This document shows positions 1 through 64,000 of a stretch of DNA of 64,000 bases, one piece after another. A program made the position numbers and the translations under genes. The notes under the pieces are model-generated. The model worked only from the letters and a program-made list of their open reading frames with translations. It was not told where the DNA came from and ran no database searches. Position 1 is the stretch's first letter. Each line of letters starts with the position of its first letter. Location of the stretch: positions 196,659-260,658 of IMG/VR virus record IMGVR_UViG_3300034012_003212; one strand, written 5' to 3'.

Positions 1-250
1 TTCCAAATTCTTCTATGAGCCGGTTGATCTCCGGTAGTATCTCCTTTTTGTAGTAGCTGTAGGGTCTTGACCTGCGGTTCTGGAGGTTTTCCAAGAGCGT
101 CTCGCCTTCTGGCCATATGTATACAAAGCATTCTCCTGGGCGTGGATCGTGCGATGACCCCATTTGCCTGGATTCATTGATAGAAATCTCGATGCTCACG
201 TCGCGTCCGCTTCTATCGACCATCTTGCTGCTGATGCTCTCGAACTTCAT
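1..250 (-). CDS. Hypothetical phage protein, 3'-truncated by window edge (MKFESISSKMVDRSGRDVSIEIS...ENLQNRRSRPYSYYKKEILPE)
   Basis: Manual translation: ATG at 250, GGAGG SD-like motif just upstream, open to position 1; not in ORF track because no stop lies in the window. Confidence 0.7.
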   Translation of the reverse strand, partial: MKFESISSKMVDRSGRDVSIEISINESRQMGSSHDPRPGECFVYIWPEGETLLENLQNRRSRPYSYYKKEILPEINRLIEEFG

Positions 251-440
251 AAATCCTCCGTAGATTGGTGTGTTACTTAATCTCAGTTCAAAAATAATAT
301 TTTTTGTGACGCTGAAAAAATAATTTTCGGTTAAACGTTGTTAATCCAAATGTCCCTTTTTTTAAAGACTGCACACCCCAACTTACTATAAATCTAAGAA
401 TGTTATGGTTAACGTGGAAATACTTTTGGGTTAAAAGAAA

Positions 441-737
441 TTAACCTCGAAGGATGGTGATGCGTCCCTTTGATGCGGTGATTGTGGCAGCTGATTCGTC
501 TATCGGCCCGACTGTGGATTCATGGAGCCTGATTGATCCATCGAGCTCCACTGTGTATGTTGCTATGATCTTCTGTTTCGCCGGAGGATTCTGGGTCATC
601 ACGAGTTCATCGAACCCGTTCTTCCCGTATGTGACATAGACCGTGTCACGGGGGAAAATTCCACAAGCGCGCAGGACTATAGACCAGATGCGAACCCTCC
701 TCCTGCTACATTTTGATATGCCAGTCGTGTTTACCAT
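441..737 (-). CDS. Small hypothetical protein, possibly tandem AbrB/MraZ-like swapped-hairpin DNA-binding fold
   Basis: 98 aa; start overlaps stop of last left-arm LRR gene; two segments (RRRVRIWSIVLRACGIFPRDTVYVT; YTVELDGSIRL) loosely resemble AbrB motifs. Confidence 0.45.
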   Translation of the reverse strand: MVNTTGISKCSRRRVRIWSIVLRACGIFPRDTVYVTYGKNGFDELVMTQNPPAKQKIIATYTVELDGSIRLHESTVGPIDESAATITASKGRITILRG

Positions 738-1126
738 TCAGTGTACTTCAACTTGTGCTTCAGGTGCTTAGGAATCACACCGGGCACATGCACACGGCCA
801 TAGAACCCTGTGTCCGAATCATAAGAGATCTCTTCTCCCGTATGAAGGTCATCAGGCAGCTTCTTGATCCCTGAGCATCTACTAAGATGCACACCTCCTC
901 TAACTATGAGTCCATCAGGCAGCTTCGTGAGGCCCTTGCAATCCCATAGACTCAAATACCCATTCACCTTGAGTCCATCAGGCAGCTTCGTGATCCCTGT
1001 GCAATAATAGAGACGCAGATCGCCATTCACCTTGACAACCTCAAGTGTTCCAAATGAATCCAAAGCCTCCTGGGAACACCTTCGAAGTTCCACCCTCGTT
1101 TCTTCTTCTACATTTATTTCTATCAT
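731..1126 (-). CDS. Short Cys-LRR protein (left arm L9)
   Basis: 131 aa; CSQEALDSFG N-cap, LPDGLKVNGxLxLxxC repeats, TGF..PGVIP C-cap. Confidence 0.93.
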   Translation of the reverse strand: MIEINVEEETRVELRRCSQEALDSFGTLEVVKVNGDLRLYYCTGITKLPDGLKVNGYLSLWDCKGLTKLPDGLIVRGGVHLSRCSGIKKLPDDLHTGEEISYDSDTGFYGRVHVPGVIPKHLKHKLKYTEW

Positions 1127-1151
1127 ATTCAGTTTCTATTTTGGAATCCCT

Positions 1152-1667
1152 TTACACCATCCTCAACTTGTGCTTCAGCCTCTCGGGGATCACACCGGGC
1201 TCGTCCTCATGGCCAGAGAACCCTGTCTCTGAATTATAATATATTCTTCCTTCCACCTGAAGATCTTCAGGCAGCTTCGTGATCCCTGAGCAACCATAGA
1301 GACTCATCCCGCCATTCACCTTGAGATCAACAGGCAGCTCCGTGAGTCCTGTGCAATAATCGAGATTCAATTCCCTATTCACCATGAGGCCATCAGGCAG
1401 CTTCGTGATCCCTGTGCAATAATTGAGAAACAAATACATATTCACCATCAGGCCCTCAGGCAGACTCGCGAGTCCTGTGCAATTTCTGAGACTCAAATAC
1501 CCATTCACCTTGAGATCATCAGGAAGCTTCTTGAGTCCTGCACAATAATAGAGACTCAGATCCCCATTCACCTTAAGGGCCCTGAGGGACCCAAATGAAT
1601 CTAAAGCTTCCTGGGAACACTTCCTGAGGTGTACCCTCGTTTCTAGTTTTACTTCTATTTCTATCAT
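1152..1667 (-). CDS. Short Cys-LRR protein (L8)
   Basis: 171 aa, family architecture. Confidence 0.93.
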   Translation of the reverse strand: MIEIEVKLETRVHLRKCSQEALDSFGSLRALKVNGDLSLYYCAGLKKLPDDLKVNGYLSLRNCTGLASLPEGLMVNMYLFLNYCTGITKLPDGLMVNRELNLDYCTGLTELPVDLKVNGGMSLYGCSGITKLPEDLQVEGRIYYNSETGFSGHEDEPGVIPERLKHKLRMV

Positions 1668-1687
1668 ATTCAGTTTTTATTTTGGAA

Positions 1688-2143
1688 TCAATCCCATTTC
1701 TTCAATTTGTGCTTCAGGCCCTCAGGGATCACTCCAGGTTCATCCTCGTGGCCAGAGAACCCTGTGTCCGAATCATACAAGATGTTTTCTTCCACATGAA
1801 TGCCCTCAGGCAGCTTCGTGATCCCTGTGCAACCATAAAGAATCATACCCCCTTGCACATGGAGTCCATCGGGCAGCTTCGTGATCCCTGTGCAACCATA
1901 GAGATCCAGATGGATTCTAACCTTAAGATCTTTGGGCAGCTTCGTGAGCCCCACGCACCAACGTAGATTCAATTGCCCATTCACCTTGAGTCCATCGGGC
2001 AGCCTTGTGAGCCCTGAACAATTCCTAAAAATCAAATACCGATCCACCTTGACGGCCTCAAGGGACCCAAATGAATCCAAAGCCTCTTGGGAACAATACT
2101 CAAGGTCCACCTTCGTTTCTAGTTTTACTTCTATTTCTATCAT
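1688..2143 (-). CDS. Short Cys-LRR protein (L7); close paralog of 8494..8949
   Basis: 151 aa, family architecture. Confidence 0.93.
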   Translation of the reverse strand: MIEIEVKLETKVDLEYCSQEALDSFGSLEAVKVDRYLIFRNCSGLTRLPDGLKVNGQLNLRWCVGLTKLPKDLKVRIHLDLYGCTGITKLPDGLHVQGGMILYGCTGITKLPEGIHVEENILYDSDTGFSGHEDEPGVIPEGLKHKLKKWD

Positions 2144-2168
2144 ATTCAGTTTCTATTTTGGAATCCCT

Positions 2169-2564
2169 TTACACCATCCTCAATTTGTGCTTCAGCCTCT
2201 CGGGGATCACACCAGGTTCATCCTCGTGGCCGTAGAACCCTGTTTCTGAACCATAAAAGATCTTTTCTCCCATATGAAGGTCATCAGGCAGCTTCGTGAG
2301 TCCTGTACAGCCATTAAGATGCAGATACCCTCCCACAATGAGACCATTAGGAAGTCTTGCGATCCCTGTGCAGTCAATAAGATTCAAATACCCATCCACC
2401 CTGAGACCCTCAGGAAGCCTCGTGAGTCCTGTGCACATAAAGAGATCCAAATCCCCATTCACCCTGACGGACTCAAGGGACCCAAATGAATCCAAAGCCT
2501 CCTGGGAACAATACTCAAGGCGCACCCTCGTTTCTACTTGTATCTTTATCTTCTTCTTTCTCAT
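2169..2564 (-). CDS. Short Cys-LRR protein (L6), MRKKK N-terminal variant
   Basis: 131 aa, family architecture. Confidence 0.93.
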   Translation of the reverse strand: MRKKKIKIQVETRVRLEYCSQEALDSFGSLESVRVNGDLDLFMCTGLTRLPEGLRVDGYLNLIDCTGIARLPNGLIVGGYLHLNGCTGLTKLPDDLHMGEKIFYGSETGFYGHEDEPGVIPERLKHKLRMV

Positions 2565-2590
2565 GTCTTGTTTCTATTTTGGAATCACAA

Positions 2591-2992
2591 CTACCACATC
2601 TTCAACTTGTCCCGTAGGTGGTCAGGGATCACACCAGGCTCATCCTTATGTTTAAAGAACCCTGTGTGTGAGTTATACCATATCTTTGCACCTACAGTGA
2701 GACCCTCAGGCAGCTTCTTGATCCCTTTGCAATATGAGAGATTCAGAATTTCTCCTACTATGAGATCTCTAGGAATCTCTGTCGTTGTATCACGTAGAAT
2801 CAGACCCTCTTTCACCCTGAGATCTCTAGGAAGCTCTTTGAGCCCTACACAACCAGCGAGATTCAGGTACCCATTCACCCTGAGACCCTCTATCCTTCTT
2901 AAGGAGTTCAAGGCCTGCCTAGAACACTCCATTAGAGACACAATAGTAAGCTCAGGTACTTGTATTTTTCCATTTATTTCTGTCATGCTCAT
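2591..2992 (-). CDS. Short Cys-LRR protein (L5), more diverged
   Basis: 133 aa, family architecture with diverged N-cap. Confidence 0.9.
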   Translation of the reverse strand: MSMTEINGKIQVPELTIVSLMECSRQALNSLRRIEGLRVNGYLNLAGCVGLKELPRDLRVKEGLILRDTTTEIPRDLIVGEILNLSYCKGIKKLPEGLTVGAKIWYNSHTGFFKHKDEPGVIPDHLRDKLKMW

Positions 2993-3013
2993 GTTTTATT
3001 TATTTTTTATTTA

Positions 3014-3586
3014 TTAATGCCATCTCTTCAACCTTTCCTTCAGATGGTTAGGGATCACTCCCCGCTTGTCCTTACTTTTAGAGAACCCTGTGACTGAGTT
3101 ATACCAGATCTTTCCTACCACCTGGAGATCTTCAGGCAGCTTAGTGATCCCTTCACAACCGCGTAGATCCAGATCCTTTCTAACTATGAGGTCATCAGGA
3201 AGCTCCGTGAGCCCTGTGCAATTGCATAGATCCAGATCCTTTCTAACTATGAGGTCATTAGGAAGCTCCGTGAGCCCTTCACAATTACTGAGTGTTAGGC
3301 TCCCTCCTACAACAAGACCCTCAGGCAACTCTGTGAGCCCTGTGCAATCTTCTAGATCCAGTCTCTCTCCTACAACAAGACCCTCAGGCAGCTCTGTGAG
3401 CCCTGCACAGTCTTGGAAAAACAGACTCCCACTCACCTTTAGATCATCAGGCAGCCCTGTGCAGCTGACGAGACCTATATTCCCTTTCACCCTTAGAGTT
3501 CCGATCTTCCTTAAGGAGTCAATAGCCTCACGAGAACAACTTCCGGCATTCACTTTCGTGTAATCTTCTACATTTATTGTTACCAT
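3014..3586 (-). CDS. Short Cys-LRR protein (L4)
   Basis: 190 aa, with internal near-duplicate LIVRKDLDL modules. Confidence 0.92.
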   Translation of the reverse strand: MVTINVEDYTKVNAGSCSREAIDSLRKIGTLRVKGNIGLVSCTGLPDDLKVSGSLFFQDCAGLTELPEGLVVGERLDLEDCTGLTELPEGLVVGGSLTLSNCEGLTELPNDLIVRKDLDLCNCTGLTELPDDLIVRKDLDLRGCEGITKLPEDLQVVGKIWYNSVTGFSKSKDKRGVIPNHLKERLKRWH

Positions 3587-3611
3587 ATTCAGTTTCTATT
3601 TTGGAATCCCT

Positions 3612-4001
3612 TTAATATTTCCTCAACTTGCACTTCAGGTGCTTAGGAATCACACCGGGCACATGCACACGGATATAGAACCCTGTGTCTGAATTATAAT
3701 ATATAACTCCTATCAGATGAAGATCTTTAGGCAGCTTCGTGATCCCTGTGCAATTTCTGAGGTTCAGAAGCCCTCCCACGGTGAGGCCATCAGGCAGCTT
3801 CTTGAGTCCTGCACAATAATAGAGACTCAGGTTCCCTCCCACAGTAAGGCCATCAGGCAGCTTCGTGAGGCCTGTGCAACCCACCAAATACAAACCCCCA
3901 TTCACCTTAGGGGACTCAAGGGACCCAAATGAATCCAAAGCCTCTTTGGAACACTCTCTAAGGACCACTAACGTTTCTTTTCTTACCTTTATTTCTATCA
4001 T
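3612..4001 (-). CDS. Short Cys-LRR protein (L3)
   Basis: 129 aa, family architecture. Confidence 0.93.
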   Translation of the reverse strand: MIEIKVRKETLVVLRECSKEALDSFGSLESPKVNGGLYLVGCTGLTKLPDGLTVGGNLSLYYCAGLKKLPDGLTVGGLLNLRNCTGITKLPKDLHLIGVIYYNSDTGFYIRVHVPGVIPKHLKCKLRKY

Positions 4002-4023
4002 ATTCAGTTTCTATTTTGGAATC

Positions 4024-4476
4024 TTATTTATATTTCTTCAACTTGTGTTTCAGTCTGTCAGGGATCACACCGGGCACATGCTCATGGCCATAGAACCCTG
4101 TCAATCCATTATAGTAAATTGTTTCACCCACATGAAGGTCATCAGGCAGCTTAGTGATCCCTGAGCAACCATAGAGAAACAAATACCCCACCATGAGGTC
4201 ATCAGGCAGCTCCGTGAGCCCTGTGCAGCCTACTAGATTCAAATACCCATTCACCATGAGATACACGGGCAATTTTTTGAGCCCCTTGCGGCCACTAATA
4301 TCCAAATCCCCATTCACCCTGAGGCCCCCAGACAGCTTCGTGAGCCCCTTGCAATCATAGAGACTCAAATGCCCATTCACCTTGAGGGCGTCAATCCTTC
4401 CTAAGGAGTCAATAGCCTCCTGAGAACAGCCCCTAAGGTTCACTGTTGTTTCTTCTTCTACATTTATTTCTATCAT
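4024..4476 (-). CDS. Short Cys-LRR protein (L2)
   Basis: Start set at the ATG following the conserved leader; family architecture. Confidence 0.93.
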   Translation of the reverse strand: MIEINVEEETTVNLRGCSQEAIDSLGRIDALKVNGHLSLYDCKGLTKLSGGLRVNGDLDISGRKGLKKLPVYLMVNGYLNLVGCTGLTELPDDLMVGYLFLYGCSGITKLPDDLHVGETIYYNGLTGFYGHEHVPGVIPDRLKHKLKKYK

Positions 4477-4501
4477 ATTCACTTTATATTTTGGAATCCC
4501 T

Positions 4502-5086
4502 TTACACCATCCTCAACTTGTGCTTCAGCCTCTCGGGGATCACACCAGGTTCATGCTCATGGTCATAGAACCCCGTGTATGAATTATACCAGATGACTCC
4601 ATCTACATTAAGATCATCAGGCAGCTTAGTGATCCCCTTGCAATCATAGAGATCCAAATCCCCATTCACCTTGAGTCCATCAGGCAGCTTAGTGATCCCC
4701 TTGCAATCATAGAGACTCAAATACCCATTCACCTTGAGACCGTCAGGCAGCCCTGTGAGCCTTATGCAATGATTGAGAGCCAAATCCCCATTCACCATAA
4801 GATCATCAGGCAGCTTCGTGATCCCTGTGCAACCATAGAGATCCAGATGCCTTCCAACCTTAAGATCTTTGGGCAGCTTCGTGAGCCCTGTGCAACCACG
4901 AAGACTCAAATACCCAGCCACCATGAGATCATCAGGCAGCTTCTTTATCCCTGTGTGTTTCCATAGACCCAGATCCCCATTCACCTTGACAACCTCAAGG
5001 GACCCAAATGAATCCAAAGCCTCTTGGGAACACCTTCCAAGGTTCACTATTGTTTTTTCTTGTATCTTTATCTTCTTCTTTCTCAT
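4502..5086 (-). CDS. Short Cys-LRR protein (L1), MRKKK variant, 6 internal LRRs
   Basis: 194 aa, family architecture. Confidence 0.93.
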   Translation of the reverse strand: MRKKKIKIQEKTIVNLGRCSQEALDSFGSLEVVKVNGDLGLWKHTGIKKLPDDLMVAGYLSLRGCTGLTKLPKDLKVGRHLDLYGCTGITKLPDDLMVNGDLALNHCIRLTGLPDGLKVNGYLSLYDCKGITKLPDGLKVNGDLDLYDCKGITKLPDDLNVDGVIWYNSYTGFYDHEHEPGVIPERLKHKLRMV

Positions 5087-5122
5087 GTCTAGTTTCTATT
5101 TTGGAATCCAACGAACCCTAAT

Positions 5123-5287
5123 CTACACAAAATACCAGTGTGATCGTGCAGCTTCTTCGTATTCTTCTTCGTCCTCTTCATCCTCGTCTTCGTAGTCCTC
5201 TTCGTACTCATCAGAATCATCAGGAGGAAAGAACCACGGGGCGGTGGGCCTTACGAACACTGCGAACTTTGTCTCGGGGTCTTTCAT
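5123..5287 (-). CDS. 54-aa highly acidic peptide (MKDPETKFAVFVRPTAPWFFPPDDSDEYEEDYEDEDEEDEEEYEEAARSHWYFV), first gene of left operon
   Basis: ATG at 5287 directly downstream of GATATATA; stop is followed by a copy of the LRR leader repeat; 3' part of the 5123..5437 track ORF. Confidence 0.65.
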   Translation of the reverse strand: MKDPETKFAVFVRPTAPWFFPPDDSDEYEEDYEDEDEEDEEEYEEAARSHWYFV

Positions 5288-5292
5288 GGTTT

Positions 5293-5300
5293 TATATATC
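5293..5300 (-). promoter_or_regulatory. GATATATA putative late-promoter motif heading the left arm
   Basis: Same octamer precedes portal, 43193..45688 and gp15-like genes; analogy to T4 late promoter TATAAATA. Confidence 0.55.
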
Positions 5301-5540
5301 ACGCGGGGCGTGGTGTTACATTGTGCTACAGGGAGGCTGGGGTGGAAGAGAGGGCCCCAGGGGGAACGCGCGCCAGGATTGACCAGGTGACTCGAAAGGG
5401 AAAATGGGTGGGGTAACATGGGTATGATGAGTTTCATTAGACCTGGGTGGAACAGTAGTGTCAGAAAATGAACAGGGGTAAAGGGTCGGGGGTTTTTTAA
5501 AAAAACATTTATATTGTATCAACCTCATCCGCTTTCCGCT

Positions 5541-5701
5541 CTCCTGGGCAAAAAGTGCCCTGGTTGTGCCCATTCACATATCACCCTCATGGGCAAAACG
5601 TTCCGTGGCTGCGCCTTTTTGTATACCGTACCCTCCTGGGCAAAAAGTTCTATGGCCCGGGCGAGTCCACTTACTGTGCCCTCCTGGGCCCTCAGTCCTG
5701 G
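5541..5701. repeat. Four iteron-like direct repeats, core CTC(C/A)TGGGC(AAAA)
   Basis: Copies start at 5541, 5586, 5633, 5681 (spacing 45/47/48 bp). Confidence 0.7.
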
Positions 5702-6012
5702 TCCTTGGTCCTTGGTCCTGATTGTCTTGAGGGCCTGTGCGAGTGTGTCCTGACAGAACAGAGGGGTGGAACTGATTCATCTACTCTGTTCTCAGGTTTC
5801 CTTGTCTTTTTTCTTCTTTCTCTCTGTGGGTGTGGGTGGATCTTCTGGATCCTGTGCCCCCTTTTGATCTTCTCTCTCTCTCTTTCTTTCCTTTCTTCCA
5901 GGCTGGGTTGGGTGTGAGTGTGAGTGTGAGAGGAGGGTCATTCCTTTTTCTGGTCCTTCTGGTTGTTGGTCGGTGGGCACACAGAGAGAGTGGGGGGTTC
6001 TGGCATCTTGGA

Positions 6013-6045
6013 GGGTTTTTTTTTGGAGGGGGAGGGGGAGGGGGG
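6013..6045 (+). other. G-quadruplex-capable motif G3-T9-GGA-G5-A-G5-A-G6
   Basis: Read directly from sequence; three long G-tracts joined by 1-nt loops plus a fourth tract. Confidence 0.6.
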
Positions 6046-6219
6046 TGTGAGTAAAAATGTTATTTTTGTTATTTTTGTTAGTTGGAGTCTTCTTCCCGGG
6101 TCTGATCATCAGAGGGAAGATGTTGGGCCGTTGTGGTTATGAAGAGAAGCTGATCCGTCATCGGGCACAGGGGCGATGATTTTAATGGCAGAAGGTTCCA
6201 TCAGGGGTGGTTTATTTTT

Positions 6220-6227
6220 GATATATA
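6220..6227 (+). promoter_or_regulatory. GATATATA putative late-promoter motif heading the right arm
   Basis: Exact octamer 57 bp upstream of first right-arm LRR ATG, facing outward from the spacer. Confidence 0.55.
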
Positions 6228-6283
6228 CAGCCCACCGTGGATTATGAATAGACGGCGCGCGCTAGGTGAAATAAAAACTGAAT

Positions 6284-6802
6284 ATGATAGAAATAAATGT
6301 AAGAAAAGAAACGTTAGTGTACCTTAGAGAGTGTTCCAAAGAGGCTTTGGATTCATTTGGGTCCCTTGAGGCCCTTAAGGTGAATGGGCATTTGGATCTC
6401 TATTATTGCACTGGGCTCAAGAAGCTGCCTGATGGCCTAATGGTGAATGGGGATCTGAATCTCTATGGCTGCACAGGACTCACGAAGCTGCCTGATGATC
6501 TTAAGGTTGGAAAGCATCTGATTCTATGGAGTTGCCCGGGGCTCACAGAGCTGCCTGATGATCTCAAGGTGAATGGGAGTCTGAATATATGGAATTGCAC
6601 GGGCCTCACGAAGCTGCCTGAAGGGCTCAAGGTTGAAGGGACTCTGGATCTATGGTATTGCACAGGGATCACGAAGCTGCCTGAAGATCTTCAGGTGGAA
6701 GGATTCATATATTATAATGAAGGCACAGGGTTCTATGGACATATGGATGAGCCTGGCGTTATCCCTAACCACCTGAAGAACAAGTTGAAGAAACGTAAAT
6801 AA
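6284..6802 (+). CDS. Short Cys-LRR protein (R1)
   Basis: 172 aa, family architecture. Confidence 0.93.
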   Translation: MIEINVRKETLVYLRECSKEALDSFGSLEALKVNGHLDLYYCTGLKKLPDGLMVNGDLNLYGCTGLTKLPDDLKVGKHLILWSCPGLTELPDDLKVNGSLNIWNCTGLTKLPEGLKVEGTLDLWYCTGITKLPEDLQVEGFIYYNEGTGFYGHMDEPGVIPNHLKNKLKKRK

Positions 6803-6824
6803 GACTTTAAAATAGAAAGTGAAT

Positions 6825-7220
6825 ATGATGGAAATAGAGGTAGATGTAGAAACGAGTGTGGTCCTCCGAAGGTGTTCCCAAGAGGCTTTGGATTCATTTG
6901 GGTCTCTTGAGGCCGTCAAGGTTAATGGGGATTTGGGTCTGCACCGTTGCACAGGGCTCACGGAGCTGCCTGATGATCTCAAGGTGGATGGGTATTTGAG
7001 TCTATATGGTTGCCCGGGGATCAAGAAGCTTCCTGGGGGCCTCAGTGTGAATGGGGACCTGGATCTAGGTCATTGTCCAGGGATCAAGGATCTTCCTGAA
7101 GATCTTCAGGTGGAAGGAAGCATATATTATAATTCAAAGACAGGGTTCTCTGGCCATGAGGACGAGCCTGGCGTGATCCCTGATCATCTGAAGAACAAAT
7201 TGGAAAAATATGGTAGATGA
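6825..7220 (+). CDS. Short Cys-LRR protein (R2)
   Basis: Start at leader-aligned ATG; shares 120-bp identical patch with R25. Confidence 0.93.
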   Translation: MMEIEVDVETSVVLRRCSQEALDSFGSLEAVKVNGDLGLHRCTGLTELPDDLKVDGYLSLYGCPGIKKLPGGLSVNGDLDLGHCPGIKDLPEDLQVEGSIYYNSKTGFSGHEDEPGVIPDHLKNKLEKYGR

Positions 7221-7242
7221 GATTCCAAAATAGAAACTGAAC

Positions 7243-7632
7243 ATGACAGAAATAAAGGTAAAAGAAAAAACACTAGTGAAACTTAGTTGGTGTTCTCAGG
7301 AGGCTTTGGATTCATTTGGGTCCCTTGAGGCCCTTAAGGTGAATGGGGGGCTGAGTCTCTATTATTGTGTAGGCATCAAGAAGCTGCCTGATGATCTCAA
7401 GGTGAATGGATATTTGAATCTCACCAATTGCGCAGGGCTCACAGAGCTGCCTGATGGACTCCATGTGAAAGTTAGTGTGATTCTTTATGGTTGCTTAGGG
7501 ATCACGAAGCTGCCTGATGACCTTCATGTGGGAGAAGAGATCTGGTATAATTCATACACGGGGTTCTACGGCCGTGTGCATGTGCCCGGTGTGATCCCTA
7601 AGCACCTGAAGCGCAAGTTGAAGAAATTTTAA
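7243..7632 (+). CDS. Short Cys-LRR protein (R3)
   Basis: 129 aa, family architecture. Confidence 0.93.
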   Translation: MTEIKVKEKTLVKLSWCSQEALDSFGSLEALKVNGGLSLYYCVGIKKLPDDLKVNGYLNLTNCAGLTELPDGLHVKVSVILYGCLGITKLPDDLHVGEEIWYNSYTGFYGRVHVPGVIPKHLKRKLKKF

Positions 7633-7656
7633 GAGATTCCAAAATAGAAACTGAAT

Positions 7657-8076
7657 ATGAGAAAGAAGAAGATAAAGATACAAGAGAAAACAATAGTGCA
7701 CCTCTGGAATTGTTCCCAAGAGGCTTTGGATTCATTTGGGTCCCTTGAGGCCGTCAAGGTGAATGGCGATCTGCGTCTCAATTATTGCACAGGGATCACG
7801 AAGCTGCCTGATGGACTCAAGGTGAATGGGTATTTGAGTCTTATTGGCTGCACAGGACTCACGAAGTTGCCTGATGGCCTCAAGGTGGATGGGAATTTGA
7901 ATCTCTTTATGTGTACAGGACTCGCGAAGCTGCCTGAAGATCTTCAGGTGGAAGGAGTCATATATTATGATTCAGACACGGGGTTCTCTGGCCATGAGCA
8001 TGAACCTGGTGTGATCCCTACAAGGCTGAAGCACAAGTTGAAGAAATGGGAGATGAGATTCCAAAATAGAAACTGA
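7657..8076 (+). CDS. Short Cys-LRR protein (R4), MRKKK variant, stop-loss read-through tail EMRFQNRN
   Basis: 139 aa; tail is translated leader repeat. Confidence 0.93.
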   Translation: MRKKKIKIQEKTIVHLWNCSQEALDSFGSLEAVKVNGDLRLNYCTGITKLPDGLKVNGYLSLIGCTGLTKLPDGLKVDGNLNLFMCTGLAKLPEDLQVEGVIYYDSDTGFSGHEHEPGVIPTRLKHKLKKWEMRFQNRN

Positions 8077-8078
8077 AT

Positions 8079-8468
8079 ATGATAGAAATAGAGGTAAAAG
8101 AAAAAACGACAGTGAACCTTCAATGGTGTTCCCAAGAGGCTTTGGATTCATTTGGGTCCCTTGAGGCCGTCAAGGTGAATGGGGATCTGGGTCTATGGGA
8201 TTGCAGGGGCCTCACTAAGCTGCCTGATGGACTCAAGGTGAATGGGTATTTGAATCTTATTGACTGCACAGGGATCGCAAGACTTCCTAATGGTCTCATT
8301 GTGGGAGGGTATCTGCAACTTTATGGTTGCACAGGGATCACGAAGCTTCCTGATGACCTTCATGTGGAAGAAAAGATCTTGTATGATTCGGACACAGGGT
8401 TCTCTGGCCATGAGGACGAGCCCGGTGTGATTCCTAAGCACCTGAAGCGCAAGTTGAGGAAATATTAA
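8079..8468 (+). CDS. Short Cys-LRR protein (R5)
   Basis: 129 aa; shares 76-bp patch with L6. Confidence 0.93.
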   Translation: MIEIEVKEKTTVNLQWCSQEALDSFGSLEAVKVNGDLGLWDCRGLTKLPDGLKVNGYLNLIDCTGIARLPNGLIVGGYLQLYGCTGITKLPDDLHVEEKILYDSDTGFSGHEDEPGVIPKHLKRKLRKY

Positions 8469-8493
8469 AGGGATTCCAAAATAGAAACTGAAT

Positions 8494-8949
8494 ATGATAG
8501 AAATAGAAGTAAAACTAGAAACGAAGGTGGACCTTAGTGAGTGTTCCCAAGAGGCTTTGGATTCATTTGGGTCCCTTGAGGCCGTCAAGGTGGATCGGTA
8601 TTTGATTTTTAGGAATTGTCCAGGGCTCACGAAGCTGCCTGATGGACTCAAGGTGAATGGGCAATTGAATCTACGTTGGTGCACAGGGCTCACGAAGCTG
8701 CCCAAAGATCTTAAGGTTGGAAGCCATCTGGATCTCTATGGCTGCACAGGACTCACGAAGCTGCCCGATGGACTCCATGTGCAAGGGGGTGTGATTCTTT
8801 ATGGTTGCTTAGGGATCACGAAGCTGCCTGATGACCTTCATGTGGGAGAAGAGATCTATTATGATTCGGACACAGGGTTCTATGGCCGTGTGCATGTGCC
8901 CGGTGTGATCCCTGAGAGGCTGAAGCACAAATTGAAGAAATGGGATTGA
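8494..8949 (+). CDS. Short Cys-LRR protein (R6)
   Basis: 151 aa; close paralog of L7. Confidence 0.93.
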   Translation: MIEIEVKLETKVDLSECSQEALDSFGSLEAVKVDRYLIFRNCPGLTKLPDGLKVNGQLNLRWCTGLTKLPKDLKVGSHLDLYGCTGLTKLPDGLHVQGGVILYGCLGITKLPDDLHVGEEIYYDSDTGFYGRVHVPGVIPERLKHKLKKWD

Positions 8950-8969
8950 TTCCAAAATAGAAACTGAAT

Positions 8970-9296
8970 ATGATGGAAATAGAGGTAAGAAAAGAAACGA
9001 CGGTGGACCTTGAGTATTGTTCCCAAGAGGCTTTGGATTCATTTGGGTCCCTTGAGGCTGTTGGGGTGAATGGGCATTTGTTTCTTGATGGATGCCGAGG
9101 GCTCACGGAGCTGCCTGATGGCCTCAAGGTGGATGGGCATTTGTTTCTCAATTATTGCACAGGGATCACGAAGCTGCCTGAAGATCTTCAGGTGGAAGGA
9201 TTCATATATTATAATTCAGAGATAGGGTTCTATGGCCATGAGGATGAACCTGGCGTGATTCCTAAGCACCTGAAGCGCAAGTTGAGGAAATATTAA
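8970..9296 (+). CDS. Short Cys-LRR protein (R7), minimal 2 internal LRRs
   Basis: 108 aa, family architecture. Confidence 0.93.
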   Translation: MMEIEVRKETTVDLEYCSQEALDSFGSLEAVGVNGHLFLDGCRGLTELPDGLKVDGHLFLNYCTGITKLPEDLQVEGFIYYNSEIGFYGHEDEPGVIPKHLKRKLRKY

Positions 9297-9321
9297 AGGG
9301 ATTCCAAAATAGAAACTGAAT

Positions 9322-9741
9322 ATGATAGAAATAAAGGTAAGAAAAGAAACGACGGTGCATCTCTGGAATTGTTCCCAAGAGGCTTTGGATTCATTTGGGT
9401 CCCTTGAGGCCCTCAAGGTGAATGGCGATCTGAATCTCTTTAGGTGCAAAAGACTCACGAAGCTGCCTGACGTCCTCAAGGTGAATGGGGGGCTGAGTCT
9501 CAGAAATTGCGCAGGACTCGCGAGTCTGCCTGATGGCCTCAAGGTGGATGGGCATTTGGATCTCTATGGTTGCTCAGGGATCACGAAGCTGCCTGGCGAC
9601 CTTCATACGGGAGAAGAGATCTGGTATAATTCAGAGACAGGGTTCTATGGTCATGAGGATGAGCCCGGTGTGATCCCTGAGAGGCTGAAGCACAAGTTGA
9701 AGAAATGGGAGATGAGATTCCAAAATAGAAACCGAATATGA
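9322..9741 (+). CDS. Short Cys-LRR protein (R8), read-through tail EMRFQNRNRI
   Basis: 139 aa; stop overlaps next ATG. Confidence 0.93.
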   Translation: MIEIKVRKETTVHLWNCSQEALDSFGSLEALKVNGDLNLFRCKRLTKLPDVLKVNGGLSLRNCAGLASLPDGLKVDGHLDLYGCSGITKLPGDLHTGEEIWYNSETGFYGHEDEPGVIPERLKHKLKKWEMRFQNRNRI

Positions 9742-10067
9742 TAGAAATAGAGCTACAAAGAGACGCGACAGTGGACCTTATGAAGTGTTCCCAAGAGGCT
9801 TTGGATTCATTTGGGTCCCTTGAGGCCGTCAAGGTTAATGGGGATTTGAATCTGCACCGTTGCACAGGACTCACGAAGCTGCCTGAGGGCCTAATGGTGA
9901 ATAAGGATTTGTTTCTCAATTATTGCACAGGGATCACGAAGCTGCCTGAAGATCTTAATGTATATGGAGACATCTGGTATAATTATTGCACAGGGTTCTG
10001 TGGCCACGAGGATGAACCTGGAGTGATCCCTGAGAGCCTGAAGCACAATTTATATAAATTCTCCTGA
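9738..10067 (+). CDS. Short Cys-LRR protein (R9)
   Basis: 109 aa, family architecture. Confidence 0.93.
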   Translation: MIEIELQRDATVDLMKCSQEALDSFGSLEAVKVNGDLNLHRCTGLTKLPEGLMVNKDLFLNYCTGITKLPEDLNVYGDIWYNYCTGFCGHEDEPGVIPESLKHNLYKFS

Positions 10068-10115
10068 AGTGCAATTTATATAAATTCTAGAGAGATTCCA
10101 AAATAGAAACTGAAT

Positions 10116-10505
10116 ATGATAGAAATAAAGGTAAAAGAAAAAACGACAGTGTACCTTAGATATTGTTCCCAAGAGGCTTTGGATTCATTTGGGTCCATTG
10201 AGTCCCCTAAGGTGGATGGGGATCTGGTTCTATGGCAACACACAGGGATAAAGAAGCTGCCTGATGATCTCAGGGTGGCTGGGTATTTGAGTATCAGAAA
10301 TTGCACAGGGCTCACGGAGCTGCCTGATGATCTCAAGGTGAATGGCGGAATGAGTCTCATTGGTTGCTCAGGGATCACGAAGCTACCTGAGGGCATTCAT
10401 GTGGAAGGAGAGATCTTGTATAATTCAAAGACGGGGTTCTGTGGCCATGAGGATGAGCCCGGTGTGATCCCTGACAGACTGAAACACAAATTGGAAGAAT
10501 TGTAG
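10116..10505 (+). CDS. Short Cys-LRR protein (R10)
   Basis: 129 aa, family architecture. Confidence 0.93.
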   Translation: MIEIKVKEKTTVYLRYCSQEALDSFGSIESPKVDGDLVLWQHTGIKKLPDDLRVAGYLSIRNCTGLTELPDDLKVNGGMSLIGCSGITKLPEGIHVEGEILYNSKTGFCGHEDEPGVIPDRLKHKLEEL

Positions 10506-10531
10506 ATGAGATTCCAAAATAAAAACAGAAC

Positions 10532-11044
10532 ATGATAGAAATAAAGGTGAGAAAAATAACGAGGGTAGTCCTCCGCAGGTGTTCCCAGGAGGCTTTGGAT
10601 TCATTTGGGTCCCTCAGAGCCCTCAAGGTGAATGGGGATCTGGATCTAACATGGCACGAAGGGCTCATAGAGTTGCCCGAGGGACTCATAGTTGCAGGGG
10701 ATCTGGATCTATGGGGTTGTACACTGCTCACAGAGCTGCCTGAGGGTCTCACTGTAGGAGGGAGTATGGATCTAGACGGTTGCATAGGGCTCACAGAGCT
10801 GCCTGAGGGTCTCACTGTAGGAGGGAGTATGGATCTAGAAGGTTGCATAGGGCTCACAGAGCTGCCTGAGGGTCTCACAGTTGCAGGAAATCTCGATCTC
10901 CGAGGTTGTGAAGGAATAACAATGCTGCCCGAAGATCTTCATCTAGGAGGAGGCATCTGGTATAACTCAGAGACGGGGTTCTGTGATCAAGAGCATGAAC
11001 CTGGTGTGATCCCTAAGCACCTGAAGGGTAAGTTGTGGAAATAA
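10532..11044 (+). CDS. Short Cys-LRR protein (R11) with recent internal module duplication
   Basis: 170 aa; repeated LTELPEGLTVGGSMDL(D/E)GCIG. Confidence 0.93.
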   Translation: MIEIKVRKITRVVLRRCSQEALDSFGSLRALKVNGDLDLTWHEGLIELPEGLIVAGDLDLWGCTLLTELPEGLTVGGSMDLDGCIGLTELPEGLTVGGSMDLEGCIGLTELPEGLTVAGNLDLRGCEGITMLPEDLHLGGGIWYNSETGFCDQEHEPGVIPKHLKGKLWK

Positions 11045-11066
11045 GATAATAAAATAGAAACTGGGT

Positions 11067-11519
11067 ATGATAGAAATAAAGGTAAGAAAAGAAACGAGGG
11101 TAGTCCTCCGCAGGTGTTCCCAGGAGGCTTTGGATTCATTTGGGTCCCTCAGAGCCCTCAAGGTGAATGGGGATCTGGATCTAATGTATTGCGCAGGGCA
11201 CATTAAGTTTCCTGATAATCTCATAGTTGCAGGGGATCTGGATCTATGGAGTTGCCTAGGACTCACTGAGCTGCCTGATGGCCTCAATGTGGATGGGAGT
11301 CTGGATCTATATAATTGCGCAAAACTCACAAGACTTCCTGATGGCCTTGTGGTAATGGGGCGGTTGGATCTTAGGTATTGTGCAGGAATAACAATGCTGC
11401 CTGAAGATCTTCAGGTGGAAGGAATCATATATTATAATTCAGAGACAGGGTTCTATGGTCATGAGGATGAGCTTGGTGTGATCCCTGATCATTTGAAGAA
11501 CAAGTTGATGAAATTTTAA
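11067..11519 (+). CDS. Short Cys-LRR protein (R12)
   Basis: 150 aa, family architecture. Confidence 0.93.
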   Translation: MIEIKVRKETRVVLRRCSQEALDSFGSLRALKVNGDLDLMYCAGHIKFPDNLIVAGDLDLWSCLGLTELPDGLNVDGSLDLYNCAKLTRLPDGLVVMGRLDLRYCAGITMLPEDLQVEGIIYYNSETGFYGHEDELGVIPDHLKNKLMKF

Positions 11520-11543
11520 GAGATTCCAAAATAGAAACTGAAT

Positions 11544-11936
11544 ATGATAGAAATAAATGTAAGAAAAGAAACGGTAGTGAAACTTTATAAGTGTTCCCAA
11601 GAGGCTTTGGATTCATTTGGGTCCCTCAGAGCCCTCAAGGTGAATGGGGATCTGAGTATATGGCATTGTCCAGGGCTCACGGAGCTGCCTGATGGACTCA
11701 AGGTGAATGGGTATTTGTATCTTAATGGATGCACAGGTCTCATGAGTCTGCCTGATGGCCTTACTGTGGGAGGGAACCTGAGTCTCTATTATTGCGCAGG
11801 ACTCAAGAAGCTCCCGAAGGGACTCACAGTTTTTGGTGTCATACGGTATACCTCAGGGACGGGATTCTATGGCCATGAGGATGAGCCTGGGGTGATTCCT
11901 GAGGGCCTGAAGCATAAGTTGAAAAAAATGGTTTAA
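11544..11936 (+). CDS. Short Cys-LRR protein (R13)
   Basis: 130 aa, family architecture. Confidence 0.93.
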   Translation: MIEINVRKETVVKLYKCSQEALDSFGSLRALKVNGDLSIWHCPGLTELPDGLKVNGYLYLNGCTGLMSLPDGLTVGGNLSLYYCAGLKKLPKGLTVFGVIRYTSGTGFYGHEDEPGVIPEGLKHKLKKMV

Positions 11937-11949
11937 ATAGAATTTGAAT

Positions 11950-12471
11950 ATGATAGAAATAGAGGTAAGAAAAGAAACGAGGGTGGAACTTCGAAGGTGT
12001 TCCCAGGAGGCTTTGGATTCATTTGGGTCCCTTGAGGCTGTCAAGGTGAATGGGGATCTGGGTCTATTGTATTGCACGGGGATCACGAAGCTCCCTGGCG
12101 CCGTCAAGGTCACAGGGTCCCTGGATCTTAGGTATTGCACGGGCCTCACAAAGTTGCCTGATGGTCTAAAGGCGGGAGGCCATCTGTATCTACGGAATTG
12201 CACAGGACTCACAGGGCTGCCTGATGATCTTATGGTGAATGGGGATTTGACTCTCAATCATTGCATAAAGCTCACAGGACTGCCTGATGGTCTCAAGGTG
12301 AATGGGTATTTGAGTCTATGGAATTGCACAAGACTCAAAGAGCTTCCTGATGACCTTCATGTGGGAGAAGAGATCTGGTATAATTCAAAGACAGGATTCT
12401 ATGGACATATGCACGAGCCTGGTGTGATTCCTGATGCCCTGAAGCGCAAGTTGAGGAAAAATGGTAGATGA
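11950..12471 (+). CDS. Short Cys-LRR protein (R14)
   Basis: Start at ATG 11950; family architecture. Confidence 0.93.
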   Translation: MIEIEVRKETRVELRRCSQEALDSFGSLEAVKVNGDLGLLYCTGITKLPGAVKVTGSLDLRYCTGLTKLPDGLKAGGHLYLRNCTGLTGLPDDLMVNGDLTLNHCIKLTGLPDGLKVNGYLSLWNCTRLKELPDDLHVGEEIWYNSKTGFYGHMHEPGVIPDALKRKLRKNGR

Positions 12472-12493
12472 GATTCCAAAATAAAAACAGAAC

Positions 12494-12883
12494 ATGATAG
12501 AAATAGAGGTAAGAAAAGAAACGAAGATGTACCTTAGTGGGTGTTCCCAAGAGGCTTTGGATTCATTTGGGTCCCTCAGGGCCCTTAAGGTGAATGGGGA
12601 TTTGAATCTCCTATTTTGTGTAGGGCCCACGAAGCTGCCCGATGGGCTCAAGGTGAATATGGGTTTGAATCTTATTGGCTGCACAGGGCTCACGAAGCTG
12701 CCTGATGGACTCACTGTTGGAATGAATTTGTTTCTCTATGGTTGCTCAGGGATCACGAAGCTGCCTGAAGATCTTCAGGTGGAAGGAAGAATATATTATA
12801 ATTCAGAGACAGGGTTCTATGGTCATGAGGATGAGCTTGGTGTGATCCCTGAGAGGCTGAAACACAAGTTGGAAAAATGGTAG
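12494..12883 (+). CDS. Short Cys-LRR protein (R15)
   Basis: 129 aa, family architecture. Confidence 0.93.
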   Translation: MIEIEVRKETKMYLSGCSQEALDSFGSLRALKVNGDLNLLFCVGPTKLPDGLKVNMGLNLIGCTGLTKLPDGLTVGMNLFLYGCSGITKLPEDLQVEGRIYYNSETGFYGHEDELGVIPERLKHKLEKW

Positions 12884-12909
12884 ATGAGATTCCAAAATAA
12901 AAACTGAAT

Positions 12910-13299
12910 ATGATAGAAATAGATGTAGAAGAAGAAACAATAGTGGTCCTTAGATATTGTTCCCAAGAGGCTTTGGATTCATTGGGAACGCTTGACGTCC
13001 TCAAGGTGAACGGGGGGTTGTTTCTCTATAGTTGCACAGGGCTCACTGAGCTGCCTGATGATCTTAAGGTGAATGGGAGTCTGAATCTATATAATTCCGA
13101 AGAACTCACAAGACTTCCTGATGGCCTTAGGGTAGCGGGGCGGTTGGATCTTAGGTATTGTGCAGGAATAACAATGCTGCCTGAAGATCTCAATGTAGAT
13201 GGAGGCATCTGGTATAATTCAGAAACAGGGTTCTTTGACCGTAAGGATGAACCTGGTGTGATCCCTGATCATTTGAAGAACAAGTTGATGAAATTTTAA
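12910..13299 (+). CDS. Short Cys-LRR protein (R16)
   Basis: 129 aa, family architecture. Confidence 0.93.
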   Translation: MIEIDVEEETIVVLRYCSQEALDSLGTLDVLKVNGGLFLYSCTGLTELPDDLKVNGSLNLYNSEELTRLPDGLRVAGRLDLRYCAGITMLPEDLNVDGGIWYNSETGFFDRKDEPGVIPDHLKNKLMKF

Positions 13300-13323
13300 G
13301 AGATTCCAAAATAGAAACTGAAT

Positions 13324-13713
13324 ATGATAGAAATAAATGTAAAACCAAGCACGCATGTGCAACTTCGATGGTGTTCCCAGGCGGCTTTAGATTCTCTGGG
13401 AATGCTTGACACACTCAGGGTGGATGGGGATTTAAATTTCTATACTTGCAGAGGACTTACAGGGCTATCTGATGATATAAATGTGAAAGGGACTCTGAAT
13501 CTCAGTTTCTGCACAGGGCTTACAGAGCTTCCTGATGGTCTCACTGTGAAATGGGGCCTGGCTCTTTTTGGTTGCAAAGGGATCACGAAGCTGCCTGAAG
13601 ATCTTCAGGTGGAAGGAGTCATATATTATAATGAAGGCACAGGGTTCTATGGACATATGGATGAGCCTGGCGTGATCCCTAACCACCTGAAGAACAAGTT
13701 GAAGAAATTTTAA
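13324..13713 (+). CDS. Short Cys-LRR protein (R17)
   Basis: 129 aa; C-cap matches R1 (IYYNEGTGFYGHMDEPGVIPNHLKNKLKK). Confidence 0.93.
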   Translation: MIEINVKPSTHVQLRWCSQAALDSLGMLDTLRVDGDLNFYTCRGLTGLSDDINVKGTLNLSFCTGLTELPDGLTVKWGLALFGCKGITKLPEDLQVEGVIYYNEGTGFYGHMDEPGVIPNHLKNKLKKF

Positions 13714-13737
13714 GAGATTCCAAAATAGAAACTAGAC

Positions 13738-14193
13738 ATGAGAAAGAAGAAGATTAAAGTACAAGAAAAAACGAGTGTGGACATTCGAAGGTGTTCACAA
13801 GAGGCTTTGGATTCATTTGGGTCCCTCAGCGCCCTCAAGGTGAATGGGGATCTGTTTCTAGACTGGCGCGAAATGCCCGCTAAGCTGCCTGATGATCTCA
13901 TAGTTAGAGGAGGTGCGCATCTTAGTAGATGCAGAAGGCTCATAGAGCTTCCTATGGGTCTAATTGTGGGAGAGCATCTGGATCTAAGATGGTGCGAAAG
14001 ACTCACAGAGCTGCCTAATGATCTAATTGTAGGAGAGAATCTATATCTCTATGGCTGTGTGGAGATCAAAAAGCTCCCTGGAGATCTTACAGTTTGTGGA
14101 GACATCTACTATGATTCAGAGACAGGGTTCTATGGTCGTGTGGATGAACCTGATGTGATCCCTAAGCACCTGAAGGGTAAATTGTGGAGATAA
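13738..14193 (+). CDS. Short Cys-LRR protein (R18), MRKKK variant
   Basis: 151 aa, family architecture. Confidence 0.93.
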   Translation: MRKKKIKVQEKTSVDIRRCSQEALDSFGSLSALKVNGDLFLDWREMPAKLPDDLIVRGGAHLSRCRRLIELPMGLIVGEHLDLRWCERLTELPNDLIVGENLYLYGCVEIKKLPGDLTVCGDIYYDSETGFYGRVDEPDVIPKHLKGKLWR

Positions 14194-14215
14194 GATAATA
14201 AAATATGAACTGGGT

Positions 14216-14617
14216 ATGAGAAAGAAGAAGATAAAGATAAAGGTAAGAAAAGAAACGAAGGTGTACCTTAGTGGGTGTTCTCAGGAAGCTTTGGATTCAT
14301 TTGGGTCCCTCAACGCCCTCAAGGTGGATGGGTATCTGGGTCTATGGTATTGCGCAGGGCTCAAGAAGCTGCCTGATGGACTCATGGTGGGCGGGGTTTT
14401 GAATCTCGGTTATTGCATAGGACTCACGAGGCTGCCCGATGGACTCATTGTCGCAGGTGGGTTGAATCTCGGTCATTGCATAGGACTCACGAGTCTGCCT
14501 GATGATCTTAATGTGGGAGAAGTCATCTGGTATAATCTAAAAACAGGGTTCTGTGGCCATGAGCATGAACCTGGCGTGATCCCTGATCATCTGAAGAACA
14601 AATTGCACAAACATTAA
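14216..14617 (+). CDS. Short Cys-LRR protein (R19), MRKKK variant
   Basis: 133 aa, family architecture. Confidence 0.93.
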   Translation: MRKKKIKIKVRKETKVYLSGCSQEALDSFGSLNALKVDGYLGLWYCAGLKKLPDGLMVGGVLNLGYCIGLTRLPDGLIVAGGLNLGHCIGLTSLPDDLNVGEVIWYNLKTGFCGHEHEPGVIPDHLKNKLHKH

Positions 14618-14642
14618 AGAGATTCCAAAATAGAAACTGAGT

Positions 14643-15032
14643 ATGATGACGATAAAGGTAAAAGAATACACGAAGGTGGACTTTCGAAGGTGTTCCCAAG
14701 AGGCTTTGGATTCATTTGGGTCCCTTGAGGCCCTCAAGGTGGATGGGGGTTTGTATTTGGTGGGTTGCACAGGCCTCATGAGGTTGCCTGATGGACTCAA
14801 GGTGAATAGGGGTCTGTATTTGGTGGGTTGCACAGGCCTCACGAAGCTTCCTGATGGCCTAAATGTGAGACATAGACTGGAGGTCACATGGTGCTCAGGA
14901 ATCACAAAGCTTCCCTATGATCTTCACGTGGGTGGATACATCTACTATAATTCAAAGACGGGGTTCTATGGCCATGAGGATGAACCTGGAGTGATCCCTG
15001 AGAGGCTAAAGCACAAGTTATATAAATTCTAG
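14643..15032 (+). CDS. Short Cys-LRR protein (R20)
   Basis: 129 aa, family architecture. Confidence 0.93.
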   Translation: MMTIKVKEYTKVDFRRCSQEALDSFGSLEALKVDGGLYLVGCTGLMRLPDGLKVNRGLYLVGCTGLTKLPDGLNVRHRLEVTWCSGITKLPYDLHVGGYIYYNSKTGFYGHEDEPGVIPERLKHKLYKF

Positions 15033-15057
15033 AGAGATTTCAAAATAAAAACTGAAT

Positions 15058-15450
15058 ATGATAGAAATAAATGTAGAAGGACACACGACGGTGGACCTTA
15101 GTGATTGTTCCCAAGAGGCTTTGGATTCATTGGGAACGCTTGACACACTCAGGGTGAATGGGGGTCTGAGTTTTTTTAGGAATTGCTCAGGGCTCACAAG
15201 GCTGCCTGATGGACTCATGGTGAATGGGAATTTGAATCTCGATCATTGCATAAGGCTCACAGGGCTTCCTGGTGGTCTCAAGGTGGATGGGCATTTGAGT
15301 CTATGGGATTGCAAGGGCCTCACGAAGCTGCCTGATGACCTTCATGTGGGAGAAGAGATCTATTATGATTCGGACACAGGGTTCTATGGCCGTGTGCATG
15401 TGCCCGGTGTGATTCCTAAGCACCTGAAGCGCAAGTTATATAAATTCTAG
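15058..15450 (+). CDS. Short Cys-LRR protein (R21)
   Basis: 130 aa, family architecture. Confidence 0.93.
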   Translation: MIEINVEGHTTVDLSDCSQEALDSLGTLDTLRVNGGLSFFRNCSGLTRLPDGLMVNGNLNLDHCIRLTGLPGGLKVDGHLSLWDCKGLTKLPDDLHVGEEIYYDSDTGFYGRVHVPGVIPKHLKRKLYKF

Positions 15451-15475
15451 AGAGATTCCAAAATAAAAACTGAAT

Positions 15476-15883
15476 ATGATAGAAATAAATGTAAGAAAAG
15501 AAACGTCGGTGAACCTTCGAAGGTGTTCCCAGGAGGCTTTGGATTCATTGGGAACGCTTGACACACTCAGGGTGAATGGGGGGTTGTTTCTCTATAATTG
15601 CACAGGACTCACGAAGCTGCCTGAGGGACTCAAGGTGAATAGGGGTTTGTATCTTAATGGATGCGCAGGGCTCAGAGAGCTGCCTGATGGACTCACTGTT
15701 GGAATGAATTTGGTTCTCTATGGTTGCTCAGGGCTCACGAAGCTGCCTGAAGATCTTAATGTGGGAGAAGTCATCCGGTCTGATTCAAACACAGGGTTCT
15801 CTGGCCGTGTGCATGTGCCTGGTGTGATCCCTAAGCACCTGAAGGATAAGTTAAGTATCGCATGGTTATCATGGATATCATAG
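15476..15883 (+). CDS. Short Cys-LRR protein (R22), SIAWLSWIS tail
   Basis: 135 aa; tail and junction identical to R27. Confidence 0.93.
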   Translation: MIEINVRKETSVNLRRCSQEALDSLGTLDTLRVNGGLFLYNCTGLTKLPEGLKVNRGLYLNGCAGLRELPDGLTVGMNLVLYGCSGLTKLPEDLNVGEVIRSDSNTGFSGRVHVPGVIPKHLKDKLSIAWLSWIS

Positions 15884-15914
15884 TAGAGATAAGATTCCAA
15901 AATAGAAACTGAAT

Positions 15915-16367
15915 ATGACAGAAATAAAGGTAAAAGAAAAAACGACAGTGAATCTTCAATGGTGTTCCCAAGAGGCTTTGGATTCATTTGGGTTCCTTGA
16001 AGCCGTCAAGGTGAATGGGGATTTGGATTTCTATCGTTGCAAAAGACTCACGAAGCTGCCTGTTGATCTCAAGGTGGCAGGGGAACTGCGTCTCAATCGG
16101 TGCACAGAGCTCACAGAGCTACCCGACGATCTCATAGTGGGAGGGGGCATCTATCTCTATAGCTGCGAAAAGATCACGAAGCTGCCTAGGGGTCTCATAG
16201 TGGGAGAGTGGATGAATCTAGGTCAATGCAAAGGGATCACGAAGCTGCCTAAAGATCTCACAGTTTTTGATGACATATGGTATAACCCAGAGACGGGATT
16301 CTCTGGCAGTGTGCATGAGCCTGGTGTGATCCCTGTCCACCTGAAGCACAAGTTGAAAAACTATTAA
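15915..16367 (+). CDS. Short Cys-LRR protein (R23)
   Basis: 150 aa, family architecture. Confidence 0.93.
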   Translation: MTEIKVKEKTTVNLQWCSQEALDSFGFLEAVKVNGDLDFYRCKRLTKLPVDLKVAGELRLNRCTELTELPDDLIVGGGIYLYSCEKITKLPRGLIVGEWMNLGQCKGITKLPKDLTVFDDIWYNPETGFSGSVHEPGVIPVHLKHKLKNY

Positions 16368-16391
16368 GAGATTCCAAAATAAAAACTGAAT

Positions 16392-16850
16392 ATGAGAAAG
16401 AAGAAGATACAGATACGAAAAGAAACGCATGTGCAACTTCGATGGTGTTCCAAAGAGGCTTTGGATTCATTTAAGTCCCTTGATGCCGCCAGTGTGAATG
16501 GGAATTTGAATCTTAGTGGTTGCACAGGACCCACGAAGCTTCCTGATGGTCTAATCGTAGGAGGGTTTTTATATCTCGGCAATTGCACAGGGCTCAAGAA
16601 GCTGCCTGATGGACTCATGGTGAATGGGGATTTGAATCTGTATGGTTGCTCAGAGCTCACGAAGCTTCCCGATGGCCTCAGGGTGATTGGGGATCTGGAT
16701 CTCTGTTATTGCCCAGGGATCAAGGATCTTCCTGCGGATCTCATTGTTGACGGTGTTATCACCTATGATTCAGACACGGGGTTCTATGGCCGTGTGCATG
16801 TGCCTGGTGTGATCCCTAAGCACCTGAAGAACAAATTGCACAAATATTAA
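16392..16850 (+). CDS. Short Cys-LRR protein (R24), MRKKK variant
   Basis: 152 aa, family architecture. Confidence 0.93.
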   Translation: MRKKKIQIRKETHVQLRWCSKEALDSFKSLDAASVNGNLNLSGCTGPTKLPDGLIVGGFLYLGNCTGLKKLPDGLMVNGDLNLYGCSELTKLPDGLRVIGDLDLCYCPGIKDLPADLIVDGVITYDSDTGFYGRVHVPGVIPKHLKNKLHKY

Positions 16851-16875
16851 AGAGATTCTAAAATAGAAACTGAAT

Positions 16876-17397
16876 ATGCTGGAAATACAGGTAAAAGAAG
16901 AAACGAAAGTGGACCTTGGGTATTGTTCACAAGAATCACTTGATTCCTTGGTGACTATCAAGCGCCTCAATGTGAACGGGGATTTGGATCTATTGGGTTG
17001 CCCAGGGATCACAGAGCTGCCTGAAGATCTTAAAGTGGGAGGGAATCTGGATCTACGTTGGTGTGACGGGCTCACAGAGCTGCCTAAAGAGCTCACCGTC
17101 GCTGGGAAACTGAATCTAGAGAATTGCACAGGACTCACGAGGCTGCCTGAGGGACTCCGTGTGAATGTGTATTTGTTTCTCTATGGTTGCTCAGGGATCA
17201 AGAAGCTTCCTGGGGGCCTCAGTGTGAATGGGGACCTGGATCTAGGTCATTGTCCAGGGATCAAGGATCTTCCTGAAGATCTTCAGGTGGAAGGAAGCAT
17301 ATATTATAATTCAGGGACAGGATTCTTTGGCCATATGCAAGAGCCCGGTGTGATCCCTGATCATCTGAAGAACAAATTGGAAAAATATGGTAGATGA
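16876..17397 (+). CDS. Short Cys-LRR protein (R25)
   Basis: 173 aa; 3' part shared with R2. Confidence 0.93.
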   Translation: MLEIQVKEETKVDLGYCSQESLDSLVTIKRLNVNGDLDLLGCPGITELPEDLKVGGNLDLRWCDGLTELPKELTVAGKLNLENCTGLTRLPEGLRVNVYLFLYGCSGIKKLPGGLSVNGDLDLGHCPGIKDLPEDLQVEGSIYYNSGTGFFGHMQEPGVIPDHLKNKLEKYGR

Positions 17398-17419
17398 AAT
17401 TCCAAAATAGAAACTGAAT

Positions 17420-17872
17420 ATGAGAAAGATAAAGGTAAAAAAAGAAACGAGGGTGAACCTTCAATTGTGTTCCCAAGAGGCTTTAGATTCATTTGGGTAT
17501 CTCAGCGCCCTCAGGGTGGATGGGTACCTTAATCTCGCTTATTGCGCGGGGGCCACGAGGATTCCCGAGGGGCTCAAGGTGAATGGGGATCTGAATCTTA
17601 ATGGTTGTGTAGGGATCACAAGTCTGCCTGATGGATTCAGGGTTGGAGGGGATCTGATTCTGTATAAATGTTCAGGGTTCGCGGAGCTGCCTGATGATCT
17701 CACTGTTGCAGGGGAATTGTTTCTATGGGGTTGTACAGGGATCACAAGTCTGCCTGACGATCTCCATGTGGCAGGAAACATACTTTATGATTCAAAGACA
17801 GGATTCTTTGGCCATGTGCACGAGCCTGGTGTGATACCCGGTAACCTGAAGAACAAATTGAAAGAAATATAA
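17420..17872 (+). CDS. Short Cys-LRR protein (R26)
   Basis: 150 aa, family architecture. Confidence 0.93.
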   Translation: MRKIKVKKETRVNLQLCSQEALDSFGYLSALRVDGYLNLAYCAGATRIPEGLKVNGDLNLNGCVGITSLPDGFRVGGDLILYKCSGFAELPDDLTVAGELFLWGCTGITSLPDDLHVAGNILYDSKTGFFGHVHEPGVIPGNLKNKLKEI

Positions 17873-17896
17873 GAGATTCCAAAATAGAAACTGAAT

Positions 17897-18304
17897 ATGA
17901 TGACGATAAATGTAAAAGAAGAAACTAGGGTGATACTTTATGAGTGTTCTCAGAAAGCTTTGGATTCATTTGGATCACTCAGCCGGATGAGAGTGGGTGG
18001 GTTTCTGAGTTTCTATGGTTGCACAAAGCTCAAAAAGCTGCCCGATGGCCTCAGGGTACGAGGGGGTTTACAAATTACGTGGTGTGTAGGACTCACGAGG
18101 CTGCCCGATGGACTCATTGTCGCAGGTGGGTTGAATCTCGGGGCTTGCGAAGAACTCACAAGTATCCCTCAAGATCTCCAGGTGGGCGGCACCATCCTCC
18201 ATGATCAAGGAACGGGGTTCTATGGCCACGAGAATGAGCCTGGTGTGATACCCGAGATGCTGAAGGATAAGTTAAGTATCGCATGGTTATCATGGATATC
18301 ATAG
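17897..18304 (+). CDS. Short Cys-LRR protein (R27), SIAWLSWIS tail
   Basis: 135 aa, family architecture. Confidence 0.93.
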   Translation: MMTINVKEETRVILYECSQKALDSFGSLSRMRVGGFLSFYGCTKLKKLPDGLRVRGGLQITWCVGLTRLPDGLIVAGGLNLGACEELTSIPQDLQVGGTILHDQGTGFYGHENEPGVIPEMLKDKLSIAWLSWIS

Positions 18305-18335
18305 TAGAGATAAGATTCCAAAATAGAAACTGAAT

Positions 18336-18731
18336 ATGATAGAAATAAATGTAAGAAAAAAATACACGAGGGTGGACCTTAGTGAGTGTTCCCAAGAGGC
18401 TTTGGATTCATTTGGGTCCATTGAGACCCTCAAGGTGAATGGGGATCTGAGTCTTCGTGGTTGCTCAGGGCTCACAAGGCTGCCTGATGGCTCCACTGTG
18501 GGAGGCGGTTTGTATATTAGTGGTTGCACAGGACTCATAAAGCTGCCTGATGGCCTCACCGTGGGAGGGCTTCTGAACCTCAGAAATTGCACAGGGATCA
18601 CAAGACTTCCTGAAGATCTTCAGGTGGGTGGAATGATCTGGTATAGTCTAAAAACAGGGTTCTTTGGTCATAAGTATGATCCTGGCGTGATACCCGATAG
18701 GCTGAAACACAAGTTGGAAAACCGGTGGTAA
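18336..18731 (+). CDS. Short Cys-LRR protein (R28)
   Basis: 131 aa, family architecture. Confidence 0.93.
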   Translation: MIEINVRKKYTRVDLSECSQEALDSFGSIETLKVNGDLSLRGCSGLTRLPDGSTVGGGLYISGCTGLIKLPDGLTVGGLLNLRNCTGITRLPEDLQVGGMIWYSLKTGFFGHKYDPGVIPDRLKHKLENRW

Positions 18732-18756
18732 TAAGGTCGTAAAATAAAAACTGAAT

Positions 18757-19272
18757 ATGATAGAAATAAATATAAAAGAACATACTCATGTGAACTTCCA
18801 GCGGTGTTCTAGGGAATCACTGGACTACTTGGGATCCCTTTATGGCTTCAAGGTGAATGGGGAATTGGTTCTTAATGGTTGTGGAAAACTTACAAAGCTT
18901 CCAAATAGTCTTATTGTACGTGGGAACTTGGATCTTGTGGATTGTGATAATTTAAAAAAGCTTCCCGATGATCTGAAGGTTGGGGGTACTTTATATCTAA
19001 TGCGCTCTATGCTAAAAAATCTGCCCGACAATCTCGAGATAGGAGAAGATCTTAGTATTTGGGGATCTATAGAACTTTCATCACTTCCTAGTAGTCTTAC
19101 TATAGGATCGGATTTTTATTTAGGTAGTTGTTTTAAGCTTAAAAAACTGCCCGATGATCTTCATGTGGGCGGATACATTTACTATGATTCAAACACAGGA
19201 TTCTCAGGTCATGTGCATGAGCCCGGTGTGATCCCTGACCACCTGAAGCACAAGTTGAAGAAATGGGATTGA
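18757..19272 (+). CDS. Short Cys-LRR protein (R29), AT-richer diverged core
   Basis: 171 aa; diverged modules but canonical C-cap. Confidence 0.92.
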   Translation: MIEINIKEHTHVNFQRCSRESLDYLGSLYGFKVNGELVLNGCGKLTKLPNSLIVRGNLDLVDCDNLKKLPDDLKVGGTLYLMRSMLKNLPDNLEIGEDLSIWGSIELSSLPSSLTIGSDFYLGSCFKLKKLPDDLHVGGYIYYDSNTGFSGHVHEPGVIPDHLKHKLKKWD

Positions 19273-19292
19273 TTCCAAAATAGAAACAGAAT

Positions 19293-19748
19293 ATGAGAAA
19301 GAAGAAGATAAAGATACAAGAGAAAACAATAGTGGACCTTATGAAGTGTTCCCAAGAGGCTTTGGATTCATTTGGGTCCATTGAGGTTGTCAAGGTGAAT
19401 GGGGATTTGAATCTCTATTATTGCACAGGGATCACGAAGCTGCCTGATGGACTCAGGGTGGCACTGAGGTTAAGTATTAAATATTGCACAGGGCTTACAG
19501 AGCTGCCTGATGATCTCAAGGTGGGGGTGAATATGGATATACAAGGTTGCACAGGGCTCACGAAGCTTCCTGGGGGCCTAAGGGTAGGAGGTTATCTGAA
19601 TCTGCATGGTTGCGCAGGACTCACGGAGCTGCCTGATGATCTTCAGGTGGGTGGGATGATCTGGTATAATTCAGAAACAGGGTTCCATGGCCATGAGGAT
19701 GAACCTGGGGTAATTCCTGATCACCTGAAGGACATGTTGTTGTGGTAG
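19293..19748 (+). CDS. Short Cys-LRR protein (R30), MRKKK variant
   Basis: 151 aa, family architecture. Confidence 0.93.
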   Translation: MRKKKIKIQEKTIVDLMKCSQEALDSFGSIEVVKVNGDLNLYYCTGITKLPDGLRVALRLSIKYCTGLTELPDDLKVGVNMDIQGCTGLTKLPGGLRVGGYLNLHGCAGLTELPDDLQVGGMIWYNSETGFHGHEDEPGVIPDHLKDMLLW

Positions 19749-19774
19749 TTAGGATTCCAAAATAGAAAAAGAAT

Positions 19775-20230
19775 ATGATGACGATAAAGGTAAAAGAAAA
19801 AACATTGGTGGACTTTGATGGGTGTTCACAGAATGCACTCGACTCCTTAGTTTCACTTGGATCCCTCAAGATTTCAGGAAATGTGTTCCTCAATTATTGC
19901 ACAAAGCTCACGAAGCTGCCTGATGGTCTCATTGTAGGAGGTCATTTGGATCTATGGATGTGCACGAGCCTCACGAAGCTGCCCGATGAATTCAGGGTGA
20001 ATGGGGATTTGAATCTGTATGGTTGCTCAGGGCTCATGAAGCTGCCTGATGACCTCAATGTTGCAGGGGATTTGAATCTTTGTGGATGCAAAGGAATCCA
20101 GAGCCTGCCTGTTGGTCTCAATGTGAATGGAAACATATGCTACGATTCAGAGACGGGATTCCATTGGTTTGAGGGTGATCCAGGAGTTATACCAGATCAT
20201 CTAAGAAACAAGTTGAAGTTTATTTCATAG
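19775..20230 (+). CDS. Short Cys-LRR protein (R31)
   Basis: 151 aa, family architecture. Confidence 0.93.
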   Translation: MMTIKVKEKTLVDFDGCSQNALDSLVSLGSLKISGNVFLNYCTKLTKLPDGLIVGGHLDLWMCTSLTKLPDEFRVNGDLNLYGCSGLMKLPDDLNVAGDLNLCGCKGIQSLPVGLNVNGNICYDSETGFHWFEGDPGVIPDHLRNKLKFIS

Positions 20231-20251
20231 ATTCCAAAATATAAACTGAAT

Positions 20252-20707
20252 ATGACAAAGAAGAAGATGAAGATAGAGGTAATAGAAGAAACGAAGGTGA
20301 AACTTAGTGAGTGTTCCCAACATGCGTTGGATTCCTTGGCGTCACTTGGATCCCTCAAGATTTTAGGTAATATGTCTCTCAATTATTGCACAGGACTCAC
20401 AGGGCTCCCTGATGAACTCAAGGTGGCTGGAGATTTGAATCTATGGGATTGTACGAGCCTCATGAATCTATCCGATGACATGAAGATCAAAGGGGATTTA
20501 AATCTATGGTCTTGCACAGGACTCACAGGGCTCCCTGGTGGACTAGCGGTGATCGGAGATTTGACTCTATATGGATGCAAAGGAATCAAGAGCCTGCCGG
20601 ATGACCTTCAAGTAAGTCGCATATTCTGTGATGCAAAGACGGGGTTCTCTGGCCATGAGCATGAGCCCGGCGTGATCCCTGAGAGTCTGAAGCACAAGTT
20701 ACGTTAA
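20252..20707 (+). CDS. Short Cys-LRR protein (R32)
   Basis: 151 aa, family architecture. Confidence 0.93.
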   Translation: MTKKKMKIEVIEETKVKLSECSQHALDSLASLGSLKILGNMSLNYCTGLTGLPDELKVAGDLNLWDCTSLMNLSDDMKIKGDLNLWSCTGLTGLPGGLAVIGDLTLYGCKGIKSLPDDLQVSRIFCDAKTGFSGHEHEPGVIPESLKHKLR

Positions 20708-20732
20708 AGAGATTCCAAAATAGAAACAGAAT

Positions 20733-21185
20733 ATGATAACAATAGAAATAAGAAAAGAAACGACAGTGAACCTTAGAGGGTGTTCTCAAGAAGCACTTGA
20801 TTCCCTGGGAACGCTTGACGCCCTCAAGGTGAATGGGGATTTGAGTCTATGGCGTTGCACAGGAATCACAAAGCTGCCTGGGGGCCTCAGGGTGAATGGG
20901 GATTTGAGTCTATGGGGTTGCACAGGAATCACAAAGCTGCCTGGGGGCCTCAGGGTGAATGGGGATTTGAGTCTATCGGGTTGCACAGGAATCACAAAGC
21001 TGCCTGGGGGCCTCAGGGTGAATGGGGATTTGAGTCTATCGGGTTGCACAGGAATCACAAAGCTGCCTGAAGATCTTCAGGTGGAAGGAGTCATATATTA
21101 TAATTCAAAGACGGGGTTCTATGGCTATGAGCATGTGCCTGGTGTGATCCCTGATCATCTGAAGAACAAGTTGAATAAATGGTAG
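20733..21185 (+). CDS. Short Cys-LRR protein (R33) with four near-identical 63-bp modules
   Basis: 150 aa; VNGDLSL(WR/WG/SG/SG)CTGITKLP repeated. Confidence 0.93.
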   Translation: MITIEIRKETTVNLRGCSQEALDSLGTLDALKVNGDLSLWRCTGITKLPGGLRVNGDLSLWGCTGITKLPGGLRVNGDLSLSGCTGITKLPGGLRVNGDLSLSGCTGITKLPEDLQVEGVIYYNSKTGFYGYEHVPGVIPDHLKNKLNKW

Positions 21186-21211
21186 AGAAGATTATAAAAT
21201 AGAACCTAGAT

Positions 21212-21601
21212 ATGATGACGATAAAGATAGAAGAAAAAACAAAGGTGGACTTCACATGTTGTTCTCAGGAAGCTTTAGATTCCTTGTCGTTCCTCGATGG
21301 GCTCAAGGTGAATGGGTATTTAAATCTCTTTGATTGCTGGAGACTTGAGAAACTCCCTCAGGGTTTTGAGGTGTCGGGTGGTTTGCAAATTGCATGGTGT
21401 AGGGGAATCACAAGGTTGCCTAATGGACTCAAGGTGGGCGGGTGGCTGGGCATCAGACATTGCCCGAAAATTACTGTGCTTCCTGAAGATCTCCAGGTGG
21501 GTGAAACAATTAACTATAATGGAGCGACGGGGTTCTATGGCTATGAGCATGTGCCTGGTGTGATCCCTGATCATCTGAAGAACAAGTTGAATAAATGGTA
21601 G
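21212..21601 (+). CDS. Short Cys-LRR protein (R34)
   Basis: 129 aa; 92-bp 3' end identical to R33. Confidence 0.93.
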   Translation: MMTIKIEEKTKVDFTCCSQEALDSLSFLDGLKVNGYLNLFDCWRLEKLPQGFEVSGGLQIAWCRGITRLPNGLKVGGWLGIRHCPKITVLPEDLQVGETINYNGATGFYGYEHVPGVIPDHLKNKLNKW

Positions 21602-21627
21602 AGAAGATTATAAAATATAAATTGAAT

Positions 21628-22077
21628 ATGAGAAAAAGGAAGATAAAGATAGGAGATTTTACATTCGTGGATATTAGGTCCTGTTCTCAGAAGGCAATGG
21701 AATCCATAACATCATTGGACAATAAGTTAAGGATCAAGGGATATTGGTGGTTTAACAATCTCACGAGAATTCCTGAAGGACTTAGAATTGACGAAGATCT
21801 GGATCTCTATGAGTTCGGATTCAAAGAGCTGCCTTCTGGCATAAAGGTTGCGGGAAGTTTGTCTCTTTCTGATTCAACAGAACTCGCTGGACTCCCTGAT
21901 GACCTCAAAGTGGGAAAGAATTTGTATTTAGGCGGATGCAAAGGACTCTTGTCTCTTCCTGCGAGTCTTCAAGTAGGAAGATATATTTACTATGATACAC
22001 GAACAGGATTCTATGATCATATTCGTGAATCTGGTGCCATCCCTGTAGGCCTCAGGCGTAAATTGAAGAAGTATTAA
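21628..22077 (+). CDS. Short LRR protein (R35), diverged
   Basis: Start at leader-aligned ATG (MRKRKIKIG). Confidence 0.9.
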   Translation: MRKRKIKIGDFTFVDIRSCSQKAMESITSLDNKLRIKGYWWFNNLTRIPEGLRIDEDLDLYEFGFKELPSGIKVAGSLSLSDSTELAGLPDDLKVGKNLYLGGCKGLLSLPASLQVGRYIYYDTRTGFYDHIRESGAIPVGLRRKLKKY

Positions 22078-22089
22078 TGGGATTTCAAA

Positions 22090-22503
22090 ATGCAAACTGG
22101 ATATGAAAAAAAAGCTATAGAAATACAAGTAGGGGAAGTAGGGACCGTAAAACTCAATGGCTGCTCCGGGTGTGCATTAGACAGTATTATGTCTCTTTCA
22201 CGTCTAAATGTCAGAGGACACTTGATTCTATGGGATTGCTCAAACATCAATAAGCTTCCTGATTGCCTAAATGTGGTTTGGGATCTATGTCTCCAAAGTT
22301 GCGAAAACCTCACTAAGCTTCCCGACGATCTCAAGGTAGGAAGGAATTTGTATATTTACGGATGCATAAAGCTCAAGAAGCTGCCCGAGAGCCTTCAAGT
22401 TGGGGATCTTATTTTATACAACGTCTTCACTGGATTCAGAAGAAGTGACCCAGGAATCCCCTTTCACTTACTCGATAAAATAACAGATGTTGGCAAAAAA
22501 TAA
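22090..22503 (+). CDS. Short LRR protein (R36); leader-aligned ATG (22103) is out of frame because of an A8 run
   Basis: Open frame only from ATG 22090; ATG22103-AAA-AAA-AAG-CTA-TAG stops at once. Confidence 0.8.
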   Translation: MQTGYEKKAIEIQVGEVGTVKLNGCSGCALDSIMSLSRLNVRGHLILWDCSNINKLPDCLNVVWDLCLQSCENLTKLPDDLKVGRNLYIYGCIKLKKLPESLQVGDLILYNVFTGFRRSDPGIPFHLLDKITDVGKK

Positions 22504-22512
22504 ACACTGGTC

Positions 22513-23055
22513 ATGAAACATCAGATAAAGACACAAGAAATATCAGTCATTAATCTTAGGGAATGTTCTCAAAAGGCACTGTATTCCATAAAATACATGC
22601 ATGGTTCGTTCAATGCGCAGGGTTGGTTGATCCTCTCGGGTTGCATAGTACTTGATGGGCTTCCCGATACACTCAAAATAGCGGAGCGTTTGAATCTCCA
22701 TGGTTGCACAGGGCTCAAGAGCCTGCCTGATGGTCTCAAGATCGGAGGGAATTTGCACCTTAATCGGTGCACTGGACTCATTAGTTTGCCCGATGGACTC
22801 ACCGTGGGAGGGAATTTGTATCTCAATGACTGCACAGGGCTTAAGAGTTTACCTAATGGCCTCAGTATTGCAGGGGATTTGAATCTCTCGGGATGTGCAA
22901 ACATTAAAACGTTACAGAAAGATCTACGTGTAGGAGGATATATCAAATATGATGAATCAACAGGATTCTATGATCATATATATGAACCAGGGGTGGTTGA
23001 ATACTTAATGAACGGCGGTAGATTCCAGAAAGTGATGAGATACGATATAAACTGA
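22513..23055 (+). CDS. Short LRR protein (R37), diverged
   Basis: 180 aa; LRR modules and TGF C-cap retained. Confidence 0.9.
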   Translation: MKHQIKTQEISVINLRECSQKALYSIKYMHGSFNAQGWLILSGCIVLDGLPDTLKIAERLNLHGCTGLKSLPDGLKIGGNLHLNRCTGLISLPDGLTVGGNLYLNDCTGLKSLPNGLSIAGDLNLSGCANIKTLQKDLRVGGYIKYDESTGFYDHIYEPGVVEYLMNGGRFQKVMRYDIN

Positions 23056-23060
23056 GCACG

Positions 23061-23456
23061 ATGACAAAGATACATATACGCAAAGTAACAGAAGTGAAAC
23101 TCGTTCAATGTTCACAGCGTGCGCTGAACTCTATAATGTTTCTTGATGGTAAGTTAAAAATCAAAGGACATTTGAATCTACGATGGTGTAGGGGAATCCC
23201 AAAACTCCCAGATGAACTCATGGTTGAAGGTAGTGTTGGGCTCGATCATTCGTATACAGTCAAAATACTTCCTATTGGGCTCAGGATTGGAGGCAGTCTG
23301 TGGATCCGCGGTAGCATGATATCATCACTTCCTGATGATTTGCAAGTTGGAGATAAAATATACTATAGTTACAGAAAGGGATCACAGAAGGATGAAAGAT
23401 TTTTTAGGGAGATTCCAAGTCACCTCATAAATAAACTATATGGCATTGAAACGTGA
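23061..23456 (+). CDS. Short LRR protein (R38), diverged
   Basis: 131 aa; CSQRAL N-cap and LPDDLQVG retained. Confidence 0.88.
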   Translation: MTKIHIRKVTEVKLVQCSQRALNSIMFLDGKLKIKGHLNLRWCRGIPKLPDELMVEGSVGLDHSYTVKILPIGLRIGGSLWIRGSMISSLPDDLQVGDKIYYSYRKGSQKDERFFREIPSHLINKLYGIET

Positions 23457-23474
23457 TTCGAATATAAACAATCC

Positions 23475-23876
23475 ATGATAACAATAAAGATAGAAGAAGA
23501 AACTTTAGTCAATTTTCAGAAATGTACACAAGCTGCATTAGACTCCATTTTAGTGCTTGATGACAAGATAAGGGTCAAAGGATGCTTGAGTTTCTGGGGA
23601 TGCACTGGAATTACGACGATTCCTCGCGGAATTATCGTATCGGAGGAACTGAATTTATGGTATTGTAAGAATCTTGTAACACTTCCTTCTGGGATTGGGG
23701 TTGGATTAGATTTACATCTAGGTGCCTGTGAACTTCTCCTGTCGCTTCCCGAAGATCTGAGAGTGGGAGGCAGGATTCGATATAATTACAGAACCGGTTT
23801 ATCCGGCCATGAGCATGAACGCGGTGTGATACCAAATAACTTACGGAAAAAAATGATTAAATCAGTATATTGGTGA
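23475..23876 (+). CDS. Short LRR protein (R39), diverged
   Basis: 133 aa; GHEHERGVIP C-cap. Confidence 0.9.
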   Translation: MITIKIEEETLVNFQKCTQAALDSILVLDDKIRVKGCLSFWGCTGITTIPRGIIVSEELNLWYCKNLVTLPSGIGVGLDLHLGACELLLSLPEDLRVGGRIRYNYRTGLSGHEHERGVIPNNLRKKMIKSVYW

Positions 23877-23894
23877 AAAATAAAATTAAACACT

Positions 23895-24353
23895 ATGATT
23901 GAGATAAAGGTAAAAGAATCAGCGGTTGTAAAATTTATCTGGTGCTCTGATGATGCACTTAAATCTATAGAAGGACTAAGGAGGTTGACGGTTTATGGAA
24001 GATTGGACTTATATCAATCTAAAATAAAAAGGATTCCTGACAATACTATGGTTGAAGGAATTCTATCAATAGATTATTGCAGAAAAATAGAGAATCTTCC
24101 TACTGGACTAGTGGTCGGAGGTAACCTAGAACTACAGGAATCTACTCATATACGGAACTTGCCAGAGGACTTATTAGTAGGAGGGAACATGAACCTCATG
24201 GGTTGTAGCTTAATTAAATCCCTTCCAAAAGGTCTGCGTTTCTCTGGAATTATCTTTTGTGATTCTTCCACCGGGTTCTCAGATGAAACAATATGGGGAA
24301 GAAATTGGAGGCACCATATTCCAGACCATCTTAAAGATAAATGCTGGAAATAA
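23895..24353 (+). CDS. Short LRR protein (R40), diverged
   Basis: 152 aa; LPxGLxVGGxLxL modules. Confidence 0.88.
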   Translation: MIEIKVKESAVVKFIWCSDDALKSIEGLRRLTVYGRLDLYQSKIKRIPDNTMVEGILSIDYCRKIENLPTGLVVGGNLELQESTHIRNLPEDLLVGGNMNLMGCSLIKSLPKGLRFSGIIFCDSSTGFSDETIWGRNWRHHIPDHLKDKCWK

Positions 24354-24488
24354 TTAAATTATGATAAAATACCTTTAAAAATAAAACATTGAAACAGAAA
24401 TAAAGTGTACAATATGAAGCAGTGTATACAAAAGACACCTGACTATATTGCCTTCTTTTACTTTATTCAATAAACTTTTTGAAAAAAA

Positions 24489-24890
24489 ATGAAAGACAAT
24501 TACGATTTTGATACGCGCGTTAACTTAAGCAACTGCCCTTTACGAGTGATAGACAATCTTCCTATAGGGATGAAAATAAAAGGAATTCTCAATATAGTTG
24601 GAATTAAAAAGGATTTCTCCCTTCCTGAAGGATTATGTGTATCTTGGCTCATGCAGTTAATAGGGGCAGTGAAACTAAAAAGCCTTCCACGCGATATGAA
24701 GATAGGCGGATGGATCAATCTACTTGATTGTCAATCACTACTCGATTTACCTGATGATATCTTTATATGTGGTGGAGTGTGGTATAATAAAGAAACTGGA
24801 TTTATCGCAGCAGGACAAGACATACATGAACTAGAGGAGCGCTTTAGGGCAGAATTTAACATGTTTAACTCCAGCACTATAACACGATGA
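24489..24890 (+). CDS. Short LRR protein (R41), strongly diverged
   Basis: 133 aa; VNLSNC N-cap, YNKETGF C-cap. Confidence 0.85.
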   Translation: MKDNYDFDTRVNLSNCPLRVIDNLPIGMKIKGILNIVGIKKDFSLPEGLCVSWLMQLIGAVKLKSLPRDMKIGGWINLLDCQSLLDLPDDIFICGGVWYNKETGFIAAGQDIHELEERFRAEFNMFNSSTITR

Positions 24891-25487
24891 ATATATCACA
24901 AATATGTACAGTAGATTTCAGCAAGTGTGATCAAAAGGTGTTTGATAGTATGAAGACAAATTCATGCATAAAAGCACTAACAATAATCAGTCGGAATCCT
25001 AGAATCAATAAGCTTCCCGATGGATTGCATATTGGTGGTTACGTTGATATTAGCCGATGCAAAGGAATCGAGGACCTCCCCGGGGGGTCTGAGAGTTCTA
25101 CACGGCATAATGATGATAGAGACTCGAATAAAAGAGATTCATTCTGATGTGGTTGTTCTCGGCGAAATCGATCTACATGGAAGCCAAAGATTTAACAAAA
25201 TCCCTGAGAACTTTACGGTATACGATGATTTATGTTTATCTGGAATCCCAATCAGTAATCTCCCAAAAGGATTACATGTACTAGGTAATCTGTTTGTTCG
25301 TAACTGTGAATTTCTCAAGGATCTTCCCGATGATTTACGTGTATCTGGTACAATCTATTATTCAGAGAAGACGGGGTTCTACAGAGATAAACGTAAATTT
25401 AATAAATTAATTAAACGGTTAAATCTTCGGATTCCCCCTGACTCCGATTTATACTCAATACAGTTATGGAAGAAAAAGCAAGAATAG
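24887..25487 (+). pseudogene. LRR gene (R42) frameshifted at C4-G6 tract (25078-25087)
   Basis: ORF 24887..25147 carries the N-cap and ORF 25020..25487 the remaining LRRs and C-cap; deleting one G joins them as DLPGGLRV (~199 aa). Confidence 0.8.
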
Positions 25488-25900
25488 ATATAGGCGCATG
25501 TAGTTTACGCGCACTCCGGAGTCTACCCCATGGGATGTGTGTCTGCGGTGCGTTGATATCCAAAACCCGGGTTGACCCTATGTTTCTGCCTGAACAACTA
25601 AGGGCGTTGAAGCTTGACTTATACAATTGTCAAGGGGGTGTTGAGGTTTCCCATGGGACATGTATTGCAGACGGTATGTTTCTGGAAAAATGTAGGATAT
25701 CAAAATTACCCACGGGTCTAATTGTAGGTGACTTAATATATGTATCCAACTGCAAAGATCTAATGGATCTACCCAAAGATATGTTGTTGTCATTGGATGG
25801 TAGAGTATATTACAATAATCACACAGGGTTTGCTGGTAATAAAGAGAAACTAGAGGAGTTGCAAGAAAGGTTCCCTGGACAAATAAAAACCTTGTTTTGA
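25466..25900 (+). CDS. Short LRR protein (R43), strongly diverged
   Basis: 144 aa; IDIGACSLRAL N-cap, YYNNHTGF C-cap. Confidence 0.85.
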   Translation: MEEKARIDIGACSLRALRSLPHGMCVCGALISKTRVDPMFLPEQLRALKLDLYNCQGGVEVSHGTCIADGMFLEKCRISKLPTGLIVGDLIYVSNCKDLMDLPKDMLLSLDGRVYYNNHTGFAGNKEKLEELQERFPGQIKTLF

Positions 25901-25913
25901 AAGTAAGAATTAA

Positions 25914-26210
25914 TTGAGTGTTCAGATAAAAACAAATTTTTTGAATAGTGTTGTGTGTGAAGAACTTTTTCTCTTTGGCGTTACATCAGGTTTTTTTTTG
26001 AAGTGGATCGATTCCGTCGTCTTCGCAAAATTCATCTTCTTGAAAGATTTGTACAACTATGTTAATGGTGATTTTGTGCCTTACAGGGGGGAGCTCCACA
26101 ATTTGAATATTATCACAGCGAAAGTGAAAGATGGGCTATTTCTCACAAGAAGTATGGATGAACTTCCTAAAAATGCCAAAGTCTTAGACGACAAGAATCA
26201 CAATAGTTAA
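25914..26210 (+). CDS. Hypothetical protein within distal array
   Basis: 98 aa ORF, TTG start, same strand; no clear LRR. Confidence 0.55.
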   Translation: MSVQIKTNFLNSVVCEELFLFGVTSGFFLKWIDSVVFAKFIFLKDLYNYVNGDFVPYRGELHNLNIITAKVKDGLFLTRSMDELPKNAKVLDDKNHNS

Positions 26211-26224
26211 TAAAAGAATATGAT

Positions 26225-26683
26225 ATGAGTAAAAATAAACTTTCAAATAGTAATCCAAAAAACGACAAGGCAGTTGTCATGTTTAAGAAAGGAAATTTGA
26301 GGTTTCCCAATGGAATCAAGGTCAATGGAATGTTGACGATACATATTGCTGCAAATATCGAGATCACAGGTGATATTGTCTGCGATTATCTGAACCTAAA
26401 TTCTCTATTTTCTGCCATGCCTCTTATCGTGAGTACGAGATTCATATGCAAAACTGCATCACTGCGTACTGTTGTGCTTCCTAGTGAATCTTTTCAAGAT
26501 TGGATTCATAATGTGATATTCGTAGAAAAAATCACACTTCATTACTATATGCACCATGCAGTTACTACAGCTATAGAATCTTCACAGGAAGAAGAAAATT
26601 ATTCGTACCTCGATAAACTAGGATTTAAAACAGATTTTGATACATACAATCATCTGATAATCAGAAGGAAAGGGGATGCATGA
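26225..26683 (+). CDS. Hypothetical protein, possible degenerate LRR-family member
   Basis: 152 aa; FPNGIKVNGMLTI resembles LPDGLKVNGxLxL. Confidence 0.65.
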   Translation: MSKNKLSNSNPKNDKAVVMFKKGNLRFPNGIKVNGMLTIHIAANIEITGDIVCDYLNLNSLFSAMPLIVSTRFICKTASLRTVVLPSESFQDWIHNVIFVEKITLHYYMHHAVTTAIESSQEEENYSYLDKLGFKTDFDTYNHLIIRRKGDA

Positions 26684-27165
26684 TGAAATATCAGGAGTTC
26701 AAAACAAACATAAATGATGCTAATTTTCTTCCCTTTTCAGGTGTTAGCAAGATAACTATAAGGGATCTTTCGAAGATATCTGTGAAGAATCACATAAGAG
26801 TCCGAGGGGTGATGTCTTTGGCCACAAAGGTTGATATGAATTCTGATCTCACACACACATTCCCTCATGGGTTCTCGTGTGAAACACTAGAGTTTGCTAG
26901 AGGACTTGTATCAACAATTTTAAACAGTACTGGATTGATTGGGCCCTCGTTCAAGTTTCTTGAGCTGAACGTATTTCTTTTTTTTATGCCTTTACACGCA
27001 GCGAGAGACATCATCAAGTCTCATGATGAATGTCTACGGGTATACTGCAAAACGGACTTAAGCAATAGTGACAAGGATCTCAAAGGAACTGGTTTAAAAT
27101 ATTTACCTGTTGCAAAAAGTAATACGCCCAGAGAACTATACTGGACTATAGTGAGTCGAAAGTAA
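26680..27165 (+). CDS. Hypothetical protein, possible degenerate LRR-family member
   Basis: 161 aa; IRVRGVMSL and FPHGFSC faintly match the family. Confidence 0.65.
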   Translation: MMKYQEFKTNINDANFLPFSGVSKITIRDLSKISVKNHIRVRGVMSLATKVDMNSDLTHTFPHGFSCETLEFARGLVSTILNSTGLIGPSFKFLELNVFLFFMPLHAARDIIKSHDECLRVYCKTDLSNSDKDLKGTGLKYLPVAKSNTPRELYWTIVSRK

Positions 27166-27239
27166 AAGGCTACGTAAGATCTATGAGATTTTGCAAGTTC
27201 ACATAAGAATATATAAAAGAAGAGAAATGATGTAGAGTT

Positions 27240-27884
27240 ATGATAGATGAACTTAAAATAAAAACAATCACAGAAATAAAATTGCAACGCTGCGAAGGAC
27301 CAGTAACGAATAATCTCCCAAGGGGCATGAGAGTGGACGGCAATTTAATATTTGATTATAATCCGGATCTGATTAAAGCGCCAGACGATCTTCTAGTTAA
27401 TGGGTCCTGTTCATTTAGAGCGTGCGACAATCTTAAACACGTGTCAGAGAATTTAATCGTCAAAGACTCATTATTGATCCAATACTGCCAAAATATTACT
27501 GAATTGCCAAAAGGGATGATTGTATACCGCCTATTTCTTAGTGCGAACAAGAATCTAAACAAAATTGCAGAAGATATATCAGTCAGGTTATTATCCATGC
27601 GGGGGTGCGTCAATATCAATAAACTTCCTAAAGCATTCGCCGGAAGGAGTATGGTATTCCTTGATATAAAGAATTCTGCTATTGATGAAATACCAGATGG
27701 AATGAATTTGGAATTGCTCAACATAGAAGGATGCCGGTCTATCCAAGATCTTCCTCAGAGTCTGACTGTCATCGATGAAGTAGTGTATAATGCTGACACC
27801 GGATTTGCATCTGACAAGAAAAAAATCAAAGAGCTCAAACAAAGGTTTAGGATGAGGTTTGCGCGAAATAGAAGGTGGAGATGA
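27240..27884 (+). CDS. LRR protein (R44), diverged, longest member
   Basis: 214 aa; EIKLQRC N-cap, YNADTGF C-cap; AATATATA at 27208-27215 upstream. Confidence 0.88.
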   Translation: MIDELKIKTITEIKLQRCEGPVTNNLPRGMRVDGNLIFDYNPDLIKAPDDLLVNGSCSFRACDNLKHVSENLIVKDSLLIQYCQNITELPKGMIVYRLFLSANKNLNKIAEDISVRLLSMRGCVNINKLPKAFAGRSMVFLDIKNSAIDEIPDGMNLELLNIEGCRSIQDLPQSLTVIDEVVYNADTGFASDKKKIKELKQRFRMRFARNRRWR

Positions 27885-27920
27885 TGAAGACCGTAAAAAT
27901 AAATAAATAAAATCATCAAA

Positions 27921-28283
27921 ATGCTGAAAAATATAGCCATTTTCACAACAGTGGAGATCGACAGAAATACTGTGATAAGGGATGGGTCAAAAATAAAAGG
28001 CAATCTTCGTATAGGGTATAGGTCAAAAACTTTACTAAATCTACCAGTAGGACTTAGAGTAAAAGGCGACATAAATTTATACTATGAGCAGGATTTAGTT
28101 TCGCTTCCAGAAGGACTTGTAGTATTACATGATATTGATCTACGAGGTTGTATGGAATTGAAATACATACCTACAGATGCAATCATAGGCGGCGAGATAC
28201 ACTATGACGGTAACACATATGAAAAAACTGTAGATGTATTGAAGAAACGATTTAAAGGTAAGGTGATCTATGATAATGATTGA
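27921..28283 (+). CDS. LRR protein (R45), most distal and diverged
   Basis: 120 aa; LPVGLRVKGDINL and LPEGLVVLHDIDLRGC. Confidence 0.82.
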   Translation: MLKNIAIFTTVEIDRNTVIRDGSKIKGNLRIGYRSKTLLNLPVGLRVKGDINLYYEQDLVSLPEGLVVLHDIDLRGCMELKYIPTDAIIGGEIHYDGNTYEKTVDVLKKRFKGKVIYDND

Positions 28284-28286
28284 TTC

Positions 28287-29411
28287 TCACTTCTTACTGA
28301 AGAAGTAGTGAACGTCCTGGGTTTCGTTGTATACGAAGAATATCGCAGCTTCATCGATGGGTATGTCCATCCCTAAATGCTTGGATATGTAGTAAAATTT
28401 CGCCCTTCCGTTTATAGAGTTCTTTGGGAGATTTGATTCCCCTACGAATTTCATAAATTCTTCTCTTGTTATCTCAGTGGAGTCTCCTACGTCCCCTTCG
28501 TCGGGATTACCTACCTTTTGTGCCATGCTAGTAGCATCCGTAAATATGTCGCACACGGGCATTCTATTACCTGATTCCATATTGACGTCAATGCAGCTTC
28601 CTATGTATTTGGCGCCTTCGTTGATTTTTATGCTTTCTACTACTCCCTGCACTGGAGGTACGCCAAGAGATGAATGAAAGGCTTGTGAGTCTTTCTTGTA
28701 TCCTTCTTGAGTTTCATCTGTGACGTCCTGTGTGTACTGCCATGACCACGTCAATTCGCTAGGGGTTTCGAAACCATAGAAACTGAGAACTTCTTTCTGT
28801 TTTTCTGACTCATTCTTCCCATTCCAGTTGTGGCCTATACAGATGAATCCAGCATTTTTCCCCTCTATGGGATTCGCTCCGCCGAGGGTCGTGTGCATGT
28901 TTTGCATCCACGTCAGCCTCTCTATGAGTTTCTGGTATTCTGCGTTTGCTGAACCCCATCGTATGCTAGCAAAAAATATGACTGCGTCTGATTCAAATAT
29001 TTCACGGCTGATTCTCCAAAGCTCGTCCTTATTATCATTCACACTCGCCCAACATCTATGGAGCCCTGATGGATTTTTCTTCTTGTCCTTTAGGATGGCA
29101 TCTTTCACTCCACATGTATTTCCGGATGCATGACTAACATTTCCTTCACACGGGAGGATGTTAAGCCGTGGAACATCTATCCATGAAGTGGGGTGAAGAA
29201 CCTGGCTCTTTATATGTAGCGCAAGTAGTGTCGACCTGGGAACCTCAGGAGAATGGCCTCCGAGGTCATACCCTGTGTTGTAGGGATACCTTGTACTCGT
29301 GGTGAGGAACAGCGTTTTTTTGCTATTGTTATTCAAAAAATCCACTGTCATCTGAACAGGGTTGGAGCTAGAGTAGTCTAACGATACATCTGAGTTTCCT
29401 ATGTAGGGCAC
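28287..29411 (-). CDS. NADPH-dependent FMN reductase / multimeric flavodoxin-like protein with extra C-terminal domain
   Basis: Motifs NILPCEG, ESDAVIFFASIRWG, QKLIERL, KNAGFICIG resemble the flavodoxin-like FMN_red family; start uncertain. Confidence 0.7.
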   Translation of the reverse strand: MPYIGNSDVSLDYSSSNPVQMTVDFLNNNSKKTLFLTTSTRYPYNTGYDLGGHSPEVPRSTLLALHIKSQVLHPTSWIDVPRLNILPCEGNVSHASGNTCGVKDAILKDKKKNPSGLHRCWASVNDNKDELWRISREIFESDAVIFFASIRWGSANAEYQKLIERLTWMQNMHTTLGGANPIEGKNAGFICIGHNWNGKNESEKQKEVLSFYGFETPSELTWSWQYTQDVTDETQEGYKKDSQAFHSSLGVPPVQGVVESIKINEGAKYIGSCIDVNMESGNRMPVCDIFTDATSMAQKVGNPDEGDVGDSTEITREEFMKFVGESNLPKNSINGRAKFYYISKHLGMDIPIDEAAIFFVYNETQDVHYFFSKK

Positions 29412-29429
29412 GTTACTTTGTTTTTTTTT

Positions 29430-29765
29430 TTAATTGAATTCCGCAACTTTCCACTTATCCGGGGCGGATTCTATCTTCTCTGTTGATATCCTGATTCCCG
29501 ATTCGTTGAGTGAATCCATGTCATCATTGACTTTGAAGTGACTTGTGAATTCTTCGCACACAACTTCATTGGGTACATGTTCAGTGGAATCATGTAGCCA
29601 TGTCACTCCGAGGGAACACATGATTCTATCCACTGATTCATTTTTGAACTTAACATCTAGATTCCCTAGAACCTTGAGTTCAGAGCACCCAGGATCATTC
29701 TTCAGAACAACAAGTGTCTCGTATTCACTTCCTAAACCTAACTTATGTAAGAAGAACCTTGACAT
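29430..29765 (-). CDS. Hypothetical protein
   Basis: 111 aa ORF, co-oriented with neighbour. Confidence 0.65.
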   Translation of the reverse strand: MSRFFLHKLGLGSEYETLVVLKNDPGCSELKVLGNLDVKFKNESVDRIMCSLGVTWLHDSTEHVPNEVVCEEFTSHFKVNDDMDSLNESGIRISTEKIESAPDKWKVAEFN

Positions 29766-29871
29766 ACATCCATTTCGGTGTTACAATTCTGGTATAATAT
29801 ACACAATTCTTTCTAACGGATGAAATTTTTTTTATCAAAAATTGAACAAACGTTTCATCACAGAATCTCAG

Positions 29872-29881
29872 GTATATATAC
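29872..29881. promoter_or_regulatory. Palindromic GTATATATAC between divergent genes (putative bidirectional late promoter)
   Basis: Variant of the recurring TATATA motif. Confidence 0.4.
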
Positions 29882-29952
29882 ACCTATCGGATGGTTTAAT
29901 AAAAAATGCAATCGGAATTCACACCCCGGGAGCGGAGAAAAAAAGTAACAAC

Positions 29953-30741
29953 ATGGAATTTTTGGGCGTTTCGAACATAATAAGCATGATAGAAAAGATA
30001 GGAGTACTCCAGACGATCTTCGTCACTATTGTGATGACATGTATCTATCTGCTATCACGTCACTGGTTAAAACGCATAGACTCAAACTATGAGAAGATAA
30101 AAAAAGATAACGAGATCCTCCAGGATAAGATAACAGCGCTAAAGACTGAACACGAGGATAAGATGTCATCGATAGAGGCCGAGATAAAGAAGAAACTCGA
30201 CCAGAGGACAAACTTCATGAAGAACCACCCATTTTTCTCAACCATGGATTATCTTGTGGATGTGAAAATACCCGGGATATACTACCGATCACAGTTCAAG
30301 AAGATTGTGTTCACCGATATACTTGTTAACATGGTATCGAGCGCCAATGAAGTTTTCAAAAATTTCGTCTTCGATTCGAAGAATTACGAAACCGGAGCGA
30401 TAGAATTCAGGAACAATATAACCACGTCCATGAAGAACATGCACCAGTCATTCGCTGCCGCATGTAACAAGGACGCGGTACCTGCTATTGTCATGGAATC
30501 TTTCAGCGCGTGGGTGGCGCCTCTGACGCGTTTTGTGTTCTCTGCGACAGAGAGTATATGCGACAGCAAAATGTATGAAACTAACATAGATAAGATAAAC
30601 ACGATACTGAGCATCAATCTTGCAGTCTATGACGAGATGGTTTCTAATATAGAGGTGTATTTAGACGAGATAAATGGCGATTTCAACGGACTCACATACA
30701 AAGGAATCGTGTGTGAAGAAGAGCACCACCATCATCCTTAG
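29953..30741 (+). CDS. Membrane protein with N-terminal TM helix, coiled coil and soluble C-terminal domain (holin-like, T4 T-type topology)
   Basis: IGVLQTIFVTIVMTCIYLLS hydrophobic segment; ATG 29953 preferred over track TTG 29842. Confidence 0.5.
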   Translation: MEFLGVSNIISMIEKIGVLQTIFVTIVMTCIYLLSRHWLKRIDSNYEKIKKDNEILQDKITALKTEHEDKMSSIEAEIKKKLDQRTNFMKNHPFFSTMDYLVDVKIPGIYYRSQFKKIVFTDILVNMVSSANEVFKNFVFDSKNYETGAIEFRNNITTSMKNMHQSFAAACNKDAVPAIVMESFSAWVAPLTRFVFSATESICDSKMYETNIDKINTILSINLAVYDEMVSNIEVYLDEINGDFNGLTYKGIVCEEEHHHHP

Positions 30742-32333
30742 ATGTCGTCGGCTCCTGCGAAGTCTGATGGCTTTTCTTCCCGTAGGCGCTTCTTTATCTC
30801 CTCAAAATTCATGTCGTCTAGCTTTTCTTCCTTCTTCTTTTCGTCGAAGTCCTTGCTAACGAGCATGAGGGTTTTTCCATTCGGAGATTTTGTTATATCC
30901 TCGAATGATACGCGCATTCCTTTGAGTCTTCCTTTTTTCTTATTTGCTATAAGAGACAGTTCAAGATCTGCCAAAGTTAGCTTTTTGTTTCCCTTTGTTC
31001 CAACCGGAATGCCATCTAATGTGAGGACCACTTCTCGCAGCGGGGATCCTTCTACCTTCTTTTTTATACCAAGGGACCTAAGGGGCATGAAATCACCATC
31101 TCTTAGTTTTGCGTAAAACACCGATGAGTTATCGGATGGAACTATCCGGTATTTTGATGCATTGTTCTTCACCCATGAACTAAGTTCTTCTTGGCGTATG
31201 ATGAGGTTCTGCCCTTCTGATATGAGCTTTACGATTATTCTTCCTGACGTGTAAAACCATGGGCATGATTCGAACACAGCAGGATTTTTTGAATCATTGT
31301 TACACGCAACATTGAGCCTTGTCATGAATGTTCTGAAGCTCCGGCTGACTTCATCATCAGACTCACAGAAAGATTCGTAGTAACTGTCTATGTAATTATT
31401 CTTTCCTGTATTCCAGGACTTAATTGGATTATCATCGGAGCCATACTTACTCTGTCCCATGCACATGTTCCATGCATCGTATATCACCATCATCATGGTA
31501 TTGAATACAGAGAAGTATGATGCACTAATGGGATCATCACCAAAAATCCCCACAAAGTCTTTGTTCAAGTACGGTGATATCCACGATAGAAGCACATCAT
31601 CTTCGATCTCTTCTATATCCCCGTATGCTATGTATTTCCAAGCGCCACTAACTATATCCCATACGATGTAGTCGATTGCCAACACAGCTACGGCAGGAAG
31701 GGCTTCATTGACAGAGGACTCATTCACCTTTTTTTTGAAGAGAGCGGATACCTTTTTGAACAGCCCATCTAATGAATTAGAGGCGCTCGGTATCACTTTT
31801 TTTCCGATCTTCAGGAGATCTTTTCCCACCTGAGCTGCCGCGATGGCCTGAGTGGGATCCGAACGAACGACCCCTGACACTGTGAGATTTGCTAGATCGT
31901 CGTCATTCTTTATGTAATCAATGAGAACTGATTTAGCACTGCTTGCATCTGGCCATCTGTACCACTCCTCTATAACGGAGCACAATACATCTGCGTATGT
32001 TCCTTCCTTTTTCTGCTGGATGAATTCGTGTAGTTTAATGCTAAGGTTCGTGTTTCCGATTATATCCTCGGCCTTTGCTTCAATGCCATATAGCTGCTTG
32101 TAACTACTTGCGATGGTTGATTTCACGAAGTCGGGAGAGTCTGATTTTCTTTTAGTCCAGCCCTTTAGTATTTTTTTGGCATTGACGTACTTATTTGGAT
32201 TCCTCGACGGGCGCACATCGGGCATATTACGATAAGCCTCGATGATTTTTGCCATGTACTTTGACTTGGGCTTCATCTCGGTTAGTTCATCTACCTCATT
32301 TACAATATTCCATTTTTTAAAGTCTTTGATCAT
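30738..32333 (-). CDS. Putative virion internal/structural protein
   Basis: 531 aa; N-terminus MIKDFKKWNIVNE resembles a capsid-targeting/processing leader; upstream cluster ends at portal. Confidence 0.5.
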   Translation of the reverse strand: MIKDFKKWNIVNEVDELTEMKPKSKYMAKIIEAYRNMPDVRPSRNPNKYVNAKKILKGWTKRKSDSPDFVKSTIASSYKQLYGIEAKAEDIIGNTNLSIKLHEFIQQKKEGTYADVLCSVIEEWYRWPDASSAKSVLIDYIKNDDDLANLTVSGVVRSDPTQAIAAAQVGKDLLKIGKKVIPSASNSLDGLFKKVSALFKKKVNESSVNEALPAVAVLAIDYIVWDIVSGAWKYIAYGDIEEIEDDVLLSWISPYLNKDFVGIFGDDPISASYFSVFNTMMMVIYDAWNMCMGQSKYGSDDNPIKSWNTGKNNYIDSYYESFCESDDEVSRSFRTFMTRLNVACNNDSKNPAVFESCPWFYTSGRIIVKLISEGQNLIIRQEELSSWVKNNASKYRIVPSDNSSVFYAKLRDGDFMPLRSLGIKKKVEGSPLREVVLTLDGIPVGTKGNKKLTLADLELSLIANKKKGRLKGMRVSFEDITKSPNGKTLMLVSKDFDEKKKEEKLDDMNFEEIKKRLREEKPSDFAGADDI

Positions 32334-33223
32334 GAGCTTAGTTTTTTGAACATAGAATATGTCGAGAACGTCATAGCATTAAGTTTCATAAGCGATTCCA
32401 TAAATGTGGAATCAAAGTCTTTGAATAGTGAGTACGACTCATACGGGGCTTCTGCTGTCTTCTTACCAGAGGCGATACGCTCTATATTTTGTATAGTTGT
32501 CGTGTAGTATGCCCCAGATATCTGAGATGAAATGTCTCCCAATTCTGTGAATAGGGATGTGCTAGGCACATTCTTTGATGCCCTTCTGCAGAAACTAAGA
32601 ACGCCTTCGAGTGCATCCTTTGTGAGATCTTTGTCGAAATCAGAAGAGTTATTTGTCAAACATGCAGTATCTATCCCTCGGTCTTCGAGTTTTGAATTAA
32701 GTTCAGACCTGTCCGCTAGACCAAAGAGGAATGCCAGTTTTTTCCAATCTTCCTTCACCCCGGAATCCAGTTTTTTATCGCTGTACTCAACATCAGATGA
32801 ACCGAAAACATTTGTGAGAAACATGCTCGTTCTATCCGATCGAAGAGATTCGAACCATTCTGTTTCAAACCAATCACAGAACTCTTTTGCCTGTTTTTTC
32901 ATATCATCCAGGGGCACATCTTCTCCGGCTTCCTTTTTGATGATGGCCTCTAATACCAATTTCTTTTCCTGGGTTTTGTTTAGACCCATTCTCGGCAGAT
33001 TCTCCAGGACCTGAGAAGATTGACACAAGAAATTCTTCTTTTGTGCAATATCGGCGAAGAAATTGAAGCAGTGCTTTAGAAGAATCCTCTGTGAAGAATA
33101 CGCTAAAAATTCTTTGGTTGTGCACCCAGATTTTGAGAGCTGCGATAGCCTTGGAAACGAAAATTCAACTCCATGGTCTCTTATCCACGTGCTCGCATTA
33201 ACCTCTGCAATATTTTTTTCCAT
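32330..33223 (-). CDS. Hypothetical protein (virion cluster)
   Basis: 297 aa ORF overlapping the next gene. Confidence 0.7.
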   Translation of the reverse strand: MEKNIAEVNASTWIRDHGVEFSFPRLSQLSKSGCTTKEFLAYSSQRILLKHCFNFFADIAQKKNFLCQSSQVLENLPRMGLNKTQEKKLVLEAIIKKEAGEDVPLDDMKKQAKEFCDWFETEWFESLRSDRTSMFLTNVFGSSDVEYSDKKLDSGVKEDWKKLAFLFGLADRSELNSKLEDRGIDTACLTNNSSDFDKDLTKDALEGVLSFCRRASKNVPSTSLFTELGDISSQISGAYYTTTIQNIERIASGKKTAEAPYESYSLFKDFDSTFMESLMKLNAMTFSTYSMFKKLSS

Positions 33224-33266
33224 GAATTGTGTTTATAGTTTATCGGCCAAATATAGAATCACGACG

Positions 33267-34634
33267 CTACTTTTCCATCAGCGCATTGTAGAGCTTTATC
33301 GGGATTATCAACCTCGATGAGCCGTCTGTCCTCAGGGCCTTGAGTAATCTAGGGTATTTTGTTTTGGAGTACCCATTTGAATTACCCCAGTAAATTATCT
33401 GGGTTCGTATCTGGCGAACGAGAAACTTTATATCTTTTTTAGATTCTATCTGCGTCATCAGAGAATCATATTGAGATTTTCCTATCTGATTCTCTGACAG
33501 CAACTTGCTTATTATTGAAGCCATTGTACTGCTGGAGTAGTGTATGTAATACACGTCAACTCCTTCGTATACGTCTTTTCTTACATCAGGATCCTGTGCT
33601 TCTTCTTGGTCTGTTATTTTTTCCTGGCCTTTTTCAGCTTCGGCTGATCCAGAAGAACCATCTGGCATCTGAATCATCTTTGCCATTCCTAACTGGTCGT
33701 AGACCCACGCACACATTCCTATGACAACCAACGATTGGAATAGATAGAATAGGTCTGTTGTGAGAAGAACGCTGGACCATGTTTTACTGGATTCCGCCTT
33801 TTCCCTCAATTCGAGAGTTTTCTTTATTGCTATGCTGCATACGTAGTTGATCGCAGATAGACCACTCGTCATTGAAGGTATGGGAGCCACTAGACCTGCA
33901 TCAACGACAAATCCCTCAAAAGCGTCCTCGGGAGATGGGGATATTCCCGTTTTTATCGATAATGGTTTGTACTCATTCGAGCTGAGCCATTTCACGTGAT
34001 CATCGTCATCAGCTATGTTTTTAAAGAGCCAAGATACTGCACGCTTCCAGCTTTTTTCCGAAAAGTACGTCGTCAACATGCTCACTGCTTGCTTTAACGC
34101 AGAACTCCCTGGTTGTTTCTGTATGTCTATATGAGCAGATCCTTTATAGAGATCAATTCCTAGATTTCCCCCTGATAAGAATTCATCCATCTTTAAAAAA
34201 TAGTCCGCGACAGTCTCTCGTTCTGATTTAAGGTCCTCGAGGTTCTTTTTGCTGAACCAAGTTCCTTTCATCTTTGACCTAGCAGTACTGCGTTCCTCTG
34301 AGGTAAGCATCGTTGCAGCGATCGTTCCATTCTTTACGTTATTCCATGTTTCCTTGGCGAATGTGTTCACCACTTTTGCAGCAAACACAGAAAGTATATC
34401 GTCTTCCTTCAGCAGTGGGGTGTATGCATTTCCAGATGTGGGAAAGTCATTTTTCATGAGATCAAAGTCCCACATCCAGTCGGAAACTTTCACCTGATTC
34501 ATTTTCTTCCCCTCGAGGTTTATACCCTCTCCCTTCTTTTCATACAGCACGCCTCCAGTAAACAGATCACCGACCTCTTTGTTCTGGAACCGTACTTCTG
34601 GTAAAAACTCGTCTATTTTCTTAAGATTGTTCAT
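33267..34634 (-). CDS. Putative virion internal protein with one hydrophobic helix
   Basis: Start MNNLKKIDEFLPE at 34634 behind AATATATA; LFYLFQSLVVIGMCAWV segment. Confidence 0.55.
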   Translation of the reverse strand: MNNLKKIDEFLPEVRFQNKEVGDLFTGGVLYEKKGEGINLEGKKMNQVKVSDWMWDFDLMKNDFPTSGNAYTPLLKEDDILSVFAAKVVNTFAKETWNNVKNGTIAATMLTSEERSTARSKMKGTWFSKKNLEDLKSERETVADYFLKMDEFLSGGNLGIDLYKGSAHIDIQKQPGSSALKQAVSMLTTYFSEKSWKRAVSWLFKNIADDDDHVKWLSSNEYKPLSIKTGISPSPEDAFEGFVVDAGLVAPIPSMTSGLSAINYVCSIAIKKTLELREKAESSKTWSSVLLTTDLFYLFQSLVVIGMCAWVYDQLGMAKMIQMPDGSSGSAEAEKGQEKITDQEEAQDPDVRKDVYEGVDVYYIHYSSSTMASIISKLLSENQIGKSQYDSLMTQIESKKDIKFLVRQIRTQIIYWGNSNGYSKTKYPRLLKALRTDGSSRLIIPIKLYNALMEK

Positions 34635-34638
34635 ACGT

Positions 34639-36879
34639 CTATATATTTCTATCCAATTCATTCATGACCCATTCGAGAAGAACTGGTATCTCATTTATCT
34701 TCGGGGATTCGCTCTTTAGATTGGCTACAACTTTTATATTTTTCCATGCGTTCACTGTTTCGGTGTCCATCACTCCGTTTGGAACAACACTAGAAACTCC
34801 TTCTAACAGAATCTCCGCCTGTTGAAGAAGAGACTGCAATCTTGTTACATTTTCATGTGAAACGTTCTCAATTCCTTCATTGGCTTTCTTTGGAATTAGC
34901 ATTGAACAAGTTTCATTCATCATGCACAGTGCCATTATATCTCGCATGACAGAAAAATAGTGCCCATTAGTTCCGTACTTATCTATGAGGGATCCTTTTT
35001 CAGGAGAGCGCCCTTTGATAGTGCTTGTCACCTCATCAACGTAATCACCAAAAATAGAATTAAGTATTTTTGATTGTCCTATTTTTTCATATCCAGAAGG
35101 GGTTCCTGCGATAAACGACATCGCCTTGATACAGTTGCCCAATTGGCCACTTCCAAATAAAGAGGCTGATAGGTATTTTCCTGACTGAAATGGACTGTTG
35201 CTCGATGGAATAGAAGCAAGGCACGTGAACAACCAATCGCACCATAGTGCAAAATCACTAGCAGAACTTTTATTAGACTGGATTGTCTGCATTTCTTCAT
35301 TGAATTTTTCGAGGTTCTTTAGCTGTACGTCCTTTCCCTCATCCGACTGCATAAAACGATAAACATCAGTCTTTACTCTTCCTGATTCAACTGTGTTTTT
35401 AAATGATGAAAACATACCACAGAACACGGAAGCGCCGTTTAATGCAGCTGCAGCATCCCCGGAATCACCGCGGAGGTTTTCGGTGTAGAATAGATTCTTA
35501 ACGCCCTTGTCCGATAAAGACAATTTATGGTTACCGAAACGAATAGGTGAACCATTTTCATAAAAATCAGACAGTCCTTCCTTTCCTTTTTCTGATACTT
35601 TAACAAAAACACTGTACAGATCCTTTGATTTGTTCAGCTCAGTCAACATGGAAAACATCCCATCTTGGTTGCTGATCAAACTATCCCGATAGTATGAAAA
35701 GTATGTTATAGGCTTACTTATGAACGCATCTTGTGTGTTTGCCGCTATATCTGCGATTGTTTTTTCTGTCCCCGATTCTGAATATTTAACATCAGTCGGG
35801 AGAGCTTCCTGTTTGAACCCTGGTATGCTATCCGAAGATGTGGTCGTGCTGAATGAATTAAGGTCTATGTATTTGTTTATACTATCACTAACGCCAGCTG
35901 TAGCGCTTCCTCTAGCGTTTGATGCTACATTCTCAGGAGTCTCTCCTTTTGAGAAAAATTCACGCCTCATCCATTCGCCAACCGCAAACAGAAAAATACT
36001 AGCTGTTACCCATTTAGACACTTTGTATAACTTCTTCGCCTTTGCCAATACATTAAGATTCTTCTTAGGACCTTTCACGTCGCCAGAAGATTCAATGGAA
36101 TCTGTTGCATCATTCTGAAGCTCCTTGCCTGCATCATCCACCAATCCTTCGGCCTTTTTGTTTAGCTCGTCTCTTAGTTCACTTCTTGAACTTGTTCCCA
36201 TGCTAGATGCGTCACTTATAGCATTGTCCACATTCTGTAATATCTCCTGGGGCTCATCATTTTTCAATGAATTGACTATATCAGCAACAACTTCATCTGC
36301 TGGTTTTACTGCTTTTGACGCTTTAGCTGAAAGCTTACCTACATTCTTCTTCCATCTGTTTCCATCCTTTATCAAACCGTTCACGGCTGATATCTCAGTG
36401 TCATAATCCTTGAGTTTGCTCGAGGCTGCTATCAAATAATCATCCATCGAATTCTTCGCCTTCAAGAGAGCGTTCTTCGTCTCTCCTTTAGGCCAATCGA
36501 TAAAATCAGTGAAGTCCTCTATTCTTTTATGTGTATCCTGTAATTTTTCTACCTGTTTTCCGAATTTTTCAAAATTCTTTATGGCATCATCCAACTCCTG
36601 TTTACTCATGGTGTTGTATGCCTTTTTGAAATCATCGACGAGGTCATTCGCATTTTTCTTCAGATTGATGCGAACCTCCAACGGGAGTTCTTTGAATTCT
36701 TTCTGCGACAATTTCTCGAATGCTTCTCGTATCTCTGGGGTGAAATTCTTCCATTCCTTTTCAGTGAATTTGAAGAGGTTGGAAACATACTTAGGTATGT
36801 TTTTTAATAACCCTGAGCCAGTGGCTTCATCTATAGATTGGTTTTTATTTTCTTCCCACTGATTAAAATTCTTTATCAT
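34639..36879 (-). CDS. Putative virion internal/ejection protein (coiled coil plus hydrophobic helix)
   Basis: 746 aa; MIKNFNQWEE leader; helical N-terminal half; VSKWVTASIFLFAVGEW. Confidence 0.55.
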   Translation of the reverse strand: MIKNFNQWEENKNQSIDEATGSGLLKNIPKYVSNLFKFTEKEWKNFTPEIREAFEKLSQKEFKELPLEVRINLKKNANDLVDDFKKAYNTMSKQELDDAIKNFEKFGKQVEKLQDTHKRIEDFTDFIDWPKGETKNALLKAKNSMDDYLIAASSKLKDYDTEISAVNGLIKDGNRWKKNVGKLSAKASKAVKPADEVVADIVNSLKNDEPQEILQNVDNAISDASSMGTSSRSELRDELNKKAEGLVDDAGKELQNDATDSIESSGDVKGPKKNLNVLAKAKKLYKVSKWVTASIFLFAVGEWMRREFFSKGETPENVASNARGSATAGVSDSINKYIDLNSFSTTTSSDSIPGFKQEALPTDVKYSESGTEKTIADIAANTQDAFISKPITYFSYYRDSLISNQDGMFSMLTELNKSKDLYSVFVKVSEKGKEGLSDFYENGSPIRFGNHKLSLSDKGVKNLFYTENLRGDSGDAAAALNGASVFCGMFSSFKNTVESGRVKTDVYRFMQSDEGKDVQLKNLEKFNEEMQTIQSNKSSASDFALWCDWLFTCLASIPSSNSPFQSGKYLSASLFGSGQLGNCIKAMSFIAGTPSGYEKIGQSKILNSIFGDYVDEVTSTIKGRSPEKGSLIDKYGTNGHYFSVMRDIMALCMMNETCSMLIPKKANEGIENVSHENVTRLQSLLQQAEILLEGVSSVVPNGVMDTETVNAWKNIKVVANLKSESPKINEIPVLLEWVMNELDRNI

Positions 36880-36891
36880 GACAGATTTATT

Positions 36892-39225
36892 TTACTTTTT
36901 AGATGGAGCACCTTTCTTTGACTGCTTTTCATTACCAGCAACCGGTTTATCCAAATTTTGTGAAATAGAAGAGCCCTTTAATTTTTTGGACAAAACTGAT
37001 TCCAACTCATCCTTTAGACTCGAAACGAGTTCTTTCCATTCACCCTCCTCAATGTCCTGCTTTCCGTTCGCATCCTCGATTCGATTCGTCAACTCCTCGT
37101 TGCGTATCATTTTATGAGAATTATTGATGAACGCCCTCAAACCGTACTTTAATGTCTCCAGCAAAAACGGGGTTACGAGTTCTCCGAAGTTCATTAGTCT
37201 GTAAGACTCCTTGAGCTTCGGGTCTTTGGAAACATTTATGATATACCAAGACAAAACATTATCGTATTTTTTATACATCTCTTGTATTGTAGCTGCGTCA
37301 TTGTGTATAGATTCTCCTGATGGAGAGAACACTATCTTTCCGTGACATAGTATACACGCAAAGGACTTACCTTGCTTCTGTATGTAGTTTATCCAATCGG
37401 CTGTGTTCTTGATCTCAACGGTGTTATCACCAACTGTGATGACGATCTTCTTCTGATCGCCTTCCAGCTTGTTTATCACTTCTTTTTCCGGAAACCATTT
37501 CTGCACAACTCCGTCCATAACAGCCGACTTCAATTCTCCCATGGCGGTCCATACTGACTTTCCATTTTTGATCACGTCATACACAGGTTTTGCCAGATTA
37601 TATGCAAGTCCTATTGTTACGTCATTTCCAAATTCCAACGTCTTCAGGAGCGCATCTTTAGCCCCGAGTTCTGATACTGTATTTGTGGAAGATTTTACGT
37701 CGTATGAAGCAACATTTCTTGCAGCATACTTTATCGGCATGCTGAGATCAACACCAGAAGAACTCTTCAATTCTGATTCAGGCTCCGTCGTGGGTTCAAA
37801 AAACCACGAATTTAATTTCTCGACAGTTTTTCCAACATCTGAAGTCCCGAATATGTCCATGAACCCTGTGAGGTTGAGTATGTTAACTATGGTTTTTTTA
37901 TCGTTTGAACTAAGATCATCATAGCTCTGGGCGAATGCGTTCGATTCCTTGTCGGTTAACATTACAGAACCTTTGAAGTTTTCAATACTCATCTGAGTGA
38001 AGTAATTGACCTTCTTGGACATTCTTTCCATCATGTCGTTGAGATCATACACGATGTTCTTTATCTCCTGTATGTTAGGATTATCCGATGTTTTTAGCGT
38101 TTCGTAGAACGCCATGTTGTTTATAAAATGTAATCCGCCATCCTTTTCGTTTGAATCAAGAAACTGAGTGTATTTCCTGGTCTTGATGTCGACCGCCTTT
38201 GCAGCCTTTCCGATGCTCTCATCTATTTCAGCAAGGGATTTTATCGCAAGTATGATCTTCACAAACGGTTTCCATTTCGATCCAATAAGCCATGACATGC
38301 CAAAAGACTCTAACATGGAATCATCGATTCCTTCTGCAAGTTCATTTAGTATATCATCTGCTATTGGCGAGGATTTTGAAAGGAACGATGGAACAGGAAA
38401 AAGATCATACTTCTTGGAATTTTCTCCTGAGAATTTTTCAACGTCGAAATCAAACGTTCCATCTTCTTTAATAAACTGTGAAAAGAGTCCAACAGACAAT
38501 GCTTGTTGGTTCTTGAGCTCATCTGATTGGGCTGCTATTTTCAGCGAATCGAACACTGCGTCGACTGCTTTTGCAATATCTGAATCCGCTTTTTCAGCAT
38601 CAAATTCAACAGTGAACCTGCTGCTTATAGGATATTCGGTGAACATGCTTATGTTCTTGTTCGCAAACGCCTCGATGAAATCACGCCTGGACTCTTTAGT
38701 AGATACCACATCAGAGGCTCGCTGGTCAACGAGGAACATCTTCATGCATGATTTGTAGATATTCTTGAGGCCCTCAATGATGTCTTCCTGTGCTGATTCG
38801 TTCCTTCTTAGTATCTTCTTTGCATTTTCGATTCCTTTGGAATTCTTTACTCTAAGGTCAATTTGCGAAGAAAGAGCCTTTATGAAAACCTGGTAGTATA
38901 TGTAGATGAAAAATGTTTCAACATACTCATCATAATATAGCTCTCCTTTTGACTTTCCGTCTTTTACGTAACTCTTTTCACCGAATGCTTGAATTTTTTT
39001 AGCATTGTCCAATCCAATTCCAAAAGGACTCGTCGGACCCGTGCTAAAAAGATCCTTGAATTTACCGTATGAAAAATTGCTATCATTGAAGAATCTTTCG
39101 ATCTTACTGTACATGTCCTGAATGGAATCAGCTTTCACGAAAGACGAGAGCTTTTCTGGTTTTGCGTTATCCCCTTTTCTGGTTATATCGCGATCGATCG
39201 TTTCGAGTAAATGTTGAATTTTCAT
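36892..39225 (-). CDS. Large hypothetical protein downstream of portal (putative virion protein)
   Basis: 777 aa ORF; MKIQHLLE leader. Confidence 0.6.
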   Translation of the reverse strand: MKIQHLLETIDRDITRKGDNAKPEKLSSFVKADSIQDMYSKIERFFNDSNFSYGKFKDLFSTGPTSPFGIGLDNAKKIQAFGEKSYVKDGKSKGELYYDEYVETFFIYIYYQVFIKALSSQIDLRVKNSKGIENAKKILRRNESAQEDIIEGLKNIYKSCMKMFLVDQRASDVVSTKESRRDFIEAFANKNISMFTEYPISSRFTVEFDAEKADSDIAKAVDAVFDSLKIAAQSDELKNQQALSVGLFSQFIKEDGTFDFDVEKFSGENSKKYDLFPVPSFLSKSSPIADDILNELAEGIDDSMLESFGMSWLIGSKWKPFVKIILAIKSLAEIDESIGKAAKAVDIKTRKYTQFLDSNEKDGGLHFINNMAFYETLKTSDNPNIQEIKNIVYDLNDMMERMSKKVNYFTQMSIENFKGSVMLTDKESNAFAQSYDDLSSNDKKTIVNILNLTGFMDIFGTSDVGKTVEKLNSWFFEPTTEPESELKSSSGVDLSMPIKYAARNVASYDVKSSTNTVSELGAKDALLKTLEFGNDVTIGLAYNLAKPVYDVIKNGKSVWTAMGELKSAVMDGVVQKWFPEKEVINKLEGDQKKIVITVGDNTVEIKNTADWINYIQKQGKSFACILCHGKIVFSPSGESIHNDAATIQEMYKKYDNVLSWYIINVSKDPKLKESYRLMNFGELVTPFLLETLKYGLRAFINNSHKMIRNEELTNRIEDANGKQDIEEGEWKELVSSLKDELESVLSKKLKGSSISQNLDKPVAGNEKQSKKGAPSKK

Positions 39226-39265
39226 CTATTATTGGTCTTGTTGTTTTCGTGCAACATGAATATCA

Positions 39266-40960
39266 CTATTCGGCTGCTTCTTCCTCGGTTGCTCCACCTT
39301 CTTGCGGGCTCTCTTCAGGTGTCTCTGTTTCCTCTGGTGCCTCTTCGGTTTCGGGTTCGGATGTAACTTCTTCTGAAGCTGATACTGTTTCGCTGGATTC
39401 TTCTGTTCCTTCTGACTGAGATTCTTCCGATTCCGCCGTAGCTTTCTCAAGCAGGGACTTATTCTCTTTCAGCTCAGTCTCTGTGAAGTCCAGGAATTGT
39501 TCCACAAGCCAATCAACAGAGAAGAACGCTTTGTCGTTCTGATCCTTGAAGTCTCTGAGTTTTGTGATGTGGTCTATCTCCTTCTGGAGTATCTCCATCT
39601 TCTTCGCTTTTTCGAAGAGGTTATCGCTGTTGAACTTTATTCCTATGCTACTCTTGAGGATGATGTCATCCTTTAATTCAGGGTACTTTAGAAGGAACAT
39701 TGTCCATACAGGCTTCCATATTATCTCCTGGAATCCAGATCTCAGACGGTTTATGAACTTGGCAAATCGTATCTCGTCTCTCTCGGCACCATCCGCGTTA
39801 AACGTTATTGTGCCGCTACCACCATCTTGATTGAACCGGCTGAATGGTACGTTAGATTCCTGTCTCATCTTGTCCCTGAAGTACTTCAGCGCGTCCATGT
39901 TTGAAAGATCAGGACCACCATTTTCAACGGCATCTATCGACACCTGTTCTCCGCCTTTGTTTGGGAATATGTAGTTCTTGTAGAATGGAATGTTCGGCCT
40001 TCCTTGAACAGAAAGCTCACCACTATCGTTATCGAGGTACAGGTCTTCCCTGTATATCGCGGCGAACTGACTGAGGCTTTGAACCCATCTCTGAGGACTC
40101 TTTGTGCCCACCGGAACAACCATCTTCATTCGCCACTGGGAGTTCATTATGTTCCATATCACTCTCGAGTTCTCGAGAACTCGCAGAAGGTTGAAACTCC
40201 TTACAAGTGGTTCTATGTACGATATAGGACCCACTCCAGTTCTGGCGTAGGATATGTATATGATCTGTGAATCGTACAGCATTCTCTCCTGCGAGAGGTT
40301 TCCTGCATATTGGACCCACACCTTCTTCTTTTGGCCGCCTTCGTCTATTATATCGGGCCTAAGACTCGATGGGTCAAGTTCCTTAAAGCCTATGATCTTT
40401 TTACCCATTTGATCGAATACCATCTCGAATGCGAGGGCTCCTTCTATCAGGAACTGACGGAAGAATGCGAAAGCCTGGTGATCTTCATTGAAACGAAACG
40501 CAGCATATACGTGATTGAATATTTCTTCAAGGTTAGATTTTATCTCTTCTGCCTTATCATCGCTGACGACGCTGGTTATTCCTTTGGTGTCTATATAGCA
40601 GAACCTGTTCTTGTTGTCGTAAACGATGCTCTCGTCTGCTATGATATTGATGATAAAGTTCACTTCTCCGTTACGGCTGAACTTCCTGAGCATTTCTCGC
40701 TTTCCGATGTAGTCCTTATCGAAATACGTGACATACTTTTTAGGCCCGATGTCCTGCATCGCAAGCGCGTACTGGAGTTCAGTCTGTGTGAGCAGATCCG
40801 CCCCGGCAACACTAGCTAAGGTCGATTCAGTGGATCCTATCGCCATGGATTGCTTTACCACCATGTCATCATAGGACATTCCGAGATTCGAGATCTTTCT
40901 CAGTGTCGTTGCAAGTCGGGCGACGACGCCACTCTGTTTTCTATCAAAAAATCCTGCCAT
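39266..40960 (-). CDS. gp20: Portal vertex protein, T4 gp20-like
   Basis: SYIEPLVRSFNLLRVLENSRVIW, LKYFRDKMRQESNVPFSRF and RDEIRFAKFINRLR match gp20 conserved blocks; acidic tail. Confidence 0.93.
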   Translation of the reverse strand: MAGFFDRKQSGVVARLATTLRKISNLGMSYDDMVVKQSMAIGSTESTLASVAGADLLTQTELQYALAMQDIGPKKYVTYFDKDYIGKREMLRKFSRNGEVNFIINIIADESIVYDNKNRFCYIDTKGITSVVSDDKAEEIKSNLEEIFNHVYAAFRFNEDHQAFAFFRQFLIEGALAFEMVFDQMGKKIIGFKELDPSSLRPDIIDEGGQKKKVWVQYAGNLSQERMLYDSQIIYISYARTGVGPISYIEPLVRSFNLLRVLENSRVIWNIMNSQWRMKMVVPVGTKSPQRWVQSLSQFAAIYREDLYLDNDSGELSVQGRPNIPFYKNYIFPNKGGEQVSIDAVENGGPDLSNMDALKYFRDKMRQESNVPFSRFNQDGGSGTITFNADGAERDEIRFAKFINRLRSGFQEIIWKPVWTMFLLKYPELKDDIILKSSIGIKFNSDNLFEKAKKMEILQKEIDHITKLRDFKDQNDKAFFSVDWLVEQFLDFTETELKENKSLLEKATAESEESQSEGTEESSETVSASEEVTSEPETEEAPEETETPEESPQEGGATEEEAAE

Positions 40961-40983
40961 CTATTCTCCTAGTTTTGGTGCTG

Positions 40984-40991
40984 TATATATC
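40984..40991 (-). promoter_or_regulatory. GATATATA putative late promoter upstream of portal
   Basis: Exact octamer 23 bp before the portal ATG. Confidence 0.6.
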
Positions 40992-41030
40992 TTTTTGAGC
41001 GCAGTTGAAAATGAAAAAATCCAATTAACG

Positions 41031-41639
41031 CTAAAAATCGCAATGGATCAAGTGCTTCCAGTGTCTGTAGTCTATGCATCTCAGGGTGTTCCTGAGTATC
41101 AGACGATTGTCATATTTCCTTATCCTAGGGTTAATGTTCGCTGAACCGAATAGGAATTTTCTGGTGCCTTCCTCATGCAGAGGCAATGCCCTCTGTTCTG
41201 GTACATTTTTGTGCAAAAATTCCATATTTTCTTGCAGTATGAACCCGAACATCGTTAAAATTGCTTTAAACAATCTGGCGCGTTCTCCTGGATCGATGCT
41301 CTTTATTTCAAACCCGTAATCAGTAAAAACATCATTGACGGCGAGTCCGTTCATGACACAGAAGATTGTATGCCTCGTGGCCTTATTATCCTTCTGTGAA
41401 ACGAACGTGTATATTTTACCTGGAACCATTCCAAGCCCTGATGATATCATCATGTCATCGGTTGTGTCCTTGAATGAATCCCGCCAGGATACATAATATT
41501 TGTTGGATATAAAATCCAATGCATCTTTCGATGATATGATATCGTCCCCGAGAATTGAAGGCCCTCTTCGGTACACATCATCGATGTTTCCTATTATGTT
41601 CGATGGTTCTATCATAGGCCAAGATTCTCCTCTGTCCAA
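41031..41639 (-). CDS. DNA end-protector protein, T4 gp2-like (tentative)
   Basis: MVPGKIYTF and FEIKSIDPGERARLF resemble gp2 motifs; adjacent to gp4-like gene as in T4. Confidence 0.55.
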   Translation of the reverse strand: MDRGESWPMIEPSNIIGNIDDVYRRGPSILGDDIISSKDALDFISNKYYVSWRDSFKDTTDDMMISSGLGMVPGKIYTFVSQKDNKATRHTIFCVMNGLAVNDVFTDYGFEIKSIDPGERARLFKAILTMFGFILQENMEFLHKNVPEQRALPLHEEGTRKFLFGSANINPRIRKYDNRLILRNTLRCIDYRHWKHLIHCDF

Positions 41640-42094
41640 ACTTTAAATTCAAACCCTATAGACTTTGCATACAATTCTGCTGCCTCCCACTTGGCCCTAT
41701 TTGTTACGTATGTCTCCAGATGTTGTCTGTATCTTTCCATGGTCTTGAAAGAACCTGGATTCTTCATCTCAAACAGAGTCTGGTTTTTAGGTTTTATCTC
41801 GACGAGAAAATTCTTGATGGTCCCATCCGGATCTGAGAACTTATAGTAAAAATCAACAAAGTAACGATGCGTCTTCCCATCGATCGGGGAAACGTATGGT
41901 ATTGCTATGGGCTCACTCGACCAGGATATTACAGATTCGTTCGTATCACACATTATCATAAAGATCCTCTCCCAGGAGGAACGATATATTATGTTTGATA
42001 TATTCCCAGTGTATTTATGGGGGTTCGACGGAATGAAATATCCCTGCTTGAATGTTGAGTTTGGATTTGGTGCAAGTTCTTTTATGCTTTTCAT
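41612..42094 (-). CDS. gp4: Head completion nuclease, T4 gp4-like (TnsA-type PD-(D/E)xK)
   Basis: QGYFIPSNPHKYTG, YRSSWE, WSSEPIAIPY, RYFVDF, LVEIKP. Confidence 0.92.
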   Translation of the reverse strand: MKSIKELAPNPNSTFKQGYFIPSNPHKYTGNISNIIYRSSWERIFMIMCDTNESVISWSSEPIAIPYVSPIDGKTHRYFVDFYYKFSDPDGTIKNFLVEIKPKNQTLFEMKNPGSFKTMERYRQHLETYVTNRAKWEAAELYAKSIGFEFKVWTEENLGL

Positions 42095-42145
42095 GATCTA
42101 GTGAATATATAAAAAGCATCACACAATAAACTTGAAAGGAAGAGA

Positions 42146-42427
42146 ATGAAGGATGCTTTACGCATGCTTAACAGCGAAACACCTGGGTTTGGTGAGAGAA
42201 AAGAAAAAACCCATTCAACGTACAGAATGGATGACCAGGTTAGAGAAATGGCAGATCTTGTTATCGTCATTCGTTCATTGATGTTTGGAAATCGTGCAGA
42301 AACTTACACGAAACTGTACGCGAACCTAGTAAAAGAAGAACTATACCGACTAAAGAACCATGAACGGTTCGCAGAGGTGATAGAATCCACCATAAATAAA
42401 GATAACGAGAATAAGGAAAGTAACTAG
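42146..42427 (+). CDS. Hypothetical protein
   Basis: 93 aa; GAAGGAAG SD-like sequence and GAATATATA motif upstream. Confidence 0.6.
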   Translation: MKDALRMLNSETPGFGERKEKTHSTYRMDDQVREMADLVIVIRSLMFGNRAETYTKLYANLVKEELYRLKNHERFAEVIESTINKDNENKESN

Positions 42428-42774
42428 ATGTTACTAATACCATCCGACTCGTTTATGTTTATGATGCGAATGTTTTGCGTCTTTCCATGGAGCTTCTTCC
42501 AGCCTTTAGCAAGACCATTCTTTGCTATTTGTGTATAATACGCAAATGCGTTGCTTGACATGTTAGGATCGAACCCCCTCCAATATCGAAGAAGATCCTC
42601 GATTGCAAATGCTATGCAATCCTTTCTATCCTCTTCATATTTGAACTTCAGCGCCTTTGATAGCTCATTTGGTATTACTATGAGCATCTCTAATGCTAAC
42701 GGTGTTAATTCCCCATCCCTTTTTGAGATTATTATCTCTTGGAATAATTTCTTTTGATCTATGTATTTTGCCAT
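42424..42774 (-). CDS. gp55: Late-transcription sigma factor, T4 gp55-like
   Basis: FDPNMSSNAFAYYTQIAKN matches the gp55 region-2 motif (FDP...NxFAYxTQ). Confidence 0.82.
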   Translation of the reverse strand: MAKYIDQKKLFQEIIISKRDGELTPLALEMLIVIPNELSKALKFKYEEDRKDCIAFAIEDLLRYWRGFDPNMSSNAFAYYTQIAKNGLAKGWKKLHGKTQNIRIININESDGISNI

Positions 42775-42808
42775 AACAAATTATATCATTTTAAGTATAG
42801 TTTGTTAA

Positions 42809-43078
42809 CTATTCAGATATTGTCTTTATTATCGAGGCAAGTTCATAGTATAGTGTGTTCAACCTATCTGTTTCTATCTCCATCCTGTCTAAATCCTGAG
42901 TGATGAGTCCTATGGAATGCAGTATCTCTTTTAATTGATCAACTGACGTCAATAGATCGAGCTTTTTACTTTCCCGTTCTTGGGTCTCCTTCGCCTTCAT
43001 CATAACTCCCTGATAGTCAACATCATCGTAATTAAGTTGACCTTCAAGAAACATGTCGATTGATGTTATGTTTTTCAT
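42809..43078 (-). CDS. Small coiled-coil hypothetical protein
   Basis: 89 aa; MKNITSIDMFLE leader like the other putative virion proteins. Confidence 0.65.
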   Translation of the reverse strand: MKNITSIDMFLEGQLNYDDVDYQGVMMKAKETQERESKKLDLLTSVDQLKEILHSIGLITQDLDRMEIETDRLNTLYYELASIIKTISE

Positions 43079-43131
43079 AAGCAGTGTATGTAATTTTAAA
43101 GGGGACTTTTAAGAAGTAATCATTTCCATAT

Positions 43132-43165
43132 AAAAAACCCCCTACACTGAGAAGTTATAGGGGGT
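43132..43165 (-). terminator. Rho-independent terminator
   Basis: Minus strand ACCCCCTATA-9nt-TGTAGGGGGT followed by T-run, just after the stop of 43193..45688. Confidence 0.8.
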
Positions 43166-43192
43166 GTAGATTAATTACTCATTCAGTCAGAG

Positions 43193-45688
43193 TTATTCTT
43201 CTTCTATCATTCCGGATCCAGAGCCTTCTAGATCTTCATTTTCTTCTTCGCCATATTCATCGTCGTCATCGACATCTTCTGCAGCCTCTGTACCAAAATC
43301 AGAGATTTCTTCGCCTTCGTCGTTCATTGTTTCATCGCCTTCGCTGTAGTTCTCATATGCTCCATCATACTCATCATATTCCTCATCATCATATGAAAAT
43401 GGTTGGACTGTATCTTCTATTTCAATTTCATCATCATTGATATCGTCGAGGCTCTTATAACCATAATCGTCACCCTCTTCTGCTTCTTCGCGCTCCATTT
43501 CGTCATAATTAAATTCCTGATCTTCTACGCTAGTGTCATCATCATACATTGTGTGGTTAGGTTCCGTTTCGTGCCCATCATAAAACACTATGGATTCTTC
43601 CATTTCTCCTTCTTCGTCGAACGGGCGTTCTTCGAGGGGTGTACCAAACTCATCTTCTTCAGCAGCAAAATCTTCAGCATACTCTTCGGTTTCACTGTCC
43701 ATTCCATACTCATCCTCAGAAGGATATAGTTCTTCATCTTCCTCGGGAGAATAATCACCGAATCCTCTTTGTACCCTTTCTTCGAAGTTCTCCTCGTCTG
43801 TATCATATACTGTTCCAAAGTCTGGGTGCTTCATGACAGCAGAAGGGTCATTGTACAGTCCTTCAACCTCTTCAGGGGATACTTCTTCAACCTCGTCAAA
43901 TTCTGTTTCCATGAAGGATTCTTTCAACTTCTTTGCACCTTTCATGCTCTTTGTGTCAAGAGGAGTGGCCTTCGAACCCTTTATTGCGTCTATCGCAGCT
44001 TCAGCTGAAGCTACTCTGCTCTTCTTAACAACGGGGTCCAAGATGCTTATCTCGTTTCCGTTGCAACGGCAAGTGCTGCCATTTTCCAGCATTACGGTGA
44101 ATTGCTTGTTAACTCCATCTACTGAAAGAACTGTTCCGTTTCCCTTTTTTCCCACCTTCACTTTATCGCCTACTGCGGGAATGGGAACAAAACTCATCAT
44201 TTCGTTCAGCTTCAACTGTGCGGAGTTATACGTCTTCTTCAGGATATTCAATTCGGAATCGAGTGATTTGAACAGCATCTGTATGTGCTTGTTTTCGTTC
44301 ACTGCTTCGTCACTTTCCATTGCAGCTTTAACCTTCCTGTGTTCCCTTTCGATTTTAACCAGGTTCTCAAATATTTTTGAGATGACATCCTTTTGTTTTT
44401 GGATTCCGGCTTCTTCTTTCGTGAGAACTTCGGAGAATGCTTCAGAAATGTCATACGATAATTTTTCCATGACAAAATTCCTCAGCTTCCTTGCTGATAT
44501 AAAATCAAGGCACCTTGATTCATTCATTGCACCGTTTCGGAAATTGACCAAATAATTTTTGCCTTTCACGATGTTGATGCGAACGCCTTCGAATATGTTT
44601 GACTTTATAGTCTTTGCGAAATCGATGTCCATCAATTTCTGTGCATGGAGGTTGAGAGTCAGTGCGTCGTAGAGGTTCTTTACCTGCGAACGATCCACGA
44701 TAGATGCCATGTTAACTCTGTGTGTCAACTGATCACGGCTGATCTTCTCTTCATTCACATATATGCTACCGTCATCTGTGAGGCGGATTGTCGTGCTGCC
44801 CATCGGTACCATGATAGAATCTTCGAGTATGTACGCGCCTGTCCTTGACATTGCACCGTGTATTTCAACGAGATCACTACATTCCTTCAAGGCCTCAGAT
44901 TCTTTAACATACGAGAAAGACTGACCTTCTTTGCGGTATATGACACCGTCTAAGAGGAAGTAATCGCATTTTTCATTTATCTTAACAAATCCTATCGCCG
45001 ATTTTATCGAACATTTGGAATCATTCGACAGAGGGTTAAAGTTTCCATTCTCGTTCTCGAGCATTCGAAGTCCATTTGCGAGCCTATTGATAGTGGAATC
45101 GAATTTGTATTTATCGAGTTCCTGTATAATCATCTTCCTTGAACCAGATGAAAGATCATACACATAGTTATCTAACTTCTCAAGCAGCGGTTTGTATATG
45201 ATTCGATTTTTTGATGCACTTATGATATCAGCATGCTTTTTAACGAGGATTTCTTCCCTGAGGCCAGAAATCTTCGATTCAAGCAGGTCGTACTCCCTTT
45301 TGATTACGGGGTCCCACAATAGATTCTTAAGACTGTTCATGTAGTTCTCTGCTATGATATAATCCGCAGATTGACCACTGACATTCCTAAATTGTCCTAT
45401 GGGGTTCCTCAAGTGAGGGTATTTAGATATAGAGCTCTCCTGGAGTATACGATTAACAGACTCGGATATTCCCATGTCTTTTAATGTCGATATCCTCTTC
45501 TCATTCGCTATAAATGACCTCACAGCGATGTCTGAAGTATACGGTTCCAACTTTTCAATCGAAATGATTGAAAGATTGTGATCGGGAATGTTATCGGCCA
45601 TTTCGAGGAGCGATTCACATATCCTCCTCACGGCGCTCTTTACCGTTTTGTTCGAAAGGACTGCCAACCTGAGTTTAGCTGTATTCAT
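43193..45688 (-). CDS. Large coiled-coil protein with KOW/SH3-like motif and long acidic tail (possible prohead core/scaffold)
   Basis: 831 aa; VGDKVKVGKKGNGTVLSVDG; D/E-rich last ~230 aa; GATATATA upstream. Confidence 0.5.
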   Translation of the reverse strand: MNTAKLRLAVLSNKTVKSAVRRICESLLEMADNIPDHNLSIISIEKLEPYTSDIAVRSFIANEKRISTLKDMGISESVNRILQESSISKYPHLRNPIGQFRNVSGQSADYIIAENYMNSLKNLLWDPVIKREYDLLESKISGLREEILVKKHADIISASKNRIIYKPLLEKLDNYVYDLSSGSRKMIIQELDKYKFDSTINRLANGLRMLENENGNFNPLSNDSKCSIKSAIGFVKINEKCDYFLLDGVIYRKEGQSFSYVKESEALKECSDLVEIHGAMSRTGAYILEDSIMVPMGSTTIRLTDDGSIYVNEEKISRDQLTHRVNMASIVDRSQVKNLYDALTLNLHAQKLMDIDFAKTIKSNIFEGVRINIVKGKNYLVNFRNGAMNESRCLDFISARKLRNFVMEKLSYDISEAFSEVLTKEEAGIQKQKDVISKIFENLVKIEREHRKVKAAMESDEAVNENKHIQMLFKSLDSELNILKKTYNSAQLKLNEMMSFVPIPAVGDKVKVGKKGNGTVLSVDGVNKQFTVMLENGSTCRCNGNEISILDPVVKKSRVASAEAAIDAIKGSKATPLDTKSMKGAKKLKESFMETEFDEVEEVSPEEVEGLYNDPSAVMKHPDFGTVYDTDEENFEERVQRGFGDYSPEEDEELYPSEDEYGMDSETEEYAEDFAAEEDEFGTPLEERPFDEEGEMEESIVFYDGHETEPNHTMYDDDTSVEDQEFNYDEMEREEAEEGDDYGYKSLDDINDDEIEIEDTVQPFSYDDEEYDEYDGAYENYSEGDETMNDEGEEISDFGTEAAEDVDDDDEYGEEENEDLEGSGSGMIEEE

Positions 45689-45713
45689 GTGCTAAAATTT
45701 TTTTTGGATGATC

Positions 45714-45721
45714 TATATATC
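45714..45721 (-). promoter_or_regulatory. GATATATA putative late promoter
   Basis: Exact octamer 25 bp upstream of ATG 45688. Confidence 0.6.
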
Positions 45722-45745
45722 AAATTTTGTGTAAAAGTAATAGCA

Positions 45746-47257
45746 TTAATTGCGTATTATCTTCGTTGAATCCGATTCTTTGAATATTCGAAGGTTTAAT
45801 TCCATGAAATCTGTCTTCGGTATATTCGTCCAGAATTCTAATGCGACGTCATTAAAGTCGTCATCTGAAGAGTATTGTGCTATGATGATATCCTGGTCAA
45901 AGAATTTTGCATTTCCAGATACATGTTCAACGTCGATTATCACATAGTTCACAGTGCCAGAAGGATTCAATTCATATGCTACTTTCTTCGTGTGGAATGT
46001 CGCAGAGCCACCAATGCTCATATTGCGCAATGAAATCTTCTTATCGAACCTTTCTTCTTTAATGTATGCAGAAAGAAACCATTCAGATAGATCGTTTTGA
46101 TTGAAATCCTGGCCTGAGATATATATCTGTGTTATCTGGTTTAATGTATTCGCCTGTAAAAGCGATGACTCTTCTTCTGGGACTCCTGGAACTTCTATAG
46201 AGAAACACAGAGCACCTTGTGTGATTTCCCCCTCTCCTCCTGCTATATACTTGAACGTTTGGAAAGGATTGTTCGAACCGTTTATGTCGATCCTGAATTT
46301 TGTGATGTCATTGTATACTGCATCACTTAGATCATTGCTGTCCACAACCGGAACTGTGATCGTGTTTCCTGACTTTGAAACCGGATCGCTGATTATAAGA
46401 TAGAACTCATCTCCCGATTCGTTGGATACCTTTATCCTCTGGCCTACTGTGAAATTTGACGTCGGATAGAAGCCGTCGAACACCAGTTTCATAGACCCTG
46501 ATGTTGCACTCGTATTGGAAGAAAGAACGGGATTTGCATTACTTACCTGCTTTTTTGATTTCGACATCTCGATGCTTGATGCAAATGTCTGCATCGTGTT
46601 TCCTTTAAAGAACTCCGTCGTGAGATCGAGCACAGGCATATATGTCTCCACTTCGACAGAGAAATCCATTTTTATCCTTTGATCGCCCCCGACGTCATAG
46701 TTGAAGTTCTTTTCTCCTGGTATCGGAGCCGGAAACATAGCCCTTGCAGGTATCCTGAAGGTTTTATACCTGAAACTGAAAGGGACACTTTTGAAAAACT
46801 GGGAAAAAGCAACCTCGAATATCCTGAAATAATCTAAGATTATGTCAGCATACATCTTAACCTGAAATGTTACCCTCAGGGGCACGGCAAACCCTCTCGC
46901 TGAAAACGTCTTCATCTGGCCATCTACCAGCTTCTGGTATTCCATGCGAACGAAATTATTGGTCAATGCATCTTCTGCCACACTGACTGATGCCATATTC
47001 ACCACTCCTCTAGGTATGGGGTCGAAGTTTCCATCAGCAAAATCGAATTTACAGTTATCGAAATTGATGAAGTTATCCTGTATAAATCTCCCGTCTCCGA
47101 CTATTGAGTAGTAAAATGGAACAGAATAAGTTCGAGTCTCTGTAGGAGATACAACCACATCGTATTTTATCCTATCGTTGAGAGTGTTTATGAATGCGAT
47201 GATCAGAGATCGCAGAAAAACATCATCTGTGTTTGTCTTAAAGTTAAATGGCAGCAT
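45746..47257 (-). CDS. Tail sheath stabiliser/completion protein, T4 gp15-like, with C-terminal extension
   Basis: AVPLRVTFQVKMYADIILDYFRIFEVAFSQF resembles the gp15 core; start reassigned to ATG 47257 behind GATATATA (47263-47270). Confidence 0.6.
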   Translation of the reverse strand: MLPFNFKTNTDDVFLRSLIIAFINTLNDRIKYDVVVSPTETRTYSVPFYYSIVGDGRFIQDNFINFDNCKFDFADGNFDPIPRGVVNMASVSVAEDALTNNFVRMEYQKLVDGQMKTFSARGFAVPLRVTFQVKMYADIILDYFRIFEVAFSQFFKSVPFSFRYKTFRIPARAMFPAPIPGEKNFNYDVGGDQRIKMDFSVEVETYMPVLDLTTEFFKGNTMQTFASSIEMSKSKKQVSNANPVLSSNTSATSGSMKLVFDGFYPTSNFTVGQRIKVSNESGDEFYLIISDPVSKSGNTITVPVVDSNDLSDAVYNDITKFRIDINGSNNPFQTFKYIAGGEGEITQGALCFSIEVPGVPEEESSLLQANTLNQITQIYISGQDFNQNDLSEWFLSAYIKEERFDKKISLRNMSIGGSATFHTKKVAYELNPSGTVNYVIIDVEHVSGNAKFFDQDIIIAQYSSDDDFNDVALEFWTNIPKTDFMELNLRIFKESDSTKIIRN

Positions 47258-47268
47258 ATGTTTATATA

Positions 47269-48939
47269 TCAATTTACGGGCTCTAGTTCTATTGAACTGA
47301 AACCATTTGCCTTTTTCGTTCTGAGGATGTAATCGAATTCCTCATGTGGAAGCTGTGCATGGTTCACAACTATCGTGTTTAGCCTCATATCCCTCGTTAT
47401 CTTTCCTAGTATTCTGATGACATGGTAGACGTTTCCCTGATCAACGGATGAAAAGACCTCATCGAGGAACAATATGTTAAGCTCAGGGAACCTCATCTTC
47501 ATCAGTTTTATGAGGCCGACGAGAACTATTATGTCGAGCTTCTTTGTCTCGCCTGTCGAGAGAGTTTTGGGTGATATCTCTTCTCCGAGGTGAAAAAGTT
47601 TTGCCTCAAATTCTTCGTCGAATGATGCAGCATACTCCGACCCCATTTCAGTCGATAGATCTGATATGTACGTGTTTAATACAGGCAGGAGGTTTCGTAT
47701 TGCCATGGTCTTTATTCCACCATCTCCTAGTATAGAATCAAGGACTCTTATGTATGAGGATTTTGATTCTGCTTTTGTCCGTATTTCTTGCTTCTCTTCA
47801 AGAAGGGCTTCTGATTCTTCTATGAGTTTGGCTATGACCCCAACATCTTCATTCTTTGATCCCTGGTTCTCCAGAAAATCTATCTTTGACTTTATCGTCT
47901 TTATTGATGATTGAGTGTTGATTCGCCTTTCTCGAATGGATTCGTTGAGTTCCTTAAGTTTATCTATAGATTCATTGACCTCTTTGAGGAGATTCTTTTT
48001 ATCCAGCATGTTGCTCTTCAGGCTATCTATCTCTGCCAATATGCTTTGTTTTGAACTCTCTCTGAAACTCAGTTCCATTTCACGGCCACATGTTGGGCAG
48101 CTGTCTTTTTCAAACAGCGTGAGTTCTTTTTCTTTTATGTCTATAGTGTATTTAGTTTTCCTCACTTCTTCCTCGAGGTTACTCCTCTTTGGCGAGAGAT
48201 TATTGTAAGATTCTTTCACTTTAGAGTCTTCGATACTTATCTCTTTTGATTCCTCCTCGAGGTGCTGGGCATTTAATGTGAGTCGTTCTATTTCTTCGCT
48301 CGCATCCTGTTTCATCTTCTTTTCTATTTCTGCCCTTTTTTCTATGCTCTTCTGTATCGATGATTCTATCCATGTGATTTCTTTGTTGACGGAATCGAGG
48401 ATGTTCTTAACATCCCTGGAATCAGCCTTCAACAATTCGCGCATCTGGTTTATTATATCCAAAGAAAAAAGACGGTCTATGATCGCCCGTTTATCTGAAG
48501 GCGTCATGTCTATAAAACTCTTAAAGTCATTTATGTTCAGGCTTATGAGGTTGTCGAAAACATAGAAGGGCATTTTGAATATCTCGTCCTCGAGGTACTT
48601 CTGGATGTTTGCCTTTCCAGCCTCTCCGATGACTGCGCCGTCAACTGTGACTTCAAATGTATTCGGGGATATGCCTCTTTCTATTACCACGTTTCGCTGT
48701 GACGCTTCTAACTCTATCCTCACCCATGCATTTTTGTTCTTTCGATTCGCCAGGTCCTTCAAACTCTTGTTTGTGACCTTTCCATAGAGTGCGAATGTTA
48801 TGCAGTTCAAAAAACTTGATTTACCAGTTGCATTGTCTCCTGTGAGCATGAAAAATCCAGGATTGTTCTCGAAATCAATCCTCTGTACCTTGTTGCCGTA
48901 GGAAGATATGTTCCTCCATGCTATCCTCTTTATCCTCAT
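47269..48939 (-). CDS. gp46: Recombination endonuclease ATPase subunit, gp46/SbcC/Rad50-like
   Basis: Walker A GDNATGKS, CPTCG zinc hook, LSTGE signature, Walker B FLDEVFS. Confidence 0.95.
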   Translation of the reverse strand: MRIKRIAWRNISSYGNKVQRIDFENNPGFFMLTGDNATGKSSFLNCITFALYGKVTNKSLKDLANRKNKNAWVRIELEASQRNVVIERGISPNTFEVTVDGAVIGEAGKANIQKYLEDEIFKMPFYVFDNLISLNINDFKSFIDMTPSDKRAIIDRLFSLDIINQMRELLKADSRDVKNILDSVNKEITWIESSIQKSIEKRAEIEKKMKQDASEEIERLTLNAQHLEEESKEISIEDSKVKESYNNLSPKRSNLEEEVRKTKYTIDIKEKELTLFEKDSCPTCGREMELSFRESSKQSILAEIDSLKSNMLDKKNLLKEVNESIDKLKELNESIRERRINTQSSIKTIKSKIDFLENQGSKNEDVGVIAKLIEESEALLEEKQEIRTKAESKSSYIRVLDSILGDGGIKTMAIRNLLPVLNTYISDLSTEMGSEYAASFDEEFEAKLFHLGEEISPKTLSTGETKKLDIIVLVGLIKLMKMRFPELNILFLDEVFSSVDQGNVYHVIRILGKITRDMRLNTIVVNHAQLPHEEFDYILRTKKANGFSSIELEPVN

Positions 48940-50030
48940 TTTCCTGTGCTCCTCTGGGAAATTGCTCTTGTGTAGAGATCCTGTAAGTGGTTCTTGAGTT
49001 TATTTTTAACTTTGACGTTGTACCTGTCCATTGAATTTATCATTTCTTCGCTGAGTTTCATAACATCCATCGGAGAATTATCATGCGAACTCACGGATTC
49101 TACTGGCTCCTCTTCTGTTTTCTTCTTGCCCACAGGAAAGAGGCTCCTCGCACAGCCTTCGAATATCCTCACAAATTCCTGATATGGGAAATCTGGATAC
49201 TTATAGAAATCAACTACGACATCGACGAAATTATTTTTCACTAGATTTTCTATTTCATAGATGGGCATATCCAACAGGGAATCCATCTCAACTTTAAGGA
49301 ACTCCGGGCAGTTCCTGTTCTTTATGAACTCATACTCAAGGGTTTCGGTATCGATGATCCAGAAACCTTTTTCGTTTCCAACATCAGACCTTGTCATTGA
49401 ATAAGGAGGTCCGACGAATATCACGTTTCCGTTTTTCTGTCTGTGGTGTATGTGTCCCGAGAAAACTAGTTTGAACTTTGAGAAATCTTCTGCTATGCAC
49501 CCTTCTTCTATCTTCCTCCATGGATTAAAGTCTGCGCCCTTCATGTCAGTGTGTGCGAAGAGCACTTCTGCTTTCTGTGATGCCAATAAGTCCATTGCAG
49601 ACCTCTCAGAATCGTGGCGGTTTTTGTCGTCTCCGTATCTCCATGGCATCAGACCAAATATTCGATTTCCGTACTTCTGCGTACACGGCTCTCGAAAAAC
49701 CCGTATGTTCTCTATCAGTCCTAGCGTGGGTTCGACTGAGTTGATGTCATTCGTATTCCTATCGTGGCAGTCGTGGTTTCCTAGTATTATGTCTATTGGC
49801 GCTATCTTGGATAGTTCCTCAAATTTCCTGGGAACTGAATCCAGGACCTTCATATGGATAGACTGCCGGGAATCAAAAACATCGCCAAGGTGTATTATCC
49901 TGTCGCCGTTATTCATCCTCTTCTTAACTTCTCTTTTGAACCAGTCGAGGGTTGAAAGCTGAATCTCCAACCACTCCTGCGAACAGTTCCTGACTCCAAA
50001 GTGTGTATCACTGATAATGAATAGTTTCAT
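48936..50030 (-). CDS. gp47: Recombination nuclease subunit, gp47/SbcD/Mre11-like
   Basis: Metallophosphoesterase motifs DTHFG, GDVFD, GNHD, SGHIH. Confidence 0.95.
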   Translation of the reverse strand: MKLFIISDTHFGVRNCSQEWLEIQLSTLDWFKREVKKRMNNGDRIIHLGDVFDSRQSIHMKVLDSVPRKFEELSKIAPIDIILGNHDCHDRNTNDINSVEPTLGLIENIRVFREPCTQKYGNRIFGLMPWRYGDDKNRHDSERSAMDLLASQKAEVLFAHTDMKGADFNPWRKIEEGCIAEDFSKFKLVFSGHIHHRQKNGNVIFVGPPYSMTRSDVGNEKGFWIIDTETLEYEFIKNRNCPEFLKVEMDSLLDMPIYEIENLVKNNFVDVVVDFYKYPDFPYQEFVRIFEGCARSLFPVGKKKTEEEPVESVSSHDNSPMDVMKLSEEMINSMDRYNVKVKNKLKNHLQDLYTRAISQRSTGK

Positions 50031-50488
50031 CAGAATAACTTTTTAATGTTCATTTTTGATAAAATACGGTATTCGCTGTCGAGTTCACTGAGTATCTTCT
50101 CCTTGTGCGTTAGGCTGAGCTTTTTGAACATGTTCTCATAGCTACAACCAAGGTATTCACAGGATCCTATCATCATCTCCACAATAGTGTATGTGGAATC
50201 TTTTGCCTTTACATTTTCCACGATGAAGCAGAAGAAATCGTTTAATTTTGCTTTTGGGAACTTCCGTTTCACCTGGAGCTTTAGGCTGTACTTGCTATCG
50301 TGTGTTATTTCTTCTATGATATGGAGAAGGTTGGTCAATCGTGCATACTTCTCATTGTCATAGTATTCATTCAAATAATCATCGGCGTATTCATTACTGA
50401 TCTTCATATCGCGCACGTGGAAATGTTCGTGCTCTATCTGGCCAGTGTTGAAACTGTTATCCAGTATTTTGTCCCCTGTTCTTCTCAT
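50030..50488 (-). CDS. Hypothetical protein
   Basis: 152 aa, coupled to gp47 start. Confidence 0.7.
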   Translation of the reverse strand: MRRTGDKILDNSFNTGQIEHEHFHVRDMKISNEYADDYLNEYYDNEKYARLTNLLHIIEEITHDSKYSLKLQVKRKFPKAKLNDFFCFIVENVKAKDSTYTIVEMMIGSCEYLGCSYENMFKKLSLTHKEKILSELDSEYRILSKMNIKKLF

Positions 50489-50503
50489 GCTGTATGTGTT
50501 TTT

Positions 50504-51808
50504 TTATTGAGCGGGTTCTAATGTCTCTCTTATCATCATCTTTGGGTACTCTACCAAGAATTTTTTCCTCATGCCAGAGTCTTCTGAATTCCTAAGTGCG
50601 AGTGATTTAAGGACGTATTCTCCCTCTGCTTTCATGAGATCACTCTGTATGATTCCATATAGAGTATCTACAGTTGAAGCGAGACCCATGGATTCAGATA
50701 TATCGGTCATGCTCATATCAGTCGAACCCACATTAGTCCTGTTTATCTGTGTTGCTGATGCTATAGCCCAGTTATTTCGAAGAGCCATAGCTCGAACATC
50801 TTCTGATATCTGCTTAACCTTTATATAGAGGTTCTCCGTGTTAGGGTTCCTCCAGTTCTTCATTATGTTAAGATAATCTATAACGATGAGATCAAATTTT
50901 ATGCCTTTGGTCTCTTCCTTTTTTCTGATAAACGATTCTATGTCATTAGCAGACGCAGTCGACGTTGGATAAGACTTTATGTACAATGCACCGAACGGAT
51001 TGTAACCATCGCCGTAATCTATAACCTTACGTATATTCTTCTTCAGCCACAAGGAATCCTTTTCGATGAGTTTTTTGGAATACTCACCAGTGGAAACACC
51101 CATGAGATTGGAAGATATCCTTTGGAGGTACTGGTAATCAAGGAGCTCAAGCGTTATGATCATCACATTCTTCCCTGTTCTTACTGCATTCGCAGCTAGA
51201 TTAAGGAGCCACACAGACTTACCAGATTTTTGTGCACCCATGAGAACATTGAGTGTTCCGGGTATCCAACCTCCCCCCATGGTCTGATCTATGAAATTAT
51301 ATCCCGTGGAGAACGATTTCATTGTTATAGACCTATGGTTCTCGGGATCAGAGAAGTCCAAACAGTCATCGTTTGCGAGATCTATACTAGCGCCATCTCG
51401 TATGATATTGACAACACGATCCGCAACATCCTTTGCATTCTGTGCCGTTACCTTCTGGCCTTTCATGAATGTGAAAGCATCGAATAGAGTTGTGTTCAAT
51501 GCTCTCCAGGATATCCAGCCTTCGAGTGTCTGCTGGAGCCAATCTTCATCGTAACCGCTGTTGTTCTCTATTAGGCTATCAATGTAATCGACCGACAATA
51601 CATCCTCTAGCTTGTTGGTCTGAACAAGGTGCTTGAGCTGCCTTTTCTCCGGAGAATGTTTGTATTTTTCAAAGAACCTCCTGCTGAGCTCGTATGCTTT
51701 ACGTATCTCCGGTGTCTCAAAGTATTCATCCTTTACCGATTCAAAGTACTTGTAATCAGCAAGAATCTGGTTGAGTATTATCTTTTCCGTCTGCACATCG
51801 CCGTTCAT
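50504..51808 (-). CDS. gp41: Replicative DNA helicase, T4 gp41/DnaB-like
   Basis: Walker A GAQKSGKS, IVIDYLNIM, ASATQINR, DISESMGL. Confidence 0.93.
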   Translation of the reverse strand: MNGDVQTEKIILNQILADYKYFESVKDEYFETPEIRKAYELSRRFFEKYKHSPEKRQLKHLVQTNKLEDVLSVDYIDSLIENNSGYDEDWLQQTLEGWISWRALNTTLFDAFTFMKGQKVTAQNAKDVADRVVNIIRDGASIDLANDDCLDFSDPENHRSITMKSFSTGYNFIDQTMGGGWIPGTLNVLMGAQKSGKSVWLLNLAANAVRTGKNVMIITLELLDYQYLQRISSNLMGVSTGEYSKKLIEKDSLWLKKNIRKVIDYGDGYNPFGALYIKSYPTSTASANDIESFIRKKEETKGIKFDLIVIDYLNIMKNWRNPNTENLYIKVKQISEDVRAMALRNNWAIASATQINRTNVGSTDMSMTDISESMGLASTVDTLYGIIQSDLMKAEGEYVLKSLALRNSEDSGMRKKFLVEYPKMMIRETLEPAQ

Positions 51809-52101
51809 AGGTATGGACTCCGAAGGAATTGTATGGTTCTTTTTGTTTTTGTTGTTGTCACTTCAGCGTACCCTTCTTTGCCACACCACTCGATGAATTT
51901 ATTCCTCCATGATTCTTCCGTCGGATGCTTGAATGCATATGACAACGAGTGCTCACTTATAGAATCGCTTTCCTTCTCTTTCAAAAAAACAAGAAGGTCG
52001 TACAGTGCATCGTTAAATGACTTGTACTCGTCATTTTTATGATGTAATTTTAATGTAAGGCAAAGTGGAACTTTCTTCTCATCAAATAATATCTTCGTCA
52101 T
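51805..52101 (-). CDS. Hypothetical protein
   Basis: 98 aa, overlapping both neighbours. Confidence 0.65.
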   Translation of the reverse strand: MTKILFDEKKVPLCLTLKLHHKNDEYKSFNDALYDLLVFLKEKESDSISEHSLSYAFKHPTEESWRNKFIEWCGKEGYAEVTTTKTKRTIQFLRSPYL

Positions 52102-53326
52102 ACAGCTCTTCCTCGATGTGACTTAAATCCTCTGTTATTTCTGTTATGTTAGGGAGTTCAAATAACGGACGAATTATTTTAGAATCAAGTTCCCTTAGTA
52201 TTTCTTCCGTGAAGACTTCTTTTCTGAATATTTGGCTCGATTTAATGTTTTCTCCTAAGTGACGAACTGCGTACGTTTTAGGATTTGCTGAATCGTCTGG
52301 AACGTAAATGAATTCGCCAGTAGGAACGCTGTCGTATACCGGTTTACCCCTTTTGACGACTTGTACTCCGTTTTCATCAAGAACCGGGACCATGTCTATT
52401 TTTTCTTCTAGTTTACCGGGCCCTATTCCAATGCTTTCCCACGACACATATTTCTCGAGTCCAACGTATGGATTCATTCCTGTCAAGAATGATATATGGA
52501 ATTTGACTGGTATAGTCTTCGTGAACCTGCTCTTTTTCAATTTAGAGGTAACAACAATACCCGTTCCCGTCATCCCTTGTTTTTCTGCTTCCTTGTTGTT
52601 CTCCTTTAGTTTTGCCTTTTGGAGCATCAGAATCATAGAAGCTGCATATTCTGGTCCACCTCCGCCACTCATCCTCTGGGAGGGAACATACGAACCTATT
52701 TCTGCGTAGCTGTGGTTTGTGAAGACGAGCGGTATCTTGAGTTCGGCGAGATCTGTTGTTATGATCCTGAAAAGGCTCCTGAGACCGGCCTGGCGAGTCA
52801 TGTCTTTCTTCTCGCTACCGGAGACCGCGTCATCCCTCTCTTTATCTGTTCCAAGATTTCCGAGTGAGTCTATCACCATGAGAATTTTCGGGAGTTCAAA
52901 TCCTTTGTTCTTTTTTTCCTTCATCTCTATGTAGAGATTCGAACATATCTTCTTTAATGCTGTTATCGTTTTAACGGGCTCGTGCCTGAACCTGTTCAGA
53001 TCAACACCAAATTTTCCACACACATCCCTATCGACTGCTGCTTCAGTGTCACAATAGATCACGGCGTAGCCCATCTTCTGGGCCTCTCTTGCTATGTTAA
53101 GACACAGAAATGTTTTTCCCGTGCCACTCTCTCCTGAAAGAGCAACACTTCTTGTGTTTGGTATTCCGCCAAAAAGTGAACCTGTCATCTGTGCATTTAC
53201 CATGTAATTACCGGTTGGTATATGCTCATCTATGATGCTAAACTTACTATCTGCTATTATTGAACCCAGGTCGTTCACCTTCGACATGGTCTTCGAAAGG
53301 TCCTCGAACGAAAATACTTTGCTCAT
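52082..53326 (-). CDS. uvsX: RecA-like recombinase UvsX
   Basis: SGESGTGKT Walker A, YCDTEAA, VIDSLG, SGGGGPEYAAS. Confidence 0.93.
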   Translation of the reverse strand: MSKVFSFEDLSKTMSKVNDLGSIIADSKFSIIDEHIPTGNYMVNAQMTGSLFGGIPNTRSVALSGESGTGKTFLCLNIAREAQKMGYAVIYCDTEAAVDRDVCGKFGVDLNRFRHEPVKTITALKKICSNLYIEMKEKKNKGFELPKILMVIDSLGNLGTDKERDDAVSGSEKKDMTRQAGLRSLFRIITTDLAELKIPLVFTNHSYAEIGSYVPSQRMSGGGGPEYAASMILMLQKAKLKENNKEAEKQGMTGTGIVVTSKLKKSRFTKTIPVKFHISFLTGMNPYVGLEKYVSWESIGIGPGKLEEKIDMVPVLDENGVQVVKRGKPVYDSVPTGEFIYVPDDSANPKTYAVRHLGENIKSSQIFRKEVFTEEILRELDSKIIRPLFELPNITEITEDLSHIEEELYDEDII

Positions 53327-53344
53327 GGTTGATCCTCTGATATT

Positions 53345-54535
53345 TTAAAAAAGTCTCTTTGTTGTTATCAAATTCCCAGGAACCGGGGGAAACCCAAGAA
53401 CCTCGAGAACTCTGTTCATGGGAGCTATGATGGTTTTTTCAAACTGTATGTCGAAATTCATTTTAGGCGCAAATTCGTATGGGTATGAACTCGTATGGTA
53501 CGCAAATACAACATCCTCTTCTTGGCAGTGGTAGTATTTCACCTTGTTCCCTGATTTTATCATCTCGTACTTCGATTTACATTTTTTGTTACTATTGAGG
53601 AGGTAGTTATAGTAACCCGCTGCTCTTAGGTGTATCGGACATTGTTTTCTAACGGAAAAATCCCCAGAAGATGGTATATCATTCGCTATGTACTTGTCGT
53701 AATCATTTATGGTTTTCGTCATCGATATTCTTTCTATCGGTTGAACCATAAATTCAGACTTCGCATCTTTTAACATTCTAACAAATTCGGAATACTTTAG
53801 ATCCTTCTTTTGTTTGAATATGTGTTTCATGAATGTCACCATCTTCTCTCTGACGAACACAGGAGTAGAACCCTGTATCATCTCAACGCCCTTGGGTTTT
53901 ATTTTAGAAAGACTCTCTATGTTTATACCAGGGTCTTTCCACACAGGATTTAGGATGTATTTCTTCTTTGCTATGAATATCGCAGACTCGGATATCATCT
54001 CCATTTCAAAATTCTGAAGATTCTTCGTGCCGAACTTCTTCGCGTACTGATCAAAACAGTTGTCAAGGAAATCCTTCAACCGTAGTTCATAGAGTGAAAG
54101 TATGAATTTCTTGGGATCATCTTTCCAATCACAGCTCTTAAGAACCTGGTCGAAGCTCACATAAGCACTATCCGTATCGTTGTATATCGTGCACTCGCTC
54201 ACAATCTGGTGCACATTTGATGTTATGCCGAGAGCCTCATGGAGCTGAGTGTCATTATGCCAATGCTTGTTGAAGTATATGTTTATGTACCTATCAGCAT
54301 TCTTTATTATGTCCTGCCCCTGGAGTGTTATCGATTCCGCTATATCAGTGCTATACATAATAAAATAGACACTTCCATATGCACCATAGATGGAATTGAT
54401 GAGGAGTTTTATGGATTGTTCCTGATTCGTCCTTTGCATTTTTATTGCCTCCAGACGATTTATCTCCTCTTGTATTTCTCCGGAGCTCTTACCCCGCCAT
54501 TGGTCGAGGTCAAAATTTATGGAATCAATCTTCAT
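53345..54535 (-). CDS. Family B DNA polymerase, C-terminal half only (gp43B-like)
   Basis: Motif B KLLINSIYG, motif C YNDTDS, KKKY, KGVE; no exonuclease domain or motif A; ATG 54535 with GGAG SD. Confidence 0.9.
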   Translation of the reverse strand: MKIDSINFDLDQWRGKSSGEIQEEINRLEAIKMQRTNQEQSIKLLINSIYGAYGSVYFIMYSTDIAESITLQGQDIIKNADRYINIYFNKHWHNDTQLHEALGITSNVHQIVSECTIYNDTDSAYVSFDQVLKSCDWKDDPKKFILSLYELRLKDFLDNCFDQYAKKFGTKNLQNFEMEMISESAIFIAKKKYILNPVWKDPGINIESLSKIKPKGVEMIQGSTPVFVREKMVTFMKHIFKQKKDLKYSEFVRMLKDAKSEFMVQPIERISMTKTINDYDKYIANDIPSSGDFSVRKQCPIHLRAAGYYNYLLNSNKKCKSKYEMIKSGNKVKYYHCQEEDVVFAYHTSSYPYEFAPKMNFDIQFEKTIIAPMNRVLEVLGFPPVPGNLITTKRLF

Positions 54536-55298
54536 TCTCGGCAGCTCCAATTATGGACGTCGTTTCGCTTCCATCTTGGATCAATGTTGCCACTATCTTA
54601 TCTTCGTAGATTCCCAGGCTGATGTCACTTGAATCACCTATGTACTGTAAACAATTCTTCTTTATTCTTACGTTGTTGCTTAGTTTGCCTTTTACTTCTG
54701 CTTCTAGGCGGTATTCATACATCGGAGTGAATACAACAACATTTTCTAGATCACCGTCAAATTTCAGGCTTATGGTCTCTTCGCTGTCCGCATCAAACAA
54801 TGAATAAATTTTCGACAACACTGATTTTGATATGTTTATGCTTGCTCCGTTAACGGCAGACTTTATAACCCGCTCGTATATTTCATCAGACATGCTTGTC
54901 ACATAGTCCAGCTCTGTGCACTTGTTCGAAAGCGTGAGTGATGTTGTCACAAATTTTACGTCCCTGCATACGTAAAAATTATTGGTCTCTTCGCACAGGA
55001 ACTGCACCTCAATCTCGCCTTCTCCGAGTATGTCTATGTTCTTGATAACTCGTTGAATGCTGAAGAAAGGAACTTTGATTATCTTGCCATCCCTGTCATC
55101 TTCCATTGTGCAGAAACCATCAAATTCCATCTTGCTGCGTTTGATGAAACCTCTATCGGGCGTGTGTGTTTTTGAAACAATGCATTCCTCGTGGACTTCA
55201 AGAAGAAGAGATGTGTTAACTTTTTTGAATCTGTCCAGGAATTCTTTCAGCATGCCGATCTTGTCTGTGTACATGCTAAACTTTTTGAGTTTTGCCAT
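54525..55298 (-). CDS. Sliding clamp, T4 gp45-like
   Basis: 257 aa adjacent to polymerase; pattern LKEFLDRFKKVNTSLLLEV typical of clamp N-termini. Confidence 0.65.
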   Translation of the reverse strand: MAKLKKFSMYTDKIGMLKEFLDRFKKVNTSLLLEVHEECIVSKTHTPDRGFIKRSKMEFDGFCTMEDDRDGKIIKVPFFSIQRVIKNIDILGEGEIEVQFLCEETNNFYVCRDVKFVTTSLTLSNKCTELDYVTSMSDEIYERVIKSAVNGASINISKSVLSKIYSLFDADSEETISLKFDGDLENVVVFTPMYEYRLEAEVKGKLSNNVRIKKNCLQYIGDSSDISLGIYEDKIVATLIQDGSETTSIIGAAENED

Positions 55299-55327
55299 AT
55301 TAGCTCCTAATATATTTTGGTTTAGAG

Positions 55328-56686
55328 TTATACATAAGATTCTTCTTCTTGTTCATCGTCATTTGCAAATATTTCTATGCCGTTCTCTTCTGAAACTTCA
55401 AACAATTGTTCAGCGGGTTTTATCTTCTTTCCCCTTAACTCGAAGGTCATACTGTTCACAGTTTTTTGCTGAGCTTTGAGGTCCCTTCTGATCTCATCGA
55501 GTAGTATTCTCTGGGATTTGATCGCATCCTCGGTCTTCTTTATTTCATCTGTGCTGAGCACCCTCATTTTAAGGGAATCAAGGCGATCATGTGTTCTTTT
55601 TTCATGTACCTTTAAGTGTTCCTCGATCTCAGACTGTGTTCTCTTTTTAAACATTAAAAACTTCATGTACTCGAGTTTTGCACACAGGAATTTCAGTTCT
55701 TCTGATTCTTCTTGAAGATTCCACGTCAGATTATCGAGCATGACCTTTTGATTATACTCGCTGAAATCAAGGAGGTAGTCCTCGACCCTCTCGTATTCTA
55801 CTATGCCTCGGTCCTTTACAAAAATTATGGACTCGTGTACTATCATCTTGGTTGATTTCACTACTGCGTCACAGACACGGTTCCACGAATCATTGGTCTC
55901 CGACTTTGATATGCTTATAGTTACATCCACATCGCTTGCGCTATTATTCTGAAAATCAAACGATGTTTCAGTGAGAACAGAGTTCAATTTTTTAAGGAAA
56001 GCATCAAACCTCATCATCGGCGGTATAGAGGTCACGTGTATCTTTCTCTTTTTGTCATCAACATCGACGACGCCTTCGATTATCCAGGTTCTATCATCTC
56101 CGTGCTTCTTTACCTTTCCATTAAATCCGTTGAAACTAGGTGGCACACTCTTTCTCTTTCCGTGCATGAAATCTGTTATATCTTCGAGCTTCCTTGGAAG
56201 TATCGTTGTCTTATAACCGACTGCAATTCCCATTGCGCCGGAGCACAGGCCGAATGGAGTGTCAACAATGAGATTGTCGAACACGCCGTCCTCGTTCTTT
56301 TTATTGAGGTGATAGTACCTGTTAGTTATTTCCCTCATCTTTGGATTTATCTTTACCGAAGTATACCTTGCGCTCGCTGCGTTATGGGAAACAGGACAGC
56401 CAAAGAATCCGTCACCTACCATAACGGGTTCCGCGCAGTTAAACGGCCTGGCTAACTTGTTTATCGTGGAAACTAAACTAGCATCTCCTGAGTGATATCC
56501 GGATGCTATTGCATTTCCTACGACTGTCAGCGTTTTCGTGAAAGACGACGGACAATTATCTATGAGGATCCTCTGACCATTTGTGAGAGAATCATACCAG
56601 TTTGGTATTCCTCGTGATTCTATGACGTACAATGCATAGGATCTGTATCCTACGTCTATCTGCCTTTTGATTGTTAGATCAGCCAT
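55328..56686 (-). CDS. gp52: DNA topoisomerase II subunit A (T4 gp52/GyrA-like)
   Basis: RGIPNWYDSLTNGQR, YHSGD, catalytic NAASARYT, GIAVGY. Confidence 0.93.
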   Translation of the reverse strand: MADLTIKRQIDVGYRSYALYVIESRGIPNWYDSLTNGQRILIDNCPSSFTKTLTVVGNAIASGYHSGDASLVSTINKLARPFNCAEPVMVGDGFFGCPVSHNAASARYTSVKINPKMREITNRYYHLNKKNEDGVFDNLIVDTPFGLCSGAMGIAVGYKTTILPRKLEDITDFMHGKRKSVPPSFNGFNGKVKKHGDDRTWIIEGVVDVDDKKRKIHVTSIPPMMRFDAFLKKLNSVLTETSFDFQNNSASDVDVTISISKSETNDSWNRVCDAVVKSTKMIVHESIIFVKDRGIVEYERVEDYLLDFSEYNQKVMLDNLTWNLQEESEELKFLCAKLEYMKFLMFKKRTQSEIEEHLKVHEKRTHDRLDSLKMRVLSTDEIKKTEDAIKSQRILLDEIRRDLKAQQKTVNSMTFELRGKKIKPAEQLFEVSEENGIEIFANDDEQEEESYV

Positions 56687-56697
56687 GGTATATGTGA

Positions 56698-57228
56698 TTA
56701 CTTATTTACGGAAGGTTGTGTTTGAAGCCAATCTTTTCTCCTCTGTGCAGAAGGCCCGAATGCTATGTCCAGGAAACGCAAAGATTGTGAGTCTTCTCTG
56801 AACTTTTTCAGTTCCATGTTATTGAATATCCATTCCCAGTCTTTTGTGTCGTTGCTCCCAAGACCTTTTAGATACCTAACATTCTTAGGTTTTTTTGATG
56901 CCGAAGACGAGTACTTCTTGAATTCCTCTATGCTGTAGAAATATTTGCGATCCTTTCTTCCTTCTATTTCACAAGACATGAGCGGTTTCACGAGGGTGGA
57001 AAGCTTACCTTCTTTTATGATGTAGGGAAACCAGCGATAAAAGAGATTCACTAGCAGTGATGTTATGTGCTCCCCATCACAATTTTTTGCAAGAATTCTC
57101 ACTCCGTCACAATCTATTATAAATGTATGATTTTCATCAACTGTAATGTCATACAGTTCCTGTTCTCCTTCTGTTATCTCGATTGAATCGACTCGAACCA
57201 GTGTGTATTTAGATAAATCTATATCCAT
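56698..57228 (-). CDS. Split-intein C-fragment (49 aa) fused to topoisomerase II B C-extein (TOPRIM C-terminal part, gp60-like)
   Basis: LYDITVDENHTFII (block F) and AKN/C (block G), then CDGEHITSLLVNLF and YLKGLGS. Confidence 0.92.
   Translation of the reverse strand: MDIDLSKYTLVRVDSIEITEGEQELYDITVDENHTFIIDCDGVRILAKNCDGEHITSLLVNLFYRWFPYIIKEGKLSTLVKPLMSCEIEGRKDRKYFYSIEEFKKYSSSASKKPKNVRYLKGLGSNDTKDWEWIFNNMELKKFREDSQSLRFLDIAFGPSAQRRKDWLQTQPSVNK
57082..57228 (-). mobile_element. Int-C half of split intein
   Basis: Own ATG; ends Asn followed by +1 Cys at 57079-57081. Confidence 0.9.
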
Positions 57229-57232
57229 GTTA

Positions 57233-58345
57233 TTAGATGATTAGTGTTGTTTTATTTTTCTTGAGGAATTCTATGTGTTTATTTAATTCATCTACTGTTA
57301 GATTATACGAAGATGATTCCCATATTATGAGAACTGAACAATTCAATACGGATAAAATTTGATTTATCCTTTCTTTGTCCTTATTCCAAATTTCAAACAC
57401 ACTCTTTTTTATGCTCTTGTGTATGAAAAATTCATCTTTAAAAGACTTTGGGTTTGCATGCCAGTAATCCCCGTAAAATTCTATAGCTATATTGAAATCT
57501 CTAAGATAATAGTCTAATTTCGTTACCTTTGTAACATACTTTCCTTTTTGATTTATTTTTATTTGAACTGGAAATTCTGAATCAACTGATAGATGTAACT
57601 CATGTAATTTATTCAGAACATTTTCGTCAGATATCTTTGATTTTGTAGTTCCCAGCGATCTCTTCTTTAATTTATCAATATACTCTTTCCATTTATTTTC
57701 ACCTTCTATTTCCCCATATTTTTGTAAATAAAAATTCTTTGTCCCAGCTTTCGATATCTTTTCACAGCGTTCATTATATTTCGCAGTTCCTACTTCTATT
57801 CCATATCTAGCGATATAATCATTTAAATTAGTTTTAGATGGCTTATTTTTTCTATTCTCAATCTTCTTATTTAAAACAGAAATAATCTGATCTTCTGTTA
57901 AATCCTTGTTTTTTCTTTTTACTGTAACATAGTTAATTCCCTTTAATTTAACAGATTCTTCCATGCTAATTTTATATTTGTATGAAAGATATTCTACCCT
58001 AGATCCTATATGTTCATAAATTTTTGGATTATATGGTTCATTCAAAATCTTTAAAGTGGCTTTATTTTTGCATTCTATCGTATTACATATGAATCCGTTG
58101 GAATAATTTACCTCAAATGTTTTATTTAAATGATCCACAATAAACGTTTCTTCTGCTAATTTTTCTCCGCATGAACATAGACTTCTTTCGTGTGTATCGC
58201 TAGTAACATCCGTGTAATATTTTTTTACGTAGTCGTGTAAAAGAATACCGTGTACTCTTTTTACATGGGAACCAACGTAACTATTGTTGGCTGTTAGGAT
58301 TTTATCGCATAACATACATTGGCATTTTTCTTTTTCATTTGTCAT
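57233..58345 (-). CDS. Free-standing homing endonuclease, Vsr/DUF559-like PD-(D/E)xK with N-terminal zinc finger
   Basis: CQCMLC..H..H; C-terminal DYYLRDFNIAIEFYGDYWH and VLIIWE; AT-rich; sits between intein halves. Confidence 0.85.
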   Translation of the reverse strand: MTNEKEKCQCMLCDKILTANNSYVGSHVKRVHGILLHDYVKKYYTDVTSDTHERSLCSCGEKLAEETFIVDHLNKTFEVNYSNGFICNTIECKNKATLKILNEPYNPKIYEHIGSRVEYLSYKYKISMEESVKLKGINYVTVKRKNKDLTEDQIISVLNKKIENRKNKPSKTNLNDYIARYGIEVGTAKYNERCEKISKAGTKNFYLQKYGEIEGENKWKEYIDKLKKRSLGTTKSKISDENVLNKLHELHLSVDSEFPVQIKINQKGKYVTKVTKLDYYLRDFNIAIEFYGDYWHANPKSFKDEFFIHKSIKKSVFEIWNKDKERINQILSVLNCSVLIIWESSSYNLTVDELNKHIEFLKKNKTTLII

Positions 58346-58378
58346 CCGTCGTAGTTTTTTTTCTATATACTACGACGG
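58346..58378 (-). promoter_or_regulatory. 10-bp inverted repeat abutting the endonuclease ATG, with a TATATA motif at the 5' arm/loop boundary
   Basis: Minus strand CCGTCGTAGT-ATATAGAAAAAAA-ACTACGACGG-ATG. Confidence 0.7.
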
Positions 58379-58387
58379 AATTCAGAT

Positions 58388-58663
58388 TTATTTAGAAATC
58401 ATGAAAAAATCGGTTTCTAACAAATCTTTTGCTTTGACTTCAATTACAACCCCATCCCTAACCACTAGCCATTTATGATTTTCTGAGCATGTGACTGTTT
58501 TTCCATAAATCCTTATTTTCACTAATTTATCTTCAATGCGTGATACTGTGTTAACGACTCTATTGAATGTTCCATCATGTGTGAGGACCATTTCCCCTAA
58601 TTGTATATCAGAGATTGACTTTAAACCATTTTGTGTAACTATTTTAGTATCGCCTGATAAACA
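58388..58663 (-). mobile_element. Int-N half of split intein (91 aa)
   Basis: CLSGDTKI (block A), VTCSENHKW (block B TxxH-like), then stop. Confidence 0.9.
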
Positions 58664-60100
58664 ATCCGAATCTGTCGCTATTATTAAGTCCTTGAAATCA
58701 CAAGTCTTATCCTCGAAATCAAGACCTAATATATTTATGAGATCCATCACTTCTTTGTTCGATGTCAGATCTGATATGGACTGCACATTCTTTACTTTAC
58801 CCCGGAGCGCATACACTGCATCGCCGTCTTTATCCCTGCGCTGTGCAAGGGATCCCGCTGCAGATAAACCTTCACATATGAATATCCTATTCTTTTTCTT
58901 CCCTGGAGGAAAGTACTTCTCGCTAAATTTTATGGAGTTGTCTCTTTTTGCGGATCGTATCTTCTTGAGTTCCCCTTTGTGTTGATACTCATCTATCGCT
59001 TTACGTATTGATGCCTCAACATCGCTTCCCTTGAACTCTCGTTTTAACTTATTTATGAGGGGCTCAACGAACGCCAAGAGCTCATTTCTTACTGTAACAA
59101 ACCTCGTCTTATTTTGATCACCGAAGCGCATCAACGCAGGAGGCACATTCAATGTTATCACTGTTTCATAGAATTGATGTGCCATGTCATAGCCTAGGAT
59201 TTCATTCAACGCTTCCGTCACAACAGTTTCGTGTACTTGCCTCTGGCCGGTGCTCGATGCCTGTGTTCCATTTATGAACGATGTACGTATACCACCCTGG
59301 AATTTTTTATACACGCACACAGCCCCTATTTTCGTCGTGACGGTTATACGATCTTCTGGGAAGAAATCAACTGGGAGTTGTAAAGGTTTTTCATCCCACT
59401 CGACGATAAATTCAACATTTTTCAGAATAGGATCAAAACTAAGTATCCATTTCCTGAACGCCATCTGTGTTGTGATGTAGTTTTTATCCCATTTGCACCC
59501 TGAAAACGTGCTCTTCCTTGGGATAAACGTTATCTTTGTTCCAGTTGTTCCTGACTTATTAGGTGTTATTCGGTGCCCTGTGCTTTTGAAGTTATTCCAT
59601 GTTTGGCAATACATCTGTTTTCCGTCGCAGGTTTCCACACTGAACTCATCCGATAGCATGTTGGTCAGAGATATTCCCATTCCATTTGTACCAACAATGT
59701 TCTCGTCTATCGAATCATTGTTGAAATTACTTCCTGCTCTTAACATGCAGAGCGCAGTCTCCACCATCGTCATCTTTGATTTTGGGTGAATCTTTGCTGC
59801 ATTTTTGAAACCGCCTCCGGAGTCCGAGACTGAAACAGAGTTATTTTTTGAGTTAAAGTGCACCCTGATGGTTATTCCTTTCCCCCCTTGGCGCTTGGCT
59901 TCATCGAATGCGTTGTCTATAGCCTCGTTCAGTATCTTATACATTCCAACAGAAATGGTCTTCTGTTCCTCATATATAAGATCATCCCTCAGTATTGGTA
60001 TTCTTTCCTCCGATGGCTGAACAGAACCAACGTATATCGTTGGTTTTCTCAGAACGTGTTCAAAATCGGAAAGTACCTCAATGTCTTTGTTTGCTGCCAT
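58388..60100 (-). CDS. Topoisomerase II subunit B N-extein (GHKL ATPase + TOPRIM; gp39/GyrB-like) fused to Int-N
   Basis: EAIDNAFDE, DSGGGF, GTNGMGISLTN, CEGLSA, ALRGK, ATDSD then CLSG. Confidence 0.93.
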   Translation of the reverse strand: MAANKDIEVLSDFEHVLRKPTIYVGSVQPSEERIPILRDDLIYEEQKTISVGMYKILNEAIDNAFDEAKRQGGKGITIRVHFNSKNNSVSVSDSGGGFKNAAKIHPKSKMTMVETALCMLRAGSNFNNDSIDENIVGTNGMGISLTNMLSDEFSVETCDGKQMYCQTWNNFKSTGHRITPNKSGTTGTKITFIPRKSTFSGCKWDKNYITTQMAFRKWILSFDPILKNVEFIVEWDEKPLQLPVDFFPEDRITVTTKIGAVCVYKKFQGGIRTSFINGTQASSTGQRQVHETVVTEALNEILGYDMAHQFYETVITLNVPPALMRFGDQNKTRFVTVRNELLAFVEPLINKLKREFKGSDVEASIRKAIDEYQHKGELKKIRSAKRDNSIKFSEKYFPPGKKKNRIFICEGLSAAGSLAQRRDKDGDAVYALRGKVKNVQSISDLTSNKEVMDLINILGLDFEDKTCDFKDLIIATDSDCLSGDTKIVTQNGLKSISDIQLGEMVLTHDGTFNRVVNTVSRIEDKLVKIRIYGKTVTCSENHKWLVVRDGVVIEVKAKDLLETDFFMISK

Positions 60101-60358
60101 CTATCACAATAGATAATGTGTAACACGTCAAATATATACAGGAAACCATCGAATGTTATCAATAGTTGAATTTTAAACGCATAGTATGCGAAATCATCGA
60201 ATGGTTTCTTGGATTCAGGTGCGTTTAATTTCAATCAGATTGAACCACGCCCCATCTGGATGCATGTATTCGGATGCATCTAGCCGCCATCTGGCGAAAA
60301 GATGCAAATTTATGAATGCATCTTGAATCAGAAAAACTTAAAAAAACAAAATTCGTTA

Positions 60359-63300
60359 ATGCCAACGTCAAATATTTGGGTAAATGGTACACAAGTTTAC
60401 CCAATGGGTAACCAGGACATAGGAAATTTAGGCATGCAGGGCATGCAAGGTTTACAGGGTAGCCCTGGAGGAGGTGGAGGATTCCAAGGTCTACAGGGAT
60501 TGCAGGGAATACGTGGATTCCAGGGTAGACAGGGTTCATCTGGATCCGGTTTCCAGGGATTCCAGGGGGCTTCTGCGAGCGGTTTACAGGGAAACCAAGG
60601 AATCCAAGGTCCCGCAGGAGGCGGTGGCGGCGGCTATCAGGGCCTTCAGGGTTTACAAGGCAATCAGGGAAATCAAGGTCCTATTGGCAATACCGGATCC
60701 GGTACTCAAGGCATCCAGGGTTTACAGGGAATTCAAGGTTTGCAAGGAAATCAGGGGAACCAAGGATTTCAGGGAATACAAGGTGCCACAGGCGCAGGGT
60801 CACAAGGCATTCAAGGTCTACAGGGCTTACAGGGAAATCAAGGAAATCAAGGCAGCCAAGGCGCTACAGGGGCGGGAACCCAAGGTATTCAGGGATTACA
60901 AGGAAATCAGGGTAACCAAGGTCCTGCTGGTGGAAGTGGAAACGGAACACAAGGATTCCAAGGTCTTCAAGGTCTTCAGGGATTACAGGGATTGCAGGGA
61001 AATCAAGGTAGCCAGGGTAACCAAGGTGCTACAGGAGCTGGAACCCAGGGTATCCAAGGTCTTCAGGGATTGCAAGGTCTCCAAGGTCTTCAGGGATTGC
61101 AGGGATTGCAGGGTCTTCAGGGAACTCAAGGTGCTATTGGTGCTACAGGTATAGGAACTCAAGGTCTTCAAGGATTACAAGGAGTTCAAGGCCTCCAAGG
61201 TCTTCAAGGATTGCAAGGCAATCAAGGTAACCAGGGTAATCAGGGTGCTACAGGTGCTGGTGTTCAAGGTCTTCAGGGACTGCAAGGAAATCAAGGTAAC
61301 CAAGGTCCTGCTGGTGGAAGTGGAAACGGAACACAAGGATTCCAAGGTCTTCAAGGTCTTCAGGGATTACAGGGTCTTCAGGGCATTCAAGGTGACCAAG
61401 GTAACCAAGGTAATCAGGGTGCTACAGGTGCTGGTGTTCAAGGTCTTCAGGGCTTTCAAGGTAACCAAGGTGTTGCAGGTTCATCTGGAACCCAAGGTCT
61501 TCAAGGATTGCAGGGTCTTCAGGGTCTTCAGGGTCTTCAAGGATTGCAGGGTCTGCAAGGTAACCAAGGTAACCAAGGTGTTGCAGGTTCATCTGGAACC
61601 CAGGGTCTTCAGGGATTGCAAGGTCTTCAGGGCATTCAAGGTAACCAAGGTAACCAAGGTGTTGCAGGTTCATCTGGAACCCAAGGTCTTCAGGGATTGC
61701 AAGGTCTTCAAGGATTACAAGGTCTTCAAGGTCTTCAAGGATTGCAGGGTCTGCAAGGTAACCAAGGTAACCAAGGTAACCAAGGTAACCAAGGTAACCA
61801 AGGTGTTGCAGGTTCATCTGGAACCCAGGGTCTTCAGGGATTGCAAGGTCTTCAGGGCATTCAAGGTAACCAAGGTAACCAAGGTGTTGCAGGTTCATCT
61901 GGAACCCAGGGTCTTCAGGGTCTTCAGGGTCTTCAGGGTAACCAAGGTGTCGCCGGTTCATCTGGAACCCAAGGTCTTCAGGGATTGCAAGGTCTTCAAG
62001 GATTACAAGGTCTTCAAGGATTGCAAGGAAATCAAGGAAACCAGGGACCTATAGGAACAGGAACTCAAGGTCTTCAAGGTCTTCAAGGATTGCAAGGAAA
62101 TCAAGGAAACCAGGGACCTATAGGAACAGGAACTCAAGGTCTTCAAGGTCTTCAAGGATTGCAAGGAAATCAAGGAAACCAGGGATTTCAGGGTATGCAA
62201 GGTCCTGGTGGTTCTGGTATATTCCCAAGTAATTATATTGTTCAAGGTAAATTAAATGCGGATCAAACAATATCAAGTGGTAGTGATGCTATAATTCAAT
62301 TTGTAGATGATTTTGATCCACAGAACTGGTATGATGCATCAACATATAAATTTACTCCAACAATTGAAGGTTATTATATAATAGATGCAGGGGTGTGGTT
62401 TGCAGATCCAGGTTCAACTAATGCTCAAATGAATCTGCAAGGAAGGAAGAACGCTAATACATTTGCAATAGCACAAGAACCCAATAATAGTTCAGGTACT
62501 GGTCAAAGTCTTGGATTTACAAAGATAATTTACTTAAATGGAACAACAGATTACATTGATTTCACAGTTTATCAAAGTACAGGAGTCAACAGAAATATCC
62601 AACAAGGTTCAAATGGATCTGGAACATGGTTTTCTGCTGCATTAATACCGGCAGGGGGAACACAGGGAAATCAGGGAAACCAAGGTCTTCAGGGATTGCA
62701 GGGAACTCAAGGAACTCAGGGGGTTCAGGGAACTCAAGGTCTTCAAGGTCTTCAAGGTCTTCAAGGACTTCAGGGATTGCAGGGAACTCAAGGTCTTCAA
62801 GGTCTTCAGGGATTGCAGGGAACTCAGGGGGTTCAGGGAACTCAGGGTCTTCAGGGTCTTCAAGGTCTTCAAGGTCTTCAGGGATTGCAGGGAACTCAAG
62901 GAACTCAGGGGGTTCAGGGAACTCAGGGGGTTCAGGGAACTCAAGGAACCCAAGGTCTTCAGGGTCTTCAGGGTCTTCAGGGTCTTCAGGGTCTTCAAGG
63001 TCTTCAGGGATTGCAGGGAACTCAGGGGGTTCAGGGAACTCAAGGAACCCAAGGTCTTCAGGGTCTTCAGGGTCTTCAGGGTCTTCAAGGTCTTCAGGGA
63101 TTGCAGGGAACTCAGGGGGTTCAGGGAACTCAGGGGGTTCAGGGAACTCAGGGTCTTCAGGGTCTTCAGGGTCTTCAGGGATTGCAGGGAACTCAGGGGG
63201 TTCAGGGAACTCAGGGGGTTCAGGGAACTCAGGGTCTTCAGGGTCTTCAGGGTCTTCAAGGTCTTCAGGGATTGCAGGGAACTCAGGGGGTTCAGGGAAC

Positions 63301-64000
63301 TCAAGGAACCCAAGGTCTTCAGGGTCTTCAGGGTCTTCAAGGTCTTCAGGGATTGCAGGGAACTCAAGGAACTCAAGGAACTCAAGGAACTCAAGGAACC
63401 CAAGGTCTTCAGGGTCTTCAGGGTCTTCAGGGTCTCCAAGGTCTTCAGGGTCTTCAGGGATTGCAGGGAACTCAGGGGGTTCAGGGAACTCAGGGGGTTC
63501 AGGGAACTCAGGGTCTTCAGGGTCTTCAAGGTCTTCAGGGATTGCAGGGAACTCAGGGGGTTCAGGGAACCCAAGGTCTTCAGGGTCTTCAAGGTCTTCA
63601 GGGATTGCAGGGAACTCAAGGAACTCAAGGAACTCAAGGAACTCAGGGTCTTCAGGGTCTTCAGGGTCTTCAGGGTCTTCAAGGTCTTCAGGGATTGCAG
63701 GGAACTCAAGGAACTCAAGGAACTCAAGGAACTCAAGGAACCCAAGGTCTTCAGGGTCTTCAAGGTCTTCAGGGATTGCAGGGAACTCAAGGAACTCAAG
63801 GAACTCAAGGAACTCAAGGAACTCAGGGTCTTCAGGGTCTTCAGGGTCTTCAGGGTCTTCAAGGTCTTCAGGGATTGCAGGGAACTCAAGGAACTCAAGG
63901 AACCCAAGGTCTTCAGGGTCTTCAGGGTCTTCAGGGTCTTCAAGGTCTTCAGGGATTGCAGGGAACTCAAGGAACTCAAGGAACTCAAGGTCTTCAGGGA
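60359..64000 (+). CDS. Very long collagen-like (Gly-X-Gln)n protein with internal C1q-like domain; probable fibre; runs off window
   Basis: Manual translation from ATG 60359 ([17 protein letters not shown]...GMQGLQG); frame stays open through the globular insert and GLQ/GTQ/GNQ/GVQ triplets to the edge. Confidence 0.88.
62215..62655 (+). other. C1q/TNF-like globular domain embedded in the collagen ORF
   Basis: [25 protein letters not shown] and [17 protein letters not shown] match the gC1q pattern (FTxPxxGxYxF; LxxGDxVxV). Confidence 0.7.
62660..64000 (+). repeat. Near-pure 9-bp-unit tandem repeat (GGTCTTCAG/GGAACTCAA/GGATTGCAG/GGGGTTCAG)
   Basis: Read directly from sequence; encodes GLQ/GTQ/GVQ. 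Confidence 0.95.

Follow-up and report, generated by a model that had tools for sequence, protein, structure and literature searches.

The 64,000-nucleotide stretch of DNA that was analysed (the window) belongs to a 260,658-bp (260.7-kb) IMG/VR contig of a phage related to Lak and other huge phages. Between positions 731 and 28283 the window carries 54 paralogous leucine-rich repeat (LRR) genes, 9 oriented leftward and 45 rightward, one of which is split by a frameshift (Table 1). The family profile matched 55 open reading frames (ORFs) in the window with E-values of 1e-10 to 1e-106, all located within 734-28280; as the split cassette was counted once, these ORFs correspond to 54 genes. This census is in agreement with the original prediction of 9 leftward and about 45 rightward short paralogous LRR genes. 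Cassettes of the right arm core are spaced by approximately 20-25 nt. At the right end of the array the GC content drops to 0.365, and the family profile detected no membership for the ORFs 25914-26210, 26225-26683 and 26680-27165. The only broken copy in the array is the cassette with the C4G6 run, and the first observation that almost all cassettes are intact was verified (53 of 54 open).

Table 1. Coordinates of the features identified in and around the LRR array (positions within the window).
Feature	Position	Strand	Basis
Left arm, 9 tandem LRR cassettes, 129-194 aa	731..5086	-	ORFs and translations; family HMM, E 1e-46 to 1e-102
Central region between the arms, divergent, GC-rich, without a family gene	5087..6283		Sequence, repeats, GC skew
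Possible 54-aa very acidic ORF, head of left arm	5123..5287	-	Translation of 5123-5437; ATG position after TGATATATA
Candidate promoter TGATATATA, head of left arm	5293..5301	-	Motif comparison within the window
Candidate promoter TGATATATA, head of right arm	6219..6227	+	56 nt ahead of first ATG
Right arm core, 40 clear tandem LRR cassettes, 108-180 aa	6284..24353	+	ORFs and translations; family HMM
16-nt intergenic motif ATTCCAAAATAGAAAC, example copy	7222..7237	+	One of 38 copies
Cassette with three near-identical internal 63-nt repeat units	20733..21185	+	Translation; L006 and P0002 comparison
Right end, AT-richer, 5 divergent family genes and 3 non-family ORFs	24489..28283	+	HMM, E 1e-10 to 1e-33
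Divergent family gene	24489-24890	+	
Divergent family gene, split by frameshift	24887-25147 plus 25020-25487	+	
C4G6 homopolymer run, frame shift in one cassette	25074..25086	+	Sequence; two pieces match family HMM separately
Divergent family gene	25466-25900	+	
Divergent family gene	27240-27884	+	
Divergent family gene	27921-28283	+	

The encoded proteins are 108-214 aa long and are composed of a conserved N-cap, two to six repeats with a period of exactly 21 aa and a conserved C-cap, ending approximately 35 aa past the last repeat. Among the 49 clear genes, three repeats were found in 24, four in 14, five in 7, and two or six in 2 genes each. Conservation is far higher in the caps, with nearly invariant TGF and GVIP motifs, than in the repeats, which contain the LxxLxLxx(N/C)xL-type core of the LRR superfamily (L5, L7, C10, L16, P17 and L20 nearly invariant). 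Each protein contains 2-8 cysteines arranged as a ladder, and the pI values range from 4.4 to 9.7 with many acidic members. Neither a hydrophobic segment (largest 19-residue Kyte-Doolittle mean 1.42) nor a signal-peptide-like N-terminus was detected in the family proteins, as had been expected from the first inspection of the sequence. AlphaFold2 returned a confident beta-solenoid (pLDDT 93.8, pTM 0.87) with one short strand per repeat and with caps that are ordinary structural solenoid caps, which matches the predicted arrangement of an N-cap, 21-aa LRR modules and a C-cap. The modelled strands span repeat positions 3-8, so that positions 4, 6 and 8 face outward. The top matches by sequence and fold were all LRR domains (FlrP 8Z5U, RPP1, Roq1, NRG1A and the SspH1 LRR). 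Profile-to-PDB sequence matches to LRR proteins were significant, FlrP 8Z5U being the best (E 5.6e-20), and LRR domains were also the top matches in the fold search of PDB and BFVD, where no PDB match fell below E 1e-3. Among the curated LRR models, Pfam LRR_EndoS and LRR_1 matched the family only below their gathering scores. Model and sequence matches together identify the cassette products as LRR solenoids.

Variation among the repeats is concentrated at four positions (4, 6, 8 and 9, with an entropy of 3.0-3.6 bits), three of which (4, 6 and 8) are outward-facing on the beta-strand; entropy is below 0.9 bits at V1, L5, L7, C10, L16, P17 and L20. The 138 repeat units display 119 distinct four-residue signatures, and the outward-facing residues are rich in Tyr, Gly, Asp, Asn, Ser, Arg and Trp, a mix that resembles a protein-binding site. 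The dN/dS values, which are pairwise counts on recombining paralogues rather than the output of a recombination-aware site model, were 1.94 (bootstrap 1.50-2.40) at the variable positions 4, 6, 8 and 9, 0.23 in the scaffold, 0.65 in the N-cap and 0.44 in the C-cap. A dN/dS near 1 everywhere, which had been named beforehand as a sign of neutral amplification, is ruled out by the contrast between the variable positions and the scaffold. The pattern of high values at the variable positions was also seen against the cassettes of the relative L002. On these counts the predicted binding face is diversified by positive selection, with the scaffold and the caps under purifying selection. The use of syntenic L002 cassettes as orthologues was rejected, as position-matched cassettes themselves differ.

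Repeated DNA within a short-read metagenome assembly, on a contig that terminates inside another repeat, may represent an assembly artefact, or else a neutral or selfish amplification without function. An independently assembled contig from another sample is, however, 100% identical over 5,543 nt and 12 genes, which speaks against the concern raised earlier about the assembly. The copies differ by 15-59% and are therefore not collapsible repeats: the closest paralogue of any copy is 41-85% identical, with no pair above 85%. Under neutral substitution at half of the observed divergence, approximately 8-16% of copies would be expected to stay open, while 53 of 54 are intact despite a nucleotide divergence of 27% among them; the description of the copies as intact and individually varied was thus upheld. 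Taken together with the approximately eight-fold difference in dN/dS between site classes, the agreement of the independent assembly and the intact, distinct copies led us to reject artefact and neutral amplification, to which we assign the lowest probability of all the alternatives considered.

Exact tracts shared between cassettes reach 120 nt, compared with a median of 19 nt, which shows gene conversion between cassettes, and protein variants from other samples were found to be mosaics of window cassettes. Diversity is spread across separate genes rather than confined to one variable region of the kind targeted by a diversity-generating retroelement. In this huge T4-like phage, the gene for a small, soluble LRR beta-solenoid with caps has undergone a lineage-specific expansion. 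The array grows by duplication, an inverted duplication having given rise to the left arm, and its cassettes also change as 21-aa repeat units are gained or lost and as gene conversion acts between copies. The intergenic motif and the cap-coding DNA probably provide the homology for recombination, which is probably driven by the phage's own UvsX and gp46/47 machinery. The cassette with three internal 63-nt units contains one unit fewer in the independent assembly.

The central region between the arms contains three direct repeats of approximately 45 nt (5526-5660) and G-runs near 6010-6045, and the GC skew changes its sign there. Each arm is headed by the 9-mer TGATATATA, a candidate promoter element. 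The left-arm copy is followed 5 nt further on by the ATG of the small acidic ORF, for which no family match was obtained in PADLOC, and the right-arm copy is the inverted-repeat partner of 5288-5301. The 9-mer is also located upstream of the genes 43193-45688 and 45746-47254, and AGATATATA was found upstream of the portal gene. As the candidate promoter heading the arms also lies ahead of the portal gene, the array could be expressed late together with structural genes. Pfam and tblastn searches with the genes preceded by TGATATATA, employed to date the expression class, gave nothing useful; one ORF of 502 aa has counterparts only in LR756500 and the Lak phages. The motif ATTCCAAAATAGAAAC is positioned 5 nt ahead of nearly every cassette ATG. 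Its 38 copies (1132-22097) compare with 1.4 chance matches expected in the window, only one match (with 3 mismatches) lies outside the array, and the motif is exact in the relative L002 (84% identical). Scans for sigma-70 promoters and terminators revealed no excess inside the array, Shine-Dalgarno sites are rare across the whole window and the Rfam search found no RNA family. Both arms are probably read from the central region as long polycistronic transcripts, and the A-rich intergenic motif probably represents a Shine-Dalgarno-free translation start.

The window encodes a portal protein (phrog_213; 41% identical to LR756500 and 36% to Lak phages), SbcCD-like gp46/47, a DnaB-like (gp41-like) helicase, a UvsX-like RecA, a family B DNA polymerase and topoisomerase II. 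It also contains a very large gene for a collagen-like fibre. The portal and the replication-recombination core assign the phage to the T4-like (Straboviridae-like) huge phages related to Lak and Mahaphages, which fits its initial classification as a T4-like jumbo phage. The host may belong to the Bacteroidota. Smaller LRR arrays with different caps, of at least 12 and of 6 genes, were detected in two other metagenomic phage contigs. No comparable array was found in GenBank phages, and a nucleotide search of these with the array and the core region gave no match. In tblastn searches, a typical cassette, a divergent one and two from the second type of array retrieved only Edno5 and one Vibrio phage, and no arrays. 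Scans of IMG/VR with the family alignment, two flanking proteins and a 24-nt motif returned only the array's own contig, and nothing was found in JGI metagenome contigs and GTDB genome contigs by peptide pattern or DNA motif; the alignment of all 49 sequences proved too variable to serve as a search pattern. Long multi-repeat LRR proteins dominated the 22,098 clusters from the profile search of all libraries, and the capped family could not be singled out among them. Single small phage LRR proteins (Edwardsiella phage Edno5 gene 0047 and BFVD entries A0A6J7X9U5, A0A6J7X691 and A0A6J5LZF9) belong to the same LRR class, with 35-52% identity over the repeats and a size similar to that of the cassettes. 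These uncharacterised proteins, however, occur in 1-3 copies per genome with different or absent caps, whereas the array comprises 54 capped copies. Single-copy relatives are located in early or accessory phage regions (L003; Edno5, beside repressor and RecT genes). The view that related repeats in phages are usually single genes is borne out by the Edno5 and BFVD relatives. The accompanying claim that such an array was undescribed in phages holds insofar as the literature search found no published description, but the array is not unique in view of the two smaller ones.

The best explanation, to which we assign a probability of about one half, is that this expanded, positively selected and recombining capped-LRR family constitutes an intracellular protein-binder repertoire. 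The proteins would work inside the infected cell as specific binders, each directed at a single variant of polymorphic host or competitor proteins, which it would block or sequester. Possible targets are defence sensors or effectors, abortive-infection or interbacterial toxins and proteins of rival phages; the array would then be the phage counterpart of a polyimmunity or anti-defence locus. Like the original prediction, we infer from the array a library that neutralises defence or rival-phage proteins inside the cell. Pfam, PHROGs, NCBIfam and PADLOC identified no toxin, defence or anti-defence family within the array or next to it, and no toxin domain was seen among the scanned proteins of the window, the analysis having covered these 64 kb plus about 2 kb of the 260-kb contig; the array proteins had no match in PADLOC and no meaningful PHROG match. 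If the binders are specific, the array provides 54 or more small, stable LRR scaffolds with a cysteine ladder, a natural library shaped by selection against real bacterial targets. It would then lead directly to the host proteins that a huge phage needs to neutralise, and engineered binders could be built on a new scaffold. The occurrence of the same design with different caps in two other metagenomic phage contigs suggests a general strategy missed by isolate-based genomics. It is a tentative extension that large T4-like phages keep germline-encoded, recombination-shuffled capped-LRR repertoires, possibly codelivered with the DNA, which would recognise and disarm polymorphic host immune or toxin proteins as a viral counterpart of VLR/NLR-type recognition, the 54-gene array being the extreme of a wider undescribed class that includes the 12- and 6-gene arrays. 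If the proteins are specific binders, phages, like large eukaryotic viruses, meet host immune diversity with expanded, positively selected multigene families, and their answer to host immunity goes beyond single inhibitors.

The main rival, although unlikely, holds that the proteins are late virion-associated adhesins or fibre-tip adaptors that form a host-range repertoire, dock by their conserved caps and display many different receptor-binding surfaces, or that they are packaged and injected. LRR and beta-helix domains have been proposed as host-recognition modules in the fibre proteins of phage Goslar, and BspA-type LRRs are present in phage tail proteins. The conserved caps could serve as docking elements, the collagen-like fibre gene shares the window and TGATATATA stands at the head of both arms as well as ahead of the portal gene, even though its timing class is putative. 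Proteins of only 108-214 aa without a recognisable fibre-attachment or trimerisation domain argue against adhesins, as do the single-copy relatives in temperate phages, which reside in early regions outside tail modules. Intracellular LRRs typically have a cysteine ladder and many unpaired cysteines, and the ladder of the family proteins likewise speaks against a place on the virion. Inspection of the N-terminus by eye revealed no T4-type capsid-targeting or protease-cleavage motif. Less probable again are substrate adaptors, in which the variable face picks the target and the invariant caps hand it over to one common partner such as a host protease or a phage enzyme, on the principle of LRR proteins combined with an E3 ligase or an F-box. 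Strong conservation of the caps relative to the repeats, with nearly invariant TGF and GVIP, would suit such a role, and the repeat class of the family is fused to NEL E3-ligase domains in bacterial proteins. The model nevertheless depicts the caps as ordinary structural elements, and the proteins have neither a catalytic nor a recruiting domain, nor an identified partner; NEL catalytic domains are absent from the cassettes and appeared only in long bacterial matches of the profile search.

Two further readings are given very little weight. A repeat code for the sequence-specific binding of nucleic acids, as in TALE or pumilio proteins, would account for few hypervariable residues per repeat and a variable repeat number, and for LRR proteins of Dictyostelium a comparable idea has been put forward (PMC10392669). 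Yet each protein has only 2-6 repeats, many members are acidic within a pI range of 4.4 to 9.7 and the residue mix is that of protein-binding surfaces. Marginally less probable still are effectors aimed at a eukaryote with which the bacterial host interacts. The repeat class is closest to the LRRs of plant NLRs and of secreted bacterial effectors, but the effector matches are limited to the LRR part and far below family cut-offs (NCBIfam effector models 15-24 bits against 450-1243), a secretion signal or effector domain is lacking and the context is that of a lytic-type huge phage.

Among known systems, the binder repertoire is reminiscent of the polyimmunity loci of polymorphic toxin systems, an established precedent that includes LRR immunity proteins (Zhang et al. 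2012, PMC3482391). Like the array, these loci are tandem sets of small cytoplasmic binders that are distant paralogues of one another; their proposed role is to neutralise many toxin variants, and the LRR scaffold is among their recorded immunity folds (PMC3482391). They are located on bacterial chromosomes, usually beside a toxin gene and in far fewer copies (PMC3482391), whereas the array resides in a phage, with no toxin gene seen and 54 copies of a single family. A Flavobacterium psychrophilum locus, from the same phylum as the array's host if the latter is indeed a member of the Bacteroidota, contains as many as 19 LRR genes in tandem that differ in repeat number; as in the array, hypervariable positions lie on one face, the intergenic regions are conserved and the copies recombine with each other (PMC10392669). 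Those bacterial proteins are secreted and anchored at the surface, with a signal peptide and a C-terminal domain for type 9 secretion, and their locus is littered with gene fragments (PMC10392669), while the phage cassettes are almost all intact, carry no export signals and belong to a different LRR class. Traits of Bacteroidota surface LRRs (BspA-like) were absent from the cassettes, which have no hydrophobic N-terminus, a short C-cap only and no LRR_5 match. Lamprey VLRs and plant NLR LRRs are also capped LRR solenoids with diversity on a beta-strand face rich in Tyr, Asp and Asn, and plant TNL LRRs were among the best sequence and fold matches of the phage family. The array, however, lacks somatic assembly as well as an NB-ARC or TIR signalling domain, and its diversity is germline-encoded as separate genes in a virus. 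FlrP (PDB 8Z5U), an LRR spacer of the Vibrio polar flagellar motor and the closest solved structure by sequence, is likewise a small capped beta-solenoid of matching repeat class, but it is a single-copy periplasmic protein that carries a Sec signal peptide and serves a structural function on the flagellar rod. Large eukaryotic DNA viruses carry ankyrin, BTB and MGF multigene families. In Bacillus phage G, a zinc ribbon has expanded to roughly 35 copies (PMC7824862). What these families share with the array is that a very large viral genome has gained many copies of a small binding scaffold in a lineage-specific manner. The array differs from them in its scaffold and in its clear site-specific positive selection; it resides in a prokaryotic virus, in contrast to the eukaryotic-virus families, and its copy number is above that of phage G.

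Listing the ORFs of the window and translating them revealed densely packed short genes throughout 731-28283. A family profile HMM, constructed on an alignment (A1) of 49 clear members, matched 55 ORFs of the window, every one within this interval; the 1.9 kb preceding the window gave no match. One divergent gene is broken at a C4G6 run near 25074-25086, where the HMM scored its two pieces separately. The family amounts to 54 genes, 9 leftward, 40 clear rightward and 5 divergent rightward, in agreement with the original prediction of 9 leftward and about 45 rightward paralogues. Membership of three ORFs at 25914-27165 was not detected by the family HMM. As also predicted, every family protein has a tripartite build: an N-cap (about 31 aa; core CSQEALDS, nearly invariant), two to six repeats of exactly 21 aa (2, 24, 14, 7 and 2 genes with 2, 3, 4, 5 and 6 repeats, respectively), and a C-cap (about 35 aa; TGF invariant, GVIP nearly so). 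The expected lack of signal peptides and transmembrane segments was borne out, since neither a hydrophobic segment nor a signal-like N-terminus was found in the array proteins, which contain 2-8 cysteines and span a pI range of 4.4-9.7. In cassettes 7657-8076 and 9322-9741 (both + strand) the usual stop codon is gone and translation continues through the conserved intergenic motif, giving a common tail of 8-10 extra residues.

The AlphaFold2 modelling that had been proposed was carried out for gene 6284-6802 with the paralogue alignment as input and returned a confident LRR-type model (pLDDT 93.8, pTM 0.87). Each modelled repeat forms a single short strand spanning repeat positions 3-8; a strand and a helix form the N-terminal cap, and a helix and a strand the C-terminal one. 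When PDB sequences were searched with the profile, the small flagellar-motor LRR protein FlrP of Vibrio (8Z5U, E 5.6e-20) ranked ahead of plant TNL LRR domains (RPP1, Roq1). Leading Foldseek matches in the PDB were nearly all LRR domains, none with E <1e-3; the best matches in BFVD came from uncultured phages and were small "leucine-rich repeat" proteins (30-42% identity), and curated models matched below threshold only. The repeat class is very common (22,098 clusters, mainly long bacterial proteins, some with fused NEL ligase domains), and the family is defined by its caps and small size, not by its repeat class. Across 138 in-register repeat units, entropy reaches 3.0-3.6 bits at positions 4, 6, 8 and 9 and stays below 0.9 bits at V1, L5, L7, C10, L16, P17 and L20. 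Positions 4, 6 and 8 are predicted to point outward on the sheet because they alternate with core leucines within the modelled strand, and the outward face of an LRR sheet is the classical LRR binding face. The variable positions are composed of Tyr (17%), Gly (15%), Asp (15%), Asn (13%), Ser (8%), Arg (6.5%) and Trp (5%), among other residues, and 119 different four-residue signatures occur across the 138 units.

Two other origins of such an array, an assembly artefact and neutral amplification, are effectively excluded. The array is real: window 15464-21006 (12 genes) is matched at 100% identity by contig L006, an independent assembly from ENA sample ERZ27272050, and beyond this stretch the contig departs through a single 63-nt repeat unit within gene 20733-21185. 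Closest paralogues are only 41-85% identical at the protein level (median pairwise identity 49%), which also speaks against an artefact. Selection was assessed with Nei-Gojobori counts on 19 three-repeat genes, with 95% intervals from a bootstrap over genes; dN/dS was 1.94 (1.50-2.40) at the hypervariable positions 4, 6, 8 and 9, 1.56 (0.87-2.88) at positions 0, 2 and 11, 0.65 (0.54-0.91) in the N-cap, 0.44 (0.34-0.57) in the C-cap and 0.23 (0.20-0.28) in the scaffold, all values being pairwise counts on recombining paralogues and not a site model. The cassettes of the related phage contig L002 gave a like contrast (2.4 versus 0.35). If 10-15% of sites are substituted at random, only 8-16% of genes stay free of stop codons; the array has 53 of its 54 genes open, with a median nucleotide distance of 27%, so the description of the copies as almost all intact holds, with the one split gene as the exception. 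A dN/dS near 1 everywhere, named at the outset as the mark of neutral amplification, is clearly not what these site classes display.

With the anatomy and mode of evolution of the array established, we give a probability of about 0.5 to the array being a putative repertoire of specific protein binders that would target polymorphic proteins of the host or of competitors inside the infected cell. This reading is favored because the products are soluble capped solenoids whose face resembles a binding site and evolves fast, all else being conserved. A virion-associated repertoire of adhesins or packaged proteins is the main rival and is rated less likely; the candidate promoter element of the array bears on it. 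In the central region between the arms, the 9-mer TGATATATA is directed into each arm; it also occurs upstream of two non-array genes, its form AGATATATA precedes the portal gene, and the sites stand 5-56 nt upstream of gene starts. The element may be a phage promoter of the extended -10 type, and a late class would mean that the array is expressed along with the virion proteins, as the rival would have it. Roles as adaptors or nucleic-acid binders, or directed at a eukaryote, are less probable.

A second element, the 16-nt motif ATTCCAAAATAGAAAC, sits 5 nt upstream of nearly every cassette ATG (38 array copies, 25 of them exact); in a window scan its only match outside the array has 3 mismatches, which is chance level. 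This motif is under selection, as it is the best-conserved stretch of the repeat unit and is exact in L002 too. It lacks a Shine-Dalgarno sequence and is read as a putative translation-start region for a host not using Shine-Dalgarno pairing; it may alternatively serve as a dedicated promoter or anchor recombination. Sigma-70-like promoters and terminators are not in excess in the array. The GC-rich central region between the arms (5087-6283, 1.2 kb) could be a control region or origin.

Several processes seem to have shaped the array. Paralogue identity comparison yielded the cross-arm pairs 1688/8494, 2169/8079, 1152/6284 and 731/7243, which establish the left arm as an old inverted duplicate of the inner part of the right arm. 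Distant cassettes that have otherwise diverged share stretches of exact identity as long as 120 nt (6825 and 16876), against a median of 19 nt for the longest exact match between cassettes, and these stretches point to gene conversion transferring whole repeat modules. Repeat number varies as well, gene 20733 having three near-identical units and one fewer in another sample. Variants of the proteins in other metagenomes are built as mosaics of cassettes from the window, such as one joining the body of 4024 to the exact C-terminus of 1152; chimeric short-read assembly could contribute to these mosaics. The flank of L002 is 84% identical, yet its syntenic cassettes are different genes. At the AT-richer right end lie the most divergent copies, which therefore look oldest.

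No comparable LRR array was found among GenBank phages (50,697 records), where relatives are limited to one gene each in Edwardsiella phage Edno5 and a Vibrio phage, consistent with the usual single-gene occurrence noted at the outset for related repeats. The Edno5 gene lies in the early region of a cultured temperate phage, between CI repressor and exonuclease/RecT genes, and would be a relative open to experiment. The family is absent from the closest huge-phage relatives, was found in IMG/VR only on the window's own contig, and had no match in peptide-pattern and DNA-motif scans of the genome-contig and JGI contig collections; about 20 close members lie on short contigs from ENA, JGI and Logan. 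Small LRR genes belonging to this repeat class, 1-3 at a time, are also present on other mobile elements. The search for further arrays, proposed in the original prediction, turned up none in GenBank phages; two metagenomic contigs (L020 and L022) carry small-LRR arrays with caps unlike those of the window family. L020, a 13.4-kb ENA contig, has HSP70, RNA ligase, SNase nuclease and ART-PolyVal neighbors, and its paralogues are hypervariable at the equivalent four positions. L022 is a T4-like phage contig with a family B polymerase; its array adjoins a superoxide dismutase and a gp13 homologue, and its paralogues have apparently 20-aa repeats without the cysteine ladder. This arrangement recurs in four contigs from four JGI samples, and the protein on 12 contigs. 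In view of both arrays, the window array is an extreme case of a recurring design. Full-text literature searches found no description of a phage LRR array, as had been supposed. LRRs go unmentioned in a comparative review of 224 jumbo phages, which terms about 35 zinc-ribbon copies in phage G an unprecedented expansion (PMC7824862). The nearest published analogues are a surface LRR locus of F. psychrophilum (PMC10392669) and polyimmunity loci with LRR immunity proteins (PMC3482391).

Coordinates of the array, its candidate signals, neighboring genes and related loci (window positions unless a contig is named)
Feature	Position	Strand	Remarks
Leftward family genes	731-5086	-	9 genes, family HMM
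Possible very acidic ORF	5123-5287	-	54 aa; central region between arms
TGATATATA/AGATATATA sites	5293-5301, 6219-6227, 40984-40992, 45714-45722, 47263-47271	always the gene's strand	candidate promoter
Three direct repeats	5526-5660		about 45 nt each; central region
Long G-runs	~6010-6045		central region
Clear rightward family genes	6284-24353	+	40 genes, family HMM
Divergent rightward family genes	24489-28283	+	5 genes, family HMM
TnsA-like endonuclease N-terminal domain protein	41612-42094	-	Pfam E 3e-22; just upstream of portal gene
Family B DNA polymerase match	53345-55298	-	401-aa ORF, partial Pfam model coverage; adjoins 257-aa ORF
Topoisomerase II large-subunit ORF	58388-60100	-	end of ORF resembles start of Hint/intein domain
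Collagen-like Gly-X-Y ORF	60284-64000	+	at least 1,239 aa; runs off end of window and contig
Edno5 gene 0047	L001:3881-4624		247 aa; seven near-identical repeats, same LRR class
L020 array	L020:5368-12213		12 or more paralogues in tandem; N- and C-caps differ from those of the window family; PfkB kinase gene interrupts the run
L022 mini-array	L022:9904-12582		six tandem small LRR paralogues

The window is the final 64 kb of IMG/VR contig UViG_3300034012_003212, which measures 260,658 bp (window base 1 is contig base 196,659), and its remainder codes for a T4-type portal, a gp46/47-like nuclease, a gp41-like helicase, a UvsX-like recombinase, a family B polymerase and topoisomerase II. The closest relatives of the portal are in the 462-kb uncultured phage LR756500 (41%) and the Lak megaphages (36%), and a 502-aa ORF is common only to this group. 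Given this T4-type core and these relatives, the label "T4-like jumbo phage" is right in a broad sense. Shine-Dalgarno sites are rare across the whole window, with almost no gene having one, which together with the Lak relationship suggests a Bacteroidota-like host. The GC content of the array is 0.44-0.48 versus about 0.40 in the core genes, and its coding strand has a strong positive GC skew. The collagen-like ORF is probably a fibre protein and probably explains why the assembly ends there. The topoisomerase II ORF may contain an intein or be a split gene, the TnsA-like protein may belong to a mobile or homing element, and the DNA polymerase may be split.

Follow-up and report, generated by a model that had tools for sequence, protein, structure and literature searches.

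The gene for the large subunit of a type II topoisomerase is broken into separate open reading frames in the window, that is, in the whole 64,000-nucleotide stretch analysed (positions 196,659 to 260,658 of IMG/VR record IMGVR_UViG_3300034012_003212, a metagenome-assembled virus contig of 260 kb). This raises the question of what divided the gene and how one subunit could be obtained from the pieces. An earlier note on this DNA had proposed a split intein with a free-standing endonuclease gene between its halves. The locus is very probably a fractured gene of the type described by Dassa et al. 2009 (PMC2677866), i.e. a 1,582-bp selfish element lodged in the TOPRIM DxDxD motif of the topoisomerase II large subunit (Topo2L) of a T4-like freshwater jumbo phage, in which a class-1 split intein related to gp41-1 flanks a Vsr-like endonuclease, with trans-splicing of the gene product and homing of the element. 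This reading rests on the anatomy of the locus and its colinearity with intact genes, on conserved motifs and purifying selection, on the Vsr-like fold and a predicted interface between Int-N and Int-C, and on presence/absence polymorphism in nature.

Architecture of the interrupted gene

All the reading frames and intein halves delimited in the earlier note were found in place, on the minus strand. ORF1 (58388-60100, 570 aa) begins with the N-extein (58664-60100), which comprises residues 1-479 of a T4 gp39/GyrB-like large subunit, contains the GHKL ATPase together with the initial portion of TOPRIM (Pfam HATPase_c and Toprim) and ends in ...IIATDSD; it is followed by the 91-aa Int-N (CLSGDTK...CSENHKW...FFMISK; 58391-58663) and a stop codon (58388-58390). 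A 42-nt spacer, in which an RNA hairpin is located (58345-58379), separates it from ORF2 (57233-58345), the free-standing homing endonuclease gene of 370 aa. The start codon of Int-C lies 4 nt past the double stop of ORF2 and opens ORF3 (56698-57228, 176 aa), which consists of the 49-aa Int-C (MDIDLSKY...YDITVDENHTF...ILAKN; 57082-57228), recognised by a block F/G match to PF14890, and a C-extein of 127 aa plus stop (56698-57081), which opens with the +1 Cys (CDGEHITSLL...) and supplies the rest of TOPRIM and TOPRIM_C (Pfam TOPRIM_C). Outside the mobile element, the minus-strand gene at 55328-56686 encodes the T4 gp52/GyrA-like medium subunit (Pfam DNA_topoisoIV, 2e-36; PHROG 551), the partner of the spliced large subunit; the gene order with this subunit is the same in the relatives L004 and L005.

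The mobile insert as a whole, from Int-N through the spacer and the endonuclease gene to Int-C, occupies 57082-58663. Its GC content is 0.286 in the endonuclease gene, 0.33 in Int-N and 0.327 in Int-C, compared with 0.41-0.42 in the exteins and 0.416 in the genome, which marks the insert as foreign. The endonuclease is single-copy in the 260-kb genome, in which a search with PF14890 and a custom Int-N profile gave no inteins beyond this locus. When the locus was compared by megablast with 50,697 phage records, no match was obtained, and protein identity to known phages tops out at about 27%.

Excision of exactly these 1,582 bp yields a 606-aa gene (479 + 127), whose product is 85% identical to the intact homologue P0110, gap-free and of the same length. 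The extein-only coding sequence of 1,821 nt can be aligned gap-free to the intact 1,821-nt gene of the syntenic relative L005, and removal of the intein restores a protein colinear with both of these intein-less homologues. Since the match to the PHROG 543 profile (topoisomerase II large subunit) ends at position 518 in ORF1 (positions 24-518) and resumes at 518 in ORF3 (positions 518-639), the exteins abut exactly. The interruption of the DxDxD motif, also claimed earlier, was confirmed: excision restores the motif as DSD-C-DG, the junction reading IIATDSD-C-DGEHITSLL in the window and IIATDSD-F-DGLHITSLL in L005. At +1, 102 intein-less homologues have P, V, K, F, S or A and never C, and all intein-bearing alleles for which the C-extein was read have C.

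As the record is a metagenome assembly, unrelated sequence might have been placed in the topoisomerase gene by a chimeric contig. This is extraordinarily improbable, for the boundaries of the insert coincide exactly with the intein ends, the stretch including the endonuclease gene is present at 100% identity, in the pieces compared, in the independent lake run X2, and homologous arrangements occur in contigs of JGI, ENA and Logan. With the abutting profile matches and the gap-free extein alignment, these recurrences also show that the resemblance to a split gene is not due to chance.

Intein halves and endonuclease

Together with the colinearity of the exteins, the presence of blocks A, B, F and G bears out the split intein. 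In block A, Cys1 (CLSGDTK) directly follows Asp479 and is invariant in 12 aligned alleles. Block B reads SENH; its His does not vary among the 12 Int-N sequences, and the position usually taken by Thr (TxxH) is occupied by Ser in the window and by Ser, Thr or Gly across the 12. The terminal Asn and the following Cys (...YDITVDENHTF...ILAKN-C) form a junction found in 11 of 11 related ORF3-like clusters, all of which end xxN-CDG, and in three contiguous inteins. Alleles whose exteins share just 27-83% identity have kept block F and the terminal Asn as well as Cys1 and the block B His. The closest solved relative of Int-N is the gp41-1 intein (6RIZ/6QAZ), which it matches with E 1e-8; its matches to Pfam Hint and Intein_splicing are under the curated cut-offs, as expected of separated halves. 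Int-N and Int-C are predicted to associate: their complex scored 0.69 (best of three controls 0.00), a level attained by 51 of 78 solved complexes but also by 2 of 108 mismatched pairs, and this pass may reflect memory of solved inteins.

In comparison with the closest allele, L002, synonymous sites are saturated (pS 0.75-0.93), which prevents dN/dS proper, and pN and pS are given instead. The values are 0.17 and 0.81 for Int-N and 0.18 and 0.84 for Int-C, and pN is equally low in the endonuclease and the exteins (0.12-0.25 across all parts). Judged by these substitutions, both intein halves are under purifying selection. The locus might instead be a decaying, non-functional remnant in a large-subunit pseudogene, host gyrase or another enzyme compensating for the loss; homing elements do decay, and one allele of this same phage has lost its endonuclease gene. 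Such decay is highly unlikely in view of three intact ORFs, a pN far below pS in every part, exteins and endonuclease included, an intact adjacent gp52-like subunit, and an arrangement that is maintained in many diverged phages.

The intein halves could also have lost the ability to splice and act as a non-covalent clamp holding the topoisomerase fragments. Split enzymes are assembled in this manner in T4 (gp39/gp60) and in phage Aeh1 (NrdA), by terminal extensions that stem from a mobile element. Phage topoisomerase II tolerates a split near this point, as seen from T4 gp39/gp60 and from the HNH or GIY-YIG genes situated there, and the penultimate His of block G is replaced by Lys (AKN) in the window and L002, being kept (HN) in all other alleles. 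Not all active inteins have this residue, and the DnaE split inteins also do without it. Here, moreover, the break falls inside the DxDxD triad, which in T4 is intact within gp60, and a 140-aa intein would stay lodged in the active site. All catalytic splicing residues are kept in distant alleles, and a clamp alone gives no reason to keep them. Since the break lies within the metal-binding triad and the +1 Cys is confined to intein-bearing alleles and one empty allele that looks derived, function without splicing is unlikely, and trans-splicing is the preferred reading.

The second claim, that of a Vsr-like endonuclease, was substantiated by its predicted fold. The protein has 108 homologues, some of them named Vsr by JGI. 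It contains an N-terminal C2H2-like zinc finger (C10, C13, H27, H32), a second Cys/His cluster, helical repeats and a C-terminal Vsr-like/EDxHD nuclease domain at about residues 221-370. Its kinship with Vsr required a fold search, because sequence searches against PDB and Pfam gave no match. In the AlphaFold2 model (pLDDT 91), the top match of residues 221-370 was Vsr (1CW0_A, Z 13.9), with I-Bth0305I (3R3P) at Z 9.1; Foldseek assigned a probability of 1.00 to 1VSR, 1CW0 and 3R3P. Across 76 sequences D278, E289 and H296 are invariant, and E257 and D323 near-invariant (at least 90% conserved). The spacings D278-H296 and H296-D323 are 18 and 27, compared with 18 and 28 between the Vsr residues D51, H69 and D97 (PMC2677866). 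On the strength of the model, the domain is a Vsr-like nuclease fold with EDxHD residues. The N-terminal 165 residues are common only to endonucleases in Topo2L, other family members matching residues 167-344 only.

Allele states, expression and the proposed homing cycle

The earlier note had suggested that a topoisomerase II host may be an uncommon insertion site. The site is indeed undescribed in the literature searched, but the element is common in metagenomes and not rare in nature, since over 15 distinct alleles, split or contiguous, were found there. Neighbourhoods were inspected for 10 full-length relatives of the endonuclease, and each of these lies in a Topo2L gene arranged in the same way. 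Other phages have contiguous mini-inteins at this site, and a second site was seen at the EGxSA motif (P0242/P0243). On the extein tree at least seven presence/absence changes are needed, a figure that is indicative only, the tree being from FastTree with long branches.

Near-identical DNA of this one phage, in the metagenomes of different lakes, was found in three states, namely with the full element, with the split intein from which the endonuclease gene is deleted, and with no element. The second state was found in run X5, where the depth of the contig is similar to that of its flanks, so that the gene can evidently stay split once the endonuclease is gone; the L088 allele likewise has split halves with no endonuclease between them. 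Contigs of run X4 have a hole over the endonuclease gene. The third state is represented by a contig of run X3 that skips exactly the 1,582 bp, with 0 and 1 mismatches in the flanks, and retains the +1 Cys codon (TDSD-C-DGEH). This empty allele looks derived from intein-bearing alleles. It is tempting to speculate, with the chances about evenly balanced, that it is a natural, base-precise excision of the whole split-intein/endonuclease cassette, i.e. the loss step of the homing cycle caught alongside endonuclease decay, because a Cys at +1 was seen in none of the 102 intein-less homologues. This step is rarely observed. If the excision is real, the contiguous mini-inteins would complete a single system in which one could follow directly how split inteins arise and what becomes of them. 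Because empty, contiguous, split-with-endonuclease and split-without-endonuclease states coexist in nature, both split-intein evolution and the homing cycle can be tested directly.

The hairpin ahead of the endonuclease gene has an 11-bp stem and carries TATATAG in its loop (58363-58369). It has a dG of -18.2 kcal/mol and a z of -5.7, matched by 0 of 200 shuffles, and its 3' arm reaches up to and includes the A of the endonuclease start codon. Equivalent hairpins with other stem sequences and ATATATA-type loops are present in L002, L004 and L007, so that structure and not sequence is conserved. In this genome, TATATA(G/A) is enriched ahead of genes, the portal gene included; the loop sequence differs from T4's TATAAATA. 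A scan for sigma-70 promoters and terminators gave fewer matches than shuffled sequence and was uninformative.

From these features we infer the splicing chemistry, the activity and target of the endonuclease, and regulation by the hairpin and its promoter-like loop as follows. ORF1 and ORF3 would be translated apart and their intein halves would come together; trans-splicing via Cys1, the block B His, the terminal Asn49 and the +1 Cys would join Asp479 to Cys, giving a 606-aa subunit (...TDSD-C-DGEH...) that would act with the gp52-like subunit encoded next door. The hairpin, which covers the ribosome-binding region and the start codon, probably silences the endonuclease on read-through transcripts, and the enzyme is probably expressed from the promoter-like TATATAG in the loop. 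ORF3 has no obvious Shine-Dalgarno sequence, and in relatives the endonuclease gene and ORF3 overlap. If translation of ORF3 were coupled to that of the endonuclease ORF, early silencing by the hairpin would be hard to reconcile with an early need for topoisomerase. In a mixed infection, the endonuclease would cleave the conserved TOPRIM coding sequence of intein-less alleles, which would then acquire the whole element as the break is repaired.

Comparison with known systems

The resemblance to known fractured genes asserted in the earlier note holds for the layout, as in gp41-1 and the set of Dassa et al. 2009 (PMC2677866): N-extein/Int-N, endonuclease ORF and Int-C/C-extein on one strand of a T4-like aquatic phage, with a hairpin in the 5'-UTR of the endonuclease and a late-promoter-like loop, whose promoter role and timing are putative here. 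The hosts in that set are gp41, IMPDH, DnaE, NrdA, NrdJ, ligase and terminase, and topoisomerase is absent; the present host is none of these seven enzyme types, and its insertion lies within the TOPRIM DxDxD triad. The layout is thus known, and the host gene and insertion site are new as far as the literature searched goes, and they bring into the class a type IIA topoisomerase, interrupted in its catalytic metal-binding triad.

Int-N has detectable homology to gp41-1 (about 40% identity over 63 residues, by eye). The halves of gp41-1, of about 88 and 37 aa, are similar in size to the 91 and 49 aa found here, the longer Int-C having additional residues between blocks F and G. Unlike gp41-1, this intein ends AKN and has a +1 Cys with acidic -1 and +2 residues. 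More than 10 diverged natural split pairs related to gp41-1, together with contiguous versions, are all adapted to such acidic junctions (D/CD), and these split inteins are candidates for orthogonal protein-ligation tools. Of the split inteins known, gp41-1 is the fastest.

The endonuclease shares with I-Bth0305I and the EDxHD family (Taylor et al. 2011, PMC3239194; 3R3P) a C-terminal Vsr-like domain with Glu, Asp, His and Asp and an N-terminal non-catalytic region, presumably DNA-binding, and that family occurs in intron-borne and intein-associated phage elements. Its identity to 3R3P is 23%, over 96 aligned residues only, and in fold and His-to-Asp spacing it is closer to E. coli Vsr.

The one earlier mention of such an element in Topo2L found in the literature searched is a passing remark in a 2022 preprint (10.1101/2022.08.31.505936), in which ORF1 of a metagenomic gene, MGS5, is split by a Hint-flanked VSR endonuclease. 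Because ORF1 of MGS5 is split besides a MobA-type split and bypass carried by the same gene, its site is presumably N-terminal of the DxDxD motif, and it may correspond to the EGxSA site.

The cyanobacterial DnaE split inteins (Npu, Ssp) are likewise naturally split, class-1 and with Cys at +1, and their sequence similarity to this intein is marginal. They lack the penultimate His, as is the case here. No endonuclease separates their halves, as in the X5 and L088 alleles; the DnaE halves lie at distant loci in cellular genomes.

In T4 gene 39/mobA/gene 60, a homing-endonuclease cassette splits the same gene at almost the same spot. The 50-nt bypass of T4 follows directly after TDADHDG, 3 codons 3' of the insertion point of this intein (TDSD^C), and the break between gp39 and gp60 is about 10 codons to the 5' side of the motif, a place where many T4-like phages have HNH or GIY-YIG endonuclease genes. 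The two systems differ in their means. T4 uses HNH MobA and non-intein terminal extensions, has no Hint motifs, assembles its subunit non-covalently and depends on ribosomal bypassing; the gene studied here has a Vsr-like endonuclease and intein halves, and it has no coding gap, the extein alignment being gap-free. Degenerate intein halves were also sought in the gp39 C-terminal and gp60 N-terminal extensions, which scored 5.3 and 3.4 bits against a 12-sequence Int-N profile, values that are not significant, and an intein origin of these extensions was dropped as unsupported. The same few Topo2L codons are hit by at least three unrelated selfish strategies, namely HNH with ribosomal bypass, GIY-YIG, and a Vsr-like endonuclease with a split intein.

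Anatomy and setting of the fractured gene

The virus record, of 260,658 bp and with an estimated completeness of 88%, ends with the window as its final 64 kb, and its phage gene content includes a T4-type portal, an UvsX/RecA-like protein, a DnaB-like helicase and a piece of a family B DNA polymerase. Three consecutive ORFs were found on the minus strand at 56698-60100, exactly where the earlier note had placed them. ORF1 (570 aa) contains the GHKL ATPase and Toprim regions of the topoisomerase II large subunit (Topo2L) up to ...IIATDSD (residue 479), followed by a 91-aa tail beginning CLSGDTK and a stop. ORF2 (370 aa) has no Pfam match. ORF3 (176 aa) starts with 49 residues ending in ILAKN, which are joined to CDGEHITSLL... 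and a TOPRIM_C domain, and is followed by the gene of a gp52/GyrA-like medium subunit (55328-56686). On the PHROG topoisomerase II large subunit profile ORF1 covers positions 24-518 and ORF3 518-639, therefore the two host parts abut and nothing is missing. The GC content is 0.41-0.42 in the exteins and 0.416 in the genome, but falls to 0.33 in each intein half and to 0.286 in ORF2.

Some neighbouring features deserve separate mention. The family B DNA polymerase is represented only by a 401-aa C-terminal piece with a YNDTDS motif, preceded by an unrelated 257-aa ORF without family match (the pair 53345-54550 and 54525-55298, both minus strand); the intein-less contig L005 is arranged in this way too (258 aa + 393 aa), and the N-terminal half of the window's polymerase must be encoded elsewhere. 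A collagen-like ORF at 60302-64000 (plus strand, more than 1,233 aa) runs past the record end and consists of G-x-Q triplets (GLQGLQGNQ..., GTQGVQ...) with a non-repeat domain of about 170 aa mid-way. At 731-28283 (genome 197368-225010) lies a tandem array of paralogous small ORFs of 120-215 aa each, 52 in number, nine on the minus strand and then 43 on the plus strand, with outliers at genome 26224-27153, 136735-137430 and 180144-181093. They form one blastp cluster (pairwise identity 21-85%), take up about 28.6 kb of the 260-kb genome and resemble leucine-rich repeats with units of about 23 aa (L.L..C.GLTKLPDGLKV.G) and common N- and C-terminal motifs; no Pfam match was obtained for the three members sampled.

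Insertion site, intein and endonuclease

The protein search with ORF1 yielded intact relatives of 604-608 aa, the nearest being P0110 (606 aa, 85% identical) from contig L005, which shares its gene order with the window. The 479 and 127 extein residues of the window add up to exactly the 606 of P0110, and the extein-only coding sequence and the L005 gene, both 1,821 nt, align with zero gaps, the nucleotide identity peaking (85%) in three 60-nt windows around the junction. Comparison of the junction, IIATDSD-C-DGEHITSLL, with those of P0110 (IIATDSD-F-DGLHITSLL) and a second intein-less homologue, P0111 (IIATDSD-V-DGEHITSLL), showed the insert to lie between the second Asp of the TOPRIM DxDxD motif and the residue next to it. 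Among 102 intein-less homologues the +1 position holds P, V, K, F, S or A but in no case C, and it is Cys in every intein-bearing allele with a readable C-extein.

The class-1 intein residues are present, namely Cys1, the block B His (SENH), block F (YDITVDENHTF) and the terminal Asn, and are conserved among alleles whose exteins are just 27-83% identical. The sole departure is the penultimate residue, which is Lys in the window and in the closest split allele, L002, and His in the other alleles. Between these two loci synonymous sites are saturated (pS 0.75-0.93), whereas non-synonymous differences are low (Int-N 0.17, Int-C 0.18, endonuclease 0.25, exteins 0.12-0.17), which indicates purifying selection on all parts. 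The nearest solved intein by sequence was the gp41-1 split intein (E 1e-8 for Int-N). Complex prediction for ORF1 residues 470-570 with ORF3 residues 1-60 gave a score of 0.69, a mark that 51 of the 78 solved complexes attained, as did 2 of the 108 mismatched pairs, the best of three controls scoring 0.00; since inteins are abundant among solved structures, this value shows likeness and not binding. The gap-free exteins and the class-1 motifs thus bear out the proposal of a split intein breaking DxDxD.

Detectable homologues of ORF2 numbered 108, several with the JGI label Vsr. In a 76-sequence alignment D278, E289, G292, H296, N298, P299 and W342 were invariant and E257, D293, W295, D323 and E343 at least 90% conserved. 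The spacings D278-H296 (18) and H296-D323 (27) match those of Vsr (D51-H69, 18; H69-D97, 28), and E289 is the counterpart of the extra invariant Glu in the Vsr-like homing family. In the AlphaFold2 model (mean pLDDT 91) residues 221-370 had E. coli Vsr as the top match among 48,161 chains (Z 13.9), the I-Bth0305I catalytic domain giving Z 9.1. The fold and the residue spacings agree with the Vsr-like endonuclease announced previously, and the enzyme is a member of the EDxHD/Vsr-like family, whose typical representative is I-Bth0305I (PMC3239194).

The N-terminus opens with a beta-beta-alpha C2H2-like zinc finger (C10, C13, H27, H32) and continues with another Cys/His cluster and with helical repeats; no structural match was found for this part. 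Of the ORF2 relatives in IMG/VR, just five loci, those with a full-length endonuclease match, are fractured Topo2L genes. Dozens of other IMG/VR relatives match residues ~167-344 only, none with Topo2L flanks, and about 20 of them are preceded by Int-N-like sequence. All ten full-length relatives with an inspected neighbourhood stand in the Topo2L arrangement. From this confinement we infer that the N-terminal region is a module recognising the Topo2L target. With this N-terminal module of its own, ORF2 stands as a new branch of the family.

The spacer of 42 nt that separates ORF1 from ORF2 contains an 11-bp hairpin (dG -18.2 kcal/mol, z -5.7), the 3' arm of which reaches the A of the endonuclease start codon. 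A hairpin occupies the equivalent place in L002, L004 and L007 with different stem sequences and an ATATATA-type loop motif in all. Of 256 crude gene calls, 16 have TATATAG in the 60 nt ahead of them (about 1.2 expected), and ATATATA was found in the same upstream interval 31 times in the whole genome (2.2 expected). TATATAG also precedes the portal gene and one large portal-region gene; examples of TATATA(G/A) are at 58363-58369, at 45719 (minus strand) and, ahead of the portal gene, at ~40990. The T4 late promoter TATAAATA is rare in this genome (12 copies), and TATATA(G/A) is probably its counterpart in this phage. Homing endonucleases of T4 and fractured genes have a translation-occluding hairpin with a late promoter in the loop (Dassa et al. 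2009, PMC2677866), and the spacer hairpin with its loop motif resembles this design; the hairpin would occlude translation of the endonuclease, with a putative late promoter in the loop. ORF3 starts 4 nt past the endonuclease stop without an evident Shine-Dalgarno sequence, and the two genes overlap in relatives, so that ORF3 translation may be coupled to that of the endonuclease.

Alleles in lake populations and in other phages

At least 20 metagenome runs from lakes or fresh water, and one labelled as a crustacean metagenome, contain near-identical DNA; they stem from 14 studies. Contigs of four runs were aligned to 55300-60200. Run X2 has the endonuclease-containing stretch, with zero mismatches in the aligned pieces. 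In run X3 a single assembled contig of 818 nt joins 57080 to 58663 (the 593-nt flank matches in full and the 225-nt flank has 1 mismatch), skipping exactly the 1,582-bp element (57082-58663) of Int-N, spacer, endonuclease gene and Int-C. The 3-nt ambiguity of the joint is the TGT codon found at both ends; the empty allele thus codes for DFKDLIIATDSD-C-DGEHITSLL, just what splicing is predicted to yield. As Cys is otherwise absent from intein-less homologues, the Cys codon kept here suggests that the element was lost precisely and that the site was not empty from the start, though the Cys may also be ancestral.

In run X5 a single assembled contig connects 57259 with 58384 through 31 other bases. 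The hairpin and nearly all of the endonuclease gene are gone and Int-N and Int-C are kept, together with the final endonuclease codons KNKTTLII and the stop, a conserved C-terminus of the family, which by sequence identifies this allele as an endonuclease deletion derivative.

The split intein with endonuclease occurs at the same site in many diverged phages (L002, L004, L007-L011, L090-L092). Split alleles seen by one half only comprise 11 ORF3-like clusters and eight more ORF1-like proteins (seven distinct at 90% identity); for three of the latter the contig also encodes a full-length endonuclease relative. P0128, P0145 and P0150 contain contiguous mini-inteins (about 120-130 aa), and contig L088 has a split intein without endonuclease. 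Its junction (L088:4500-4850, P0124 and the next ORF) reads ...IAIAAD/C ... THN/CDPDGIGH and, against intein-less TDADPDG, looks like an insertion that has moved two residues towards the N-terminus, to a point behind the first Asp, or like a local indel. The same contig has its NAD-dependent DNA ligase in two ORFs (L088:1013-2883; 362 + 228 aa, 95-nt gap), compared to one 630-aa ORF in the related L089:1649-3541; no intein motifs were seen by eye at the ligase break.

A quick extein tree placed the intein-less P0110 as sister to the window and required at least seven presence/absence changes. The intein halves and endonuclease of L010 and L007 are 34-47% similar to those of the window and the exteins 27-30%, which points to lateral spread of the element. 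In L002 the element is more diverged from the window's than the host gene is, pointing to long vertical co-residence of the two.

Relation to known fractured genes and homing elements

The finding is real and the interpretation in the earlier note is supported, the functions being predictions. The three ORFs are arranged as in the fractured genes described by Dassa et al. (2009, PMC2677866), and the earlier note's reading with a Vsr-like endonuclease holds. Their hosts are gp41, IMPDH, DnaE, NrdA, NrdJ, ligase and terminase, topoisomerase not being among them. Gyrase inteins are known from bacteria and archaea, and no published description of this phage Topo2L site was found. The architecture is as in known fractured genes; the host gene and the site are new. 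The expectation of an uncommon insertion site is correct as regards the literature searched, but not in nature, where split and contiguous alleles occur in many diverged phages. What is added is the wide range of natural alleles, the occurrence of both contiguous and split forms at one site and a three-state polymorphism within one phage population.

A preprint on T4 gene 60 bypass mentions one metagenomic Topo2L in which a VSR endonuclease with Hint domains on either side splits ORF1 (10.1101/2022.08.31.505936). As that Topo2L also has the MobA-type split, its VSR/Hint site must lie upstream of the window's, and it may be a second site, at the EGxSA motif. Such a second split-intein site was observed in P0242 and P0243 (235 aa each, P0243 on a 292,905-bp contig), where an Int-C ending ISHN is joined to SAMGSILQKRDP and so located at the TOPRIM EGxSA glutamate motif, with Ser at +1; both TOPRIM metal-site motifs thus host inteins.

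In T4 itself gp39 homology stops about 10 codons before the DxDxD motif, and the 50-nt bypass directly follows TDADHDG, three codons 3' of the insertion point of the window's intein. Many T4-like phages have a gene for an HNH or GIY-YIG endonuclease next, at this same place. With the bypass, these genes and the present element in one place, this short conserved stretch of Topo2L is a hot spot for unrelated homing elements.
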